Program-made: the position numbers and the translations under genes
DNA from: Pelagomonas calceolata
Lineage: Eukaryota
Length of the DNA: 64,000 nt
Reading direction: 5' to 3'
NCBI GenBank assembly: GCA_918797485.1
Contig: CAKKNE010000005.1
Location: 2,542,001-2,606,000 of the forward strand
Shown here: piece by piece, positions 1 through 64,000 of the stretch
Position numbering within the stretch: the first letter of the stretch is position 1
Layout of the letters: each line of letters opens with the position of its first letter
The notes under the pieces: model-generated
What the model was told of the DNA's origin: nothing
Databases searched by the model: none
Seen by the model: the letters and a program-made list of their open reading frames with translations, nothing else

Positions 1-1
1 G

Positions 2-1816
2 TGCGGGGACCACGCCTGGGGCGCCGATCGCGACGGATACTCCAAGTGCGCCTGGCTGGGTAGAGAGCCCTATCCCGAGGGCGACGCCGCCCTCCACGCG
101 ATGGGGGACGACGCGGAGACGTGCTGCCCGGGCGAGGACTGGAGGTCGGCGAACGGCTGTCGCCAGGACTACTGCACGTCCACGGGCGACGACTGCTACG
201 CCTCGATGGACTGGGGCGAGCCGGCGACCTGCTCAAACGGCTACACTCCGTCGCCGCCGAACCCGACTATGGACGACCCCGAGTACACGTGCTGCCCGAG
301 CGCGACCAGCTGCGAGTACGTCGCCGGCCAGCCGTTCGTCCTCGTGGCGTTTGAGCCCGATCCAGCCACCCAGGCAATGTTGGGCCTGGCAGACGGGGAG
401 TTCTCGGTGGGCCTGAATGATGCGGACAAAAACTACATCGCCGACGAGACTCCAAACGTCCACAGCAACACATTTGTCAGCACGCAAACGACGGAGGGCA
501 CGAAGATGCTTCAGGTCTGTTCGAACCCGACGTGCTCCGACGGCAGCGCCGCGACGTGCTGCGACGTCGATGGAGACTGCGAGGACGGCGACGACGACTA
601 CTGCTGCGGCGCAGACTACTACTGCTCGAACGACGGTGCCGAATACGCGGCGACCATGGGCGGCGTGCTCTGCTGCTCGCTCGGCCACGCGAACGGCGGC
701 ATAACTTTCCCGGATATGCCGGACGAGTGGACGACGGACGCGACGCGGCCGCCGTCCATCGACGAGGACTTCCTCATCAACGTCGGTCTGCACGTTCACT
801 GCCAAGAGTACGCGTCGGGGGTCAAGGCGATAGCGATCGGGAACGCGGGCTCCGCCGGGAGCTGGGTCGTCAACGGTGACGGGACAATTTCGCCGCATGA
901 TGCCCCGCACCTCGTGCTCGTCTGGGGCGACTTCACCACGGCCTCGTGCTGGGAGTCCGCGACTGGGTACATGGACCCGCAACCGAACAACCTAGTCCTC
1001 ATGGACTCCGCGATGGCGCTCGGTTGCGAGGCCGCGAGAGAGGCCGATCCTGCTCAGATGTGCGCGCCGGTCTTCCGCGCGAGAGGCGTCGACTGCGATC
1101 ACGCCGGCCACGACCATGGCAGCGCCTGCGACGGCCTCCACCCCATGGCGGGCTGGACCGGTGAGGCTTGCAGCTGGGCGCACGGGGAGACGCACGGCTG
1201 CCCGGTCGCGAACGTGCCGCGGCACCGGTGGGAGTCCGACCTCTGGTCCTGCGACCAGCTGTGCGGGGAAATCGGCGGGCGGTGCAACCGCGCGGCGTAC
1301 ATGAGCAACAACCACTGCGGGTCGGACGTGACCGAGCAGTGGGAATTCTCGTGCTGGGACCACGTCAACGGAATGGGGGCATGGGTCGAGGACTTCGATC
1401 CGGAGCACGCGCTGTGCTGGTGCGAGGCCGACGACACGGACCACTGGTGGCACTACTACGACGAAGACGACGACGACGACGACGGGTTAGGCGGCGGCTC
1501 GGAGCTCGTCATGTCCGGCGGCCTCGTCGCGATTGGCCTCACGTTTACCGGAATCAGCATCGCTGCGATCGCAAATGCGGTCCAGGAACAATGCGCCTTG
1601 GGACCGACGATCGTCTACGAAGCTGGCACGACTCACCCCTACTACATCTCCCCAAATCTATGCTCCATCGGGACCAAGACCTACGCTTCGAAGACGACTG
1701 TCCGCGACGCGTCGCCGCGCAAGGTCTGCCGCAAGTTTTGCGAGGCAGCTTCAGAGAAGGGGAAACTTGCACTGAAGCACGTGCAGGGCCTCACTTGCTA
1801 CTGCAAAAGGAAGTAA
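2..1816 (+). CDS. Cys-rich secreted/surface mosaic protein, 5'-partial; poly-Asp, hydrophobic segment and conserved 6-Cys C-terminal module
   Basis: The frame of ORF 101..1816 is open back to base 2 (CGDHAWGADRDGYSKCAW...), so the start lies upstream of the window. It has many Cys-rich modules and a ricin-B-like stretch (WVVNGDGTISPHDAPHLVLVWG). The last 98 aa match the end of the 26285..28822 protein. Confidence 0.8.
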   Translation, partial: CGDHAWGADRDGYSKCAWLGREPYPEGDAALHAMGDDAETCCPGEDWRSANGCRQDYCTSTGDDCYASMDWGEPATCSNGYTPSPPNPTMDDPEYTCCPSATSCEYVAGQPFVLVAFEPDPATQAMLGLADGEFSVGLNDADKNYIADETPNVHSNTFVSTQTTEGTKMLQVCSNPTCSDGSAATCCDVDGDCEDGDDDYCCGADYYCSNDGAEYAATMGGVLCCSLGHANGGITFPDMPDEWTTDATRPPSIDEDFLINVGLHVHCQEYASGVKAIAIGNAGSAGSWVVNGDGTISPHDAPHLVLVWGDFTTASCWESATGYMDPQPNNLVLMDSAMALGCEAAREADPAQMCAPVFRARGVDCDHAGHDHGSACDGLHPMAGWTGEACSWAHGETHGCPVANVPRHRWESDLWSCDQLCGEIGGRCNRAAYMSNNHCGSDVTEQWEFSCWDHVNGMGAWVEDFDPEHALCWCEADDTDHWWHYYDEDDDDDDGLGGGSELVMSGGLVAIGLTFTGISIAAIANAVQEQCALGPTIVYEAGTTHPYYISPNLCSIGTKTYASKTTVRDASPRKVCRKFCEAASEKGKLALKHVQGLTCYCKRK

Positions 1817-2030
1817 GCGACCCCTGTTCTCCCCCCTCCCTCTTCTTGACTGTTTGACAGTTTGCATCGGCAGCGCCGCCCTAGACGCCGCCCGTTCCGA
1901 AAGAAGCTTCCCCGCCCTACCTTCATCCAACCATTCGTAACTGCAGATTTCATGACCACTCCTAGTACTCCGCTGCATCAATAACTATGGGCCAGCGGAG
2001 CTTCGAAACACGAGGTGCATATTCTGTTGC

Positions 2031-2054
2031 TTTGCTTAGAGCTAGCCCGCCTAG
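2031..2054. repeat. 24-nt motif TTTGCTTAGAGCTAGSCCGCCTAG, copy 1 (convergent 3' intergenic region)
   Basis: 23/24 identical to 41068..41091. Confidence 0.6.
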
Positions 2055-2326
2055 TCTGTTCCGCTGGGGGAAAGACACCGCGCGTCGCCGATTCATCGCG
2101 CCGACCCGAACCAGGATCCCTACGAGTCGTGAATACACCTAGAGGGCGGCCGGCGTCTGGGGAAACCGACGGGATACGACTACAAAAGGCCAGCGGTGCC
2201 TGTCGTGGATCCGAAGCGGCATCAATATTGAAACTTCGGAGGAAGATGGATACCACCGAGTCCGAAATAGTAAGTAGCAAATTACTGCAGCGGACACGAG
2301 GGGGGTGGGGAAACGAAGCATATACA

Positions 2327-5300
2327 TCAAAAGTCGCCCGGCGCCGCCCGGCGCGGGCCGCGGAATCCGTCGTCCGGTGCCGCCCGGCTCGGTGGGCCGC
2401 GGTTGGGGGAGCCGAAGCCGTCGTCCGGTGCCGCCCGGCTCGGTGGGCCGCGGTTGGCGGAGCCGGAGCCGTAGTCTGGTGCCGCCCGGCGCGGCGGACC
2501 GCGGTTGAGCGGCGGCAACCGGCCCTGGCGGACGGGCGGGGCGCGCGGCGATTCCGCGTCGTAGGCGCGCCGTGGGGACTCGAGCGGCGCCGCCGCTGGT
2601 TCGATACGCGGCGTGGCGCGGCGCGAGGCCCAGCGCTCCGTCGTCAAACCTCCGCCCTGCGCGGCCTCGGCGACGGCCACGGCAGAAACCTTTCCTCGCC
2701 GCGTGCTCACGAGGTAGCCGCCGATGCCTGACAGGAGCATCAAAATAACAACTACCAACACCACAATGATGATGATAAGAGTGCCACCGCCCGAGTCGGA
2801 GCCGCCGCCGCCAGAGGCGGGGGCGGGGGCGGGGGCGGGGGCGGCGTCGTCGGCGGTGCCGTCGTCGTCGCCGACAGCGCCGCCAGGTGCCCCGCTCGAA
2901 GTTGTGGCCGTCGGCCGCGGGGACGGTTTTGTCGTCGGCCGCGGGGACGGCGCCGGCGAGGGCCTGGACGTCGGCCGCGGGGACGGCGCCGGCGTGGTGA
3001 CGACGAAGACGACCGTGGCCGCCGCAATCGCCGCGTACGTCGCCGTCACGTCCACGGTCACGGCGGCGAACGCGGAATCCGCGGCCTGCAGCGTGGTCAA
3101 GAAGCTCCCGTCGTCAATCGCCAGCGTCAGAGCGTCCATGGACTGCTCCAGCCTTTCCGCCGAGACTTGTTCGCCGTTATCCGTGCCGTCGATGCGGGCG
3201 ATGCCCGTGTACGAGATCGCGACGCCCGCGCCGCCGTCGTCGAGGCGCCGCCGCCCCGCGGCCACAATGTCTATGATCTCTTCGAAGAGACCGCCGGTGC
3301 TGTCCATGATCGACTGCGCGAACGCCGCCTGCCTGCCGGTCTTGTCGGCGTTAAACAGGACGGGGTTGACGCCCTCGAGCGTCACCGACGAAGCGACCTG
3401 GACCAGCGTCTGAGCTTGCGACGGCGCGGGGGTGGGGATGCGCGTCGGCCGGTGCGTCGGCGACGGCGACGGCGGCTCGGTCGTCGGCATTGGCGTGGGA
3501 ATGGGAGACGGCGCTCGCGTCGGTCGCGGCGTGGGCGTTGGCGTGGGCCGCGGCGTCGGAGCAAAGACCGGCGCCGCCGTGGGATTGCCGGGTAGGGGCG
3601 TCGGCGCCGGCGTGGGGGCCGGCGTCGGCCGGTGCGTCGGCGACGGCGACGGCCCCGGCGTGGTCGGCTGCGCCGTCGTGGGCGCCGGCGACGGCGCCGA
3701 CGTCGTAGGCCGAGGCGTCGGCTTCGGAGTCGGTCCGGGAGTCGGCGCCGTAGACGGCGCCGGCGAGGGCGGAAAGCCTACGACGACGTCCGCGTCGGCC
3801 GCGATCGTCGAGGCGGCGAAGTCGGTCAGATGCGTACACGCGCACGTCACGCCGGACGCCGTGTTCGCGACGACAGAACAGCCGTCGGAGGACCAGCTTC
3901 TCGTCACATTATCCCAGAACGAGCACGCGGCCGTCTTGGCGGGGCAGGTCACGGTGACGTCGAGCGGGACGCCGTCTCCCGAGTAAACGGGCGCCTCGAA
4001 GGTCATCGTCGACCCGTCGGGGAGCGTCACTTCGCGAGACTCCCCGCAGTCAAAGGTCGTGGGCACGTCGCAGTTGAAGGTCAGGACCTGGGACTGATTA
4101 AAGCACGTCTCCGTGTCCGTGCCCGGGTCGTAGTCGGCCTCGAGCGTCGGGTCGTAGTCGAACGGGATGTCGAACACGATGGGTTCGGCGAGATTGTCAA
4201 CCTTGACCGTGGCGCCTTCGCCGCCGAGTTCGATCTGCAGCAGATCCGAGACGGCGCCGTCGCCCTCAGAAGCGTGGACGTTCTTCAATTGGGCCACTTT
4301 CACGTCCACGTCGGCCGGCTCGCCGTCCAGGAGCCGTCGCCTCGAACGCCCGCGCCGCCTCGCGTCGGCGTCGCAGCTGCCGCCCCCGGCCTCGTCGAGG
4401 GCCGAGGCGGGCAGGTCCGTCACGCCGGCCCCGGAGGACAGTCGAAACGCCGCGTCCCGCGTCCCGCAGTCGGTCCGGAAGGCGCGCAGCTCCAGGTTGT
4501 CCGTGACGACGCTCTTGTTCTGGCCGCCGTAGGCGCCCGCGATCATGCCGGTGGCGAGGGCCCCCACCGTGCCGGCCATCTGCCCGTCTAGGGAGGTGTT
4601 CGACGCGCCCGACGCGAACAGGCTCGCATCCAGGAGGCTCGAGACGGTATCCGCCGCCGACGCCGCCGTGTCGTCGTCGATCCCATGTTTCGCGGCGTCG
4701 CCGACGACCTCGCCGAGCAGCCCGATCGCGCCCGTCTGCGAGCTCTCAGAGAGAGAGTCGGGGTCCCCGGTGAGCGTCGAGACAGTGAACAAGACTTGAG
4801 TCGCCGCCGCCGCGGACGAGCCCGTGCCCACCAGGCTCGCCGCGCTGATCGTGTGACCCATCAGGTCGTCGATCAGCTCCTGCTCGGAGGAAAGTCTCCG
4901 CCGACTCATGTCGGTCCCGCCTATGACGCTCGCCACGTTCGAGACCAGAGACAGCGACGCCTCGCCGTCGCCCGTGTTCGCCGACTCTGATAATAAATCG
5001 CCGGCGAGCGCCGAGAGGTCCTCGCCCGAGATCTCGAGCGGATCCACCCGCACGGGCGTGAAGGCTTGCGCGTAGGACAGGTAGCGGTCGAAGACGCGGC
5101 CGACGCAGGTGAGATTAACGTTGTTCGCCTGCGGCAGCGTCGTGACGAACCACGAGCTCGCGTACTGGTCCGCGACGAGCGGCGTCAAGGCCGAGTTCGC
5201 GGCCCGACGGTCCGCGAAGCTTGTCCCGCCCCCGCCGCCACGACTGCTGCCGCGCCTGCTTACCCGCTGGCGGTAGCTGTACGTGTACGTGAGCGGGTAG

Positions 5301-8300
5301 TCGTCGACGTCGTCGGACCAGCCGTCGAGCAGGAATTCAAACTCCGTCGTCAGCGCGGTGCCCCGGTACGGCGAGACGGCGAACGTGCCCGAGGTGGGCG
5401 GGCCGTTCGTCGTCAGGGAGACGACGGTCGAGGACGTCGACCCGATGCTGTCCGTGACCGTAAGTCTCAGCCGATACACGGCGTTGGGCCGCGTCTTGCC
5501 GAGGTCGATGAGCATGGGAGACGGTGCCCCGCTGGGCTTGCCGAGGAGGCCCGCCGACTGCCCGTCGCCGACGGACCAGGCGGTTTGCTCGATCGTTCTA
5601 GCAGAATCGGGGGACGTCGCCTTGAAGTAGATCGCCGTGAACGCGCCGTCCATGGGTTTGTACTTGACGCTCTCGTCGAAGTCCGTGATCGTCGCGCGGG
5701 GCATGTACTCGTCCGACGAGATTGACACCAGCACGCTGTAGGCCGCGCGCCGCGTGCCGCGCGAGACGGTCAGCGTGAATTCGTAGGTCGCGCCGCTCGT
5801 CCAGCCCGCGGCCGTCGTCGGCGTGAACGCGAGGACGGGTTGCGTCGCGTTTACGGAAGCGAGTAACGAGTTCGCGTCTTCCCTACTCCCGTCGTCCAGC
5901 ACGTGCGCCACGGTCCACGTGTATGCCATCGCGCCCTCGGCGTCGTTGTCGTCGGGGTCGTACGACTCGGACCCGTCCAGCTCGGCGTCGGCGCCGATCG
6001 CCACGGTCTGCTCGACGCCGCCCGATATCGAGGCCATCAAGTCCTGAGACCCGACGACGACCGTCGTAGTAGCGGAGTTGTTGATCGTCATGCTGTCCGC
6101 GAAGCCGACGGTCACCTGGAACTTGTAGGTCGTCTGCGCGTCCAGGGCGTCCGCCGGGAGGCGACACGTCACGGGGTTGGCGGTGTATTCCGCCAGTTTC
6201 GGGACGAGGTCTCGGACGTACGTCTCTCCCTCCAGCCGCCACGCGCGCCACACGTAGCCCAGCGCCGTGGACGACATGTTCGCGTCCGCGCAGGTCAGGT
6301 TGGGCAGGGCCACGTCGAGCTTGAGCGACTTTTTATCGGACCGGACCATGTTTTGCGTCGCGGCGCCCTGGAACTGGACGCCGGGCGCCGGCGAGGCCAG
6401 CTTGTGGACGGTCGCGGACACGGTCGTCGTCCCACCGAGAAAATTCGTCGCGGCGATGAGGAAGTCGTAGGCCCGACCTTCGAGGAGGTCGTCGAAGCCG
6501 AGGTCCAAGGTCACGGCGCCGGCGGCGTCGGCCTGTTGAAGCTTGGCCTCGAGCGCCGCCACGCTGGCCATGTCGGCGTCCGTCTCGGCGTCCCAGGTCG
6601 TCAGCACGCCCCAGTTGTACGTCAGAGCTCGCGAGCCACCACCCGTGGCGCCGCGCGCGTCGAGGACGACGCCGTCGCATTTGCCGACGCTCTCCGGCGC
6701 CGTGATGGAGATCGCCGGCAAGATGGGGTCCAGCGGCTTTTGGGCCTCGGCGTACTGGGCGGCGCTCGTGAGCGTCGCGCCGTCGAGGTCGTTCTTCAGC
6801 AGGCCGCCCTTGAGATGCGCGCTGTTGAGGGTCGTCGCGGCCACGTAGTCAAATGGCACGATCTGGGCGCCCGCGCCGAACGTTACGCGCAGCGCGCTCG
6901 AATTCGTCCAGGCGCACGTACCGTCCGCGCCGAATTGCTGCGCCGCGTACTCAAAGAGCGTGGCGCAATCAATATCCCACTCGCCGTCGATCATGTTCGT
7001 CGGGCTGTCGAAGAGCACGTCGAGGCCGTTGCCGCCGTCCAGGAACCGCACAAGTTCAAGCTTGGGCGGTGGCACACTATCTACAGAGAATTCGACAGCA
7101 ATCTCGACGTCTGAGACGGCGAGGTCGTCGAAGAAGGCGTCGGCGGATTCGACGTAATGCGTGAGTCTGGCCGTCCTGCCCTCCAAGACGTCTGGGTCTG
7201 CGAGAGAGGCGTTGACGGCCACGTACTTCCGAGCCCAGTCGTCCGGCGTGAACACGAGCCGCTTCGTGTAGAACACATTCGTGTCGGCGCAGTCGAGCGA
7301 CACGACGACGTTGGCCGTCGGCGGCGCGGAGAGCGTGATCCAGTAGCCGTCGCTGAACGTCGGACCGTCGACGCCGGCCCCGACCGTCAGCGCCTTGCCG
7401 CTCACGGTGGCGAAGGCGACGTCGTCCTCGATGACTTGGCACGTCATATTGGGCGAACGAACGCCGTCGTAGTTGGCGTCGGCAGAGCGCGCCACGAACC
7501 AGACGGAGTAGTTGCGGTCGCCGGATAATACAGCGTCGTCAGCAACGCGGAGAGTGTACGTCGCGAGCGAGGCCCAGTCGGCGGGCTCGACGGTCCGGTT
7601 CATTCCATCGGCACCGTCGACGGAGATGCTCTCGAACGCGTCGACGTCGCCCTCGACCTCGAGGCGCACGGCGGAAAACGGTAGGCTCGTCAGCGCCGCC
7701 GTGAAGACGAAGGTCGCGGCGTTCTCCTTTGCTTTCGCCGTGAGGGCCGCCGCGTCGGAGGTGACGGGGTCCGTCGTCGCCAGGAATTTGTTCACCGCGA
7801 TCAGCGACACGTCGACGTCCAGCACATTTACGGAAACCGTCTTCTCGAAGCCGCGCGCGCGGCCGTAGATCGGGTCCGTCGACGAGAGGAAGACCGTGAC
7901 GCTCTGGGCGACGCTGTCCCCGTTGTCGACGCGGTCCCGGAGCGCGCCGGCGGCGAGGGTAAGAATGGTGTCGCCGGCGGGGATCCACCTCGCGACGGAG
8001 GTGCTTCCGGCGTCCGACGTGAGCGCGTAGCCCGGGTTATCTGGGTCCTCGTCGTAGAAGCGGAGGGCACTGCCGGTCCGACCGCCGCCGCGCAGCGTCA
8101 ACCTCACGGGCTTGGTCGCCGGGACCGTGAGGTTGACGACCAGATGCTCTACTTTGAGACCCGTCCCCGTGAAGGCCGCCTCGGCCAGCTCCGGCGGCGC
8201 CGCCACCGAGAAGTCCGCGAGGCGGTAGTTTATGGTCGTCGGGGCGGTTGTAGGTACTGCCGACGGCGGCGAAGAGATCGTGGGCAGGCTCGTGGGCGCG

Positions 8301-11300
8301 GGCGTGGGCTCGGCCGTGGGCGCGGCCGTCGGCGCGGCCGACGGCGCGGCCGACGGTGCGGCCGACGGAAGCATCGTCATCGTCGGCGACGGGCTTGGTG
8401 ACGGCGTCGGCGCGGACGACGGCGCGGGCGACGGCTCGGCCGTCGAGGGGACAGGCGTCGGGGACGACGTCGGCAACGGCGAGGGCAAAGCCGACGGCGT
8501 CGCCGTCGTCGGATTGGGCGTCGGCTTGTGCGACGGCTCCGGAGAGGGATTAAGCGTCGGTCGCGGCGACGGCCGCGGCGTCGGCTTTTGCGACGGGTCC
8601 GCGGTCGGCGCGGGCGAGGGCCAGGGCGTCGGCGCAGGCGTAGGGCGCGACGACGGCGCCGGCGACGGTTTGGGCGTGGGCCGCGCCGTGGGCACAAATG
8701 AGGGCGCTGGCGTGGGCCGTGGCGTGGGCGTAGGTGTCGGGCGCGAGGACGGCGCCGGCGAGGGCTCCGGCGAGGGTCGTGGCGTCGGCGCAAACGAGGG
8801 CGCCGGCGTCGGTCGCGACGAGGGGCCCGGCGTCGGGCCCGGCGTCGGCGCAGGCGACGGCAGAGGCGTGGGCTTGGGGCTCGGCGCCGGCGTGGGTCTT
8901 GCCGTCGGCGCGAAGACGGGAGACGCCGTCGGGCTGCCCAGTGTGACCGACGGCGCGGGCGTAGGTCGTGTGGTCGGCCCCGGGCTCGGCGCCGTTGTTG
9001 GTGCGGGCGTAGGCCGCGGCGTGGGCATTGGGGTCGGCTTGCGCGACGGGGCCGCGGTCGGCGCGGGCGAGGGCCGGGGCGTCGGCGCAGGCGTAGGGCG
9101 CGACGACGGCGCCGGCGACGGTTCGGGCGTGGGCCGCGCCGTGGGCACAAATGAGGGCGCTGGCGTGGGCCGTGGCGTGGGCTTAGGTGTCGGGCGCGAG
9201 GACGGCGCCGGCGAGGGCTCCGGCGAGGGTCCTGGCGTCGGCGCAAACGAGGGCGCCGGCGTCGGTCGGGCCGACGGCCGGGGAGTCGGCCGGGCCGACG
9301 GTGCAGGCGTCGGTCGGGCCGTCGGCCGCGGCGTCGGCCGCGGAGTTGGTCTGTGCGATGGCGACGACGTCGGGGTCCCGGAAGGTCGCACGGTCGGGAC
9401 AGTTGACGGAATCGCGGTCGGCGCAGATATCGGGGACGACGTCGGAAGGGACGTGGGCGTGGCCGTCGGCGCGGCTGTCGGCGTGGACGTCGGGCGGGCC
9501 GTGGGCGTGGCCGTCGGCCTAGCCGTCGGAGCTGACGTCGGCATAGACGTCGGCGTCCACGTTGGATCGGATGTCGGCGTTGACGATGGCATGGCCGTCG
9601 TCGGCGCATCCGTCGGTATGGACGTCGGCGGCGCCGTAGGCTTGGCCGTCGGCACGACCGTCGGCACGATCGTCGGCGTAGGCGTCGGCGGCGCCGTAGG
9701 CTTGGCCGTCGGCACGACCGTCGGCACGATCGTCGGTGCGGACGTCGGAAGGGCGGTGGGCGTGGCCGTTGGCACGATCGACGGCACGATCGTCGGTATG
9801 GACGTCGGCGGCGCCGTAGGCTTGGCCGTCGGCACGACCGTCGGCACGATCGTCGGTGCGGACGTCGGAAGGGCGGTGGGCGTGGCCGTTGGCACGATCG
9901 ACGGCGCAGCCGTCGGTGTGTATGTTGGCGTCGACGTGGGCGTCGACGACGGCAGCGGCGAAGGAAGCAGGGTCGGCGGCTGCGTCGGGCTGGCCGTCGT
10001 CGGAGCGGGCGACTCCGCTGTCGTCGGCGCCGCCGTCGGGCCGAAGGTCCCGAGCTCGACGCGGCCGTCGTCGTCCCAGTCGCGCGCGACCGCGCCCGCG
10101 CGCGAGGCCACGTACGTGACCAGGGTCGCGGTCACGACCGCATCGCACGCAAACGCGCGGTTCGGCTTGGCCTCGTAGCTCCAGGGCTCGCCGTCCATCC
10201 GCATCGCGACGGCCATCGAGCTCGAGACGACCTTCGCGTCGCGCCAGACGCCCGCGAAGCCCTCGCGGAGGCCCTCGATCGCGGCGCCGCCGTCCATGTC
10301 CATCGTCAGGCTGTCGAACCCCATCAGGTCGGTGCTGTTCATGTCCACCGCGCCGTAGACGCACGACGTGCGCTCGTGGACCTCCTGTTCCGCCTTGAGC
10401 TCCGCCACGGTCGCCAGGCGCCGCCCGCCGGAGGTCGAACCCGTCGGCGTCGGGGTCGCAAACGGCGTCGACGACGACGGCGCGGCCGTCGTCGCGGCCG
10501 TTGGCGGGGACGTTGGAAGCGCTGTGGACTCAGTCGCCGGCTGGCGCAGGTCCCCTTCCCTCTGGAGCAGGAAGCGCTGCTGCAGCACCGTCCTCCCGTC
10601 GACGTCGACGTGTCCCCCGTAGCCAAGAGCGAAGCGGTCCGTGGCGTCGTCCTTGACCCAGTCGTGGTCGACGTGGACGAGGAAGCGCTCCCGCGCGGCT
10701 TCCAGGTCGGTCACCTTCATGCCGAGGACGTAGGCCACGCCCGATTCGTTGTGGTCGCTCCATTTTACTGTGCCCGTGACCGTCTCGTTGAGCTTCTCGT
10801 CGCCGTCAACGCGCAGCGCGAGCCCAAGCGAGCCAGCCATGGCCTCGTCCTGCGAGTCGCCGTCGGCGGTCATCGCCATGTGCAGCTTCTCGCGGTTCCG
10901 GTTGATGACCGTCATGCTGGCCTGCAGGTCGTCTCGATTCGCGTCGGTCATGCCGCTCCAGTCGACGGCGCCCGACAGATGGCCATCAAGCTTGTCGTCA
11001 GCGTCCGTTCGCACGAGTAGCCCAAGCGAGCCAGCCATGGCCTCGTCCTGCGAGTCGCCGTCGGCGGTCATCGCCATGTGTAGCCGTTCTCGCTGCTTGT
11101 TGATGACCGTCATGCTGGCCCGTAGGTCCTCCTCGGTGCCGCTCCAGTCGGCGGTGCCCGAGACCGTCGCATCGAGCTCCTCCTTTGCGTCGACGCGCAG
11201 CGCGAGCCCGAGCGAGCCAGCCATGGCCTCGTCCTGCGAGTCGCCGTCGGCGGTCATCGCCATGTGTAGCCGTTCTCGCTGCTTGTTGCTGACCGTCATA

Positions 11301-14300
11301 GTGGCCTCCAGGGCGTCGCTCCAGTCGAGGCCGCCCGAGACGCGGCCGTCAAACTTCTCGTCAGCGTCGACGCGCAGAGCGAGCCCGAGCGAGCCAGCCA
11401 TGGCCTCGTCCTGCGAGTCGCCGTCGGCGGTCATCGCCATGTGCAGCTTCTCGCGGTTCCGGTTGATGACCGTCATGCTGGCCTGCAGGTCGTCTCGATT
11501 CGCGTCGGTCATGCCGCTCCAGTCGACGGCGCCCGACAGATGGCCATCAAGCTTGTCGTCAGCGTCCGTTCGCACGAGTAGCCCAAGCGAGCCAGCCATG
11601 GCCTCGTCCTGCGAGTCGCCATCGGCGGTCATCGACATGTGGACCTTCTCTCTACCCTCGTTGCTGACCGTCATAGTGGCCTCCAGGGCGTCGCTCCAGT
11701 CGAGGCCGCCCGACACAAGGCCGTCGAACTTCTCGTCAGCGTCGACGCGCAGAGCGAGCCCGAGCGAGCCGTCTCTAGCCTTGTTTCGAGAGTCGCCGTC
11801 GGCGGTCATCGCCATGTGCAGCCGTTCCCGCTGTTTGTTGCTGACCGTCATGCTGGCCCGTAGGTCCGTCTGATCCGCGACCTCCGTGCCGCTCCAGTCG
11901 AGGTTGCCGGACACAAGGCCGTCGACTTCGTTCTCGTTATCGACGCGCACGAGCAGCCCGAGGGAGCCGTCCCTCTCGCGGAATCGCGAGTCGCCGTCGG
12001 CGGTCATCGCCATGTGCAGCCGTTCCCGCTGGTTGTTGCTGACCGTCATGCTGGCCCGTAGGTCCGTCTGATTCGCGACCTCCGTGCCGCTCCAGTCCAA
12101 GCCGCCGGACACAAGGCCGTCGATCTCCTCCTCGTCATCGAGGCGCACGAGCAGCCCGAGGGAGCCGTCCCTCTCGCGGAATCGCGAGTTGCCGTCCGCG
12201 GTCATCGCCATGTGCAGCTTCTCGCGGTTCCGGTTGCTGACCGTCATGCTGGCCTCGAGGGCGTCGCTCCAGTCGAGGCCGCCCGAGACGCGGCCGTCGA
12301 GCTTCTCGTCCGCCTCAGCGAACAGAGCGAGCCCCAGCGAGCCTGACACGGCCTCGTCCTGCGAGTCGCCGTCCGCGGTCATCGCCATGCGGAACCGTTC
12401 TCGGTCCTTGTTGCTGACCGCCATGCGGACCCGTATGTCGTCTCGGCTCGGGTGCGTCGTGCCGCTCCAGTCCAAGCCGCCGGACACAAGGCCGTCGATC
12501 TCCTCCTCGTCATCGAGGCGCACGAGCAGCCCGAGGGGCCGTCCTCTCGCGGAATCGCGAGTTGCCGTCGCGGTCATGGCCATGTGCAGCTTCTCGCGGT
12601 TCCGGTTGCTGACCGTCATGCTGGCCTCGAGGGCGTCGCTCCAGTCGAGGCCGCCCGAGACGCGGCCGTCGAACTTCTCGTCCGCCTCAGCGAACAGAGC
12701 GAGCCCCAGCGAGCCTGACACGGCCTCGTCCTGCGAGTCGCCGTCCGCGGTCATCGCCATGCGGAACCGTTCTCGGTCCTTGTTGCTGACCGCCATGCGG
12801 ACCCGTATGTCGTCTCGGCTCGGGTGCGTCGTGCCGCTCCAGTCCAAGCCGCCGGACACAAGGCCGTCGATCTCCTCCTCGTCATCGAGGCGCACGAGCA
12901 GCCCGAGGGAGCCGTCCCTCTCGCGGAATCGCGAGTTGCCGTCCGCGGTCATGGCCATGTGCAGCTTCTCGCGGTTCCGGTTGCTGACCGTCATGCTGGC
13001 CTCGAGGGCGTCGCTCCAGTCGAGGCCGCCCGAGACGCGGCCGTCGAACTTCTCGTCCGCCTCAGCGAACAGAGCGAGCCCCAGCGAGCCTGACACGGCC
13101 TCGTCCTGCGAGTCGCCGTCCGCGGTCATCGCCATGCGGAACCGTTCTCGGTCCTTGTTGCTGACCGCCATGCGGACCCGTATGTCGTCTCGGCTCGGGT
13201 GCGTCGTGCCGCTCCAGTCGAGGCCGCCGGACACAAGGCCGTCGATCTCCTCCTCGTCATCGAGGCGCACGAGCAGCCCGAGGGCCGTCCTCTCGCGGAA
13301 TCGCGAGTTGCCGTCCGCGGTCATGGCCATGTGCAGCTTCTCGCGGTTCCGGTTGCTGACCGTCATGCTGGCCTCGAGGGCGTCGCTCCAGTCGAGGCCG
13401 CCCGAGACGCGGCCGTCGAACTTCTCGTCCGCCTCAGCGAACAGAGCGAGCCCCAGCGAGCCTGACACGGCCTCGTCCTGCGAGTCGCCGTCCGCGGTCA
13501 TCGCCATGCGGAACCGTTCTCGGTCCTTGTTGCTGACCGCCATGCGGACCCGTATGTCGTCTCGGCTCGGGTGCGTCGTGCCGCTCCAGTCGAGGCCGCC
13601 GGACACAAGGCCGTCGATCTCCTCCTCGTCATCGAGGCGCACGAGCAGCCCGAGGGAGCCGTCCCTCTCGCGGAATCGCGAGTTGCCGTCCGCGGTCATG
13701 GCCATGTGCAGCTTCTCGCGGTTCCGGTTGCTGACCGTCATAGTGGCCTCGAGGGCGTCGCTCCAGTCGAGGCCGCCCGAGACGCGGCCGTCGAACTTCT
13801 CGTCCGCCTCAGCGAACAGAGCGAGCCCCAGCGAGCCTGACACGGCCTCGTCCTGCGAGTCGCCGTCCGCGGTCATCGCCATGCGGAACCGTTCTCGGTC
13901 CTTGTTGCTGACCGCCATGCGGACCCGTATGTCGTCTCGGCTCGGGTGCGTCGTGCCGCTCCAGTCCAAGCCGCCGGACACAAGGCCGTCGATCTCCTCC
14001 TCGTCATCGAGGCGCACGAGCAGCCCGAGGGAGCCGTCCCTCTCGCGGAATCGCGAGTTGCCGTCCGCGGTCATGGCCATGTGCAGCTTCTCGCGGTTCC
14101 GGTTGCTGACCGTCATGCTGGCCTCGAGGGCGTCGCTCCAGTCGAGGCCGCCCGAGACGCGGCCGTCGAACTTCTCGTCCGCCTCAGCGAACAGAGCGAG
14201 CCCCAGCGAGCCTGACACGGCCTCGTCCTGCGAAGTCGCCGTCCGCGGTCATCGCCATGCGGAACCGTTCTCGGTCCTTGTTGCTGACCGCCATGCGGAC

Positions 14301-17300
14301 CCGTATGTCGTCTCGGCTCGGGTGCGTCGTGCCGCTCCAGTCGAGGCCGCCCGACACAAGGCCGTCGATCTCCTCCTCGTCATCGAGGCGCACGAGCAGC
14401 CCGAGGGCCGTCCTCTCGCGGAATCGCGAGTTGCCGTCCGCGGTCATGGCCATGTGCAGCTTCTCGCGGTTCCGGTTGCTGACCGTCATGCTGGCCTCGA
14501 GGGCGTCGCTCCAGTCGAGGCCGCCCGAGACGCGGCCGTCGAACTTCTCGTCCGCCTCAGCGAACAGAGCGAGCCCCAGCGAGCCTGACACGGCCTCGTC
14601 CTGCGAGTCGCCGTCCGCGGTCATCGCCATGCGGAACCGTTCTCGGTCCTTGTTGCTGACCGCCATGCGGACCCGTATGTCGTCTCGGCTCGGGTGCGTC
14701 GTGCCGCTCCAGTCGAAGCCGCCGGACACAAGGCCGTCGATCTCCTCCTCGTCATCGAGGCGCACGAGCAGCCCGAGGGCCGTCCTCTCGCGGAATCGCG
14801 AGTTGCCGTCCGCGGTCATGGCCATGTGCAGCTTCTCGCGGTTCCGGTTGCTGACCGTCATGCTGGCCTCGAGGGGCGTCGCCCAGTCGAGGCCGCCCGA
14901 GACGCGGCCGTCGAACTTCTCGTCCGCCTCAGCGAACAGAGCGAGCCCCAGCGAGCCTGACACGGCCTCGTCCTGCGAGTCGCCGTCCGCGGTCATCGCC
15001 ATGCGGAACCGTTCTCGGTCCTTGTTGCTGACCGCCATGCGGACCCGTATGTCGTCTCGGCTCGGGTGCGTCGTGCCGCTCCAGTCGAAGCCGCCGGACA
15101 CAAGGCCGTCGATCTCCTCCTCGTTATCGAGGCGCACGAGCAGCCCGAGGGAGCCGTCCCTCTCGCGGAATCGCGAGTTGCCGTCCGCGGTCATGGCCAT
15201 ATGCAGCTTCTCGCGGTTCCGGTTGATGACCGTCATGCTGGCCTGCAGGTCGTCTCGATTCGCGTCGGTCATGCCGCTCCAGTCGACGGCGCCCGACAGA
15301 TGGCCATCAAGCTTGTCGTCAGCGTCCGTTCGCACGAGTAGCCCAAGCGAGCCAGCCATGGCCTCGTCCTGCGAGTCGCCGTCGGCGGTCATCGCCATGT
15401 GTAGCCGTTCTCGCTGCTTGTTGATGACCGTCATGCTGGCCCGTAGGTCCTCCTCCGTGCCGCTCCAGTCGGCGGTGCCCGAGACCGTCGCATCGAGCTG
15501 CTCCTTTGCGTCGACGCGCAGCGCGAGCCCGAGCGAGCCAGCCATGGCCTCGTCCTGCGAGTCGCCGTCGGCGGTCATGGCCATATGCAGCTTCTCGCGG
15601 TTCCGGTTGATGACCGTCATGCTGGCCTGCAGGTCGTCTCGATTCGCGTCGGTCATGCCGCTCCAGTCGACGGCGCCCGACAGATGGCCATCAAGCTTGT
15701 CGTCAGCGTCCGTTCGCACGAGTAGCCCGAGCGAGCCAGCCATGGCCTCGTCCTGCGAGTCGCCGTCGGCGGTCATGGCCATATGCAGCTTCTCGCGGTT
15801 CCGGTTGATGACCGTCATGCTGGCCTGCAGGTCGTCTCGATTCGCGTCGGTCATGCCGCTCCAGTCGACGGCGCCCGACAGATGGCCATCAAGCTTGTCG
15901 TCAGCGTCCGTTCGCACGAGTAGCCCAAGCGAGCCAGCCATGGCCTCGTCCTGCGAGTCGCCGTCGGCGGTCATCGCCATGTGTAGCCGTTCTCGCTGCT
16001 TGTTGATGACCGTCATGCTGGCCCGTAGGTCCTCCTCCGTGCCGCTCCAGTCGGCGGTGCCCGAGACCGTCGCATCGAGCTGCTCCTTTGCGTCGACGCG
16101 CAGCGCGAGCCCGAGCGAGCCAGCCATGGCCTCGTCCTGCGAGTCGCCGTCGGCGGTCATGGCCATATGCAGCTTCTCGCGGTTCCGGTTGATGACCGTC
16201 ATGCTGGCCTGCAGGTCGTCTCGATTCGCGTCGGTCATGCCGCTCCAGTCGACGGCGCCCGACAGATGGCCATCAAGCTTGTCGTCAGCGTCCGTTCGCA
16301 CGAGTAGCCCAAGCGAGCCAGCCATGGCCTCGTCCTGCGAGTCGCCGTCGGCGGTCATTGCCATGTGCAGCCGTTCTTGGTCCTTGTTGCTGACCGTCAT
16401 GCTGGCCCGTAGGTCCGTCTGATCCGCGTCCTCCGTGCCGCTCCAGTCGAAGCTGCCTGACACAAGGCCGTCGACCTCGTTCTCGTTATCGACGCGCACG
16501 AGCAGCCCGAGGGAGCCGTCCCTCTCGCGGAATCGCGAGTTGCCGTCCGCGGTCATCGCCATGTGGACCTTCTCTCTACCCTCGTTGCTGACCGTCATGC
16601 GGGCCTCCAGGGCGTCGCTCCAGTCGAGGCCGCCCGACACAAGGCCGTCGAACTTCTCGTCAGCGTCGACGCGCAGCGCGAGCCTGAGCGAGCCCTCCCT
16701 AGCCTTGTTTCGCGAGTCGCCGTCGGCGGTCATTGCCATGTGCAGCCGTTCCCGCTGCTTGTTGATGACCGTCATGCTGGCCCGTAGGTCCTCCTCCGTG
16801 CCGCTCCAGTCGGCGGTGCCCGAGACCGTCGCATCGAGCTGCTCCTTTGCGTCGACGCGCAGCGCGAGCCCGAGCGAGCCAGCCATGGCCTCGTCCTGCG
16901 AGTCGCCGTCGGCGGTCATGGCCATATGCAGCTTCTCGCGGTTCCGGTTGATGACCGTCATGCTGGCCTGCAGGTCGTCTCGATTCGCGTCGGTCATGCC
17001 GCTCCAGTCGACGGCGCCCGACAGATGGCCATCAAGCTTGTCGTCAGCGTCCGTTCGCACGAGTAGCCCAAGCGAGCCAGCCATGGCCTCGTCCTGCGAG
17101 TCGCCGTCGGCGGTCATCGCCATGTGTAGCCGTTCTCGCTGCTTGTTGATGACCGTCATGCTGGCCCGTAGGTCCTCCTCCGTGCCGCTCCAGTCGGCGG
17201 TGCCCGAGACCGTCGCATCGAGCTGCTCCTTTGCGTCGACGCGCAGCGCGAGCCCGAGCGAGCCAGCCATGGCCTCGTCCTGCGAGTCGCCGTCGGCGGT

Positions 17301-20300
17301 CATGGCCATATGCAGCTTCTCGCGGTTCCGGTTGATGACCGTCATGCTGGCCTGCAGGTCGTCTCGATTCGCGTCGGTCATGCCGCTCCAGTCGACGGCG
17401 CCCGACAGATGGCCATCAAGCTTGTCGTCAGCGTCCGTTCGCACGAGTAGCCCAAGCGAGCCAGCCATGGCCTCGTCCTGCGAGTCGCCGTCGGCGGTCA
17501 TTGCCATGTGCAGCCGTTCTTGGTCCTTGTTGCTGACCGTCATGCTGGCCCGTAGGTCCTCCTCCGTGCCGCTCCAGTCGGCGGTGCCCGAGACCGTCGC
17601 ATCGAGCTGCTCCTTTGCGTCGACGCGCAGCAGCGAGCCCGAGCGAGCCAGCCATGGCCTCGTCCTGCGAGTCGCCGTCGGCGGTCATGGCCATATGCAG
17701 CTTCTCGCGGTTCCGGTTGATGACCGTCATGCTGGCCTGCAGGTCGTCTCGATTCAAGGCGTCGGTCATGCCGCTCCAGTCGACGGCGCCCGACAGATGG
17801 CCATCAAGCTTGTCGTCAGCGTCCGTTCGCACGAGTAGCCCAAGCGAGCCAGCCATGGCCTCGTCCTGCGAGTCGCCGTCGGCGGTCATTGCCATGTGCA
17901 GCCGTTCTTGGTCCTTGTTGCTGACCGTCATGCTGGCCCGTAGGTCCTCCTCCGTGCCGCTCCAGTCGGCGGTGCCCGAGACCGTCGCATCGAGCTGCTC
18001 CTTTGCGTCGACGCGCAGCGCGAGCCCGAGCGAGCCAGCCATGGCCTCGTCCTGCGAGTCGCCGTCGGCGGTCATGGCCATATGCAGCTTCTCGCGGTTC
18101 CGGTTGATGACCGTCATGCTGGCCTGCAGGTCGTCTCGATTCGCGTCGGTCATGCCGCTCCAGTCGACGGCGCCCGACAGATGGCCATCAAGCTTGTCGT
18201 CAGCGTCCGTTCGCACGAGTAGCCCAAGCGAGCCAGCCATGGCCTCGTCCTGCGAGTCGCCGTCGGCGGTCATCGCCATGTGTAGCCGTTCTCGCTGCTT
18301 GTTGATGACCGTCATGCTGGCCCGTAGGTCCTCCTCCGTGCCGCTCCAGTCGGCGGTGCCCGAGACCGTCGCATCGAGCTGCTCCTTTGCGTCGACGCGC
18401 AGCGCGAGCCCGAGCGAGCCAGCCATGGCCTCGTCCTGCGAGTCGCCGTCGGCGGTCATGGCCATATGCAGCTTCTCGCGGTTCCGGTTGATGACCGTCA
18501 TGCTGGCCTGCAGGTCGTCTCGATTCGCGTCGGTCATGCCGCTCCAGTCGACGGCGCCCGACAGATGGCCATCAAGCTTGTCGTCAGCGTCCGTTCGCAC
18601 GAGTAGCCCAAGCGAGCCAGCCATGGCCTCGTCCTGCGAGTCGCCGTCGGCGGTCATCGCCATGTGTAGCCGTTCTCGCTGCTTGTTGATGACCGTCATG
18701 CTGGCCCGTAGGTCCGTCTGATCCGCGTCCTCCGTGCCGCTCCAGTCGAAGCTGCCTGACACAAGGCCGTCGACCTCGTTCTCGTTATCGACGCGCACGA
18801 GCAGCCCGAGGGAGCCGTCCCTCTCGCGGAATCGCGAGTTGCCGTCCGCGGTCATCGCCATGTGGACCTTCTCTCTACCCTCGTTGCTGACCGTCATGCG
18901 GGCCTCCAGGGCGTCGCTCCAGTCGAGGCCGCCCGACACAAGGCCGTCGAACTTCTCGTCAGCGTCGACGCGCAGCGCGAGCCTGAGCGAGCCCTCCCTA
19001 GCCTTGTTTCGCGAGTCGCCGTCGGCGGTCATTGCCATGTGCAGCCGTTCCCGCTGCTTGTTGCTGACCGTCATGCTGGCCCGTAGGTCCGTCTGATCCG
19101 CGTCCTCCGTGCCGCTCCAGTCGAAGCTGCCTGACACAAGGCCGTCGACCTCGTTCTCGTTATCGACGCGCACGAGCAGCCCGAGGGAGCCGTCCCTCTC
19201 GCGGAATCGCGAGTTGCCGTCCGCGGTCATCGCCATGTGGACCTTCTCTCTACCCTCGTTGCTGACCGTCATGCGGGCCTCCAGGGCGTCGCTCCAGTCG
19301 AGGCCGCCCGACACAAGGCCGTCGAACTTCTCGTCAGCGTCGACGCGCAGCGCGAGCCCGAGCGAGCCCTCCCTAGCCTTGTTTCGCGAGTCGCCGTCGG
19401 CGGTCATTGCCATGTGCAGCCGTTCTTGGTCCTTGTTGCTGACCGTCATGCTGGCCCGTAGGTCCGTCTGATCCGCGTCCTCCGTGCCGCTCCAGTCGAA
19501 GCTGCCTGACACAAGGCCGTCGACCTCGTTCTCGTTATCGACGCGCACGAGCAGCCCGAGGGAGCCGTCCCTCTCGCGGAATCGCGAGTTGCCGTCCGCG
19601 GTCATCGCCATGTGGACCTTCTCTCTACCCTCGTTGCTGACCGTCATGCGGGCCTCCAGGGCGTCGCTCCAGTCGAGGCCGCCCGACACAAGGCCGTCGA
19701 ACTTCTCGTCAGCGTCGACGCGCAGCGCGAGCCTGAGCGAGCCCTCCCTAGCCTTGTTTCGCGAGTCGCCGTCGGCGGTCATTGCCATGTGCAGCCGTTC
19801 CCGCTGCTTGTTGCTGACCGTCATGCTGGCCCGTAGGTCCGTCTGATCCGCGTCCTCCGTGCCGCTCCAGTCGAAGCTGCCTGACACAAGGCCGTCGACC
19901 TCGTTCTCGTTATCGACGCGCACGAGCAGCCCGAGGGAGCCGTCCCTCTCGCGGAATCGCGAGTTGCCGTCCGCGGTCATCGCCATGTGGACCTTCTCTC
20001 TACCCTCGTTGCTGACCGTCATGCGGGCCTCCAGGGCGTCGCTCCAGTCGAGGCCGCCCGACACAAGGCCGTCGAACTTCTCGTCAGCGTCGACGCGCAG
20101 CGCGAGCCCGAGCGAGCCCCTCCTAGCCTTGTTTCGCGAGTCGCCGTCGGCGGTCATTGCCATGTGCAGCCGTTCCCGCTGCTTGTTGCTGACCGTCATG
20201 CTGGCCCGTAGGTCCGTCTGATCCGCGTCCTCCGTGCCGCTCCAGTCGAAGCTGCCTGACACAAGGCCGTCGACCTCGTTCTCGTTATCGACGCGCACGA

Positions 20301-23300
20301 GCAGCCCGAGGGAGCCGTCCCTCTCGCGGAATCGCGAGTTGCCGTCCGCGGTCATCGCCATGTGGACCTTCTCTCTACCCTCGTTGCTGACCGTCATGCG
20401 GGCCTCCAGGGCGTCGCTCCAGTCGAGGCCGCCCGAGACGCGGCCGTCGAACTTCTCGTCAGCGTCGACGCGCAGCGCGAGCCCGAGCGAGCCCTCCCTA
20501 GCCTTGTTTCGCGAGTCGCCGTCGGCCGTCATTGCCATGTGCAGCCGTTCCCGCTGCTTGTTGCTGACCGTCATGCTGGCCCGTAGGTCCGTCTGATCCG
20601 CGTCCTCCGTGCCGCTCCAGTCGAAGCTGCCTGACACAAGGCCGTCGACCTCGTTCTCGTTATCGACGCGCACGAGCAGCCCGAGGGAGCCGTCCCTCTC
20701 GCGGAATCGCGAGTTGCCGTCCGCGGTCATCGCCATGTGGACCTTCTCTCTACCCTCGTTGCTGACCGTCATGCGGGCCTCCAGGGCGTCGCTCCAGTCG
20801 AGGCCGCCCGACACAAGGCCGTCGAACTTCTCGTCAGCGTCGACGCGCAGCGCGAGCCCGAGCGAGCCCTCCCTAGCCTTGTTTCGCGAGTCGCCGTCGG
20901 CGGTCATTGCCATGTGCAGCCGTTCCCGCTGCTTGTTGCTGACCGTCATGCTGGCCCGTAGGTCCGTCTGATCCGCGTCCTCCGTGCCGCTCCAGTCGAA
21001 GCTGCCTGACACAAGGCCGTCGACCTCGTTCGTTATCGACGGCAAGCGCACGAGCAGCCCGAGGGAGCCGTCCCTCTCGCGGAATCGCGAGTTGCCGTCC
21101 GCGGTCATCGCCATGTGGACCTTCTCTCTACCCTCGTTGCTGACCGTCATGCGGGCCTCCAGGGCGTCGCTCCAGTCGAGGCCGCCCGACACAAGGCCGT
21201 CGAACTTCGTCAGCGTCGACGCGCAGCGCGAGCCTGAGCGAGCCTCCCTAGCCTTGTTTCGCGAGTCGCCGTCGGCGGTCATTGCCATGTGCAGCCGTTC
21301 CCGCTGCTTGTTGCTGACCGTCATGCTGGCCCGTAGGTCCGTCTGATCCGCGTCCTCCGTGCCGCTCCAGTCGAAGCTGCCTGACACAAGGCCGTCGACC
21401 TCGTTCTCGTTATCGACGCGCACGAGCAGCCCGAGGGAGCCGTCCCTCTCGCGGAATCGCGAGTTGCCGTCCGCGGTCATCGCCATGTGGACCTTCTCTC
21501 TACCCTCGTTGCTGACCGTCATGCGGGCCTCCAGGGCGTCGCTCCAGTCGAGGCCGCCCGACACAAGGCCGTCGAACTTCTCGTCAGCGTCGACGCGCAG
21601 CGCGAGCCCGAGCGAGCCCTCCCTAGCCTTGTTTCGCGAGTCGCCGTCGGCGGTCATTGCCATGTGCAGCCGTTCCCGCTGCTTGTTGCTGACCGTCATG
21701 CTGGCCCGTAGGTCCGTCTGATCCGCGTCCTCCGTGCCGCTCCAGTCGAAGCTGCCTGACACAAGGCCGTCGACCTCGTTCTCGTTATCGACGCGCACGA
21801 GCAGCCCGAGGGAGCCGTCCCTCTCGCGGAATCGCGAGTTGCCGTCCGCGGTCATCGCCATGTGGACCTTCTCTCTACCCTCGTTGCTGACCGTCATGCG
21901 GGCCTCCAGGGCGTCGCTCCAGTCGAGGCCGCCCGAGACGCGGCCGTCGAACTTCTCGTCAGCGTCGACGCGCAGCGCGAGCCCGAGCGAGCCCTCCCTA
22001 GCCTTGTTTCGCGAGTCGCCGTCGGCAGTCATTGCCATGTGCAGCCGTTCCCGCTGCTTGTTGCTGACCGTCATGCTGGCCCGTAGGTCCGTCTGATCCG
22101 CGTCCTCCGTGCCGCTCCAGTCGAAGCTGCCTGACACAAGGCCGTCGACCTCGTTCTCGTTATCGACGCGCACGAGCAGCCCGAGGGAGCCGTCCCTCTC
22201 GCGGAATCGCGAGTTGCCGTCCGCGGTCATCGCCATGTGGACCTTCTCTCTACCCTCGTTGCTGACCGTCATGCGGGCCTCCAGGGCGTCGCTCCAGTCG
22301 AGGCCGCCCGACACAAGGCCGTCGAACTTCTCGTCAGCGTCGACGCGCAGCGCGAGCCCGAGCGAGCCCTCCCTAGCCTTGTTTCGCGAGTCGCCGTCGG
22401 CGGTCATTGCCATGTGCAGCCGTTCCCGCTGCTTGTTGCTGACCGTCATGCTGGCCCGTAGGTCCGTCTGATCCGCGTCCTCCGTGCCGCTCCAGTCGAA
22501 GCTGCCTGACACAAGGCCGTCGACCTCGTTCTCGTTATCGACGCGCACGAGCAGCCCGAGGGAGCCGTCCCTCTCGCGGAATCGCGAGTTGCCGTCCGCG
22601 GTCATCGCCATGTGGACCTTCTCTCTACCCTCGTTGCTGACCGTCATGCGGGCCTCCAGGGCGTCGCTCCAGTCGAGGCCGCCCGAGACGCGGCCGTCGA
22701 ACTTCTCGTCAGCGTCGACGCGCAGCGCGAGCCCGAGCGAGCCCCTAGCCTTGTTTCGCGAGTCGCCGTCGGCAGTCATTGCCATGTGCAGCCGTTCCCG
22801 CTGCTTGTTGCTGACCGTCATGCTGGCCCGTAGGTCCGTCTGATCCGCGTCCTCCGTGCCGCTCCAGTCGAAGCTGCCTGACACAAGGCCGTCGACCTCG
22901 TTCTCGTTATCGACGCGCACGAGCAGCCCGAGGGAGCCGTCCCTCTCGCGGAATCGCGAGTTGCCGTCCGCGGTCATCGCCATGTGGACCTTCTCTCTAC
23001 CCTCGTTGCTGACCGTCATGCGGGCCTCCAGGGCGTCGCTCCAGTCGAGGCCGCCCGACACAAGGCCGTCGAACTTCTCGTCAGCGTTGACGCGCAGCGC
23101 GAGCCCGAGCGAGCCCTCCCTAGCCTTGTTTCGCGAGTCGCCGTCGGCGGTCATTGCCATGTGCAGCCGTTCCCGCTGCTTGTTGCTGACCGTCATGCTG
23201 GCCCGTAGGTCCGTCTGATCCGCGTCCTCCGTGCCGCTCCAGTCGAAGCTGCCTGACACAAGGCCGTCGACCTCGTTCTCGTTATCGACGCGCACGAGCA

Positions 23301-25533
23301 GCCCCATGGAGCCAGCCATAGCCTCGTCCTGCGAGTCCCCGTCGGCGGTCATCGCCATGTGTAGCCGTTCCCGCTGCTTGTTGCTGACCGTCATGCTGGC
23401 CCATAGGTCCGTCTGATTCGCGTCGGTCATGCCGCTCCAGTCGACGGCGCCCGACAGATGGCCATCAAGCTTGTCGTCAGCGTCCGTTCGCACGAGTAGC
23501 CCAAGCGAGCCAGCCATGGCCTCGTCCTGCGAGTCGCCGTCGGCGGTCATCGCCATGTGTAGCCGTTCTTGGTCCTTGTTGATGACCGTCATGCTGGCCT
23601 GGAGGTCCGTCTGATCCGCGTCCTCCGTGCCGCTCCAGTCGACGGCGCCCGAGACCGTCGCATCAAGCTCCTCCTTTGCGTCGACGCGCACGGTTAGGGA
23701 CGTTAGGCCCGAGGCTCTTTTTCCGCTCGCCGCGCCATCCGCGACGAAATCGGCGCGGAGCAGCTCTCCCCCCTTGTCGCTGATGTTCAAGTAGGATTCG
23801 AGGGCTGGGCGCCCGGGCTCGCCGACGAAACCGCGGGCCTCGACGGCGACGAAGCGGGGCCTGGCCGACTTGGCGTCCTCGAGCCGCCCCAGGACCGCGT
23901 TGCCGTCCGCCGTGTCGAAGACGGCGCGCCAGTCCACCTTCGTCCTGTTCGCCGTGGGGTCCACGACCTCGAGGTGGGCGCAGAACGCGCCCTTGGCCGA
24001 GATGCACAACTTGCAGTCGAGCGAGTCGTCCCAGATCATCGGCTGGCAGCCGGCGTCGCGCGGGCAGCTCCGCTCGAAGAGGCCGGGGGCGGCGGCGGTG
24101 CGGAGGCGCCGGCGCCCGCGCGGCGCCCCGCGCGGCAGGACGCGCGCCCGCGCCTCGGGCGTCGCGACGTCGAGCGCGTGGTCGCCGGCGAGCGCGCCGA
24201 GGAACGTCGCGGCGTCCATGCGCGTGCGGACCCGGAGCTCGCGCCGCAGGAGCTGGTGCTTGAGCGCGCGCTTCGCCCGGCCGTCGTCGTCGGTGGCGCG
24301 CAGGACGAGCGGCCCGCACGCGGCGGCGCGCGGGCTCGCGCACGCGGTTCCCAGCGCGCCGCGGCGCAGGTCGACCTCGAAGGCGGCGAGCTCGACGCGC
24401 GCCGCCGCCGCCGCGGCGTCCGTCTCGTTGAGCGCCGGCAGCAGCGCGTCGACCGCGACCGCCGGCACCGCGAGGACGACGCGGTCGACCGCTGGAGGCA
24501 GCGCCACGGCGAACGCGGGCGGCGCGTACGCGAGCGCCGCGCTGTCCTCGCGCCACTCGGGCTCGACGCGCGCGAGCTCCCGCACGACCTCGCGCAGCGT
24601 CCGCGCGACGCGCCGGATCGGGTCGGTCGCGTCGATGGTCTCGGGGGCGGCGACGACGCCGGCGTCGGCGTCGGCACCGGGGGCGGCGGCGGCACCGGGG
24701 GCGGCGGCGGCACCGGGGGCGGCGGCGGCGCTGTCGGCGCCGGCGCTGTCGGCAGCGCCCTTGGCGCCGGCGCCGGCGCCGCGCCAGGACGCGCGGACGC
24801 CGCGGAGCAGCACCTCGACGGGCAGCGCATGCCAGAGCCGCGTTCGCGTCCGCACGTCGCAGACCAGGCGCGCGCCGGCGAGGTCCTCGGGGCGGTGCAG
24901 GCGCCGCAGCTGGTCGAAGTCGATGCGGTGGAGGCGCAGGTCGACGCGCCGGCGCGTGCGCTCGCGCGCGGACACCAGCGGCCACGCGCGGCCCGGCTGG
25001 GCCGAGAGGCGCCCGGCGCGCGCGAAGTCCTCGCCGGCGAAGCGCAGATCGACGGCGCAGTCGGCGGCGGTCACGACGACCTCGTGGAGCGTGGACCGGA
25101 GGAACTGCGGCTTCGCGTCGACGGCGACGACGACGTCGCGCCCCTCGAGGGTCACGCGCGCGACGGCGCCGGCCGCGCCGAGGCCGCGCGCCGCGAGCGC
25201 CGCGAGCCAGATCACGGGCACGAGCGACGCCAGCGCCGCGACGACGACCGCCGCCGTCGCGATGGTCAGGGGGCGCCGGCGCGCCGCCCTCAGCGCCCGG
25301 CGCGCGCGCGACCGCGGCGGCGGCGGCCGCGCGGCGACGAGGCCGGCCTCCTCGATCAGGTCGCCGGACCGGCCCGACTTCCGCGCGACCTCGAGGGGCT
25401 GCGCCGCCTCGCCGGGGTCGACGGCGCCCGCCGCGGCCGACTTGCGCGCGACCTCGAGGGGCTGCCCCTCCTCGGCCGCCGCCCCGCCGGGCGCGACGGC
25501 AGCCCGCTGCCGCCAGGGCGCGAGCACTCTCAT
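2327..25533 (-). CDS. Giant polycystin-1-like surface protein (~7,730 aa): N-terminal TM, ~70 beta-strand repeats, Pro/Thr stalks, REJ, GAIN/GPS, C-terminal TM; two +1 frameshifts
   Basis: ORFs 17428..25533, 14184..17543 and 2327..14218 join after removing single extra bases at ~17632 (cgcagcAgcgagccc vs repeat consensus cgcagcgcgagccc) and ~14234 (tgcgAagtcg vs tgcgagtcg). GPS motif CSFWD...WSSDGC...CACTHLTDF at ~3815-3930. REJ-like motifs ([49 protein letters not shown]) at ~4950-6720. TM segments at ~25190-25270 and ~2715-2785. Confidence 0.85.
2340..2510 (-). repeat. ~48-nt coding repeat in the cytoplasmic tail ([20 protein letters not shown], 3-4 copies)
   Basis: The translated tail reads [17 protein letters not shown] / [17 protein letters not shown] / [14 protein letters not shown] / [11 protein letters not shown]. 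Confidence 0.75.
3410..3775 (-). repeat. Pro/Thr/Ser (PT/PS) mucin-like stalk C-terminal to the GPS
   Basis: 12-nt periodic PTxxPTxx coding repeats. Confidence 0.8.
8232..10040 (-). repeat. ~600-aa Pro/Thr/Ser mucin-like stalk (PTxxPSxx tetrapeptide repeats)
   Basis: 12-nt periodicity with longer internal duplications, e.g. ~8600-8815 vs ~9050-9265. Confidence 0.85.
10790..23690 (-). repeat. Coding tandem array of ~70 units of 59-66 aa, organised as 375-nt and 384-nt higher-order repeats
   Basis: Unit consensus [56 protein letters not shown]. The 375-nt period is visible in antisense ORF starts 18734, 19109 ... 23231 and 12452 ... 15066. The 384-nt period is visible at 15301 vs 15685. Confidence 0.95.
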
Positions 25534-25618
25534 GATGGTCTAGAGCTCATGGCAGCGATCGGCTGGGGCTACTGCCCTCTAGCGCCGAACTTATACCACA
25601 TCTCCTGCTGGCTTGGAA

Positions 25619-25640
25619 CTAGTATGTACAGATATGCTAG
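25619..25640 (-). promoter_or_regulatory. CTAG-bounded intergenic motif (degenerate copy)
   Basis: Reverse complement CTAGCATATCTGTACATACTAG, between the divergent giant gene and the phytotransferrin-like gene. Confidence 0.45.
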
Positions 25641-26284
25641 CGTCTTTTCGAAGCGCGCACCCACGGTTCTCAGGAGCCGCCCGGCCCCGCGGGCGCGTCC
25701 GGCGAGATGTCCGCCGGCTTTACGCTCGCAACAACCCGAGACCTCGGCCCCGCGCCCCTGGCGCGCGCGCGGCGCGCAAGTACTACCGCATGTGCTCCCG
25801 GGGATCCTGTCCCTCTCGGGGCCGCGCGAGTCCATACCGGGCCCCGGGCTCCCCGAGACGAACGCGAAGCTGGTCGCGCGGCGTGACGGACGCCTCGCGT
25901 ACTACGCGCAGCGCAGGGGGGGGGTGCCTCGGAACTCGTCCGGGGGGCCTCCGCCGGGCCGCGCAGCGCGGCCCGGAGACTCCTCTCGGGCGGAGGAGAC
26001 GCCGCCGCCCGACGCCGCGCGCCGCTTCCGGGACGCGAGCGCGGCCGGAGCCGTCCCGGCGCGGGGACCACAACATGCGGGGGTCGCGCTGATGCGTGCG
26101 AAACCGGGCCGGCCTCTGCTAGCCGCACGTGCGCTCCTGCCGCCGGGCCTTGTTTTTGGCAGCGCCAATCCTTGCCAGCTGCTCCAAAGGGCGGCCTCGC
26201 ACCTGTTTGCCCGTCGCCTCCACGCCCGCGGTGTGGGCGCTGAGCTGCCCTTGCTCTCACGCGGTCTCGGCTAGCCGGCTGCCC

Positions 26285-28822
26285 ATGCGGTTCCTCGTTC
26301 TCGTGGCGGCCTGCGCGGGCGCGCGGCGGCTCGACATCGTCGGGGATGGCACCCGCCAGTATGCGAGCCAGGGCGCCTGCTATGACCCGACCACGCAAAT
26401 CACCGTTTGCTTCCGTCCCTGGGCATACGATTGGTCTTCCAATTTGACTCAAGCCGAACGACTGTCTCAATCAGAGTGCGAGGCAGTTGGCAATACGTGG
26501 TACGCAAAAGGCCACATCGGCTCCGACGGCTGCTGCCTGTGTGACTCGAACTGCGACCACTCGCTGGAGACGGCGGCTGCTGGAACCTGCAACTACCCCG
26601 ACAGGAACGCGGGGAGCTGCCAAAACGCCGCAACGGGTCAAGTGACGTGTGACGTGACGGCGGGCCAATGCGCTTCCCCGAACGTCTGGTCCGAAGCCGG
26701 CGCGCTCGACTCGGACGGCTGCTGCTTCTGCGACGAGACGTGCGACCATTCGGCCAAAACGGGGACGGACTGTTACTTGAAAGACTACGCCGATGAATCG
26801 CAGAGCGACGGCTCGTGCTACGATTTTACGACGCACCAGGTCACGTGCGACGTCGGGCACGCGGCTTGCGACGCCATGGGCGCCTACTGGTATTCACCGG
26901 GCTACATTAGCGGTTCCAGTGGCTGTTGCCACTGCGACGCGTCGTGCGACCACACGCTTGAGACGGGCTCGGACTGTAGCAGTAATTACTACGGTGCCGA
27001 CGGCACGCAAGGCTCAGGAGGGGGTCACGGTGCCGAGTATGGCCCAGCTGACGGGGGCGCCTGCTATAACGCCGACGGCACGCATGGCATCACGTGTAAC
27101 GTCGCTGAGGCGGACTGCACGGGGGATTACTTGGCTCCGGGATACACATACGGTGGCTGCTGCCTGTGCGAGGCCGGCTGCGACCATTCCGCGGAAACAA
27201 GTACGGACTGCTCATACTACGACGATGAGGGCGATGCTGACGACCCCAATCCCTGGGGTTGGCAGACGCTCGCCGGCTACCAGACGGCCACGGACGTCGG
27301 GCCGCACGCGAAGATCGACCTCGATATGGAGGAGCTTGAAATCAGGGTGGGCGAGTACGACATCAACCCAAACTGGATCACCGAGGCCATGTTCATCTAC
27401 GAGAACGGCGGCGGCGGCTTGTGTTCGCAGGCCGACGTCGACGCGGCGATGACCTCGGACACGACGCCCTGGTGCACGGACACGACTCAGGCCCTCGGCA
27501 ACTCCCAGAAGTTCACCTCGATCCGCACGCTCAAGGGCTTCGCGACGAAGAACTACGCTTCGGACAAACTCACCGGCGCGGATGGTGGGAATTACGGCGA
27601 GCGGATGCCCCCGATCTACGCCGGCTACTGGAACGACTGGGCGTGGGCAGACACGTTCATCACGAAGGACTACTCCGCGACAGTCAAACCCTCTGGGTGG
27701 AACCAGCTCATCAAGAAGGGCGCCAACTACCAGGCGGTCTGGATGTACGTGCTCCACGAGCTCGAGGACGCCATCGGCGACTGCTATGATGGCGACATCT
27801 ACGCCAACGACGGGACCCCGACCGGCGGCGCGCCGCACGCGTGGGACGAGGGCTGGGCGTTTTACGCCGGGTCGCTGGTCGCAGAGACGGCGCACGACGC
27901 CGTCACGGTCCGCGGTACGCTGATCTGGGAGCTCGCGGAGAAGCGTGGCCAGGATTTCGGCACCACACACTCTACCGGCCCCGCCTCGGTGAACGTCCAG
28001 CTCCTCGCCAAATTCATTGAGGGCCGCGACAAAATCATCGCCGCTGACTGCGCCGGCGCCGAGCCCCTCGTCGAGGACATTCGCAAGCTGATGACCGTGC
28101 CGCTCGTCCAGGGCACGCTCAAGTACGCGTACAAGGCGGACCCGGCCAACGCCGGTGGCGAATGCGTCGCCGACGCGGGAATGAATGCCATGACCGCCAG
28201 CGACGGTTGCGTCAAGTCGTGGGCCGAGGCCTGGGCCTTCGCCGCGGCCGTGCTCCCACAGATCGCCGAGTGCGACTGGGGGGTCGCCGAGAAGATCAGG
28301 TATAGCTTAGACATCGAAGCGGCGACGCCGGTGCAAGGGGGCTTCTACAGCGTCAAGGCGGCGATCGAGTCGACATACCCGTGCCTGGGCATCACGTGCG
28401 CCGACGTCGGCGCTTACGCGGGCACTATGCCCTGCGGTGACCCCGGCCCTACCGACGACGACGACGACGACGACGACGACCTCCTCGACGGCGGCCTAAG
28501 GGAGGTCATGTCCCTGGCGCCCATGGGCCTCGCGGCGATCGGCATAACGTTCACCGGCATCACGATTGCGACGCTTGTCAATCTGGCCCAGGAACAGTGC
28601 GCCCTGGGTCCCACGATCATCTTCGAGGCCGGCACGACGCACCCGTACTACATCACCCCGAACCTGTGCACGATCGGCGCCCACACGTACTCGTCCAAGA
28701 AGACTGTGCGCGACGCGTCGCCGCGCAAGGTGTGCCGCAAGTTCTGCGAAGCGGCGTCCGCTGCTGGGAAGCTGGCGCTCAAGCAGGTGCACGGCCTGAC
28801 GTGTTACTGCAAGAGGAAATGA
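26285..28822 (+). CDS. FEA1/ISIP2-family (phytotransferrin-like, low-iron-inducible) protein with four N-terminal 8-Cys repeats and the shared C-terminal module
   Basis: Signal peptide MRFLVLVAACAGA-RRL from ATG 26285. Family motifs IKKGANYQAVWMYVLHELEDAIGDC, HAWDEGWAFYAGSL, LAEKRGQDFGT, MTVPLVQGTLKYAY and AEAWAFAAAVLP at ~27260-28440. Confidence 0.8.
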   Translation: MRFLVLVAACAGARRLDIVGDGTRQYASQGACYDPTTQITVCFRPWAYDWSSNLTQAERLSQSECEAVGNTWYAKGHIGSDGCCLCDSNCDHSLETAAAGTCNYPDRNAGSCQNAATGQVTCDVTAGQCASPNVWSEAGALDSDGCCFCDETCDHSAKTGTDCYLKDYADESQSDGSCYDFTTHQVTCDVGHAACDAMGAYWYSPGYISGSSGCCHCDASCDHTLETGSDCSSNYYGADGTQGSGGGHGAEYGPADGGACYNADGTHGITCNVAEADCTGDYLAPGYTYGGCCLCEAGCDHSAETSTDCSYYDDEGDADDPNPWGWQTLAGYQTATDVGPHAKIDLDMEELEIRVGEYDINPNWITEAMFIYENGGGGLCSQADVDAAMTSDTTPWCTDTTQALGNSQKFTSIRTLKGFATKNYASDKLTGADGGNYGERMPPIYAGYWNDWAWADTFITKDYSATVKPSGWNQLIKKGANYQAVWMYVLHELEDAIGDCYDGDIYANDGTPTGGAPHAWDEGWAFYAGSLVAETAHDAVTVRGTLIWELAEKRGQDFGTTHSTGPASVNVQLLAKFIEGRDKIIAADCAGAEPLVEDIRKLMTVPLVQGTLKYAYKADPANAGGECVADAGMNAMTASDGCVKSWAEAWAFAAAVLPQIAECDWGVAEKIRYSLDIEAATPVQGGFYSVKAAIESTYPCLGITCADVGAYAGTMPCGDPGPTDDDDDDDDDLLDGGLREVMSLAPMGLAAIGITFTGITIATLVNLAQEQCALGPTIIFEAGTTHPYYITPNLCTIGAHTYSSKKTVRDASPRKVCRKFCEAASAAGKLALKQVHGLTCYCKRK
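26372..27220 (+). repeat. Four ~55-70 aa Cys-rich repeats GxCY..VTC.V..C...W..G...GCCxCDxxCDHSxETxxDC
   Basis: Copies start at ~26372, 26612, 26810 and 27056. Confidence 0.85.
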
Positions 28823-28942
28823 TCAGGGGTCGATCTCTCCTTCTTCTCTGGACCCGTCCGCGCCGAACCTGACCTTTCCCTTCTTTTGTAAATTTTAATA
28901 TCCGCCGCCTTCGGCTATTTGTTTCTTCACCGGGCGAGCTAC

Positions 28943-31161
28943 TTACCCCTCCTCGACAAGCAGGTCGCGGGAGAACGACACGGACCGCCGCGTCCGACAC
29001 GTCGACGGCGGCGGCTTCGCGGCCGCCGAGGGCGAGAGGACGCCGCGCCGCACGAGACGCGCGTCGCGCGCCGCCGTCTTGCGCCGCTGCGCGCGGTCGA
29101 CCTCGCGCCGGTAGAGCGCCTGGACGCGCTCGGCCAGCGACGCGCGACGGCCCGCGGCGGCCGCCCGCCGGGACTGCTTGCCCGCGACCATGGTCCAGAC
29201 GCGCTGGCCGGACGGCGTCAGGGGCCCGTCCGCCGCGCGGCCCGCCGCGGAAACCGCCGTCCAGGCGGGCGAGGGGAGCGGCGACGGCGCGGCCCACGGC
29301 TTCTTCGGGCTCCGCGGCGCGTGGACCCGCCACGCCTGCGAGTAGAGCGGGAGCACGGGCACGAGCTTCGACCGGGGGATCGCGCCCCGGCCGCTGCCCC
29401 TGACGACGCTCCGCGCCTCGCCGACGCCGTGCAGCTCCGCCTTGGCCCGTTCGAGCGCGACGCCGCCGCTGCGCGCCGCGAAGGCGCGCCGCGCGTCGGC
29501 CAGCAGCCGCTTCAGGACGGCGTCGCGCCGGCGGGGCGGCACCGCGTGCTTCACGGCCGCGACGACGGCGTCCGTGCCCGTCGTCCGGCGCCGCCTCCCG
29601 GAGAAGCCGCCTTCCGAAGCCGCGGCGTTCCCCATCTCGACGAGCGCGTCCGCCTGTGTGGAAATCAACCATTGCGTCGGGTGCTATTCTCGGGCTGGCT
29701 CCGTCGAGCGGCGAGGAACCGGCACTCTCACGCTATCGAGCAGGCGCCGCGTCGGTGGAGTGGAGGACGACGCGACGATTCAGCACGAACGCGCCGTAAA
29801 ACTTCGATTTCCACGCAGGCAAGCGCCTTTCGGAGCCGCGTCCGCATGTCCCCGATGCGCTGCTTGATGGTGCGGAACTTGTGGTCGCGCTCGGCGTCGT
29901 GCGCGGCCGCGCGCCGCCGCGCCGTGCGCAGGTCCTGGACGCGGCGCGCCTGCTCGGCGTCGGCCGAGAGCGCCGACCGCTCCCGGCGCTCGCGCGCGTC
30001 GAGCGCGTCGCAGACGCGCCGCTCGCGCGCGACCTCGGCCTCGACCGACCGCTGCCAGACCAGCCGCAGCGCGGCGAGGCGCGCGGCGGTGCAGACGCGG
30101 TAGTCGCGCGCCGCGCGCTGGACCACGCGGACGCGCCGGGCCAGCTCGCGCACCGCGTGCCGGAACTTGCCCGCGGCGCCGGCGCTCGCCTCGAGGACGA
30201 ACCGGAGCCGCCGCGCCGCGAGCCGCCGCCGCCGCGCGCGCTGCGTCACGGCGTAGCGCAGCGACCCGCCCACGCACCGGCCGACCGCGGCGAGCGCCGC
30301 GAGCCGCCGGACCACGACGGTTCGCCGCCGCCACGCCGCGAGCGTCGTCGCCGCGCGCGCGCGCCGGCGGCGCTCGCGCGCGGCGCGGAGGCCCTCCGCC
30401 AGGCGCGCCGCGGCCCGCGCCGCCGCGACCGTCGCGAGCATGTCGCGGCCGCGCCTCAGGGCGGCGCGCCGCGCCTCGCGCGCCTTCACCTTCTCCGCGA
30501 TGCGCGTCCGCTCGGCCTCCAGGAGGGCGTCCTTGCGTTTTTTCGCGGCCTCCTGCGCCGACTCCATGCGCCGGTGCGCGGCGCGAACGGCCGTCGCCGC
30601 CGAGCCGCGGGGCCGGCGCCGCGCCGCCGGCGACGGCGGCTCGAGCGCGAGGGGCGACGGCGCCGCGAACGCCGACGGTTCGTCCACCGGCGGCTCGAAG
30701 GCCGACTCGGCGTCCACCGGCGGCTCGAAGGCCGACTCGGCGTCCACCGGCGGCTCGAAGGCCGACGGGTCGTCGGCGGCGGCCGGCAACGGCTCGAACG
30801 CCGACGGGTCGGCCGCGGCGTCCGGCTCGTCTTCGGCGGTCGGCTTCGGCGCGGCCCAGGGCGCCCACTGCTGCGGCGCCATGAGCGGCGGGGGCGGCGG
30901 CGGCGACGCGAGCCGCGGCGCCGCGACGGGCGTCGGCGGCGGCGCCTCCGCCGCCGCGTCGGGGGCGGCCGCGTTCTCCTTCTCCGACGCCGCGCGGCGC
31001 GCGTCGCTCTTCTTCTTGATGATCTCCAGGTTCCGCTCCTGGCGCATCACGCTGGAGAAGGCCTTGCTCTTGGCCAGCCAGCCGGGCCGCTGCTCGCCGA
31101 GCCGGAAGCGGTGCGCAGCGGTGATGCCGGCCATCCGCTCGTCCGCGCGGCGCTGCGCCAT
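28943..31161 (-). CDS. Hypothetical Arg/Ala-rich helical protein, two exons (31161..29827, 29653..28943)
   Basis: ORFs 29728..31161 and 28943..29668 fuse in frame (TRLRK|ADALVE) on removing a GC-AG intron at 29654..29826. There are short SAFEPPVDAE repeats at ~30670-30810. Confidence 0.65.
29654..29826 (-). mobile_element. Introner element (non-autonomous DNA transposon acting as a 173-nt GC-AG intron)
   Basis: Terminal inverted repeats CCTGTGTGGAAATC (29653-29666) and GATTTCCACGCAGG (29806-29819), 13/14 match. Degenerate 8-nt TSD GCGCTTGC/GCGGACGC. Splicing restores the frame exactly. Confidence 0.85.
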
Positions 31162-31304
31162 CGTTTGGGCCGCGACCGGGACGGGCGGCGGCGCCTGGGG
31201 GCAGCCCGCGGACGGTGCAACAAAAACGGACGCGCCGGCGGGTTTTTTTTTTACTCGCGCACAAAAAAAAACGGCCTAGTACTACGACATACAGGCGGGT
31301 CAAG

Positions 31305-31853
31305 TTAGTTGTAGTTCTCCCGCTCGACGGGCTGGTGGATCGTGTGGTGGATGCCCGCGCGCTGGCGCTTGATCGAGTCCTCGAGCCAGGCCGGCCGTTT
31401 AGCCGCGTCGGCCCGCGCGACGGTCTCCGCGTAGACGTCGTCGCCGTCGCCGCCCGGGCCCGGGGCCGCCGCGCGCGCGGCGGGCCAGAGCGCGACGCCC
31501 TCGGCGGCGACGAAGGCCGCCTCGCGCGCGGGCGCGTCGGTGAAGAACTGGTCCACCCTGACGAAGGCCCGCGGCACCTCGCCCCGGAACGACGGCGCCA
31601 CGAGCTGTGTGGGTTGGAAGAAGCCGGCCGTCCACCAGTGGCGCATCTGGCCGGGGTAGAAGGGGCCCTGGCGCTTGCCCTGTTTGTCGCGGTAGTACCA
31701 GAGCATGGCCCGCCCGATGTCCTTCTTCGCCCACTTCTCCGGCATCTCTGGCATTTCGTCGTCGGCCTCGTCGGCCTCGTCGCGCGCGCGCTTCTTCGAG
31801 TCCTTCTCCTCTTTTGCGGGGGCGGCTGCCGCGGCGCTCGCCTCGTCGGCCAT
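31305..31853 (-). CDS. GYF-domain protein
   Basis: WYYRDKQGKRQGPFYPGQMRHWWTAGFF matches the GYF-domain pattern. Confidence 0.85.
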   Translation of the reverse strand: MADEASAAAAAPAKEEKDSKKRARDEADEADDEMPEMPEKWAKKDIGRAMLWYYRDKQGKRQGPFYPGQMRHWWTAGFFQPTQLVAPSFRGEVPRAFVRVDQFFTDAPAREAAFVAAEGVALWPAARAAAPGPGGDGDDVYAETVARADAAKRPAWLEDSIKRQRAGIHHTIHQPVERENYN

Positions 31854-32055
31854 CTGTGTGCTAATCTGCTGATCGCTTAAGCAGAACTTTGTCCTCTTAT
31901 ATGGAGAGGTGTGCTGTGTAGAGCTGGTTATGCAACTCCCTCACTGTCGGCCTCTTCGCTACGCTGCGCGCGGGTGTCAAGGGCGATTTCTCGGCAGTCT
32001 GTGGCTACGAGCTTTCGTCTGCTGCCTTTTTTTTACCTCTGCGCGCTCGACAAGG

Positions 32056-32076
32056 CTAGCGGTTGTAAGGCACTAG
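32056..32076 (+). promoter_or_regulatory. CTAG-bounded intergenic motif
   Basis: CTAGCGGTTGTAAGGCACTAG, between divergent genes starting at 31853(-) and 32275(+). Confidence 0.65.
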
Positions 32077-32274
32077 AAATCCCAGCCTAAAAAGTGGCCG
32101 CCAAAAACGCGCCAAAAAAGAGTGTCCACACCCTCGGCTCTCGCGTCTGAAGTGGCCAAAACTTTCCTCACAGCCTCGCCTGCGACGAGACCGCAGCGAG
32201 CGCAAGCCTGGAAATCACACCCTCGCGGGAGAGCCACTCTTCGCCGCCTCTCCGCCCGCGCCCTTAGCTTCGCC

Positions 32275-33654
32275 ATGCTGCGCTGCCTCGCCGTCGCCGG
32301 CTGCGCGGCGGCCCTCGCGCCGCGGCTGCCCCACCGCCGGCGCGCCCCCCCCAAAACGCGGCTGCGCATGGCGCCGCTCGAGCCCTTCGACCCGCTCGGC
32401 AAGCTCGAGGCCCTCACGCAGAGCTGGCGCGACGGCGGCTGGCAGGTGCGCAAGCGCAAGGGCGCGCTCTTCCCCGAGATCGTGCCGCAGCCCGGCCCCC
32501 AGGGCTGGGCGGCCGACGAGGCGCAGCAGGTCGAGGTCCGGACCGAGGCGGCGACGCAGGAGATCACGACGACGGCCGCCGCGGGCCGCGACGCGTGGCT
32601 AGCGACGACGAGCAATGGCGCCAAGGCGCTGTCGGCGCCGGACTCGAGCGACGGCAGCAAGGAGCTCGCCGTCGCCGGCGACTTCTCGGCGTTCCTGCAG
32701 CGGCCCGAGATCGCGGACCGCTACGAGCGCACGGCCGAGGGCGCCATCGTCTTCCGCGACGAGGGCCAGCTGGGCGCGACGGTCGCGGCCTTCGCGACGG
32801 AGCTCACGCGGGAGCTCGGCGCGGCGGCGCGCGCGCTCGCGCGCTACGTCGACGACCTCGAGGCCGAGCTCGCCGCGGCCGACGAGGGCGCGGTGCTGCT
32901 GCGGAGCCAGCTCGCCGACGCGGAGAAGTCCGTCGAGGAGAAGGTGAGCGTCGCCGAGGCCGAGGCGGCGCGCGCGCGCGAGGCGCGTGAGCTCGCCGCG
33001 CAGGCCGAGGCCGCGAAGCGCAAGGCCGAGGCCGAGGCGGCCGAGGCCGAGGAGGCCGCCGAGGCCAAGGCGGCGGCGCTGGCCCGCGTCGAGGGCGAGG
33101 CGTCGTCGAACGAGCAGGACGTCCAGGCCGCGCGCGCGGCGGCCGTCGAGCTCGAGACGCGCCTCGTCGACGCGGAGAGCCGCGCGCGCGCGCTCGCGGA
33201 CGAGGCCCAGGCCGTGGCGCGGCGCGCGGCCGCGGCCGAGCGCCAGGCCGCGTCGGCGGCCGGCGCGCAGGAGGCGACCGAGGCCGTACTAGATGCGATG
33301 AAGCGGCGCGCCGAGGCGGCGGAGGAGTCGGCGGACGCCGCCGCGCGGGCGTCGGCCGAGGCGCTGGCGCGGGCCGAGGCGTCCGAGGCGCAACTTAAAA
33401 AACAGCTCGCGGACCTCGCCGACAGCGTCGACGACGCGGCCGTCGCGGAGGTCGTCGCCGACGCGACGGCGGCCGTCGCCGAGGTCGCCGCCAAGGCGTC
33501 CGCGTCTGGGAAGAAGCCGGCGCTGTCGCGCATGCGCAAGGCCGACCTCATCCTCGAGTGCGAGGCGCGCGGGCTGGCCTTCGAGGGCCTCAAGGTGCCC
33601 GAGCTGCGCGTCCTGCTCAGGGGGGCGCGCGCGAACGACAATAATGCGAACTGA
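32275..33654 (+). CDS. Coiled-coil protein with bipartite (plastid-type) presequence and C-terminal SAP-like motif
   Basis: MLRCLAVAGCAAA-LAPRLPHRRRAPPKTRLRM signal plus basic transit peptide, a long Ala/Glu coiled coil, and LSRMRKADLILECEARGLAFEGLKVPELRVLL at the end. Confidence 0.7.
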   Translation: MLRCLAVAGCAAALAPRLPHRRRAPPKTRLRMAPLEPFDPLGKLEALTQSWRDGGWQVRKRKGALFPEIVPQPGPQGWAADEAQQVEVRTEAATQEITTTAAAGRDAWLATTSNGAKALSAPDSSDGSKELAVAGDFSAFLQRPEIADRYERTAEGAIVFRDEGQLGATVAAFATELTRELGAAARALARYVDDLEAELAAADEGAVLLRSQLADAEKSVEEKVSVAEAEAARAREARELAAQAEAAKRKAEAEAAEAEEAAEAKAAALARVEGEASSNEQDVQAARAAAVELETRLVDAESRARALADEAQAVARRAAAAERQAASAAGAQEATEAVLDAMKRRAEAAEESADAAARASAEALARAEASEAQLKKQLADLADSVDDAAVAEVVADATAAVAEVAAKASASGKKPALSRMRKADLILECEARGLAFEGLKVPELRVLLRGARANDNNAN

Positions 33655-33677
33655 TGATATATATATATACCTTAGAC

Positions 33678-34877
33678 TTAGTCCGCGCGCCCGGCGAGCA
33701 CCGCGCGCTGGTACGCCTTCCGCGAGTCGCCGTCGCGGAGCGCCTCGTAGGCCGCGGAGATGCGCTTGAAGAGCTCCGCCGACGCGTCCGCCGTCGCCGA
33801 GCCGACGTGCCGGTCGGGATGATGCGCGCGCGCGAGGTCGCGGAAGCTCCGCTTGATCTCCGGCGTCGCCGCCGTCGCCGGCAGGCCGAGCGCGACGTAG
33901 TGCCGCGCCTTGCCGAGGCGTAACGCGGCGGAACTCGCCGGCGCGAAGACGCCGGCGGCCGCGCGCTGCGCCGCGCGCGCGTAGTAGGCGTCGTCGGCGT
34001 CGCAGGACTCGCGGCCGCCGCACGACTCGCGGCCGCCGACGGAGCTCCGCTTGAACTCGAACGACGACCGGCGCGCCTGCTCCTCGCCCTTGCGCTGGGC
34101 CTGCTTGAAGCGCTCGGCGAAGGACTCGCGCTTGCGCATCTGGGGCTGCCGGTGCTGCGGCGGCGCCGCCTTCTGGGGCGTCGGCGACGGCGTCGTCGTG
34201 CGGAACGCGGGGAAGCCGCTCGGCGTGGCGCCGGCGCCGGTCGCCAGGGAGGGTCCGGGCGGCGGCGGCGGCGGCGGGGGCGGCCGCGCCGCGGCCGCGA
34301 CGGCCGCCCGCCGCCGCGCCGCTTCTGCCGCGTCGCGCGCCCGGCTTTCCTCGGCCGCCTGCCGCCGCCGCGCCTCGTCGGCGCGGGCGCGTGCCTCCTC
34401 CCGCGCCCTGCGGGCGCGTGCCGCCTCGAGCGCGAGCTGCTCCTGGCGCTGGCGCTCCAGCTCCTTCTCCGCCGCGACCTCGAGGTCGCGCGTCGGCGGC
34501 GTCGGCGGCGGGCGCGCGGGCTGCGGGGGCGTCGCGGCCGGCGGCGGCGGCGGCGGTGGGGTCGGCGGCGTGGCCACGGCCGGGGGCGGTGGCGGTATGG
34601 TCTGCTGCAGCAGAGCCGCGGTTTGTGCCGACACCGCTGCCGGCGCGGCCGGCGACGCGGCCGCCGCGGTGCCCGCGTTCTCCTTGCCGGCGGCCACCTG
34701 GTCGACCTTGTCCACCGACGCCCGGCCCTGCACCTTGACCGTGCCCAGCGGCGTCAGGATCTTCATCCACCCGCCGCCCGTCTTCTCCAGCACCACGCCG
34801 ACGGCGCCCTCGTGCGCGCCTTTGAGGAGGCGCACGGTGTCGCCCACGGCCAGGGCCTCGGCTTTTTGGCGCGGCAT
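33678..34877 (-). CDS. DnaJ (J-domain) protein with N-terminal KOW-like motif and Pro-rich linker
   Basis: C-terminal HYVALGL...EIKRSFRDLARAHHPDR...FKRISAAYEALRD, and N-terminal VGDTVRLLKGAHEGAVGVV. ATG taken at 34877. Confidence 0.85.
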   Translation of the reverse strand: MPRQKAEALAVGDTVRLLKGAHEGAVGVVLEKTGGGWMKILTPLGTVKVQGRASVDKVDQVAAGKENAGTAAAASPAAPAAVSAQTAALLQQTIPPPPPAVATPPTPPPPPPPAATPPQPARPPPTPPTRDLEVAAEKELERQRQEQLALEAARARRAREEARARADEARRRQAAEESRARDAAEAARRRAAVAAAARPPPPPPPPPGPSLATGAGATPSGFPAFRTTTPSPTPQKAAPPQHRQPQMRKRESFAERFKQAQRKGEEQARRSSFEFKRSSVGGRESCGGRESCDADDAYYARAAQRAAAGVFAPASSAALRLGKARHYVALGLPATAATPEIKRSFRDLARAHHPDRHVGSATADASAELFKRISAAYEALRDGDSRKAYQRAVLAGRAD

Positions 34878-35040
34878 CCTTGCTCGCGCTGTTGTTGTCT
34901 GTTGTCGTCTGTTATTAGCCGTTTCGCGCCGCTGTCTCGACGCAGCGCGCGGGGAGCAGTGGCGGCGCTTAGCAGCCAAACTGAGCTCTCTGCGAGCCCC
35001 CGTCAGCGCGCACTGCGCCGTCGTTGGAGTTTGCGCCGGC

Positions 35041-35064
35041 CTAGCGTGGCCTGTAAGACACTAG
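35041..35064 (+). promoter_or_regulatory. CTAG-bounded intergenic motif
   Basis: CTAGCGTGGCCTGTAAGACACTAG, ~165 nt upstream of the DnaJ ATG. Confidence 0.65.
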
Positions 35065-36373
35065 GATGCCAAGGGCAACGCTCCACACAGCCGTTTGAGT
35101 ATCCTTCAATTCGCTAATGGTCCGAAGAGATCAATGGGACACGTATTGGGGGCCTTCTTGTTTCGCGGTGCGGAGGCGGACGAGGCCACAGGCCAGCCCT
35201 GCCGGCTGAATCCTGTCAATCCCTGTCAAACAGGTCTCCCCGGGGTCGCCTAGGGTCGGTACTATACACGTGCAAGCGGCTACGCCGCATGCGCCGCCGC
35301 TTCAATCATTCTTGGCCGAATTCTCTCAGCAGCCCGCGCTGTTTTAGCAATAATAGGCCAAGGTTTGCTTCCAGGGCTCTCGGGGAGCACTAGGCTGCTT
35401 CATCGATCGCGTATGCGGTACAGGCGACTACCCACTACCATATCTAAGCCAGAGCGTGCCCGAGAGCCGATCTGCCCCCACAAACAGTGTGCAATTTGGG
35501 CCCGATGGCGGCCCGTTCCCGTCAAAAACGTCAATCACCCGAGGCCCCCCAGGAATCGTAATAGCGGTCTCGCTGGGCCCCATGCTACCCCACCGATAGT
35601 CAACTACAAGTATATGGCATCTACACCACGAGAAGGGTACTTTGGACTGTCCACGCTCGAGACGTGAACATCTTGATCTGGACCCCGCGCAAGTCAATCG
35701 TTTATGAAACAAATGATCGCGCCATGGTCCATGGTGATGGTACACGGGCTGATGGTCGCAGTTCCAGTCAGGTAATCGAAATTAGCGAGATCTTGGGGTC
35801 TCGAGACCGACGAGGCGCGATGAGCCTCTGGTAACAAAAATCAAATGTGCGACGCATTCAGGCCAATTGGATGGCCCGTCCGGTAACCGAAGTGCCTCAA
35901 ACGCAAATTTATTTTATAAACCACCGGTCTGGGGCCAATACAGTGCCCCGCGTACGCACCGTCGTCCGCGGAGAACGGGCAAGTCGGTCGATCGTGAATA
36001 GAACAACGGCGTTTTGGTCCATTGTGATAGTGACGTCGCTGATACTCGCGGATGCAGGTGTTTCGCTCGCCTTCATATAAATGCGCGGTACCGAAGTCGT
36101 CGAATCCCGCGGCTCTAATGGAATATCTAAAATAGCTCAGTGGCCGCTGATTCGGCCTAAATGGACTCTACCACTAACAAACGGAAGGAAACGAACATAA
36201 ACTCGGGAGTTGTCTGGTAAAATTCTTTTCCCGCCCTCCGAGCGCGGGCCGTCGGCTCCGGTTCCGTCGATTGTGTATGAAAACTGGGCTGGAGTTGATA
36301 TGATGTACCATTTGGACGGTAGAAGGCACCGTCAATCGCTGGTGTATTTTGGCGAGCCGCAAGACCTGGTGAT

Positions 36374-36393
36374 CTAGCGTATCGACACACTAG
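36374..36393 (+). promoter_or_regulatory. CTAG-bounded intergenic motif (short variant)
   Basis: CTAGCGTATCGACACACTAG, 19/20 identical to 57531..57550. Confidence 0.55.
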
Positions 36394-36400
36394 GAATCCG

Positions 36401-36453
36401 TATATTATATATATGTGTATATATATATACATACATATAGTATACATGTATAC
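36401..36453. repeat. Imperfect (TA)n microsatellite
   Basis: tatattatatatatgtgtatatatatatacatacatatagtatacatgtatac. Confidence 0.8.
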
Positions 36454-36684
36454 AGGCCTAGGCAGATGGCTTTTGAGAACAGACCTCTCCGACTGACCCC
36501 CGAATAGTGAAGTTCAGAGCTTAATACCCGCTGTGCCGGCGGCCGCGCGGAACTTCAGGAGTGAACAGTCGATCTCAGTGGACGCCTATATTTGTGGGTT
36601 CCTTTATTGCACGCTATCGAGGGGCGAGTATGCCATAGATAGGACAACTAACTTTAGTAACCTTATGCACAATCACGTAAACTA

Positions 36685-37893
36685 CTAGAACGGAAACGGC
36701 CGCGTCAGGCCGTCGAGCCCCGTGAAGCTCCCAAAGGGCCCGTACGACGCGCCGCGCCGCAGCTCGGCGCCGCTCCGGCGCCGCTCGAGGCCGTGGCCCC
36801 GGCCCAGGTGCGCGCGGACGAAGAGGATGGCCGCGTCCGCGATCGCGTCGACGGACGCCGGCGAGAGCATCTGCGACGCGAGCACGTGCGGGTCGCCGCC
36901 GTCGGGCTCGTCGACGGGGCAGCAGAAGAACTGCTTGCTGCCGCAGCCGAGGCGGTGGAAGAGCGCCGCGGCCCGCGCCACGTCGATGACGGGGTCGCGC
37001 TCGTTGAGCGCCACGAACGTCGGCGCGGCGACGCGCGCGACGTCGACGCGCTCGAGCGAGAACAGCACGTCCAGCAGGTGGAGCAGCGCCGCTTGCGGGT
37101 AGACGAGCGCGTTGAAGCGCGCGTGCTCGGCGCCGCGCTGGAAGACGCGCTTCGTCCGCCCCAGCAGCAGCGCGATCGCCGCGGCCCGGAGCGGCCTACA
37201 TAGAACCGCGGGCAGCAGCCGCAGCGCCGCGAAGGGAATTTTCAGGAGCGGGTAGAGCGGATGGCCCAGACCGAAGCACGGGCTCACGAGGACCAGCGCG
37301 GCGACGTCGTCGCCGGCCTGCGTCGCCGCGAGCCACGTGCAGAGCGCCGCGCCCGTGGACACGCCCACCAAAATGACGCGGTCGCCGAGGGCCCGCCCGA
37401 CGCGCAGCGCCTCGAGCGCGTCCCGGAACAGGCGCCCGGGCGTCGCCTCCCTTAATAAAATGTCGCCGTCCGGCGACGACGCCGGCGCGCTCTCCTCCCG
37501 CCGCCGGCCGTGGCCCGAGAGGCGGTGGCAGTACAGGTTCGCGCCCAGCGCCCGCGCGAGCAGCTGCGGCGTCGGCGCGATCTCCTGGCGGCACGCGGCC
37601 CAGCCGTGGATGTACACGACCGCGAACTCCGTCGGCCGCCGGAGGCCCCGCGTCGCCCAGGTCACGCTCTTCGCCGCGCCCTCCGTCGTCGGCTTCGTCT
37701 CGCGGACGAAGGCCTCGACGTCCTCGCACGTCAACGGCGGCTCGAGCAGCGCCCGCGCCTCGGCCGCCGCCGGCGCGACGGGGTCGACGGCCTCGACGAG
37801 GCGCCGGCCGACGCGCCGCAGGATCTCGCGCGCTACTAAAAGCGTGGATATCGCGCCGGCGGCGACGAGGGCCTGGCGCTTGGTTTGGAGCAT
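36685..37893 (-). CDS. Alpha/beta hydrolase (esterase/lysophospholipase-like) with N-terminal membrane anchor
   Basis: VVYIHGW oxyanion motif, RLSGHG, nucleophile elbow GVSTG, then RDPVID and PHVL (Asp/His candidates). Confidence 0.85.
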   Translation of the reverse strand: MLQTKRQALVAAGAISTLLVAREILRRVGRRLVEAVDPVAPAAAEARALLEPPLTCEDVEAFVRETKPTTEGAAKSVTWATRGLRRPTEFAVVYIHGWAACRQEIAPTPQLLARALGANLYCHRLSGHGRRREESAPASSPDGDILLREATPGRLFRDALEALRVGRALGDRVILVGVSTGAALCTWLAATQAGDDVAALVLVSPCFGLGHPLYPLLKIPFAALRLLPAVLCRPLRAAAIALLLGRTKRVFQRGAEHARFNALVYPQAALLHLLDVLFSLERVDVARVAAPTFVALNERDPVIDVARAAALFHRLGCGSKQFFCCPVDEPDGGDPHVLASQMLSPASVDAIADAAILFVRAHLGRGHGLERRRSGAELRRGASYGPFGSFTGLDGLTRPFPF

Positions 37894-38089
37894 CGTTCCG
37901 GTCTCCGGCGCCGCTCGTTCTTGGCTGCAGCTTCTGAGTGCCTCAGTATTTGGCCTCCTATGCGTAGGAAGCGGCGTTTTTTTAAACTTTAAGATTGGCT
38001 GAGCAAGACTCTTGGTGGGTTCGACGCGCAAATTACAAGTTTACGTGAGAAATGGCTGCAAAAACAGCGGTTTCGAATCAGCAAAAAAG

Positions 38090-38111
38090 CTAGCGTCCTG
38101 TAAGGCACTAG
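38090..38111 (+). promoter_or_regulatory. CTAG-bounded intergenic motif
   Basis: CTAGCGTCCTGTAAGGCACTAG, between divergent genes starting at 37893(-) and 38290(+). Confidence 0.65.
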
Positions 38112-38289
38112 CACGCCCGAGCGTTCACGAAACGCGCCTGTTATTGCTGTTGTTGGGACCCACACGATGCTTCGGGCTGGTCAATGATCGCTTCGGGCTG
38201 TGGCTGAAAAGCTTGCCGCTCGCGCATGTCTGCACTCTGAACCATATAGGCCTCCATATTCCCCACCAATAACCAGCTGTGCAACAAGA

Positions 38290-39201
38290 ATGATGCGAGC
38301 ACTGTTCGTCGCACTGCTGCTGGCGTGCTGCAGCGTCTGCTCCGCAACAGGGGCAATATCCTTGCCTGTTTACACACACCTCCAATGTACACGCGCTGCA
38401 CGGACGGCGCGCGCGTCGCATGACAATTGCCGCCACACGCGAGGAGTGCGGGCGGCACCGCGCACGCGACGCGCGCAAGCGCTTGCACTGGTTTGCATGG
38501 TTTGGGCCGTTGCACGCACACGCCGCGCTCGTCTGCAGTCACACGCGCGCAATCACGCCCGCCTGCAATCGCATCTCACCCTCGTCAAACCGCAGGCGCC
38601 CGCCGCGGCCATCACGGCCCCGAAGAGCAAGGTCAAGGCCGTGAAAGCCGTCGAAGTCCCGAAGGGAGACGCCGTCCTCGACTCCTACCAGAAGGCCCTG
38701 GACGACAAGCCCATCTTCACGAAGGCCTGCACGTCGGGTATTGGATTTGCGGTGAGCGACGTCCTCACGCAGCTGTTCATCGAGAAAATGGACTTCGATT
38801 TGAAGCGTTTGGTGAAGATGGCCAGTTTTGGCTTCCTGCTGCACGGCACGACGGGCCACTTCTTCTACAACTTTCTGGACGGGAAATTGAAGGGAACGGA
38901 CCCGCTAACCGTGGCCGCGAAGGTGGCGATCGACCAGACGTGCTGGGCGCCCGTCTTCATGGTCATGTTCTTCTCCTACATGATGGTCTTCGAGGGCACG
39001 CCGGACCTCATCGAGGCCAAGATCCGCCAGGACGTCTTCACGGCCGTGAAGGGGTCGTGGATGACGTGGATCCCGGCCCACACGATCAACTTCGCCTTCG
39101 TGCCCTCGGACATGCGCCTGCTGTACATCAACACGATCCAGATCTTCTTCAACATGTTCATGAGCGTCATCGGCAACACGGAGGCCGTCGCCGCGGAGTA
39201 G
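38290..39201 (+). CDS. Mpv17/PMP22 family membrane protein with signal peptide; probable in-frame intron ending at 38595
   Basis: YQKALDDKPIFTKACTSG...DVLTQ, KVAIDQTCWAP, W..AHTINFAFVP..RLLY motifs. The stretch ~38353-38595 is non-coding-like and ends AAACCGCAG|GCG. Confidence 0.9.
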   Translation: MMRALFVALLLACCSVCSATGAISLPVYTHLQCTRAARTARASHDNCRHTRGVRAAPRTRRAQALALVCMVWAVARTRRARLQSHARNHARLQSHLTLVKPQAPAAAITAPKSKVKAVKAVEVPKGDAVLDSYQKALDDKPIFTKACTSGIGFAVSDVLTQLFIEKMDFDLKRLVKMASFGFLLHGTTGHFFYNFLDGKLKGTDPLTVAAKVAIDQTCWAPVFMVMFFSYMMVFEGTPDLIEAKIRQDVFTAVKGSWMTWIPAHTINFAFVPSDMRLLYINTIQIFFNMFMSVIGNTEAVAAE

Positions 39202-39524
39202 ATTTGAGCCGGGCACCCCCCCTAAGACGAACGTAGCCCCCTTTTTTATCTCGACGGCGTGGGGATCCGCAGAGAGAGTCGCTCATTCCATGCGCGCGCG
39301 CCGCAAAACCCGAGCCGCCTCTGCAGCGCAAGCGCTTAAGCTTGGGCCACTGCTGGCAGCCGCACGCATCACCAGCGCTGCGTCGACGGCGTACGCAGAC
39401 GCAGGGCGGCCTTCGTCGCGCGGCGACGCGTTTCGGGCAGCCTGAACACGGGGGGCGTGCTGTGTCCAATTGGAGACAGCTGGAACAGGGCCAGTGCGCT
39501 TGTGCAATCATGCGGGACGCATAG

Positions 39525-41045
39525 ATGGCCAGCCGCCGCCGCAGCATCCGCGTCGGCGTGCGCCTGCGGCCGGCCGACGGTGTGGCCGCCTGGCGCGTCG
39601 ACGGCGCCGCCGTCGTCGAGTGCCCGCGCGCGGACGCGTACGCCTCGCAGCAGCGCGCGCCGCGTGTCTTCCGCTTCGACGACGTCTTTGATGTGCGCGC
39701 GGACAACGCCGCCGTCTACGAGCAAGTCGCGAAGGACTTCGTCGACGACGCGCTGCGCGGCAACAGCGGCGCTCTCATCGCCTACGGCCAGACGGCGTCC
39801 GGCAAGACGCACACGATGCAGGGAACGCCCGAGTCGCCCGGTCTGATTCCCCGCGCCGTCGTGGACGTCTTCAAGACCCATCAAAGGTGCCGCGTGTCCT
39901 ACGTCGAGAGCTACAACGAGCGCGTGCGCGACCTGCTCGGCGACGCCGACGATTTGAGGGTTCTGGACGGGGGCCCGGTGGGCCGCCGCGAAGTGGACGT
40001 CGCGTCGGTCGACGCCGTCTTCGCCGCGATCACGCGGGGCGAGCGGCGGCGCAGCGTCGGGGAGACGGCGTACAACGACAGGTCGTCGCGGTCGCACGCG
40101 ATCCTCACACTCACGTTAGCGAACAATGCGATCCTTACGTTCGTGGACCTCGCTGGCTCAGAAGCGACGGCCTCGGCCGAGGGCCACTGCATCAACCGGT
40201 CGCTCCACGCGCTGGCGCTCGTGATTGCCAAGCTGGCCGACGGTCATGGATATGTGCCGTACCGCGACTCGAAGCTGACGCGGCTGCTGCGGCCGGCGCT
40301 ATCCGGCCGCGTTACGCTCGTTTGCACCGTGGCGCCGGACGCGGGCGAGGAGACGACGAACACCTTGCACTTCGCACGGCGGGCGACGCGTGTCGTCCAG
40401 GCGCCGGTGCCGCGCGCGTCGCCGCTGGTCGCGCGGTATCGGCAGCAAATGGACGCTTTGCAGACGGAGCTACAGGCGCCACACGAAGTGTTGCCGCCGG
40501 AGCCGCCCGCGCGCGAGGGCGTCCGCGAGGCCATCGCGGACCTCGAGCGGCTCATCGTGGCGCCGGTAGTGGTCTCGGCGACGCCCGCCCGCCGCCGCGG
40601 GAAGTCGCTGCCCCCCGCGCGGACGCTCTTCTTTGAGCCGATCGACGACGATGACGACGGCGCCGCGTCGCCGGAGCGCCTGCCGCCGCGCGCCGAGTCG
40701 CCGTGCTCGCCGCCGTCGAGGTCCTTCCCCGCCACCGGCGGCAGGTCGCACACGGCCGCCGCGGACCCCAGGTCACCCGAAATCCCGCCGTCGACGCCAT
40801 CCGCGCCTACTGATACGGCCGCGCTCCGCGAGGTGCAACGGAAGCTCCAGGACGCGCTCGCCCGGTCCGAGCCGGACGAGAACCTCTTTGCCGCCGCAGA
40901 GGTCCTGGAGCGCCTCGACAAGTCGGAAGCCGAGAACAAAGTTCTCAAGGCCAAGCTCGCGCGCGTGTCGACTATATTGGCAGCGCGGGAGCGGGAGCTC
41001 GTGAAGATGAAGGGTTTGGCATCGCCGGAGGATGAAACGTTTTGA
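39525..41045 (+). CDS. Kinesin motor protein (kinesin-7/CENP-E-like, compact)
   Basis: AYGQTASGKTHTM P-loop, NDRSSRSH, FVDLAGSE, INRSL, VPYRDSKLTRLL. Confidence 0.93.
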   Translation: MASRRRSIRVGVRLRPADGVAAWRVDGAAVVECPRADAYASQQRAPRVFRFDDVFDVRADNAAVYEQVAKDFVDDALRGNSGALIAYGQTASGKTHTMQGTPESPGLIPRAVVDVFKTHQRCRVSYVESYNERVRDLLGDADDLRVLDGGPVGRREVDVASVDAVFAAITRGERRRSVGETAYNDRSSRSHAILTLTLANNAILTFVDLAGSEATASAEGHCINRSLHALALVIAKLADGHGYVPYRDSKLTRLLRPALSGRVTLVCTVAPDAGEETTNTLHFARRATRVVQAPVPRASPLVARYRQQMDALQTELQAPHEVLPPEPPAREGVREAIADLERLIVAPVVVSATPARRRGKSLPPARTLFFEPIDDDDDGAASPERLPPRAESPCSPPSRSFPATGGRSHTAAADPRSPEIPPSTPSAPTDTAALREVQRKLQDALARSEPDENLFAAAEVLERLDKSEAENKVLKAKLARVSTILAARERELVKMKGLASPEDETF

Positions 41046-41067
41046 ACTAATGTGTGTGTGCTATTTT

Positions 41068-41091
41068 TTTGCTTAGAGCTAGGCCGCCTAG
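41068..41091. repeat. 24-nt motif TTTGCTTAGAGCTAGSCCGCCTAG, copy 2 (convergent 3' intergenic region)
   Basis: 23/24 identical to 2031..2054. Confidence 0.6.
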
Positions 41092-41153
41092 CCGCCTCCC
41101 TGCGCGACCGCACACCCCCCGCCTGACCCTCATACTATTACATTTTTACACAG

Positions 41154-42335
41154 TCACGACACCTTGAACTGGTCGTTGTAGCGCCGCGAGAACACCTCGA
41201 TGTAGTATGAGGCGCCGCTGTAGATGGCGGTTGCGAACATGGAGAACAGGCACAGGGCGTGGAGGGCTTTGTACCGCCAGAGCAACGGCGTGGCGACGAG
41301 CGTCACGACCGTATACACGAGCTGGCCCGCCCAGAACGTGAGCTTGGTCTTCCGCGAGGCGTCGTCGAAGGACTCGTCCGGCGCCATTTGCCCGAGTTTC
41401 ACACAAACATACTTGCAGAGCCGGTTCATCCCGTTGCTTTCGTCGCGACTCAGCCAGCGCAGCGACGTGACCTCCTCCGGGGCCGTCTCGAGGTAGGCCG
41501 CGTCGATGAACTCCGTTTTTACGATGTAGAGCACCTGCCAGACGCCGTAGAAGAGTATCGGTATCGCGTATCAGCTAACAAGGTCGACATCCGCGGGGTA
41601 CTGCGAGTCCGTGCACCACCGTTCGACGAACGTCCACAGCGGGGGCCCGGCGTGCAACGCCGTCGACGTCACTTTGTCGAGGTTGTGAAAGACGAACGAG
41701 TTCCGCCACGCGAGCACCGCCGCGAGCAGCGGCCCGTTACACAGCGCGAACGCGCAGGGGAATCCCCACGCCGCCGGCCGCTGGTCGCAGAAGAGCTGCC
41801 ACGAGCCCCAGTTCCTCGCGTCAAGTGGCAGCAGGATCAGCGAGAAGACCAGGCCGTTTAGAGCGTAGCAAAAGTCAAACATGAAGTACGTCCAGTGGCG
41901 CACGAAGTAGTAGTCCATCGCACGATAGATGAGCAGCGGCGTCATCGTGCAGACGTACAATAGCCCTAGGAGCTTCGGGTAGCACAAGACGACGTACTCG
42001 GTCAGCAAAATCCAGCCCACCGCGCCCGTGAAGAGCGCCTTATCGACCGCCCTGACCACGCTCGGTCGCTTCGGCCGCACGAACGCCTCGCGCGCGCGGT
42101 CTCTGATGCGCATTTCGGGGTCGCCCGTGATGCTGCGTCGCGCGGCACGCGTCGCGGTCTCTGGCAGCGTCGAGATGGCCTTCCGCATCGCCTGGAGCAG
42201 CTCGCCATCGATGGTCTTCGCCCGCCCGCGCCGCGGCGAGTAATACTGCTCCGCAGCGCGTGCGCAGGCGTCGAGGACGGCGGAATCTTCTGATGAGGGT
42301 GGGGGCGGCGGTTCGCCGCCATCGCTTTGGGACAT
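41154..42335 (-). CDS. GPC1: Glycerophosphocholine acyltransferase (GPC1/DUF2838 family), interrupted by one in-frame TGA at 41571..41573
   Basis: YFMFDFCY, NGPLLAAVLAWRNSFVFHNLDKVTSTALH, FYGVWQVLY, TSLRWL and GASYYIEVFSRRY motifs. ORFs 41571..42335 and 41154..41534 share a frame (DLVS*YAIPILFYGVWQ). Confidence 0.8.
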
Positions 42336-42501
42336 GGTGGGTGGTCAAATGCGCTGTGGAAGCGGTTTTAGCTTTTGAGCTAATGTTGGCGTGCTGATGA
42401 CCGAATTGCTGGGCTGCGATGGTTAAAATGAACACAGAGACAGCCGCTGTGATCCTGGTCCACCAAAACCGACTGCGCTCAGGTCCGAGCTGGAGCCGGT
42501 G

Positions 42502-42525
42502 CTAGCGTGTTGTAAGACACACTAG
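42502..42525 (+). promoter_or_regulatory. CTAG-bounded intergenic motif
   Basis: CTAGCGTGTTGTAAGACACACTAG, between divergent genes starting at 42335(-) and 42633(+). Confidence 0.65.
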
Positions 42526-42632
42526 CAAGCACCGAGCCTCTTTGAGTCCTTTATATTGAAGCAGTGACGGGCCGATATGAGCAGTGAAGATTGATTTGCG
42601 AGGGCTTCGTGGCTGCTGTGAGCCTGTGCTGA

Positions 42633-43624
42633 ATGCGTTTCCTGCTCTACGCCGCCGCTGCGGCAGCCCTCGCACCGCAGCAGCAGCACTCAGCAGCCCT
42701 CGATGCCGTCGAGCGCGCAATAGACGCAGCGGTCGCGAGCACGTCGCAACCGATCGAGGCGCTGCCGCCCGCCGAGCGCGAGTCCGTGGCGATTGCACGG
42801 CGGCTGCGGCGGCGGCTCGACTCCTTTGCGCGCAACGGCGACTGTCGGCGCGTGGCCCGCGTCTCGAAACTCGCTTCGTAAGTGCGCGATGCGGAACCCC
42901 TTTTTTGATGATTCACCGGAATTGCAAGCCTGTCGACAAAAATTTAGACTCCTTGAACTCGAGCGCACCGTCGCTTCGATATCGGCAATCGCTTGTCCCG
43001 CCGGCGTGCGCCTTACTTTATCATTACCGCAGGCGCTGCTGGCTGCAGCGCGCACACTGCGTCTGCGACAGCTGTAGGCCGCTCGATGATCTGGGACCCG
43101 CGGTCCGACGGATATACGTGTACATGCACCACAAGGAGGTTTTACTGGCCGTCGACACGGCGAAAATAATCCTTGCGGCGTATCCCGAGGCGCACCTAGT
43201 GGTAGCGGGTCTCAAAGGGCAGCCCACGGAGGCCGAGATGCGCGCGGCGCTGGAAGCTGGAGACGCCGTCGTGCTATTTCCGTCCGACGACGCGGCGCCG
43301 GCGTCGGCGCTCGCCGGACCCGTCGACGTCGTCGTCATTGACGGCACGTGGGAGCAGGCGCAAAAACTGAACGCGCGCCTGCCCGGCCGTCGCGCGAAAC
43401 TCGACGATGATATTGTTGACGAGCTGTCAAAGGGTGAGGGCCGCCAGCTGCGCTCCCACCCGACGGCCTGGCGCGAGGTCGGGACGCTCGCGGCGACGCG
43501 CCACTTCCTCGGGGCGCTCGGTGTGTCGTCGGCGCCGGTCCTGGCGGACTACCAGGCCGTCGCCGACGCGGCGGCCCGGCGGCAGCTCGGTCCGCCGCGC
43601 CTCTCCCCCAAGAGGCTTGTGTAA
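42633..43624 (+). CDS. DTW-domain tRNA-uridine aminocarboxypropyltransferase, organelle-targeted; exons 42633..42847 and 43033..43624
   Basis: The spliced product gives CRRCWLQRAHCVC, then MHHKE, VVLFPSDDA, VVVIDGTWEQAQKL and GTLAA. The N-terminus is signal-like (MRFLLYAAAAAAL). Confidence 0.85.
42848..43032 (+). other. 185-nt GC-AG intron, probably a decayed introner
   Basis: CG|GCGCGTGG ... TTACCGCAG|GCGCTGCT. The first intron bases duplicate the next exon's first bases, and removal rebuilds the CxxC of the DTW domain. Confidence 0.75.
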
Positions 43625-43650
43625 TTTGTGCTTTAAAACAGACAGAACAA

Positions 43651-44568
43651 TTATCCCCTCGACCGCGACCGGTGCCGCCGCGGCGCCTTGCGCTGGAGCG
43701 CGGGGTTGGCGAGTTGCGAGCCCCACGGCATCTCGCGCGAGCGCGATCGAGAGCGGCGCCGTCGCGACCGTCGTCGCCGCGAGCGCGACCGGCTCCTCCG
43801 ACGCCTCCCGCGCGACCGCCGCCGCCCGCGTGAGCGCGACCGTGACCGCCGCCGCCGTCCGCACGAGCGTGACCGCGACCGCGGGACGGCCGGCTCGGCG
43901 GCGGCTGGGGCCGGCACCTCGGCTCGGCTCTGAAACGCGATGATCGCGTTTCGCAGCGTGATATTTGGTCTCAGCTGCTTGTCAGCGAGCGGCTCGTTCG
44001 AGTGCGGCGACGTGTCGTGCCCTTTGAGCCACGCCTCGATCGCGGCGCGCTCGTACGAGCGACCGTCCGCGCACACGCAGGGGTCGACCATGGGCGCCTG
44101 GGTAATCGGACATATGAAGTCCTGGGGTAACGACGCGTCTTCGGCGGCCGGCTCGCCCGACGGCGGAGAGGCGGCGACCGGCGGCGGGAGCGACGGCTCG
44201 GGCGCGCTCTCCGGCGGCGGCGGAGGCGCGGCCGCCGGCGGAGCGGGAGCCGGTGAAGGCGGGGCGGCGACGGCGGGCGCCGGAGCGCCCTCGGGATCCA
44301 TCGTCCGCCGGCGACATCCTTGGCACAGCCACGTCGTCACGCCGTCGCCGTCTTGATCTAGGATCATGCCCTTTTTTTCGTCGTCGTCGTCGTCCGTGCC
44401 TCCAGGCAAGATGCAAGCGATGTGCGCGACGGGCGCGCGCTTGTGCCCAATCCTGGCGTCGTTCGAGCACCCGTCGCAGGACACGTCCGGTTCCTCGAAC
44501 GTCACTGGGCGCAGGAATTGTGCGCAAACGACGCACGGTTGCTGCGCGCGGCGGCGTCTCGGTGGCAT
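43651..44568 (-). CDS. U-box E3 ubiquitin ligase with N-terminal PHD-like zinc finger and RS-rich tail
   Basis: PQDFICPITQAPMVDP...DGRSYERAAIEAWL...TSP...LRPNITLRNAI (U-box); CVVC...CDGC...HIAC...WLCQGC (PHD-like); RSRSR tail. Confidence 0.88.
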   Translation of the reverse strand: MPPRRRRAQQPCVVCAQFLRPVTFEEPDVSCDGCSNDARIGHKRAPVAHIACILPGGTDDDDDEKKGMILDQDGDGVTTWLCQGCRRRTMDPEGAPAPAVAAPPSPAPAPPAAAPPPPPESAPEPSLPPPVAASPPSGEPAAEDASLPQDFICPITQAPMVDPCVCADGRSYERAAIEAWLKGHDTSPHSNEPLADKQLRPNITLRNAIIAFQSRAEVPAPAAAEPAVPRSRSRSCGRRRRSRSRSRGRRRSRGRRRRSRSRSRRRRSRRRRSRSRSREMPWGSQLANPALQRKAPRRHRSRSRG

Positions 44569-44870
44569 GGCTGCTGATTGGCAGCCTCTTGCTCCTGCAG
44601 CCTTTGCTGCCTCTGCAGTCAAGGTGCCACGGCTCACCGGAGTTTCAGAGCTGGATGGTTGGATCGTGGCAGACGTCTGGCATTGTTCAAACGTATCTAA
44701 GGCCACCGGTGCGCCGAACGCAGCCTGATTTTAGCTCGGTGCTGCCCACAGACATCTACAGACAAAGGTGACTTGGTTGCCTTGAGCGGGACGCGTTCCG
44801 AGAAACAGAGGAGTCTTCGGGCGGCGAGGAGCCCCCTCTAAGAGTCGAAACCGGCCGGCTGTTTGTCATC

Positions 44871-44892
44871 CTAGTGTGTTTGCGCGCGCTAG
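44871..44892 (-). promoter_or_regulatory. CTAG-bounded intergenic motif (variant)
   Basis: Reverse complement CTAGCGCGCGCAAACACACTAG, between divergent U-box(-) and SMC4(+). Confidence 0.5.
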
Positions 44893-45232
44893 CTCGTCCG
44901 AAGTGCAGGCAGTTTGAGCTCCGCGCTGGGCCGCTGAGCCGCATCGAGCGTAATCACTCCTCTCGTGCAGCGCTCGGAAGACTTGGAGACCTGTTCCTGG
45001 GACGCAGCCGCAGCTTGTTACGCCGGTAGCGTCTATACCGGCTTTTTTAGCTCGAGCGCGCAGACGCCCTAAAAGCCGTCGCGCGACGTAACGAGCGTAA
45101 CAGCGACCCGTAGCGGACGACCACAGCCCCTGTCGCCGTCGCCGCGCTAAAGAAACCGGTAGCGGAAGCCGACAGTCACATTTGCCGCCACCGCGCAAGA
45201 ACCGCGGACGCAAACCACGAACGTAACAACCA

Positions 45233-48200
45233 ATGGCGGACGCCGACGCCACCATGGGCGACGCGCCGGCTTCTCGCCTGATGATCACGAAGATGGTCCT
45301 CGAGAACTTCAAATCTTATGGAGGCGTGAGGGAGATCGGGCCCTTCCACAAGCGCTTCTCAAGTGTCGTCGGGCCCAATGGGTCCGGCAAGTCCAACGTC
45401 ATCGACGCGATGCTCTTCGTCTTCGGCAAGCGCGCCAAGAAGCTGCGATTGAACAAAGTCTCGGAACTCATCCACCGCTCGGAACAGTACCCGAACCTAG
45501 ATAGTGCTAGAGTATCCGTGCACTTCGCCGACGTGCTCGACGAGGACGGCGCCGACCCGGACTCATTTACCATCGTCGAAGGGAGTGAGTTAGTCGTCTC
45601 GAGGACGGCCTTCAGCTCGAACCAGTCGAAGTATGATGTCGATGGTAAGGCTGCCACGTTCAAGGAAGTCGGCGCGTTGCTCCGAAGGAAGGGCATCGAC
45701 CTGGACAACAACCGCTTCCTCATCCTCCAGGGCGAGGTCGAGCAGATCGCCATGATGAAGCCCAAGGCCCCCTCGCCTCATGAAGAAGGTTTGTTGGAAT
45801 ATTTGGAGGACATTATTGGGTCGAACAACTACGTCGAGCCCATCGAGGCGGCCTCTCAAAAAGTCGACGAGGCCTGCGAAGCTCGAACGGAGAAGCTGAA
45901 TCGTCTCAAAGTTACGGAGAAGGAGCGCGAGTCCCTTTCAGCTGCTCGTGATGAGGCCGAGGCCTTTGTTGGTGCCGAGGACGCGTTGAGGCGGCAGCGG
46001 AACTTGTTATATCAGGTGTCGCGGCACGAGGCCGCGTCGAACGTTGCTCTTGTTGAGGGTCGGCACGCCGAGCTCTCGCAGCGATTGAAGGAGGAAGGCG
46101 AGAAGCGCAAAGCCGTAGAAAAGTCTTTACAAGGAGACGTCGCCGAGGCCAAAGCGCTGGAGACGAGCTATGCGGAGGCCTCGAAGGCGCTGGACGAGGC
46201 GTCGAGTCGAGCGACGGAGGCCGAGAAGCGCGCCGCCGAACTCACGGAAGGGCGGAAACATAGAGTCGTAGCTCTACGGAAGGCCGAGGCCGCGAGGAAG
46301 AAGGAGCAGGCCGTGATTCAGGAGAAGGAGGAGTTCATTCGCGAGCAGTTGGAAGAGGAGCAACCTAGGTGCGCCAAGAAGGCTGAGGTCATGTCCCGCA
46401 AGGCCGACGAGGCCGAGGCGGCTTTGGATGGGGTGCGGGAGGCCTGCGCGGCCGAGACGGCCTCGGCGCAAAAAGCTCTTGACGATAAAACTTCCAGTGA
46501 TTTGGCGCCGTTGACGGAGAAGCTCTCCGAGGCGGAAGCGGCGGTGCGCGAAGTGCAAGATGAGTTGGACGTGGTCCTGGACGGCCCCCGGGCCGCGCAG
46601 ACCGAACTAGAAGCCGTGGAGGCCAAGCTCGCGTCGGCCGACGAGGAACGCGCCGGTAAGGAAGAGAAGCTTCGAACAGCGAAGAAGGACGTGGCTGACC
46701 TGCGGAAGAAGGCGTCGACCTACGAGAAGCAGCTCGGCGAGGACGGGTCCCTCGTGAAGAAGCGGCGCCAGGCCGAAAGTGCGCGGGATGCGGCCCTCCA
46801 GCGGTTAGAAGATGCGAAAGCACTTCTACAGCGCCAGAAGGAGAGCAACAACAAGGCCAGCAATAGTGTGGTCGGCGAGGTCCTCAAGGCCGCGAGGAAA
46901 GGGTCTCTCTCGTCATGTGGAGTGTGCGGCCGACTCGGCGACCTAGGCTCGATAGACCCCAAGTACGACGTCGCCGTGTCGACGGCGGCGGACATGCTCG
47001 ATCATGTGGTCGTCGAGACCGCTGCCGGGGGTCAGAAGTGCATTGAGTTTTTACGGGCCAAAAACTTGGGCCGGGCGAACTTTATAGTGTTAGATCAGGT
47101 GAAGAAGGCCAAAGGAAAGCCGACGACGCCGGATAACGCTCCGAGACTACTTGACTTGATCGAGATCTCGGACCCGAAGTACGCCGATGCCTTCGCGATG
47201 ACGCTGCGGGATACACTAGTTGCGGAGTCGCTCGACGAGGCCGTGAAGCTCGCCTATCGGCCCGACAATTCGCGGTGGAGAGTCGTCACGACGAAGGGTC
47301 AACTTATTGATACCTCTGGTACCATGTCAGGAGGTGGGGGCAAACCGCGGCAAGGGAGGATGCTGTTGGACGGCGAAGCTACTGTTGCCATCGCCCAATG
47401 TGCCGCGCAGGAGGACGAGGTCAAGGAAAAAGATTTACCTCCCTTGGAGAAGGCTTGTGTTAAGGCTACGAAAGACGCGGAAAAGGCCTCTGAACAAGTG
47501 AGAGTAGCGGAGGAGGCGTTGGCTGACCTGGAACGGCAGATCCGTCGTTTAGAAGATCTCGTGATGCCGACCTTGGAAGCGGAGATCGGCGCGGTCGAAG
47601 CGACGTGCAAGCAGCTCCAGCCGCGGCTCGAGACGTTGCGGAAGGCTACCGTCGTCGATGCCGCGACGAAAAAGAAGTGTGCTGCCTTAGAGAAGAAGCT
47701 TGGAACCTTGGAAGCGTCCAGAGACAAGGCCAAGAAGGCCTTCGACGTCGTCGACGCCGAGGTGCAGGAACTGCGAGCCGCGGTCGTCGACGCGGGCGGC
47801 GACCCTCTCAGAAAAGCTCTGGCCAAGGCGGAAATTTGCAGACAATTAGCCGACGACGCGTCCAACGAAGTGGAAAGCATTGCCGTGCAGGTGAAGGCCG
47901 CGGAGAAGGCCCTCAAGAAGGCCAAAAAAGCCTACGACAAGGCCGACGCGGATGCTACGCGATTAAAGGAGGATGTCGATGGCTCGCAGGAGGAGCTCGA
48001 GCGAATCGCCGCGGAGAAGGATGAGGTCTTACAAGCTAAGGTACAAGCCCAGCAAGCTTGTGATAGCGCGGCGAACGCCCTGTCCGTGAAGAAGGCTGAA
48101 TTAGAAACCTTATCCCAGGACGCCGACGCCATCAAGGCCGTGGAAGTGGACATCCAGAATCAAGTGGATGACTACGCGCGCGCCTTGAAGGACAACGGCA

Positions 48201-49306
48201 AAAAACAGAAGCAGTGCGACGCGTTGCTCAAGGAATTGCGAGCGGAGCACGCGGCGGAAGTGCGGGACTTCGCCCAAGTGTTCCAGGAGATGGATGCTCG
48301 GAAGCGGGAGGAGGCGCGCGAGGCGGCGTTAGTCGGTGGCGCCGCGCCGATGGACGAGGACGCTCCGCCGCCGGTGCCGGAGGAGGGCGCCATGGACGAG
48401 GACGCGGCACCGGCCGACGCCGACGCTGATGCGCCTCCGCCCGTACCCGAGGAGGGCGACGGCGCCGCACCGGCCGAGCCGGAGGCGGCTGCCGCCCCTC
48501 CGCCCGCGCCCGAGACCGACGAGCGGCCCTGGGAGACGCTGCCTTCACTAGATACGGAAACCTTGAAGAGCGCCGACAAGGAGCAAATTAAATATGATAT
48601 AGCGGTCCTGGAAGAAGAGCGCGACCGCCTCAAGAAGATTTGTAATCTGGACACGATCCGCCAGTACCGCGAGAAGGAGTCCGAGTACCAGGAGCGACTC
48701 ACGGAGCTAGAGAAGGCGACGGACGTGAGGAACACCTGTCGGGAGAAGCTCGAGGACTTGCGGAAGAAAAGATTAGATGAGTTCATGGCGGGATTTGCCA
48801 GAATCACATTAAAGCTCAAGGAGATGTACCAGATGATCACGTTGGGCGGCGACGCGGAACTAGAGTTAGTCGACTCCTTAGATCCGTTCTCGGAGGGCGT
48901 CGTGTTCAGCGTACGACCGCCGAAGAAGTCCTGGAAGCACATCGCGAACTTGAGCGGTGGCGAGAAGACGCTGTCGTCCTTAGCTCTAGTCTTCGCGCTG
49001 CACCACTACAAGCCCACGCCGCTCTACGTCATGGACGAGATCGACGCGGCGTTGGACTACAAGAACGTGTCCATTATTGCGAACTACATCAAGGACCGGT
49101 GCACGTCGGCGCAGTTCGTGATCATTTCTTTGAGAAACAACATGTTCGAGCTCGCGGACCGATTAACGGGCGTCTACAAGACGCACAACGTGACGAAGAC
49201 GATCACGATCTCGCCGGCGGCCTTCGCGGCGACGCTGTCGGGGTTGCCGGCGCCGCCCTCGAACGCGCTCGGCGACGCGACGAACACTGCTGTTGCGGCG
49301 CAGTAG
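45233..49306 (+). CDS. SMC4: Structural maintenance of chromosomes protein 4 (condensin subunit)
   Basis: GPFHKRFSSVVGPNGSGKSNVIDAMLFVFG, IDLDNNRFLILQGEVEQIAMMKPK, hinge GRLGDLG and SGTMSGGG, RPPKKSWKHIANLSGGEKTLSSLAL, Walker B YVMDEIDAALD. Confidence 0.97.
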   Translation: MADADATMGDAPASRLMITKMVLENFKSYGGVREIGPFHKRFSSVVGPNGSGKSNVIDAMLFVFGKRAKKLRLNKVSELIHRSEQYPNLDSARVSVHFADVLDEDGADPDSFTIVEGSELVVSRTAFSSNQSKYDVDGKAATFKEVGALLRRKGIDLDNNRFLILQGEVEQIAMMKPKAPSPHEEGLLEYLEDIIGSNNYVEPIEAASQKVDEACEARTEKLNRLKVTEKERESLSAARDEAEAFVGAEDALRRQRNLLYQVSRHEAASNVALVEGRHAELSQRLKEEGEKRKAVEKSLQGDVAEAKALETSYAEASKALDEASSRATEAEKRAAELTEGRKHRVVALRKAEAARKKEQAVIQEKEEFIREQLEEEQPRCAKKAEVMSRKADEAEAALDGVREACAAETASAQKALDDKTSSDLAPLTEKLSEAEAAVREVQDELDVVLDGPRAAQTELEAVEAKLASADEERAGKEEKLRTAKKDVADLRKKASTYEKQLGEDGSLVKKRRQAESARDAALQRLEDAKALLQRQKESNNKASNSVVGEVLKAARKGSLSSCGVCGRLGDLGSIDPKYDVAVSTAADMLDHVVVETAAGGQKCIEFLRAKNLGRANFIVLDQVKKAKGKPTTPDNAPRLLDLIEISDPKYADAFAMTLRDTLVAESLDEAVKLAYRPDNSRWRVVTTKGQLIDTSGTMSGGGGKPRQGRMLLDGEATVAIAQCAAQEDEVKEKDLPPLEKACVKATKDAEKASEQVRVAEEALADLERQIRRLEDLVMPTLEAEIGAVEATCKQLQPRLETLRKATVVDAATKKKCAALEKKLGTLEASRDKAKKAFDVVDAEVQELRAAVVDAGGDPLRKALAKAEICRQLADDASNEVESIAVQVKAAEKALKKAKKAYDKADADATRLKEDVDGSQEELERIAAEKDEVLQAKVQAQQACDSAANALSVKKAELETLSQDADAIKAVEVDIQNQVDDYARALKDNGKKQKQCDALLKELRAEHAAEVRDFAQVFQEMDARKREEAREAALVGGAAPMDEDAPPPVPEEGAMDEDAAPADADADAPPPVPEEGDGAAPAEPEAAAAPPPAPETDERPWETLPSLDTETLKSADKEQIKYDIAVLEEERDRLKKICNLDTIRQYREKESEYQERLTELEKATDVRNTCREKLEDLRKKRLDEFMAGFARITLKLKEMYQMITLGGDAELELVDSLDPFSEGVVFSVRPPKKSWKHIANLSGGEKTLSSLALVFALHHYKPTPLYVMDEIDAALDYKNVSIIANYIKDRCTSAQFVIISLRNNMFELADRLTGVYKTHNVTKTITISPAAFAATLSGLPAPPSNALGDATNTAVAAQ

Positions 49307-49346
49307 ACCCTTCCCCCCTCCTAAGCTCTCTGAAAATACACACTAG

Positions 49347-49559
49347 TTACTCCTTGGCCTCGGCGGCGCCCTCGTCCTTGGCCTCGGGCGTCGCCTCCGT
49401 CGCCTCGCTCCGCGCTGATTTTACACCGGCGAACATGGCTTTGAGCTCGGCCTCCTGCGCGGCGCGGGCCTTCGCGTCCATGGTCACCATCATGGGGTCC
49501 TCGAGGTGCTCGCCCTTCTTGCTCGGGTCGTGGTCGGGGCCCAATTGTGATGGGTCCAT
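49347..49559 (-). CDS. Small hypothetical protein (~70 aa)
   Basis: ATG-initiated ORF with GC-ending codons, convergent with SMC4. No recognisable domain, and the 5' end is uncertain. Confidence 0.45.
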   Translation of the reverse strand: MDPSQLGPDHDPSKKGEHLEDPMMVTMDAKARAAQEAELKAMFAGVKSARSEATEATPEAKDEGAAEAKE

Positions 49560-49839
49560 CTTTCCTGGACTCGGCGGCGCCGCGGCGCTGCTTGGGTCGT
49601 TCTTCTTTCTTGTATTACTTCGCCGGCGCACGGGGTCGTCTAGCGTCCCTGAGCAAACTTGTGCTGCTTGGCTCTTTTTGTGTGGGGAGCTAGTTGTGGC
49701 TCTGGCGGCGGCGTCACCGCACAGCAGCTCACGCGGCGCGGTACGCGTCTCGCAATCACCGAAGGCGCGTCCACAAGCTGCCCGGCGCGTAAAAGTGCGC
49801 TCGTTTCCGTTTGAAACACCGGATGATCACATCGCCTAG

Positions 49840-49860
49840 CTAGTATGTATATTGCGCTAC
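49840..49860 (-). promoter_or_regulatory. CTAG-bounded intergenic motif (degenerate copy)
   Basis: Reverse complement GTAGCGCAATATACATACTAG, between divergent genes at 49559(-) and 50103(+). Confidence 0.35.
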
Positions 49861-50102
49861 GTATCCGCGGCGCAGCGAGTCCTCCCGCCCCGTCCGTACT
49901 CCTCGTCGGGCGGCAAAAGTGCCGCCGTCGAGAGGACGTACGGGCTCTCGGGACGCGCCATCTCCCGGCGCTGCCCTTGGGACGAGCGGGCGCCGCACGC
50001 CATCGACGCGGCGGGCAGCAATACTTGGTCAAGCGCCATCCACCACTCGCATTTGTAGCATCGGTAGCAGCTTTGGCTGCCCCCTGGCACACACAGTGCA
50101 CC

Positions 50103-51842
50103 ATGCTCGCGCCCCCCTCCCCCACGAAGACGGACCGCGGCCGCGTGTCCTTCGCGCGCAAGGCGACCTATTCGGAACTCACGGCGAGCGCGACGCCGAG
50201 CATCGTTTCACGCTTACCGCCCGGCTCGTTGCACGGCGTCCGCCGCGACACCTCGATTGATGCGGGCCCCGCATCAAAATGGCTCCGCGACGGTTTATCA
50301 TCAGCGGCCGATGCGAATGAAGCGCTGCGCGTGGTCGAGACGATTTTTATCAGTGACGGGGTGGTCACGGATTGGTTGGGGTGTACGCCGCAGGGCATAC
50401 TCAAGAGGAGGCCCACGCCTTCAAGAAAGGACGCCTGGCCGGCCGTCTTCCGGGCGCTCGGCCCGAAGCGCGACCTGGAAATAAGGAACGCGACGCGGGC
50501 TCGGAGAGCGTCGGAGTTAGCGCGGAAGAAGAAAGTGGCCATTGTCTGGTGCGACGACGGCAGCGGTTCTTTGAAACGCTACGGCCTCACGACCCAAGAA
50601 CTTGAAATATTATGCTGCTTCGAGCACCAGCGCGCGAACGACAACAAACATTTGGGGAGTTGGGCCGTCGACTCCGAGCGAGCTATCAGTGCAAGGCGCA
50701 TGGTCGTGGCGCTGCAACGGTATGAACCACCACCAACATGTTGCAAGGGCGCCGGCGTCTTCACGCAGTCCTACGAGCGGGGACGGCCTCGACCGATTCT
50801 GACGTCCGTCGAACTACGAACAAAACTGAAAACGCCGACGTGCGAGGACTGCCCCGAATCGCTATTACCAGGCCCCGTGCTCGACGCGAAGGACGAAGCT
50901 GCGGCAAGGATGCCGTGGGGCGCCCCCCAGAAAGAGCACCTCGAGAACGAGTCCCTGTTACAAGAGGAGGCGCCGCCCGTTATTGGTAGCGTGGCGAGCG
51001 GCACGGCGTCGCAACTGCGAGACGCGGGTTTAGCTGTCCCTGTTGGGGGCGAGTTCCGCCGTCGATTGGGCGACGCGATCGATAGTGTCGTAAGGGTGCT
51101 GCAGCGCCACACGAAAAGACGAGTTACATCAATAACCTGCGACTTTCTATTTGGTGCCGACGAGGAATGTTACTTGTTGTGCTGCCGGGGCGTGTCGCTC
51201 CTCGCTGTTAAAGCTAGACATCTCCAGCCGCCGGCGCCGACGTCGCCGGCGACGGGGCGGTTGCTTCCCGTCGAATTCACGGAGGAATCAGAAGAAGAGG
51301 AGGAGCCGGAGCCGGAACCCGAGCCCGAGAAGTACGAAGTCTGGCATCCACCCCCAGGCCAGGACTCGATTCATAATAGGGCCAACTCCGCGTTCGAAGA
51401 CCGGCAGTTCGTCGAATGGCTCTGCGAGGTGAACGCGCCGCCCAGATACGTGCCACCGAAAAAGAAGAGCGCTGTTATGAGTTCGAAGATGGTCGGCGTG
51501 CTGTCGCGCCGACTGACGATGTCGCGCACTTCTATAGCAGCAGCGAAGGAGGCCGCGCGTCTGGAGGAGGAGCGAAAAGAGGCCGAAGCTCGGGAACTCG
51601 CGGGCCCGCCGTCCGAGGCCGTCGTGGCCGCGCGCGAGATCGAGGACACCGTCGCGGCGATGGAGGCGAGGCTTCATGATAGGTTGTCCCGGTCGCTGAG
51701 GGGCGAGAAGGTGTGCAAACTGAACCACAGGCAGATGCTGCGCCGCGTGAAGCAGGCGCTGCGGGCGCCCAAGGTCGTTCCCGCTTCTGGTGCGCCGGCG
51801 CCGGCGCCCGGGGGCGTGCCGGAGGCGCCGGTGCCGGGGTAA
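50103..51842 (+). CDS. Hypothetical protein
   Basis: Long ORF with protein-like composition from ACCATG at 50103. No family recognised. Confidence 0.65.
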   Translation: MLAPPSPTKTDRGRVSFARKATYSELTASATPSIVSRLPPGSLHGVRRDTSIDAGPASKWLRDGLSSAADANEALRVVETIFISDGVVTDWLGCTPQGILKRRPTPSRKDAWPAVFRALGPKRDLEIRNATRARRASELARKKKVAIVWCDDGSGSLKRYGLTTQELEILCCFEHQRANDNKHLGSWAVDSERAISARRMVVALQRYEPPPTCCKGAGVFTQSYERGRPRPILTSVELRTKLKTPTCEDCPESLLPGPVLDAKDEAAARMPWGAPQKEHLENESLLQEEAPPVIGSVASGTASQLRDAGLAVPVGGEFRRRLGDAIDSVVRVLQRHTKRRVTSITCDFLFGADEECYLLCCRGVSLLAVKARHLQPPAPTSPATGRLLPVEFTEESEEEEEPEPEPEPEKYEVWHPPPGQDSIHNRANSAFEDRQFVEWLCEVNAPPRYVPPKKKSAVMSSKMVGVLSRRLTMSRTSIAAAKEAARLEEERKEAEARELAGPPSEAVVAAREIEDTVAAMEARLHDRLSRSLRGEKVCKLNHRQMLRRVKQALRAPKVVPASGAPAPAPGGVPEAPVPG

Positions 51843-51878
51843 GTTTATTGACTGTGTATTATTTAGTTTTATCTGAAC

Positions 51879-52061
51879 TTAGGAACTCCCCGGCGACGAC
51901 GGCGTTTCGCGGGCGCGGAGCGCGGCTCGCGCGTTTTGCAGGGACTTCTCAGCCACCTTTGTGGTCGGGTGCGCGCCGCCGAACACGCGCCGCACGATCC
52001 GTTCCGTGTCCTCGAGCGTCGTCACGGCCTCGCGGAGATCGTCGAGCGTGGCGCTGTCGTC
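51879..52061 (-). pseudogene. Orphan 3' end of a helical-repeat gene family (...ATLDDLREAVTTLEDTERIVRRVFGGAHP...ARAALRARETP)
   Basis: The minus frame reads DDSATLDDLREAVTTLEDTERIVRRVFGGAHPTTKVAEKSLQNARAALRARETPSSPGSS*. I recall this C-terminal signature from an expanded pelagophyte family. There is no start codon or upstream part. Confidence 0.65.
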
Positions 52062-52194
52062 GCTGCGCGAACACGCGAAAGCGCGAGAGCGCCTCGCCGA
52101 CGCCCGCGCGTCGTCCGAGCAATTGGCGCTCGCGGCCCTCGCCTTCGTCGCCGCGGTGGCGTTCCTCGCCGGCCGCCGCTACCTCAGGAGGTAA
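52060..52194 (+). pseudogene. Orphan 3' end of a tail-anchored-like gene
   Basis: SLREHAKARERLADARASSEQLALAALAFVAAVAFLAGRRYLRR* (helix, TM, basic tail) with no plausible 5' part. Confidence 0.45.
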
Positions 52195-52209
52195 TAACAC
52201 GATTCGACA

Positions 52210-53355
52210 CTACTTAGTCTTTGCCGCCCCCACACCCAACGCCCGGAGCAGCGCCTTCACGACGCCCGCGACGGCCTGCACCATCCTTTTCACATTCTGG
52301 ATCGGCGACCGGTAGGGCATCGTCAGCCCGTACTCGTCGGCCATGACCTTCTGGACCCCGTCGCAGGTGATCACGCTCCCTATTTCATTCGTGTCCATGA
52401 AACACAGCGTCGGGAAGCCCTTCGCGTGGCCTTTTTGTTGGAAGGCCTGGACCAGGCGCCCCGCGAGCGGGAACGGCGCCGCGGGCCAGGGCATCTCCTT
52501 CAGGTACGCGTCGAAGGCCTCCTGCGACCGCGACGCCGAGACCCACAAAATCTCGAGCTTGTCGTCGCCCTTGCGCTTGGCCAGCTCGTAGTATTTGACG
52601 AGCTTGGGCACGAAATCTCTACAAGGTTTGCACCAGTCCGCGGCAAACAAGAACGCGACGTTCTTCTTCTTTTCGAGAGCATCGGCGCTCAGCGAGGCGC
52701 CGCCCCGCGCCACGAGCGCCGGGCCTACTAACCGAGCCCAGTCCGACGGCGTCTTGGCCGGTGCGGACTTGGTCTGCTTCTGCGGCGGCGGCGCGGTCTT
52801 GGCCGGCGCCGCGTCCTGCTTTGGTGCGGTCTTGGCCGGTGCCGCGTCCTGCGACGCGCCGCCCGCGCCCGCCGACGCGTCCGCCGCCGACGCGCCGCCT
52901 TCCTCGGCGGCCGCGAGCTGCTGGGCCTTTTGCACCGCGCCCTGGACCAAGTGATGGGCGCACACCGGCACCTTATCTTCAGCGACATACTCGCTGCAGA
53001 ACGTGTGGGCCTCCAGCCGCAGATCGCCGCCCTCAACGTGGGAGAACGTCGCGGTCTTGTCCTCCGCGACCTGGACCTCCAAATCGAGGGCGGGCAATTC
53101 GGCCTCCATGAGCGACGCCGCGACCTGCTGCTTGACCGCACTAATGCAGCGCTCCCAGAGCTCCTCCTTCGTGTTTTCCTTGCAGTACTGGGTAGCTTTC
53201 TCGGTGACGTCCTCGCCCTCGGTCCAGGAGAACGCCGCGCGGCCGCCCTCCTCGTTCACGACGGCCTCGAACTCGACCTTGCGCGGCTCCTTCGTCGCCG
53301 TCTCTTGCGCGACGCTGCAGGCGCAGAGGAGCAACGCTACTGTTCGTTGCATCAT
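52210..53355 (-). CDS. Secretory-pathway nucleoredoxin/tryparedoxin-like thioredoxin
   Basis: Signal peptide MMQRTVALLLCACSVA; FLFAADWCKPCRDFVPKL, LEILWVS, EMPW and GFPTL; two N-terminal repeats (FSxxEGxD...A..xC). Confidence 0.88.
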   Translation of the reverse strand: MMQRTVALLLCACSVAQETATKEPRKVEFEAVVNEEGGRAAFSWTEGEDVTEKATQYCKENTKEELWERCISAVKQQVAASLMEAELPALDLEVQVAEDKTATFSHVEGGDLRLEAHTFCSEYVAEDKVPVCAHHLVQGAVQKAQQLAAAEEGGASAADASAGAGGASQDAAPAKTAPKQDAAPAKTAPPPQKQTKSAPAKTPSDWARLVGPALVARGGASLSADALEKKKNVAFLFAADWCKPCRDFVPKLVKYYELAKRKGDDKLEILWVSASRSQEAFDAYLKEMPWPAAPFPLAGRLVQAFQQKGHAKGFPTLCFMDTNEIGSVITCDGVQKVMADEYGLTMPYRSPIQNVKRMVQAVAGVVKALLRALGVGAAKTK

Positions 53356-53799
53356 CGTGCGTCGATGGCGTGCTGCAATGCAGCGCCTGGCTTGCAATGT
53401 GCAGTCCTTGCAATGCGTTGGTTGCAGGCGTGTCCTGCTCGCCTGGCGCGCTGTTGCACGAATGCGACTCGCTGCTGCAACCGAGGAGCAGTGCGAGCGT
53501 TTGCGATGCAGTTGCAGCGTCGCTGTCTTGGCTTCAGCTGCAGGCCTTTGCCCAACACCGGTGCCTCAGCCTCGCTCGCGGCGTATGGATGCATCCGTTG
53601 CAAAGTCGTTACGGACGCGTTCCAGGTTGTGAAGCCATGTTTCTCGCTTCGCACGGGTTTTGGCCCCGCGGCGAACGAGATGGCGAACGGCAGCGGACGG
53701 CGCCATTATTGTGCCAGCGCGACGACGATCGGTGATTGTTATATTGTTAAGTATTTATTAGTTCACACACCCAATTACAAGATTGGGAGTGTGAACTGT

Positions 53800-55773
53800 T
53801 CACACATCGCGCGCCCGGAAGAAGCCGCCCTGACGAAACGCGGGCTTCGACCGGGCGGCGGCGTAGACCTCGGCGTGGCACCAGCTGTCCTCGAGGACGC
53901 GCGCTCGTAGTGATGGCGCCACGGACAGGTCGCCGACGGGCTTCACGGTGGCGACTCGCGGCGCCTCGACGTCGTAGAGGCCGTGCAACACCGCCGCGAG
54001 GTCGCGCAGGCCGCCCGTCGCCAGGGACGCCGCGTCTACGATTAAATCGAACTCGTCGAGGTTGCGGAGCGCGCGGTCGCACTGGCTCCGCGTGATCGCG
54101 GAGCCGGGGACGAACTGCAGCCCGGCGAGCCGCTGCACGTGGCGCTGGACGCCGTGCGGGAACGACGCGTTGACGAACGCGTCGGGGTCGTCCGCGCGGC
54201 CGCCGTCGACGTACAAGGACTCCACGACGCGCCACGCGTCCTCGACGACCGTGAACGCGAAGACCTTCGGCGGCAACGCCTGGTGCACGCGCGTGACGTT
54301 GAAGGGAAATTCGCCATCCAGAATATCGAGGGACCCGGAGTCCTCCGCGTCCTCTGCCGTGAGCGGCCCGTACTTGTTCTTCGTGCGATCCACGACCTCT
54401 TCGCCGAGGTGCGCGGGTACGGGCACGTCCTTGCCGTGGCCGTCGACCTGGGACTGCCAGCACGCCAGGCCCCGGTCGTCGCAGAGCCGCTGGACCACGC
54501 CGTCCACGAGGACGCCGCCGGCGTGGCCGAGGTCCGTGAAGGACACCGACGCGTAGTCCCAGAACGCCTTGCGGCGCCGGTCGTTGCTTTGAATAAGAGC
54601 CGACTCGTATAAGCGCGCCTTCGGGCCCGGCTTGAACGGCACGGGCGCCTTCGCGAACGCGTCGATGCGGTCCACGAGCTCCCGGAACGACGGTCGGTCG
54701 TCCGGCCGGCCGCGCCCCGCGAGGCGAATCAAACTCCGCAGGAACTCCCCCGCGGCCGGGTCCGCGGCCTTGGCCGCTATGTAAGGCAACAACCAAGGTC
54801 GATTGGCGACGTCGTAGACGTGCGTCTTCTCCGAGAGCCGCACGCAGACATCCTCGCGGCATTCCCCGCGCGCCTCCGGCGCGCCGCGCGCCCCGGGCTC
54901 GCACGTGCCGGCGCCGCGGCACGAGTGGCTCTCCTTCGTGAAGGGACAGTCCGCGTCTCTCGTGCACGAGTGCGCAACGAATGGATACTTGCTCTCCCTC
55001 ACGTCGGGCGGACCCCAGGCGCGCCAGATGGCCCGCCCGAGCGGCCGGTCCGGCGCGACCTTCGGGCCGTCGACCATGAAGACCGTGCCATGTGCATCCA
55101 TCGTGAACTGTTGGGCTTTGAGGTCGTCCTGCAAGAAATCCAAAGCCCAAGAGCCGAAGCACTCCAGGATGGACCTCGCCAGCGCCAGCGGCTGGTTTCG
55201 CGCGCGCGCGTCGAAGGCAGCCGTCATGACGTTGGGGGCCGTGCCGACGCCCGGGGGGCCCTCGCCAATGGCCTCGCCGCCGTCAGCGACGACGAGCACG
55301 ACGTGCGGCCCGTCCCACCACGCGCCCAGCAGCTCGGGGATGCCCGGTCGGCCGCGGAGCGCCTCGAGGTACACCATCTCCAGGTACAGCACGCCGCCCC
55401 CCTGGTCGTGTCTCGCGTCGCCCGTCCATCCATTCTTTCGCATCTTCCGGCCCTTCACTATCACTGATTTACCTTTCACGGTGGCTCGATACACGGTCTT
55501 GGACTTGCTCGACGCCCCGATCTCGTGCCACGGCCGCGGCACGTCGTCGGGCTTGGTGACGGTCCAGGCTTTGGGCGCGTAGCTCTCGTTGTTCGTGTGG
55601 AACTGGAACCAGCGGTCGATCGCCGCCGTGGCGGCCGACACATTTTGTGCAGGTCTCGTCACCGGAAACGTCGTACCACCGCCGATCGCCGCCGTACCGC
55701 CAAGTCGCGAGGAACCAGAAACGTCGTCGTCGGCGGTGGCTGCCGCGAGCAGCAGCAGGACGAGGGGCTTCAT
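53800..55773 (-). CDS. Secreted divergent protein-kinase-like domain with a C-terminal sulfotransferase-like domain
   Basis: Signal peptide MKPLVLLLLAAATA. Kinase-like EIGASSKSKTVYRA..VIVK, EMVYLEALRGRPGIPELLG, DDLKAQQF and FMVDG with a Cys insert. C-terminal FAFTVVEDAWRVVESLY and ALRNLDEFDLI resemble sulfotransferase motifs. Confidence 0.6.
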   Translation of the reverse strand: MKPLVLLLLAAATADDDVSGSSRLGGTAAIGGGTTFPVTRPAQNVSAATAAIDRWFQFHTNNESYAPKAWTVTKPDDVPRPWHEIGASSKSKTVYRATVKGKSVIVKGRKMRKNGWTGDARHDQGGGVLYLEMVYLEALRGRPGIPELLGAWWDGPHVVLVVADGGEAIGEGPPGVGTAPNVMTAAFDARARNQPLALARSILECFGSWALDFLQDDLKAQQFTMDAHGTVFMVDGPKVAPDRPLGRAIWRAWGPPDVRESKYPFVAHSCTRDADCPFTKESHSCRGAGTCEPGARGAPEARGECREDVCVRLSEKTHVYDVANRPWLLPYIAAKAADPAAGEFLRSLIRLAGRGRPDDRPSFRELVDRIDAFAKAPVPFKPGPKARLYESALIQSNDRRRKAFWDYASVSFTDLGHAGGVLVDGVVQRLCDDRGLACWQSQVDGHGKDVPVPAHLGEEVVDRTKNKYGPLTAEDAEDSGSLDILDGEFPFNVTRVHQALPPKVFAFTVVEDAWRVVESLYVDGGRADDPDAFVNASFPHGVQRHVQRLAGLQFVPGSAITRSQCDRALRNLDEFDLIVDAASLATGGLRDLAAVLHGLYDVEAPRVATVKPVGDLSVAPSLRARVLEDSWCHAEVYAAARSKPAFRQGGFFRARDV

Positions 55774-55935
55774 CGACGCATGATGTTGTCTTCGTGGCAG
55801 CCCTGGGGGCAGCCGCACGAATGAGTCGCTGTGCACTGCTTTTCTCTGTTTTGCACCAGCTGGCGGTACAGCGCACGCGGACGAGAATATCTGAGCAAAT
55901 CTTGACTCTTGAGCAATTAATTTTTTTTAGATTGC

Positions 55936-55957
55936 CTAGTGCCTTTACAAACGCTAG
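55936..55957 (-). promoter_or_regulatory. CTAG-bounded intergenic motif
   Basis: Reverse complement CTAGCGTTTGTAAAGGCACTAG, between divergent genes at 55773(-) and 56096(+). Confidence 0.65.
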
Positions 55958-56095
55958 CTGCGTCGAGCGCCCCAAAAACGACACGGCTCTCGCATCGCTG
56001 CGGTACGCGCGCCAATTTTGTGCGCATCGCTCCTAAGAAACGTCGTCGCCGCGGCTGCGCAAGCCATCTGCTGGCCGTTGCGCTACACAAGCAAA

Positions 56096-56440
56096 ATGAG
56101 CTCACCCCTCTCCGAGTTCAGGACCATCCTAAGGATCCTGAACAAGTGGCCGTCGACGCGGCCGCGCGACTCAATCTGGAAAACCTACCTGCGCGAGGAG
56201 TACCGGCGCAGCGCCGCCGACGCGGCATCGTTAGAAGCGCTGCGGCGGCGCGCGCGCGACTACGCCAATCTATTAGACGGCGTCGAGGAGCAGAAGCGCC
56301 TGCGCGCGCTCGACACGGGCGCGGAAGTCAGCGAGGGCGTCAAGGAGGCGATCCGGCGGTCGGCCGCGCGGTCGGGCCTCGTCGCGCCCGACGACGTCGA
56401 CGCGCCGTTCGTCGACCTGAACAAGGAGCGGAACGGGTAA
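56096..56440 (+). CDS. FMC1-like LYR-family mitochondrial ATP synthase assembly factor
   Basis: FRTILR..., YLREEYR, ARDYANLL...QKRL, IRRSAARSGLVAP pattern; 114 aa. Confidence 0.65.
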   Translation: MSSPLSEFRTILRILNKWPSTRPRDSIWKTYLREEYRRSAADAASLEALRRRARDYANLLDGVEEQKRLRALDTGAEVSEGVKEAIRRSAARSGLVAPDDVDAPFVDLNKERNG

Positions 56441-56526
56441 TATTGTTGTGTGTCGTGTCTAGTGTACTTACATAATACACATGCAGTTGTTACGCCACCG
56501 CCTATCGTATCAGCTCGCCATCCGAG

Positions 56527-57387
56527 TCAATAATATTCCGAGTCTTCCGTGTTGTGCGCAGCGGAATACTGACGCGCCGCTTCATCCGCCGCTCGGCGGC
56601 GCTCCGGTCCTGCCGCTTCGAGCGCCGTGGTGATCAGATCCACGAGGTGCCTGTTTTCTACCGTTCTGTCGAAGCCATTCAACAGGTCGACGAGACTTCC
56701 ATTGCTGTACTGACACGCGTAATCGGCCTCGGCCTGGACGACGTCGCAGCCTTGCTCGATTAAGAAGACCGCCACGTCGTAACATGGTTGGTGTCCCTCC
56801 CCGCATTCTATGCTCCAGGTCAACGGCGTCAAGCCTGCGCCATTTGGAGCAAGAGTGCGGGCGTTGATATTTGCGCCGGCTGCGATTAGCAGCCGCGCGA
56901 GCGCGACCGGGTCGTCCGCTACATACGCAAGATGCAGGAGGGTGTTCCCAAAGTCTGAGTCCTCCGGCACGCTGGGCTCTGCGCCATACGCGAGCAAAGC
57001 TTCGACCATTCCCTGGTAAATGCGCGGCTCTCCTCCTGCCGGCTCTCCTCCCAGTAGGGGCCCATCCACTACATTTACATTGGACCTCGTCGTGAGCGCC
57101 AGACCGGCCGCCCTTCGAGACGCCAAGTCGCTCTCGCCCAAGATGTGCGGATAGCGAGTCCGGAGCACCCGTTCTGCTTCGCGGACCGTCATCCCGATGC
57201 CTCCGAACCGAGAGCGCTCGGCCTCGTCCGTGCCTTTGCGTAGCGCGGTCCGCGCTTCCAAATTCGTCCCCGCGGCGACGACGAGCCCCGGCGCCGCGGT
57301 ATGCGTGGCTATTTTATGCAAGACGTCGGTCGGCAACCGCAGCAGCGCCGCGCCGCGCTGTCGCGCGCGCCGGCGCGTTTGCACCAT
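56527..57387 (-). CDS. Ankyrin-repeat protein with F-box-like N-terminus
   Basis: GNTLLHLAY...LARLLIAAGANINA and GLTPLTWS...VAVFLIEQGCDV; N-terminal LLRLPTDVLHKI. Confidence 0.8.
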   Translation of the reverse strand: MVQTRRRARQRGAALLRLPTDVLHKIATHTAAPGLVVAAGTNLEARTALRKGTDEAERSRFGGIGMTVREAERVLRTRYPHILGESDLASRRAAGLALTTRSNVNVVDGPLLGGEPAGGEPRIYQGMVEALLAYGAEPSVPEDSDFGNTLLHLAYVADDPVALARLLIAAGANINARTLAPNGAGLTPLTWSIECGEGHQPCYDVAVFLIEQGCDVVQAEADYACQYSNGSLVDLLNGFDRTVENRHLVDLITTALEAAGPERRRAADEAARQYSAAHNTEDSEYY

Positions 57388-57530
57388 CTCTCGTTTGAGG
57401 CTATTTTTCCACAAGCAGTGATGCGCGAGCGCTTCGGAGCGATGCACGCAGCGCGAGGCGGAGTTATGCGATTCTCAACTGACCGCTGGCCGTCCTGGTG
57501 ACAAAGTAGCCTGGTCGGGATTTGAGAAAG

Positions 57531-57550
57531 CTAGCGTAACGACACACTAG
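57531..57550 (+). promoter_or_regulatory. CTAG-bounded intergenic motif (short variant)
   Basis: CTAGCGTAACGACACACTAG, ~145 nt upstream of the ankyrin gene ATG. Confidence 0.55.
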
Positions 57551-58400
57551 AAAGAAAATGGCCGCGATCCGGGCCGCGCAGAGACGAGCCGCTGCCGCGG
57601 CGCAGCACGAGCGCGCGGCACCGGAGTCGGCGTCGGCCGCGCAGGCGCCCGCCGCCCCGGCAACGCCGCCGCGGACCGCGACTATGACATGTTGGGCAAG
57701 TAGGCGATTCATCCTCGGCTACCTCGCAATTCAACGGGTCGACGGGCCTTCATTGGCGATGTTGACTCACCCCAGCAATTCAAGCTGCTTCCTTGTGTCG
57801 GCCCGCCCGGGTCCGTTGCCGTGTCGTGCGGGATATTTGGTGGGTGTGTCTTTCGTGACTCCCCATCAGGTCCCCGTGCGCGCGGCGACGAGGATACCTA
57901 GACTTCGGGGGCGGCCTTGGCGGCGGCACTCGGGCACGACTCCACGGAGCGGCGGTGCGGCGGGATCCCAAATACCTTGACTAGCTCTTGGTCGGGTCTC
58001 AAGCAAAGCGCCTTCGCGTCCGCGTTCAGCAGACTCAAGGTTGTGCGGCGGCGGTTCCCTTTTTTTTCCCGCACATCGCTGCACGACCTCTGCGACGAGT
58101 CCCCTGGGGCGGGGAGGGGTCCCGCAGGACCGCGCGCAAAAACCCGTCGGTTAAGCAGAGGCTAGGGCTAGGGCAATATTCGTTTTCAGCTCTGAACGTC
58201 GAGGTTCACTGCTTGCACTTTAGTCAGAGCAAGCAGCGCTGAAGCTCTGCAGTCAACGGCACCACTGATAACCGCACAACTACAGCGAGACCTCATACGC
58301 CGCCACCGAAGCGCCCTCAGCGCCACTGGTTTCAGACACTGACTTGGCGCATACAAATAGAGACGAGAAGCCTCGCTCAACCGCCAACGACGAGAGCACC

Positions 58401-60347
58401 ATGGCCGACGAGCAAAAAACCACGACCCCGGACCGCACCACCTACACCTCGCTCAACCTGGGCCGAGAGTCCGTCGACCGCCACCCGAGCCAACAACCGG
58501 AGACGCTCTACTCGTCGCCGGCGCAAAGAGCAGCATTGTTAAGAACCTGCGGCGGCGCCGCCATCCTGCTGGGGATTGTCATTTCATTGGTGGCGAGCGC
58601 GGCGATGGTGGCCACGGCGCCACCGCCCGTCGGCACGGTGCGCTTCGGCCTGCCCCAGCCGCAGGCGAAAAGATCTGTTGCGGGGAGACTGAGGCAGCGC
58701 TTAGTTGTTGATGTCGGCACGGACAACTTTGGAGTTGTTGCACGGCGCTACGGTGCTACAGCCCCGGCGCCGACGTTACTCGTCGAGCCGGGCGACACGT
58801 TGACCGTGGATTTACAAAACAAGCTCGGCCCCGAGGCCCCGGGCGACGCGCTCATGACCGGCCTGCATCGACCCAATACGACGTCCTTGCACGTGCACGG
58901 CTGGCACGTGTCGCCGAGGGAGGACGACGTTTTTACACTCATAGCGCCCGGCTCTAGCAAAAAGTATGTGTACCACCTGCCCCAAACACACCCGGCGGGC
59001 ACGTTCTGGTACCACGCCCACGGCCACGGGAGCTCGTCGCTCCAGGCGGGCTGGATGGCCGGGGCGCTGATCGTCCACGACAAGGACCACCGGCGCCTCC
59101 CGCCGGACGTCGTGCTGCTCATGACGCAGGTCCGCGCCGGCGTCCTCATTTTGTTGCGGCGACTATCATGCGCCGTCGAAACACACACAAACACGCTCCG
59201 AGCCGTAACGTCTGGCCGCGCGGTCGACGCGGCACCCGTACGACGCCCTCGCGCCCTCGACGCGCCGTCGACGCCATCGCCGCTGCCGCCGCGCGACGAA
59301 AGAAAAAACACACAGGTCAACCTCGTCGCGGGCAAGGCCCGGAACTACGCCTGGGCGTCCTACGCGTCCGGCTCGAAGCTACCAGTTGTGAGGGGAAAGG
59401 AGGTGAGCGCGGGGTCGACGGACGGCATGGCCCTCGCATTGGCCAACAAACTCAAGGCACCGCTCAATGCTAGTTTTTTCGCGGTCAATGGATTACGGAT
59501 TCCTACTTTGAGACCGCCGGCGAAGGCCTGGGTTAGGTTTAGGTTAATCCAGGCCGGGACGAACGACGTGCTGGCTTTGCACTTGCAGGACGAGCACGCC
59601 TGCGAGACCTTTGTGGTTGCTCGGGACGGCTACACGCTGCAGGACCCGCGCGGCGACCAGTTAACTCGTGAATCACCATTAGTGCTGGCACCCGGATCTA
59701 GAGCGGACGTCTACGTGCGGTGCTCGCGTAAAACGTCGCTCAAGTCCGCGTTTTCTGATGAGTTAAAAGCCTATCTGGGCTCCGGCTCGGACGTGTACAG
59801 CGGTTCGATCATCAAAATAAGACCGACGGCGTCTCAGGTGGTCACGAAGGATACTGATGATGTTTCAGGAGAGGACCCGCGTTTCCCTTCCACACCAGAC
59901 ATACCTTCCTTACTCGCGGCGACCCCGGACCGAAGGGCCACCCTCGAGATGGTCCAGCGCGGTTCCATCGTCAAGGACGGGAACGGCTACACGGACTATG
60001 CGTTGGATGTGGTCCAGGGCGACGGTTCTGTAAAAGTGGGGGACGTCGTCGAGTGGACCATTGTTAACATGCACAAAGGGGCGCCGGGCGAGGTCGTCCC
60101 GCAGGACACGACGCACCCGTTCCACCTCCACACGAACCACTTCCAGGTCGTGGCGACGTCCCACGGCGACGGCGTCGATTATAGTGTGGGCGACTGGCGC
60201 GACACGATCACGCTGCCGACGCCGGGCAACGTCACGATCCGCTTCCGCGCGAGCGACTTCGACGGGCCTTCATTGGCGCACTGCCACATCTTCTCGCACG
60301 CGGACCTGGGCATGCTCCACGCGTTCTCTATTCAACCCGCGGCGTAG
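58401..60347 (+). CDS. Multicopper oxidase with N-terminal membrane anchor; exons 58401..59129 and 59316..60347
   Basis: All four copper motifs are present: TSLHVHG, FWYHAHGHG, HPFHLHTN and HCHIFSHADLGM. N-terminal TM GAAILLGIVISLVASAAMV. Confidence 0.93.
   Translation: MADEQKTTTPDRTTYTSLNLGRESVDRHPSQQPETLYSSPAQRAALLRTCGGAAILLGIVISLVASAAMVATAPPPVGTVRFGLPQPQAKRSVAGRLRQRLVVDVGTDNFGVVARRYGATAPAPTLLVEPGDTLTVDLQNKLGPEAPGDALMTGLHRPNTTSLHVHGWHVSPREDDVFTLIAPGSSKKYVYHLPQTHPAGTFWYHAHGHGSSSLQAGWMAGALIVHDKDHRRLPPDVVLLMTQVRAGVLILLRRLSCAVETHTNTLRAVTSGRAVDAAPVRRPRALDAPSTPSPLPPRDERKNTQVNLVAGKARNYAWASYASGSKLPVVRGKEVSAGSTDGMALALANKLKAPLNASFFAVNGLRIPTLRPPAKAWVRFRLIQAGTNDVLALHLQDEHACETFVVARDGYTLQDPRGDQLTRESPLVLAPGSRADVYVRCSRKTSLKSAFSDELKAYLGSGSDVYSGSIIKIRPTASQVVTKDTDDVSGEDPRFPSTPDIPSLLAATPDRRATLEMVQRGSIVKDGNGYTDYALDVVQGDGSVKVGDVVEWTIVNMHKGAPGEVVPQDTTHPFHLHTNHFQVVATSHGDGVDYSVGDWRDTITLPTPGNVTIRFRASDFDGPSLAHCHIFSHADLGMLHAFSIQPAA
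59130..59315 (+). other. 186-nt in-frame, stop-free GT-AG intron (probable decayed introner)
   Basis: GCAG|GTCCGC ... AAAAAACACACAG|GTCAAC. Both junctions read CAGGTC, and the inserted 62 aa are not cupredoxin-like. Confidence 0.75.
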
Positions 60348-60440
60348 GCGACCCCTCACATCCCCTCCCCCAGTGTTGTTGACCCCGAGCCCCTGTCTAA
60401 CCGATGTAACAAAATAGACTTAAGGCACGGCACCGCGCCG

Positions 60441-62108
60441 TCAGGACGACACGTCGGGCGGCGCCGGCGGCCGCTTGATCGCCGTGTCGATGCACGTGGG
60501 CGACTCGTCCTCCCAGGGCCCCACCCCGAACCGCTGGATCTCCGAGTCCGACCGCTCCCGCAGCGACGACGCGGAGTCGATGCTCGACGCCCACCTTAGT
60601 AGTACGTCCCAGTGCGGCGACGGCTTCTTGCGCACCTTCTCCTCGAGGAACGCCGAGGCCTCGCGCACGGCGTCGCGCGCCGTGCCGCCGGCCGCGCGCT
60701 GCTTCGCGGCTGCGCGCGCGATTAGAGGCCGCACGTGGAGATCATACAACTCCAGATTCAGCAACGCCGCGCCCCAGGCGCCCCGGACCACATTGTTGAC
60801 GCACAAACTGAGAGTCACGTCGAAGAACCCATCATTGGTGTGAACATTTCCGACGCACACCGCCATGCCCCCTTCGTAGTCGCTGTCGAGCTTCGGCCGC
60901 GGCCGGCCCACTTCATCCAGCACGACGATGGGCCGGTCCGGCATCGACGGCAGTCCCAAGCCAGCTAACGGCGCAAAGTCCCTCAGTATTTTCTTGACCT
61001 CGTCCTTTGTAGTTACGGGACGCTTTGTTTGTAGTTTTAAATCAACAAAGTGGCCGTTCTGGACCGGGACCCTATGAGCCGAGACCGCGCACCGTTTGAG
61101 GAGAGGAAAGATGCGCATGAGCTCTTTTCTTTGATACTCGTCCGTCCTTTCTACCGTGTTCCTCAGAGGATAGACATTACCTACCACTAATTCAGGATCG
61201 TACTTCGCGTCGCCCCGTCCACTCAGCGCTTGAAAGGTGGTGATCGAGACGCCGACGACGCCATACGCGTCATCTAGCGCTTTGAGGACGACGGAAACAC
61301 CGCAACTCACACAATTCGGGCTCTTCACGAGCGGTATCGTCTCGTCATCATCTTCCACACTTTTTGAGAGAGCATGCAACAGCGCATCACCGTTCACCTC
61401 GGGCACGACTAACGGGTTCCTTTGTACTTGCCGCGCGTGCGGGCTGATGGAGAACACCGCAATGCCCGCCTCTTGCAAGGCGTCCTCGATGTGGCCCAAT
61501 GACGGCGCGATGGCGCTAATGACGTACTTCACGTTCGATCGCAGCAAGTCTTCCACGCTCGAGACCTTGACTCCCTCTAAGCTAGTGGGGCAAGGTTTAG
61601 CCTGCCAGATCGCACTCCCGTAGTGGTCCTCCAACGCTTGCTCCTTCTTCCTCCACACATCAGCGAGCTTCGACCCGACAGTTTGAGGCGAGCCGAGGAC
61701 GGGCCCGAGCGAGTAGATCGGGTGGGCCGTCAGAGCCGCCGCTAAGGCTCGTCCGACTAAACCCGTGCCCCCCAAAATGCCGACGGGCTGCTTCTCGCCC
61801 GCTTCCACGAGATTGACGGTGTAAGGGGAATCACAAGCATGACAGACCGCGCCGGCCGCCCATTGCCTATTCCGGCGCGCGATCGTCTGCCACCTCCTCA
61901 GGCACGTCTCGTGCACCGCACTCCGATTGCCCGCGCAGTTGCACGGCGTCGGTCTCAGGAATGCACCCATGCCGTCCTGGAACTCCGCGCTGTAGCAGAT
62001 GCGGCAGGTGCGGTGGAGCTCGCCGTCCGTCGCGTCGCTGTCGGACTTCGATTCTTCGCCCGAGCTGATTATCGGTCCAGCACTGCTTTGTTGTACGTTT
62101 TTCGCCAT
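60441..62108 (-). CDS. RING-CH (RINGv) zinc finger fused to aspartate-semialdehyde dehydrogenase
   Basis: CRICY...PCNCAG...VHETCLRRW...CHAC, then VGILGGTGLVG, LVVPEVN, SPNC, FQALSGRG, RVPVQNGH, RPRPKLD and NVVRGAWGAALLN in one ORF. Confidence 0.88.
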   Translation of the reverse strand: MAKNVQQSSAGPIISSGEESKSDSDATDGELHRTCRICYSAEFQDGMGAFLRPTPCNCAGNRSAVHETCLRRWQTIARRNRQWAAGAVCHACDSPYTVNLVEAGEKQPVGILGGTGLVGRALAAALTAHPIYSLGPVLGSPQTVGSKLADVWRKKEQALEDHYGSAIWQAKPCPTSLEGVKVSSVEDLLRSNVKYVISAIAPSLGHIEDALQEAGIAVFSISPHARQVQRNPLVVPEVNGDALLHALSKSVEDDDETIPLVKSPNCVSCGVSVVLKALDDAYGVVGVSITTFQALSGRGDAKYDPELVVGNVYPLRNTVERTDEYQRKELMRIFPLLKRCAVSAHRVPVQNGHFVDLKLQTKRPVTTKDEVKKILRDFAPLAGLGLPSMPDRPIVVLDEVGRPRPKLDSDYEGGMAVCVGNVHTNDGFFDVTLSLCVNNVVRGAWGAALLNLELYDLHVRPLIARAAAKQRAAGGTARDAVREASAFLEEKVRKKPSPHWDVLLRWASSIDSASSLRERSDSEIQRFGVGPWEDESPTCIDTAIKRPPAPPDVSS

Positions 62109-62307
62109 GCCGGTGCGCGTCGGCGGCGTTGATGCTAAGCGATGCAGTCAGGCCCCAAGGTGCAGTGAGGTTCAGGTGCACGACGATTAGAGTTTCGTGC
62201 ACATGCTTCAAAGCACGCGTCGTGGCATCAAAAAGCAGTCTCTGGCCTAATTTCCTGGCGTGTAGCTGCAACGCGGAGGCGTTTTGAGGCACACGCTTCA
62301 CGCGCTT

Positions 62308-62329
62308 CTAGTGACTTACAGACCGCTAG
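62308..62329 (-). promoter_or_regulatory. CTAG-bounded intergenic motif
   Basis: Reverse complement CTAGCGGTCTGTAAGTCACTAG, ~200 nt upstream of the RING-ASADH ATG. Confidence 0.65.
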
Positions 62330-62440
62330 CAAATCGGCAGCGCGCCAGGGTTCAACGCGCGGAGGACGGAGGTGTGGCAGCTCACCGGAGCGCATAAAGC
62401 CACGTCGACAAAACAACAGGCGTCAAAATTCCACAAGAAG

Positions 62441-64000
62441 TTAAAACCCCCCGACCGCGTCCGCGAAGCCGGCCGGCGCCCACGTCGCCAGGGCCCAGGC
62501 GCCGTCGGCCGCGCCGCTCTTCGCCGCCTCGAGCTCGGCGGCCACGGCCTCGAGCTCGTCGGCCTCCAGCGCCACGTCGAGCAACGTGCTCGCGGGCGCC
62601 ACGTCCCGGCGGAAGGAGCACGAGAGCGTGGACGCGAGCGCGACGACGGAACCTGGTGCCGCGGCGCCCAGCGCCGCCGCGTGGCCGCCCGTCGCCAGCA
62701 CGCGCACGCCGAGCGACTGAGGACCGGAAACTAACCGAAACGCCGTCGCGTTCGACGCCGAGGCCTCCCGCGCGAGCAGGGACGCGACGAACGCAGTAGC
62801 TGACGCATCATCATCCAAAAGCCGGTGGCGGTACAACGCCGCGTCGGCGCCGCCGAAAACATACCCAACATGAGTACCACACGCCTGGCACGCCAGCCGC
62901 CGCGCCAGCCGCCCGCCGCACTGCTGGTGGCAGCCCCGCGGCGCCTCGAGCGTCTTCGCGCCGATTTTTAGGAGCGACGTGTCCGCGCCGCAGAGCCGGA
63001 TCGAGCAGCGCCCGACGAAGCGTTCTCCATCAATAGGTACGGTCGCCGCGCTCTGCAGGACGGGCTGGGCCGTGTCGCAGGACAGCGCCGCGGCGACCTC
63101 GTCGGGCTCGAGGTCGCCGTCGCGGACGCGCGCGGTCGCCTCGCGGCGCGGGGCTAGTGGCGCGGAGCAGGCCCTACAGGCCGGTGCCGCCGGCGGTTCT
63201 GTAATTGTGCCGTGGTCCTCAAAAATAACCGTGGCGGCCTCGGCGTCGCGCGCGCCGGGGGCGAGCCGTCTCAATCTAGAATACGGCAGGCGCACGCGTA
63301 GGAATTTCGCGCCGTCCTGTTTGACCTTGGACGCCTGACATTTGTTTGGTTCCAACTGCGCGGGCAGGCGCAGCGTCTCGCGCGTGGTCGGCGAGGCGAG
63401 CTCGACGCGGTCGCCGTCCACGCTCAGCTCGCCGCGGCCGTCGGGCAGCGTGAGCACGAAGGTCCGGATGCCGGGCAGGTGCTCGACGCGGCCGCCGGCG
63501 AAGGTATAGGGCTCTTTGGTTTTTGTTGTTGTCGGCGCGGCGGCCGGCGCGGGCGGCGTCGGTGGGTCGGCCGGCTTCGGCGGCGTTGGCGGAGGCACAG
63601 GCGCGGCGACAGGCGGCGCCGCGGGCGGCGCGGCGCGGGCCAGGGCCTGGCGGGTCGCTTTGGAAGCGAAGCCGCCGACGGCCGCCGCGGCCTTCGGGGG
63701 AGGCGGCGGCGCGACGGTGGCCGACGCGGCAGCTGGAGGCGCCTTCGGGGCCGCGGGCGGCGGCGGCGCGGCGGAAATGGACGGCGCGGCCCAGACGGCC
63801 GCTTCCTTCGCGGCCCAGTCGACGCGGACGACGCGCGGCGCCTCGCAGAGCATCGTACCGGCCCGCGTCTCGAGGCGGCAGCTCAGGACCGTCGGGGAGG
63901 GACACGTCGACCGCGTCGCCGCGCGCTTGTCGCCCTGGCGCCTGTAGTGCGCGCAGGCAGCCGTGGCCTCGGAGAGCGATATTTTGAGGTCCTCTTCCAC
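62441..64000 (-). CDS. Hypothetical protein, 5'-partial; Pro-rich linker and two CxxC pairs (weakly UBE3D/HECT-like E3 region)
   Basis: The ORF is open to the window edge and contains CRACSAPL and LACQACGTHVG. The family assignment is tentative. Confidence 0.55.
   Translation of the reverse strand: MEEDLKISLSEATAACAHYRRQGDKRAATRSTCPSPTVLSCRLETRAGTMLCEAPRVVRVDWAAKEAAVWAAPSISAAPPPPAAPKAPPAAASATVAPPPPPKAAAAVGGFASKATRQALARAAPPAAPPVAAPVPPPTPPKPADPPTPPAPAAAPTTTKTKEPYTFAGGRVEHLPGIRTFVLTLPDGRGELSVDGDRVELASPTTRETLRLPAQLEPNKCQASKVKQDGAKFLRVRLPYSRLRRLAPGARDAEAATVIFEDHGTITEPPAAPACRACSAPLAPRREATARVRDGDLEPDEVAAALSCDTAQPVLQSAATVPIDGERFVGRCSIRLCGADTSLLKIGAKTLEAPRGCHQQCGGRLARRLACQACGTHVGYVFGGADAALYRHRLLDDDASATAFVASLLAREASASNATAFRLVSGPQSLGVRVLATGGHAAALGAAAPGSVVALASTLSCSFRRDVAPASTLLDVALEADELEAVAAELEAAKSGAADGAWALATWAPAGFADAVGGF

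Follow-up and report, generated by a model that had tools for sequence, protein, structure and literature searches.

Does the minus strand of this window, 64,000 nucleotides of contig CAKKNE010000005.1 from Pelagomonas calceolata, encode one giant membrane-anchored protein, and what might its long repeat array do? The locus spans ~23 kb, from a start at 25533 (common to L003, P0044, P0045 and P0054) to a stop at 2327 on the (-) strand, and consists of three overlapping ORFs of 2,703, 1,166 and 3,973 aa in the ORF listing. Reading through all three, with an X at each break, gives a stop-free 7,734 aa. A preliminary description had proposed an uninterrupted gene for a ~7,700-aa protein with an N-terminal and a C-terminal transmembrane segment. 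Its start, stop and length, the order and approximate sizes of the parts, and both hydrophobic segments were re-derived as it had given them, whereas the sequence contains no single ORF, the three being split by two extra bases. The literature searched, which takes in few subscription journals, contains no description of the 7,734-aa protein or of its repeat. The parts are as follows.

25276..25533 (-), N-terminal tail, residues 1-86, Arg-rich right before the helix, predicted cytosolic (hydropathy)
25177..25275 (-), helix 1, residues 87-119, predicted type II signal-anchor (Kyte-Doolittle peak 2.54)
24775..25176 (-), globular domain, possibly LEA_2/DUF3712-like (ESM Atlas first hit)
24103..24774 (-), Ala-rich linker, second globular region and first RXL-type motif (sequence)
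24114-24103 (-), first RXL-type motif, residues 474-477, shared by P0012 and P0048
23743..24102 (-), cap with Cys, and degenerate strands ahead of the array proper (E 7e-62 to P0012)
23500..24150 (+), antisense polyA RNA over the array start (RNA reads)
10544..23742 (-), repeat array, residues ~598-4996, ~69 units of 58-67 aa, four strands each (repeat anchors, HMM)
17508..17694 (-), unit 32 with frame break 1, one extra base near 17632 inside near-identical units
14081..14258 (-), unit 50 with frame break 2, one extra base near 14234, the rest identical to four sibling units
10043..10543 (-), linker, second RXL-type motif and ~125-aa post-array domain (sequence; P0035 match)
10423 (-), second RXL-type motif, residue 5037, kept in L002
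8231..10042 (-), Pro/Thr/Ser/Ala stalk, 604 aa with 204 Pro and 125 Thr (composition)
7100..8230 (-), Ig-like region, Calx-beta-like repeats of bacterial type (match to bacterial repeat proteins, E 7e-19)
4943..7099 (-), PKD-like Ig domains and REJ (Pfam REJ match 6262-4943)
3815..4942 (-), GAIN region, GPS and two RXL-type motifs (Pfam GPS 3928-3815)
4903 and 4342 (-), RXL-type motifs in the GAIN region, both kept in L002
2993..3772 (-), second Pro/Thr stalk (3772-3413) and ~140-aa globular domain (3412-2993) (sequence; kept in L002)
3253 (-), RXL-type motif in the ~140-aa globular domain, the domain kept in L002
2699..2806 (-), helix 2, residues 7576-7611, then basic residues (Kyte-Doolittle peak 3.56)
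2327..2698 (-), predicted cytosolic tail, ~123 aa, containing 17-aa repeats, stop codon (sequence)

Two frame breaks and the case for one chain

Both frame breaks are likely assembly errors, on moderate evidence, because independent assemblies hold each half of the gene in one ORF and RNA reads lack the extra base at the one homologous site tested. L002, another species at ~76% DNA identity, carries the array end, REJ, GPS and helix in a single 3,055-aa ORF, and L001 runs from the array to the Ig region; L003, P0044 and P0048 run from helix 1 into the array, P0048 with ~20 units unbroken. The read test covers the site homologous to break 1, where neither RNA reads nor DNA contigs list an insertion (chance of no listed indel 0.08 per-run, 0.008 pooled); the homologous counterpart of the 3-base insertion in unit 31 likewise shows no listed indel (chance 0.001). 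Eleven array units bear indels, two with the frame breaks and nine keeping the frame (chance 0.0014), a proportion that random error does not explain. Units 47, 49 and 55 contain apparent deletions. P0044, P0047 and P0048 also lose the frame, but in other units than the Pelagomonas locus. No consensus-like intron rescuing either break was found, and the earlier remark that no intron is needed holds only provided that both extra bases are errors, not as it was written.

The array and the C-terminal part are transcribed, with sense reads crossing the 3' junction of the array, and 20 of the 24 listed runs (eight recorded as RNA) contain half or more of the REJ-GAIN words. Read depth drops to 0-4 at 9960-10530. 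Over the N-terminal 1.4 kb, sense depth stays below 2 in all three raw runs and is zero over the helix-1 bins; this stretch is 82% GC, which may explain the thin coverage. The antisense RNA reaches a depth of 15-53 in X21 over 23558-24052, most reads being identical to the Pelagomonas locus. RNA coverage, a check proposed in the preliminary description, is present over the array and C-terminal part and very thin, on the sense strand, over the N-terminal anchor.

Were the breaks real, the gene would be decaying or split, and only its 3' part (late array, stalk, REJ, GAIN, helix) would be made, without the N-terminal anchor. The two breaks together with nine further indel-bearing units, the thin sense coverage and antisense RNA at the 5' end, and the fact that no read or contig spans the array would all suit such a gene, which we nevertheless regard as improbable. 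A signal sequence is missing from the third ORF, sense reads derive from 5' and 3' unit types alike, and the tested indels are not seen in reads. Moreover, five other assemblies (L003, P0044, P0045, P0048, P0054) keep the N-terminal part in frame, and dN/dS is 0.24-0.73 in all 13 of 13 segment comparisons (0.36 for helix 1 against L003, resting on few changes). One chain spanning the three ORFs, with a predicted anchor at each end, is therefore likely. The giant doubly anchored REJ and GPS precursor of the preliminary description is in part confirmed as an observation and in part supported as an interpretation: homologous ORFs, purifying selection and RNA speak for it, whereas sense reads barely cover the N-terminal anchor.

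Predicted anchors, REJ-GAIN part and candidate cleavage sites

The hydropathy scan of the whole protein found two strong hydrophobic segments, helices 1 and 2, as well as two weaker ones (peaks 1.75 and 1.92), both within globular parts; it gave no N-terminal signal peptide. Because basic residues adjoin each helix, an N-in/C-in topology is predicted. The domain following helix 1 has no Pfam match, and its fold model reaches a pLDDT of 31. Its first ESM Atlas hit, DUF3712 at 0.78, is under the 0.9 level and within the range of shuffled proteins; the position directly behind a type II helix fits LEA_2/DUF3712. DUF3712 is a family with a predicted lipid-binding groove (bioRxiv 10.1101/2021.03.12.435176).

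At the other end of the protein, REJ (Pfam PF02010, E 2.8e-40, 139 bits, cut-off 25) and GPS (PF01825, E 3.1e-09, above cut-off) are both present, and REJ is found in L002 at E 1.5e-37. The GPS aligns with the GAIN structures of ADGRF1 and ADGRG3 and contains the conserved Cys and Trp and an intact cleavage triplet, which is kept in L002. From REJ to the GPS end there are ~370 aa, over which the GAIN subdomain A profile gives only E 0.11. The GPS is predicted from its sequence to undergo autoproteolysis before the Thr codon at 3826. Cleaved GAIN domains stay associated, and a crystal of the uncleaved BAI3 GAIN is also noted (PMC3321182). The REJ and GPS with intact triplet, the ~600-aa stalk and the Ig/Calx-like region of the preliminary description are all borne out.

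The GPS does not directly adjoin the C-terminal helix; ~340 aa, the second stalk and the ~140-aa globular domain, lie between. This globular domain has no BLAST match in P0035 and no SEA hit in Pfam, and the SEA label, which goes back to a resemblance only, was rejected. The ~125-aa post-array domain matches P0035 right behind the P0035 array (pairwise E 2e-4). Pfam gave no PLAT or channel domain in the tail, and the hydropathy scan found one helix after GAIN, not a seven-helix domain. The lack of a channel or 7TM domain had been called unusual, a view that does not stand, as the sea urchin proteins SpREJ1, 8 and 9 have a single helix without PLAT or the 11-helix channel part (PMC1934368). A REJ-GAIN search returned six hits (five via Calx-like repeats, one fish polycystin-1), none with the same architecture, which is a weak negative.

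Five RXL-type motifs lie at or inside domain borders, the first being altered in L003 and P0045. RXL motifs are proteolytically removed in diatom surface proteins (PMC5525289). Because RXL-type motifs bracket the array, it may be cut free of both anchors, and the tethered pieces envisaged earlier are doubtful for the array. The preliminary description had overlooked these motifs, the ~140-aa and ~125-aa domains and the antisense RNA.

The repeat array and its predicted sheet

The array comprises 68 repeat anchors delimiting 67 full units (69 by HMM). It contains three homogenised blocks, built of dimers of 375, 384 and 375 bp respectively, and the unit tree is mostly without resolution (8/61 branches well supported). 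A profile search with the repeat gave 28 hits; profile-profile comparison showed three of them, P0014, P0019 and P0023, to be unrelated repeats (probability <=2%), and these were set aside. The relatives come from uncultured marine eukaryotes and from Cymbomonas, a green alga outside the pelagophytes. L004 and L005 show 45-aa matches (E ~5e-5). Pfam hits on the array (DUF4754, Gemin6_C, AvrPto and others) are repeat-summing artefacts, no stretch passing alone; the PDB sequence search with the repeat profile gave no hit at E 1, ESM Atlas no usable hit, and two queries of viral contigs no relative. The repeat belongs to no named family, is absent from Pfam and PDB and spans distant algal lineages. 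It is the new part of the protein, the single-helix REJ-GPS design being already known.

Greasy and polar residues alternate strictly along the strands of the array units: the beta hydrophobic moment has z = 7.8 in the Pelagomonas array, three relatives score 9.3-10.7, and two Ig-type controls 0.7 and 3.7. A Trp at one sheet edge is nearly invariant (16/17 diverged units), Phe is frequent at both edges, and short acidic turns line one edge and longer loops the other. Edge aromatics with such turn/loop asymmetry are the pattern of lipid-facing sheets. The model of an array fragment, of low confidence (pLDDT 59, pTM 0.40), has 27 strands, four per unit, and no helix of 4 or more residues. From it we predict an open single-layer beta-sheet ~140 nm long, with ~276 strands and one greasy face. 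The preliminary description had missed this one-sided amphipathic sheet and offered five roles without a mechanism; nothing in the present analysis supports its antiviral, anti-grazer or mechanosensory roles.

The apoB100 belt is the best structural match to this model (Z 15.1, rmsd 10.3 A over 341 residues, 8% identity) and also has the best Foldseek TM-score (0.44), although no Foldseek match against PDB reaches E 0.001. Because a closed barrel, FyuA, lies within 1 Z unit (Z 14.5, rmsd 19.9 A) and identity is 8%, the match points to a shared meander only. The listed PDB rows include no RBG protein, and four rows of the viral fold library at E <=0.001 have TM-scores <=0.36 and are not informative.

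Most structural neighbours are membrane beta-barrels (Z 10-13). Together with the edge aromatics, the single short-turned edge, the strands of 9-14 residues and the existence of theca micropores of 10-12 nm (PMC12168098), they would suit a freed ribbon curling greasy face outward to line one ~45 nm pore, or several smaller barrels, in a membrane or perforated covering. Most barrels superpose with an rmsd of 14-31 A, though the very wide SprA fits 260 residues at 6.3 A, so the model appears open rather than closed. Variable unit counts suit a closed barrel poorly, and we know of no barrel-insertion machinery in the secretory pathway; we consider such a pore very improbable.

Two further readings depend on what the greasy face meets. 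The ribbon might curl into a continuous groove that moves lipid between plasma membrane and outer layer like TamB/VPS13, with the LEA_2-like domain as entry; the single greasy face across ~276 strands, and the succession of a membrane anchor and a domain with its nearest Atlas hit in a predicted lipid-groove family, would fit. This is unlikely: the unit has four strands without a helix, whereas RBG repeats have five strands and one helix (PMC13036008), Pfam gave no chorein or AsmA hits, the Atlas score is matched by shuffled proteins, and an RXL-type motif separates the LEA_2-like domain from the array.

Leu, Val, Met, Gly and Ala abound on the greasy face and aromatics are few, a composition that, against a lipid-bound reading, suits sheet-to-sheet packing as well. 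Two ribbons, or two turns of one, might bring their greasy faces together and so build a fibre or sheet without lipid, for example in the fibrillar or perforated layers of the pelagophyte theca. The small residues (Gly, Ala, Val, Met) of that face, the acidic outer face (net charge -8 per 100 aa here, -15 to -20 in relatives), the perfect tandem regularity and the Golgi-built theca, with fibrillar and perforated layers 12-80 nm thick (PMC12168098), make this conceivable, if somewhat doubtful, as the edge aromatics and turn/loop asymmetry appear lipid-facing and the repeat also occurs in Cymbomonas, outside the pelagophytes.

A tentative reading and its relation to known systems

The reading that we favour, if only tentatively, is one secretory-pathway protein forming a hairpin with both ends cytosolic, likely cut at the GPS and RXL-type motifs, whose open sheet would probably lay its greasy face on extracellular lipid like the apoB belt, lipid contact being the least certain element. 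Helix 1 would thread the loop into the lumen, where cleavage of the residue-474 and residue-5037 motifs by a protease of Golgi type would release a ribbon of ~4,560 aa. Within the cell covering, this ribbon would cover or encircle a membrane, a vesicle or a lipid particle; closed into a belt, it would be ~45 nm wide. The part made up of stalk, Ig, REJ and GAIN would be held at the C-terminal helix by the cleaved GPS strand and would serve as a spacer and as a tether that can break, rather than as a channel or G-protein receptor. A bolder and less probable version makes the array the first member of an unnamed eukaryotic repeat family common to Pelagomonas and Cymbomonas: released from its doubly anchored polycystin-type precursor, the ribbon of ~276 strands, more than twice as long as the apoB belt, would wrap lipid or a membrane edge and yield a lipoprotein-like belt or pore of ~45 nm in the algal covering, the apoB principle having been invented independently at a protist surface.

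If the ribbon binds lipid, it would be a second, unrelated route to an apoB-like belt, and the simple four-strand unit can be expressed and studied alone. If true, this would also supply a first protein candidate for what covers the cells of an abundant ocean alga; proteins are not mentioned in the paper on the pelagophyte theca (PMC12168098). Even without lipid binding, the family lies outside Pfam and PDB across distant lineages, and REJ-GAIN appears to be used as a plug-in tether, P0037 for example having array and C-terminal helix without REJ-GAIN.

Like SpREJ1, 8 and 9 (PMC1934368) and Esi0130_0068 (PMC4700764), the protein combines Ig/PKD-like domains, REJ, a GPS with intact triplet and one C-terminal helix, with no channel needed; the brown-algal (Ectocarpus) Esi0130_0068 has 6-7 helices (PMC4700764). 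Unlike these proteins, it has an extra N-terminal anchor, a 4,400-aa array and ~340 aa from GPS to helix, and it lacks a lectin head. Adhesion GPCRs likewise place GAIN/GPS behind a long modular ectodomain, whereas here the cleaved strand has no seven-helix domain as its target.

As for the array as modelled, VPS13/ATG2 RBG and TamB/AsmA proteins share a rod-length amphipathic beta-meander behind a membrane anchor; the array differs in its four strands without helix, its lack of a chorein domain and its position, which is predicted to be luminal or extracellular. Outer-membrane beta-barrels (FyuA, OprD family, SprA, VDAC) share the up-and-down meander, alternating faces, one short-turned edge and edge aromatics, whereas the array is modelled as open, one ~276-strand chain in a secretory-pathway protein. 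The apoB100 beta-belt (PDB 9coo, 9bde, 9ea7; PMC11839476) is, like the sheet predicted for the array, long, unbroken and antiparallel, greasy on one face and built of ~11-residue strands; it has 120 strands and measures 61 x 4 nm (PMC11839476). The array differs by its greater strand number, strict four-strand tandem repeat and membrane-anchored precursor, and it is without the lipid-transfer N-terminal domain, Pfam giving no vitellogenin-type hit in any part of the protein. The likeness to apoB100 is thus best taken as analogy, not membership.

Reading frame and continuity of the giant gene

An ORF scan of the window revealed three overlapping ORFs of 2,703, 1,166 and 3,973 aa on the minus strand (25533-2327), whose overlaps are located within a 12.7-kb tandem array. 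Division of the array at an anchor that recurs along it gave 67 full units of 58-67 aa, with 41 units distinct in DNA and one type present in nine identical copies. Between 12388 and 22785 of the window, nine units carry small indels totalling a multiple of three, and a similar deletion occurs in four; these may be true variants or systematic errors. The ORFs are separated by single extra bases near 17632 in unit 32 (break 1) and near 14234 in unit 50 (break 2), and near-identical sibling units exist for both. Reading through with X at the two breaks results in a stop-free chain of 7,734 aa with two strong hydrophobic segments, residues 87-119, preceded by basic residues, and 7576-7611, followed by basic residues. 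In the third ORF, Pfam identified a PKD-like domain as well as REJ (E 2.8e-40) and GPS (3.1e-09); it gave no genuine match to the array.

We consider that the locus is very probably one gene. Both joints are present in independent assemblies. In L002, a homologue of ~76% DNA identity, a single 3,055-aa ORF runs from five repeat units through the post-array domain, stalks, Ig region, REJ and GPS to the last helix; L001 joins the array to the Ig region, and L003 links the N-terminal end, start codon and helix 1 included, to the opening array units. Another homologue, P0048, is continuous from helix 1 across about 20 units. The two breaks could suggest a split or decaying gene, which we regard as unlikely. 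Frame loss in the homologues P0044, P0047 and P0048 affects different units from those broken in the window, and no consensus-like intron able to excise either break was found. Against the reading of the indels as random errors, frame is kept in 9 of the 11 indel-bearing array units, rarely expected from chance error (0.0014). All 13 segment comparisons showed dN/dS of 0.24-0.73, as estimated by simple counting with GC-rich codons and with few changes in the N-terminal pairs.

At the homologous site of break 1, no insertion was listed in the reads, with ~9 of them expected there across three runs; the chance of missing it is 0.08 with a per-run listing threshold and 0.008 with a pooled one. 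Likewise, the 3-base insertion of unit 31 was not listed at the corresponding site (chance 0.001). In the DNA run X9, contigs of unit type have 6-9 times the depth of unique contigs, and the array is therefore real at about its present size.

Transcription and neighbouring genes

At least half of the words of 3800-8250 are present in 20 of the 24 listed runs, eight of them recorded as RNA, with marine metatranscriptomes among the RNA runs. Sense reads from stranded polyA data over 9960-11263 take in both the last units and the junction, at a depth of 7-19 at 10576-10795 in the RNA run X21. Depth falls to 0-4 in the GC-rich stretch past the array junction, and every bin of 9960-11263 is covered when all runs are combined. 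Against the one-chain reading, sense depth is below 2 across 24050-25530 in the three RNA runs X21, X23 and X24, falling to zero in the bins of helix 1. This stretch has 82% GC, the likely though unproven cause of the thin sense coverage; contigs of run X1 show a depth of 8-11 there and 4-6 in the flank. The giant locus is a real, expressed and very large gene.

Antisense polyA RNA over about 23500-24150 (+) exceeds the sense depth there and has no clear coding frame. Antisense reads also derive from the array's 5' unit type. A 70-bp repeat piece (window 11130-11199) ends a 2,208-bp DNA contig from another locus, where it is transcribed in the opposite sense and reads continue into unrelated sequence.

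The giant gene is flanked by paralogous genes (2-1816 and 26123-28822, +) sharing a C-terminal module of 120 aa with 75% DNA identity over 377 bp. The right paralogue contains a Fea1 low-iron-inducible domain (E 3.8e-15). Two further genes of the window are:
58272-60347, plus strand, multicopper oxidase gene, some 30 kb away from the gene with the Fea1 domain
60441-62147, minus strand, ORF fusing a RING-variant domain and aspartate-semialdehyde dehydrogenase
Fea1 and multicopper oxidase families are both tied to iron uptake.

Relatives of the repeat

Searching 1.84 billion representatives with a profile built from two-unit stretches gave 28 matches. On inspection these comprised 12 near-copies, P0012 (which has the N-terminal cap and is a close paralogue or relative), 10 diverged relatives from unnamed marine sources, two proteins from Cymbomonas tetramitiformis and three unrelated repeats. 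The last three were dropped after profile-profile controls (probability <=2%). For the Cymbomonas link, profile-profile comparison gave a probability of 94% (E 1e-7, 97 columns), against 1% for the reversed control and scores of <=14 for column shuffles versus 46. A separate search added one further Cymbomonas repeat protein. P0037 has roughly 15 diverged units, shares the post-array domain and also has a stalk and a C-terminal helix, but lacks both REJ and GPS; REJ-GAIN is therefore an add-on.

In Cymbomonas P0055, P0030 and P0043, one loop of many of the repeat dimers holds a Pro-rich insert bearing an Arg run and an RXL-like site; processing may thus divide their array into pieces of two units. 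In P0047 and P0048, which come from other strains, the 5' dimer block is the same and its copies carry a different loop variant throughout, pointing to concerted evolution. Between its post-array domain and its stalk, the orthologue L002 (1400-2800) has additional Tyr/Ser-rich repeats and small modules rich in Cys, and this part is therefore exchangeable. P0046, a 295-aa piece of the N-terminal-region cluster, sits on a 900-bp contig binned as Deltaproteobacteria, probably through contamination.

Fold, processing and comparison with known systems

AlphaFold2 predicted six units as an all-beta meander with four strands per unit (pLDDT 59). Greasy and polar residues alternate in every strand, relatives included, and one Trp is nearly invariant; short acidic turns line one sheet edge and longer loops the other. 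Foldseek with this model found no match at E 0.001, its best TM-score being 0.44 for apoB100. With the same low-confidence model, the apoB100 belt came top in VIA-align (Z 15.1, rmsd 10.3 Å, 341 aligned); barrels tied with it but at much higher rmsd, and headed the wide structural search (Z 13 and below). The apoB belt has 120 strands over 61 nm (PMC11839476), and at such spacing the 276 strands of the array would span ~140 nm.

Five RXL-type motifs were counted, at residues 474, 5037, 6877, 7064 and 7427, leaving out four Arg-rich matches of the same scan in the N-terminal 430 residues; the first two flank the array, and the last four are preserved in L002. Since such motifs are taken out by proteolysis in diatom surface proteins, as described in PMC5525289, we infer that the giant protein may be cleaved at them.

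Our leading, still tentative, proposal is that the giant protein would be inserted as a hairpin precursor delivering, and likely setting free, an amphipathic array ribbon that would sit on lipid within the cell covering, with the REJ-GAIN part as spacer and breakable tether. The ribbon could also form a self-paired fibre, which we find less convincing. A lipid-carrying groove is an improbable reading, given as little weight as gene decay, and a pore liner is the least probable of all.

Homology of the array to apoB was rejected. Its unit make-up also differs from that of the RBG proteins described in PMC13036008, placing the giant protein outside them. Helix 1 is followed by a domain that may resemble LEA_2/DUF3712 (bioRxiv 10.1101/2021.03.12.435176), a lead from an ESM Atlas match. 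If its source is a pelagophyte, the protein could be tied to the perforated theca described in PMC12168098. The GPS can be aligned with adhesion-GPCR GAIN domains, whose halves remain together after cleavage according to PMC3321182; unlike in adhesion GPCRs, its distance from the helix is ~340 aa, and the giant protein offers it no seven-helix (7TM) partner. SpREJ1, 8 and 9 are REJ-GPS proteins with a single helix (PMC1934368), and one REJ-GPS protein is on record from a brown alga (PMC4700764). The broad design of the giant gene is already known, and the repeat family that it carries is undescribed.
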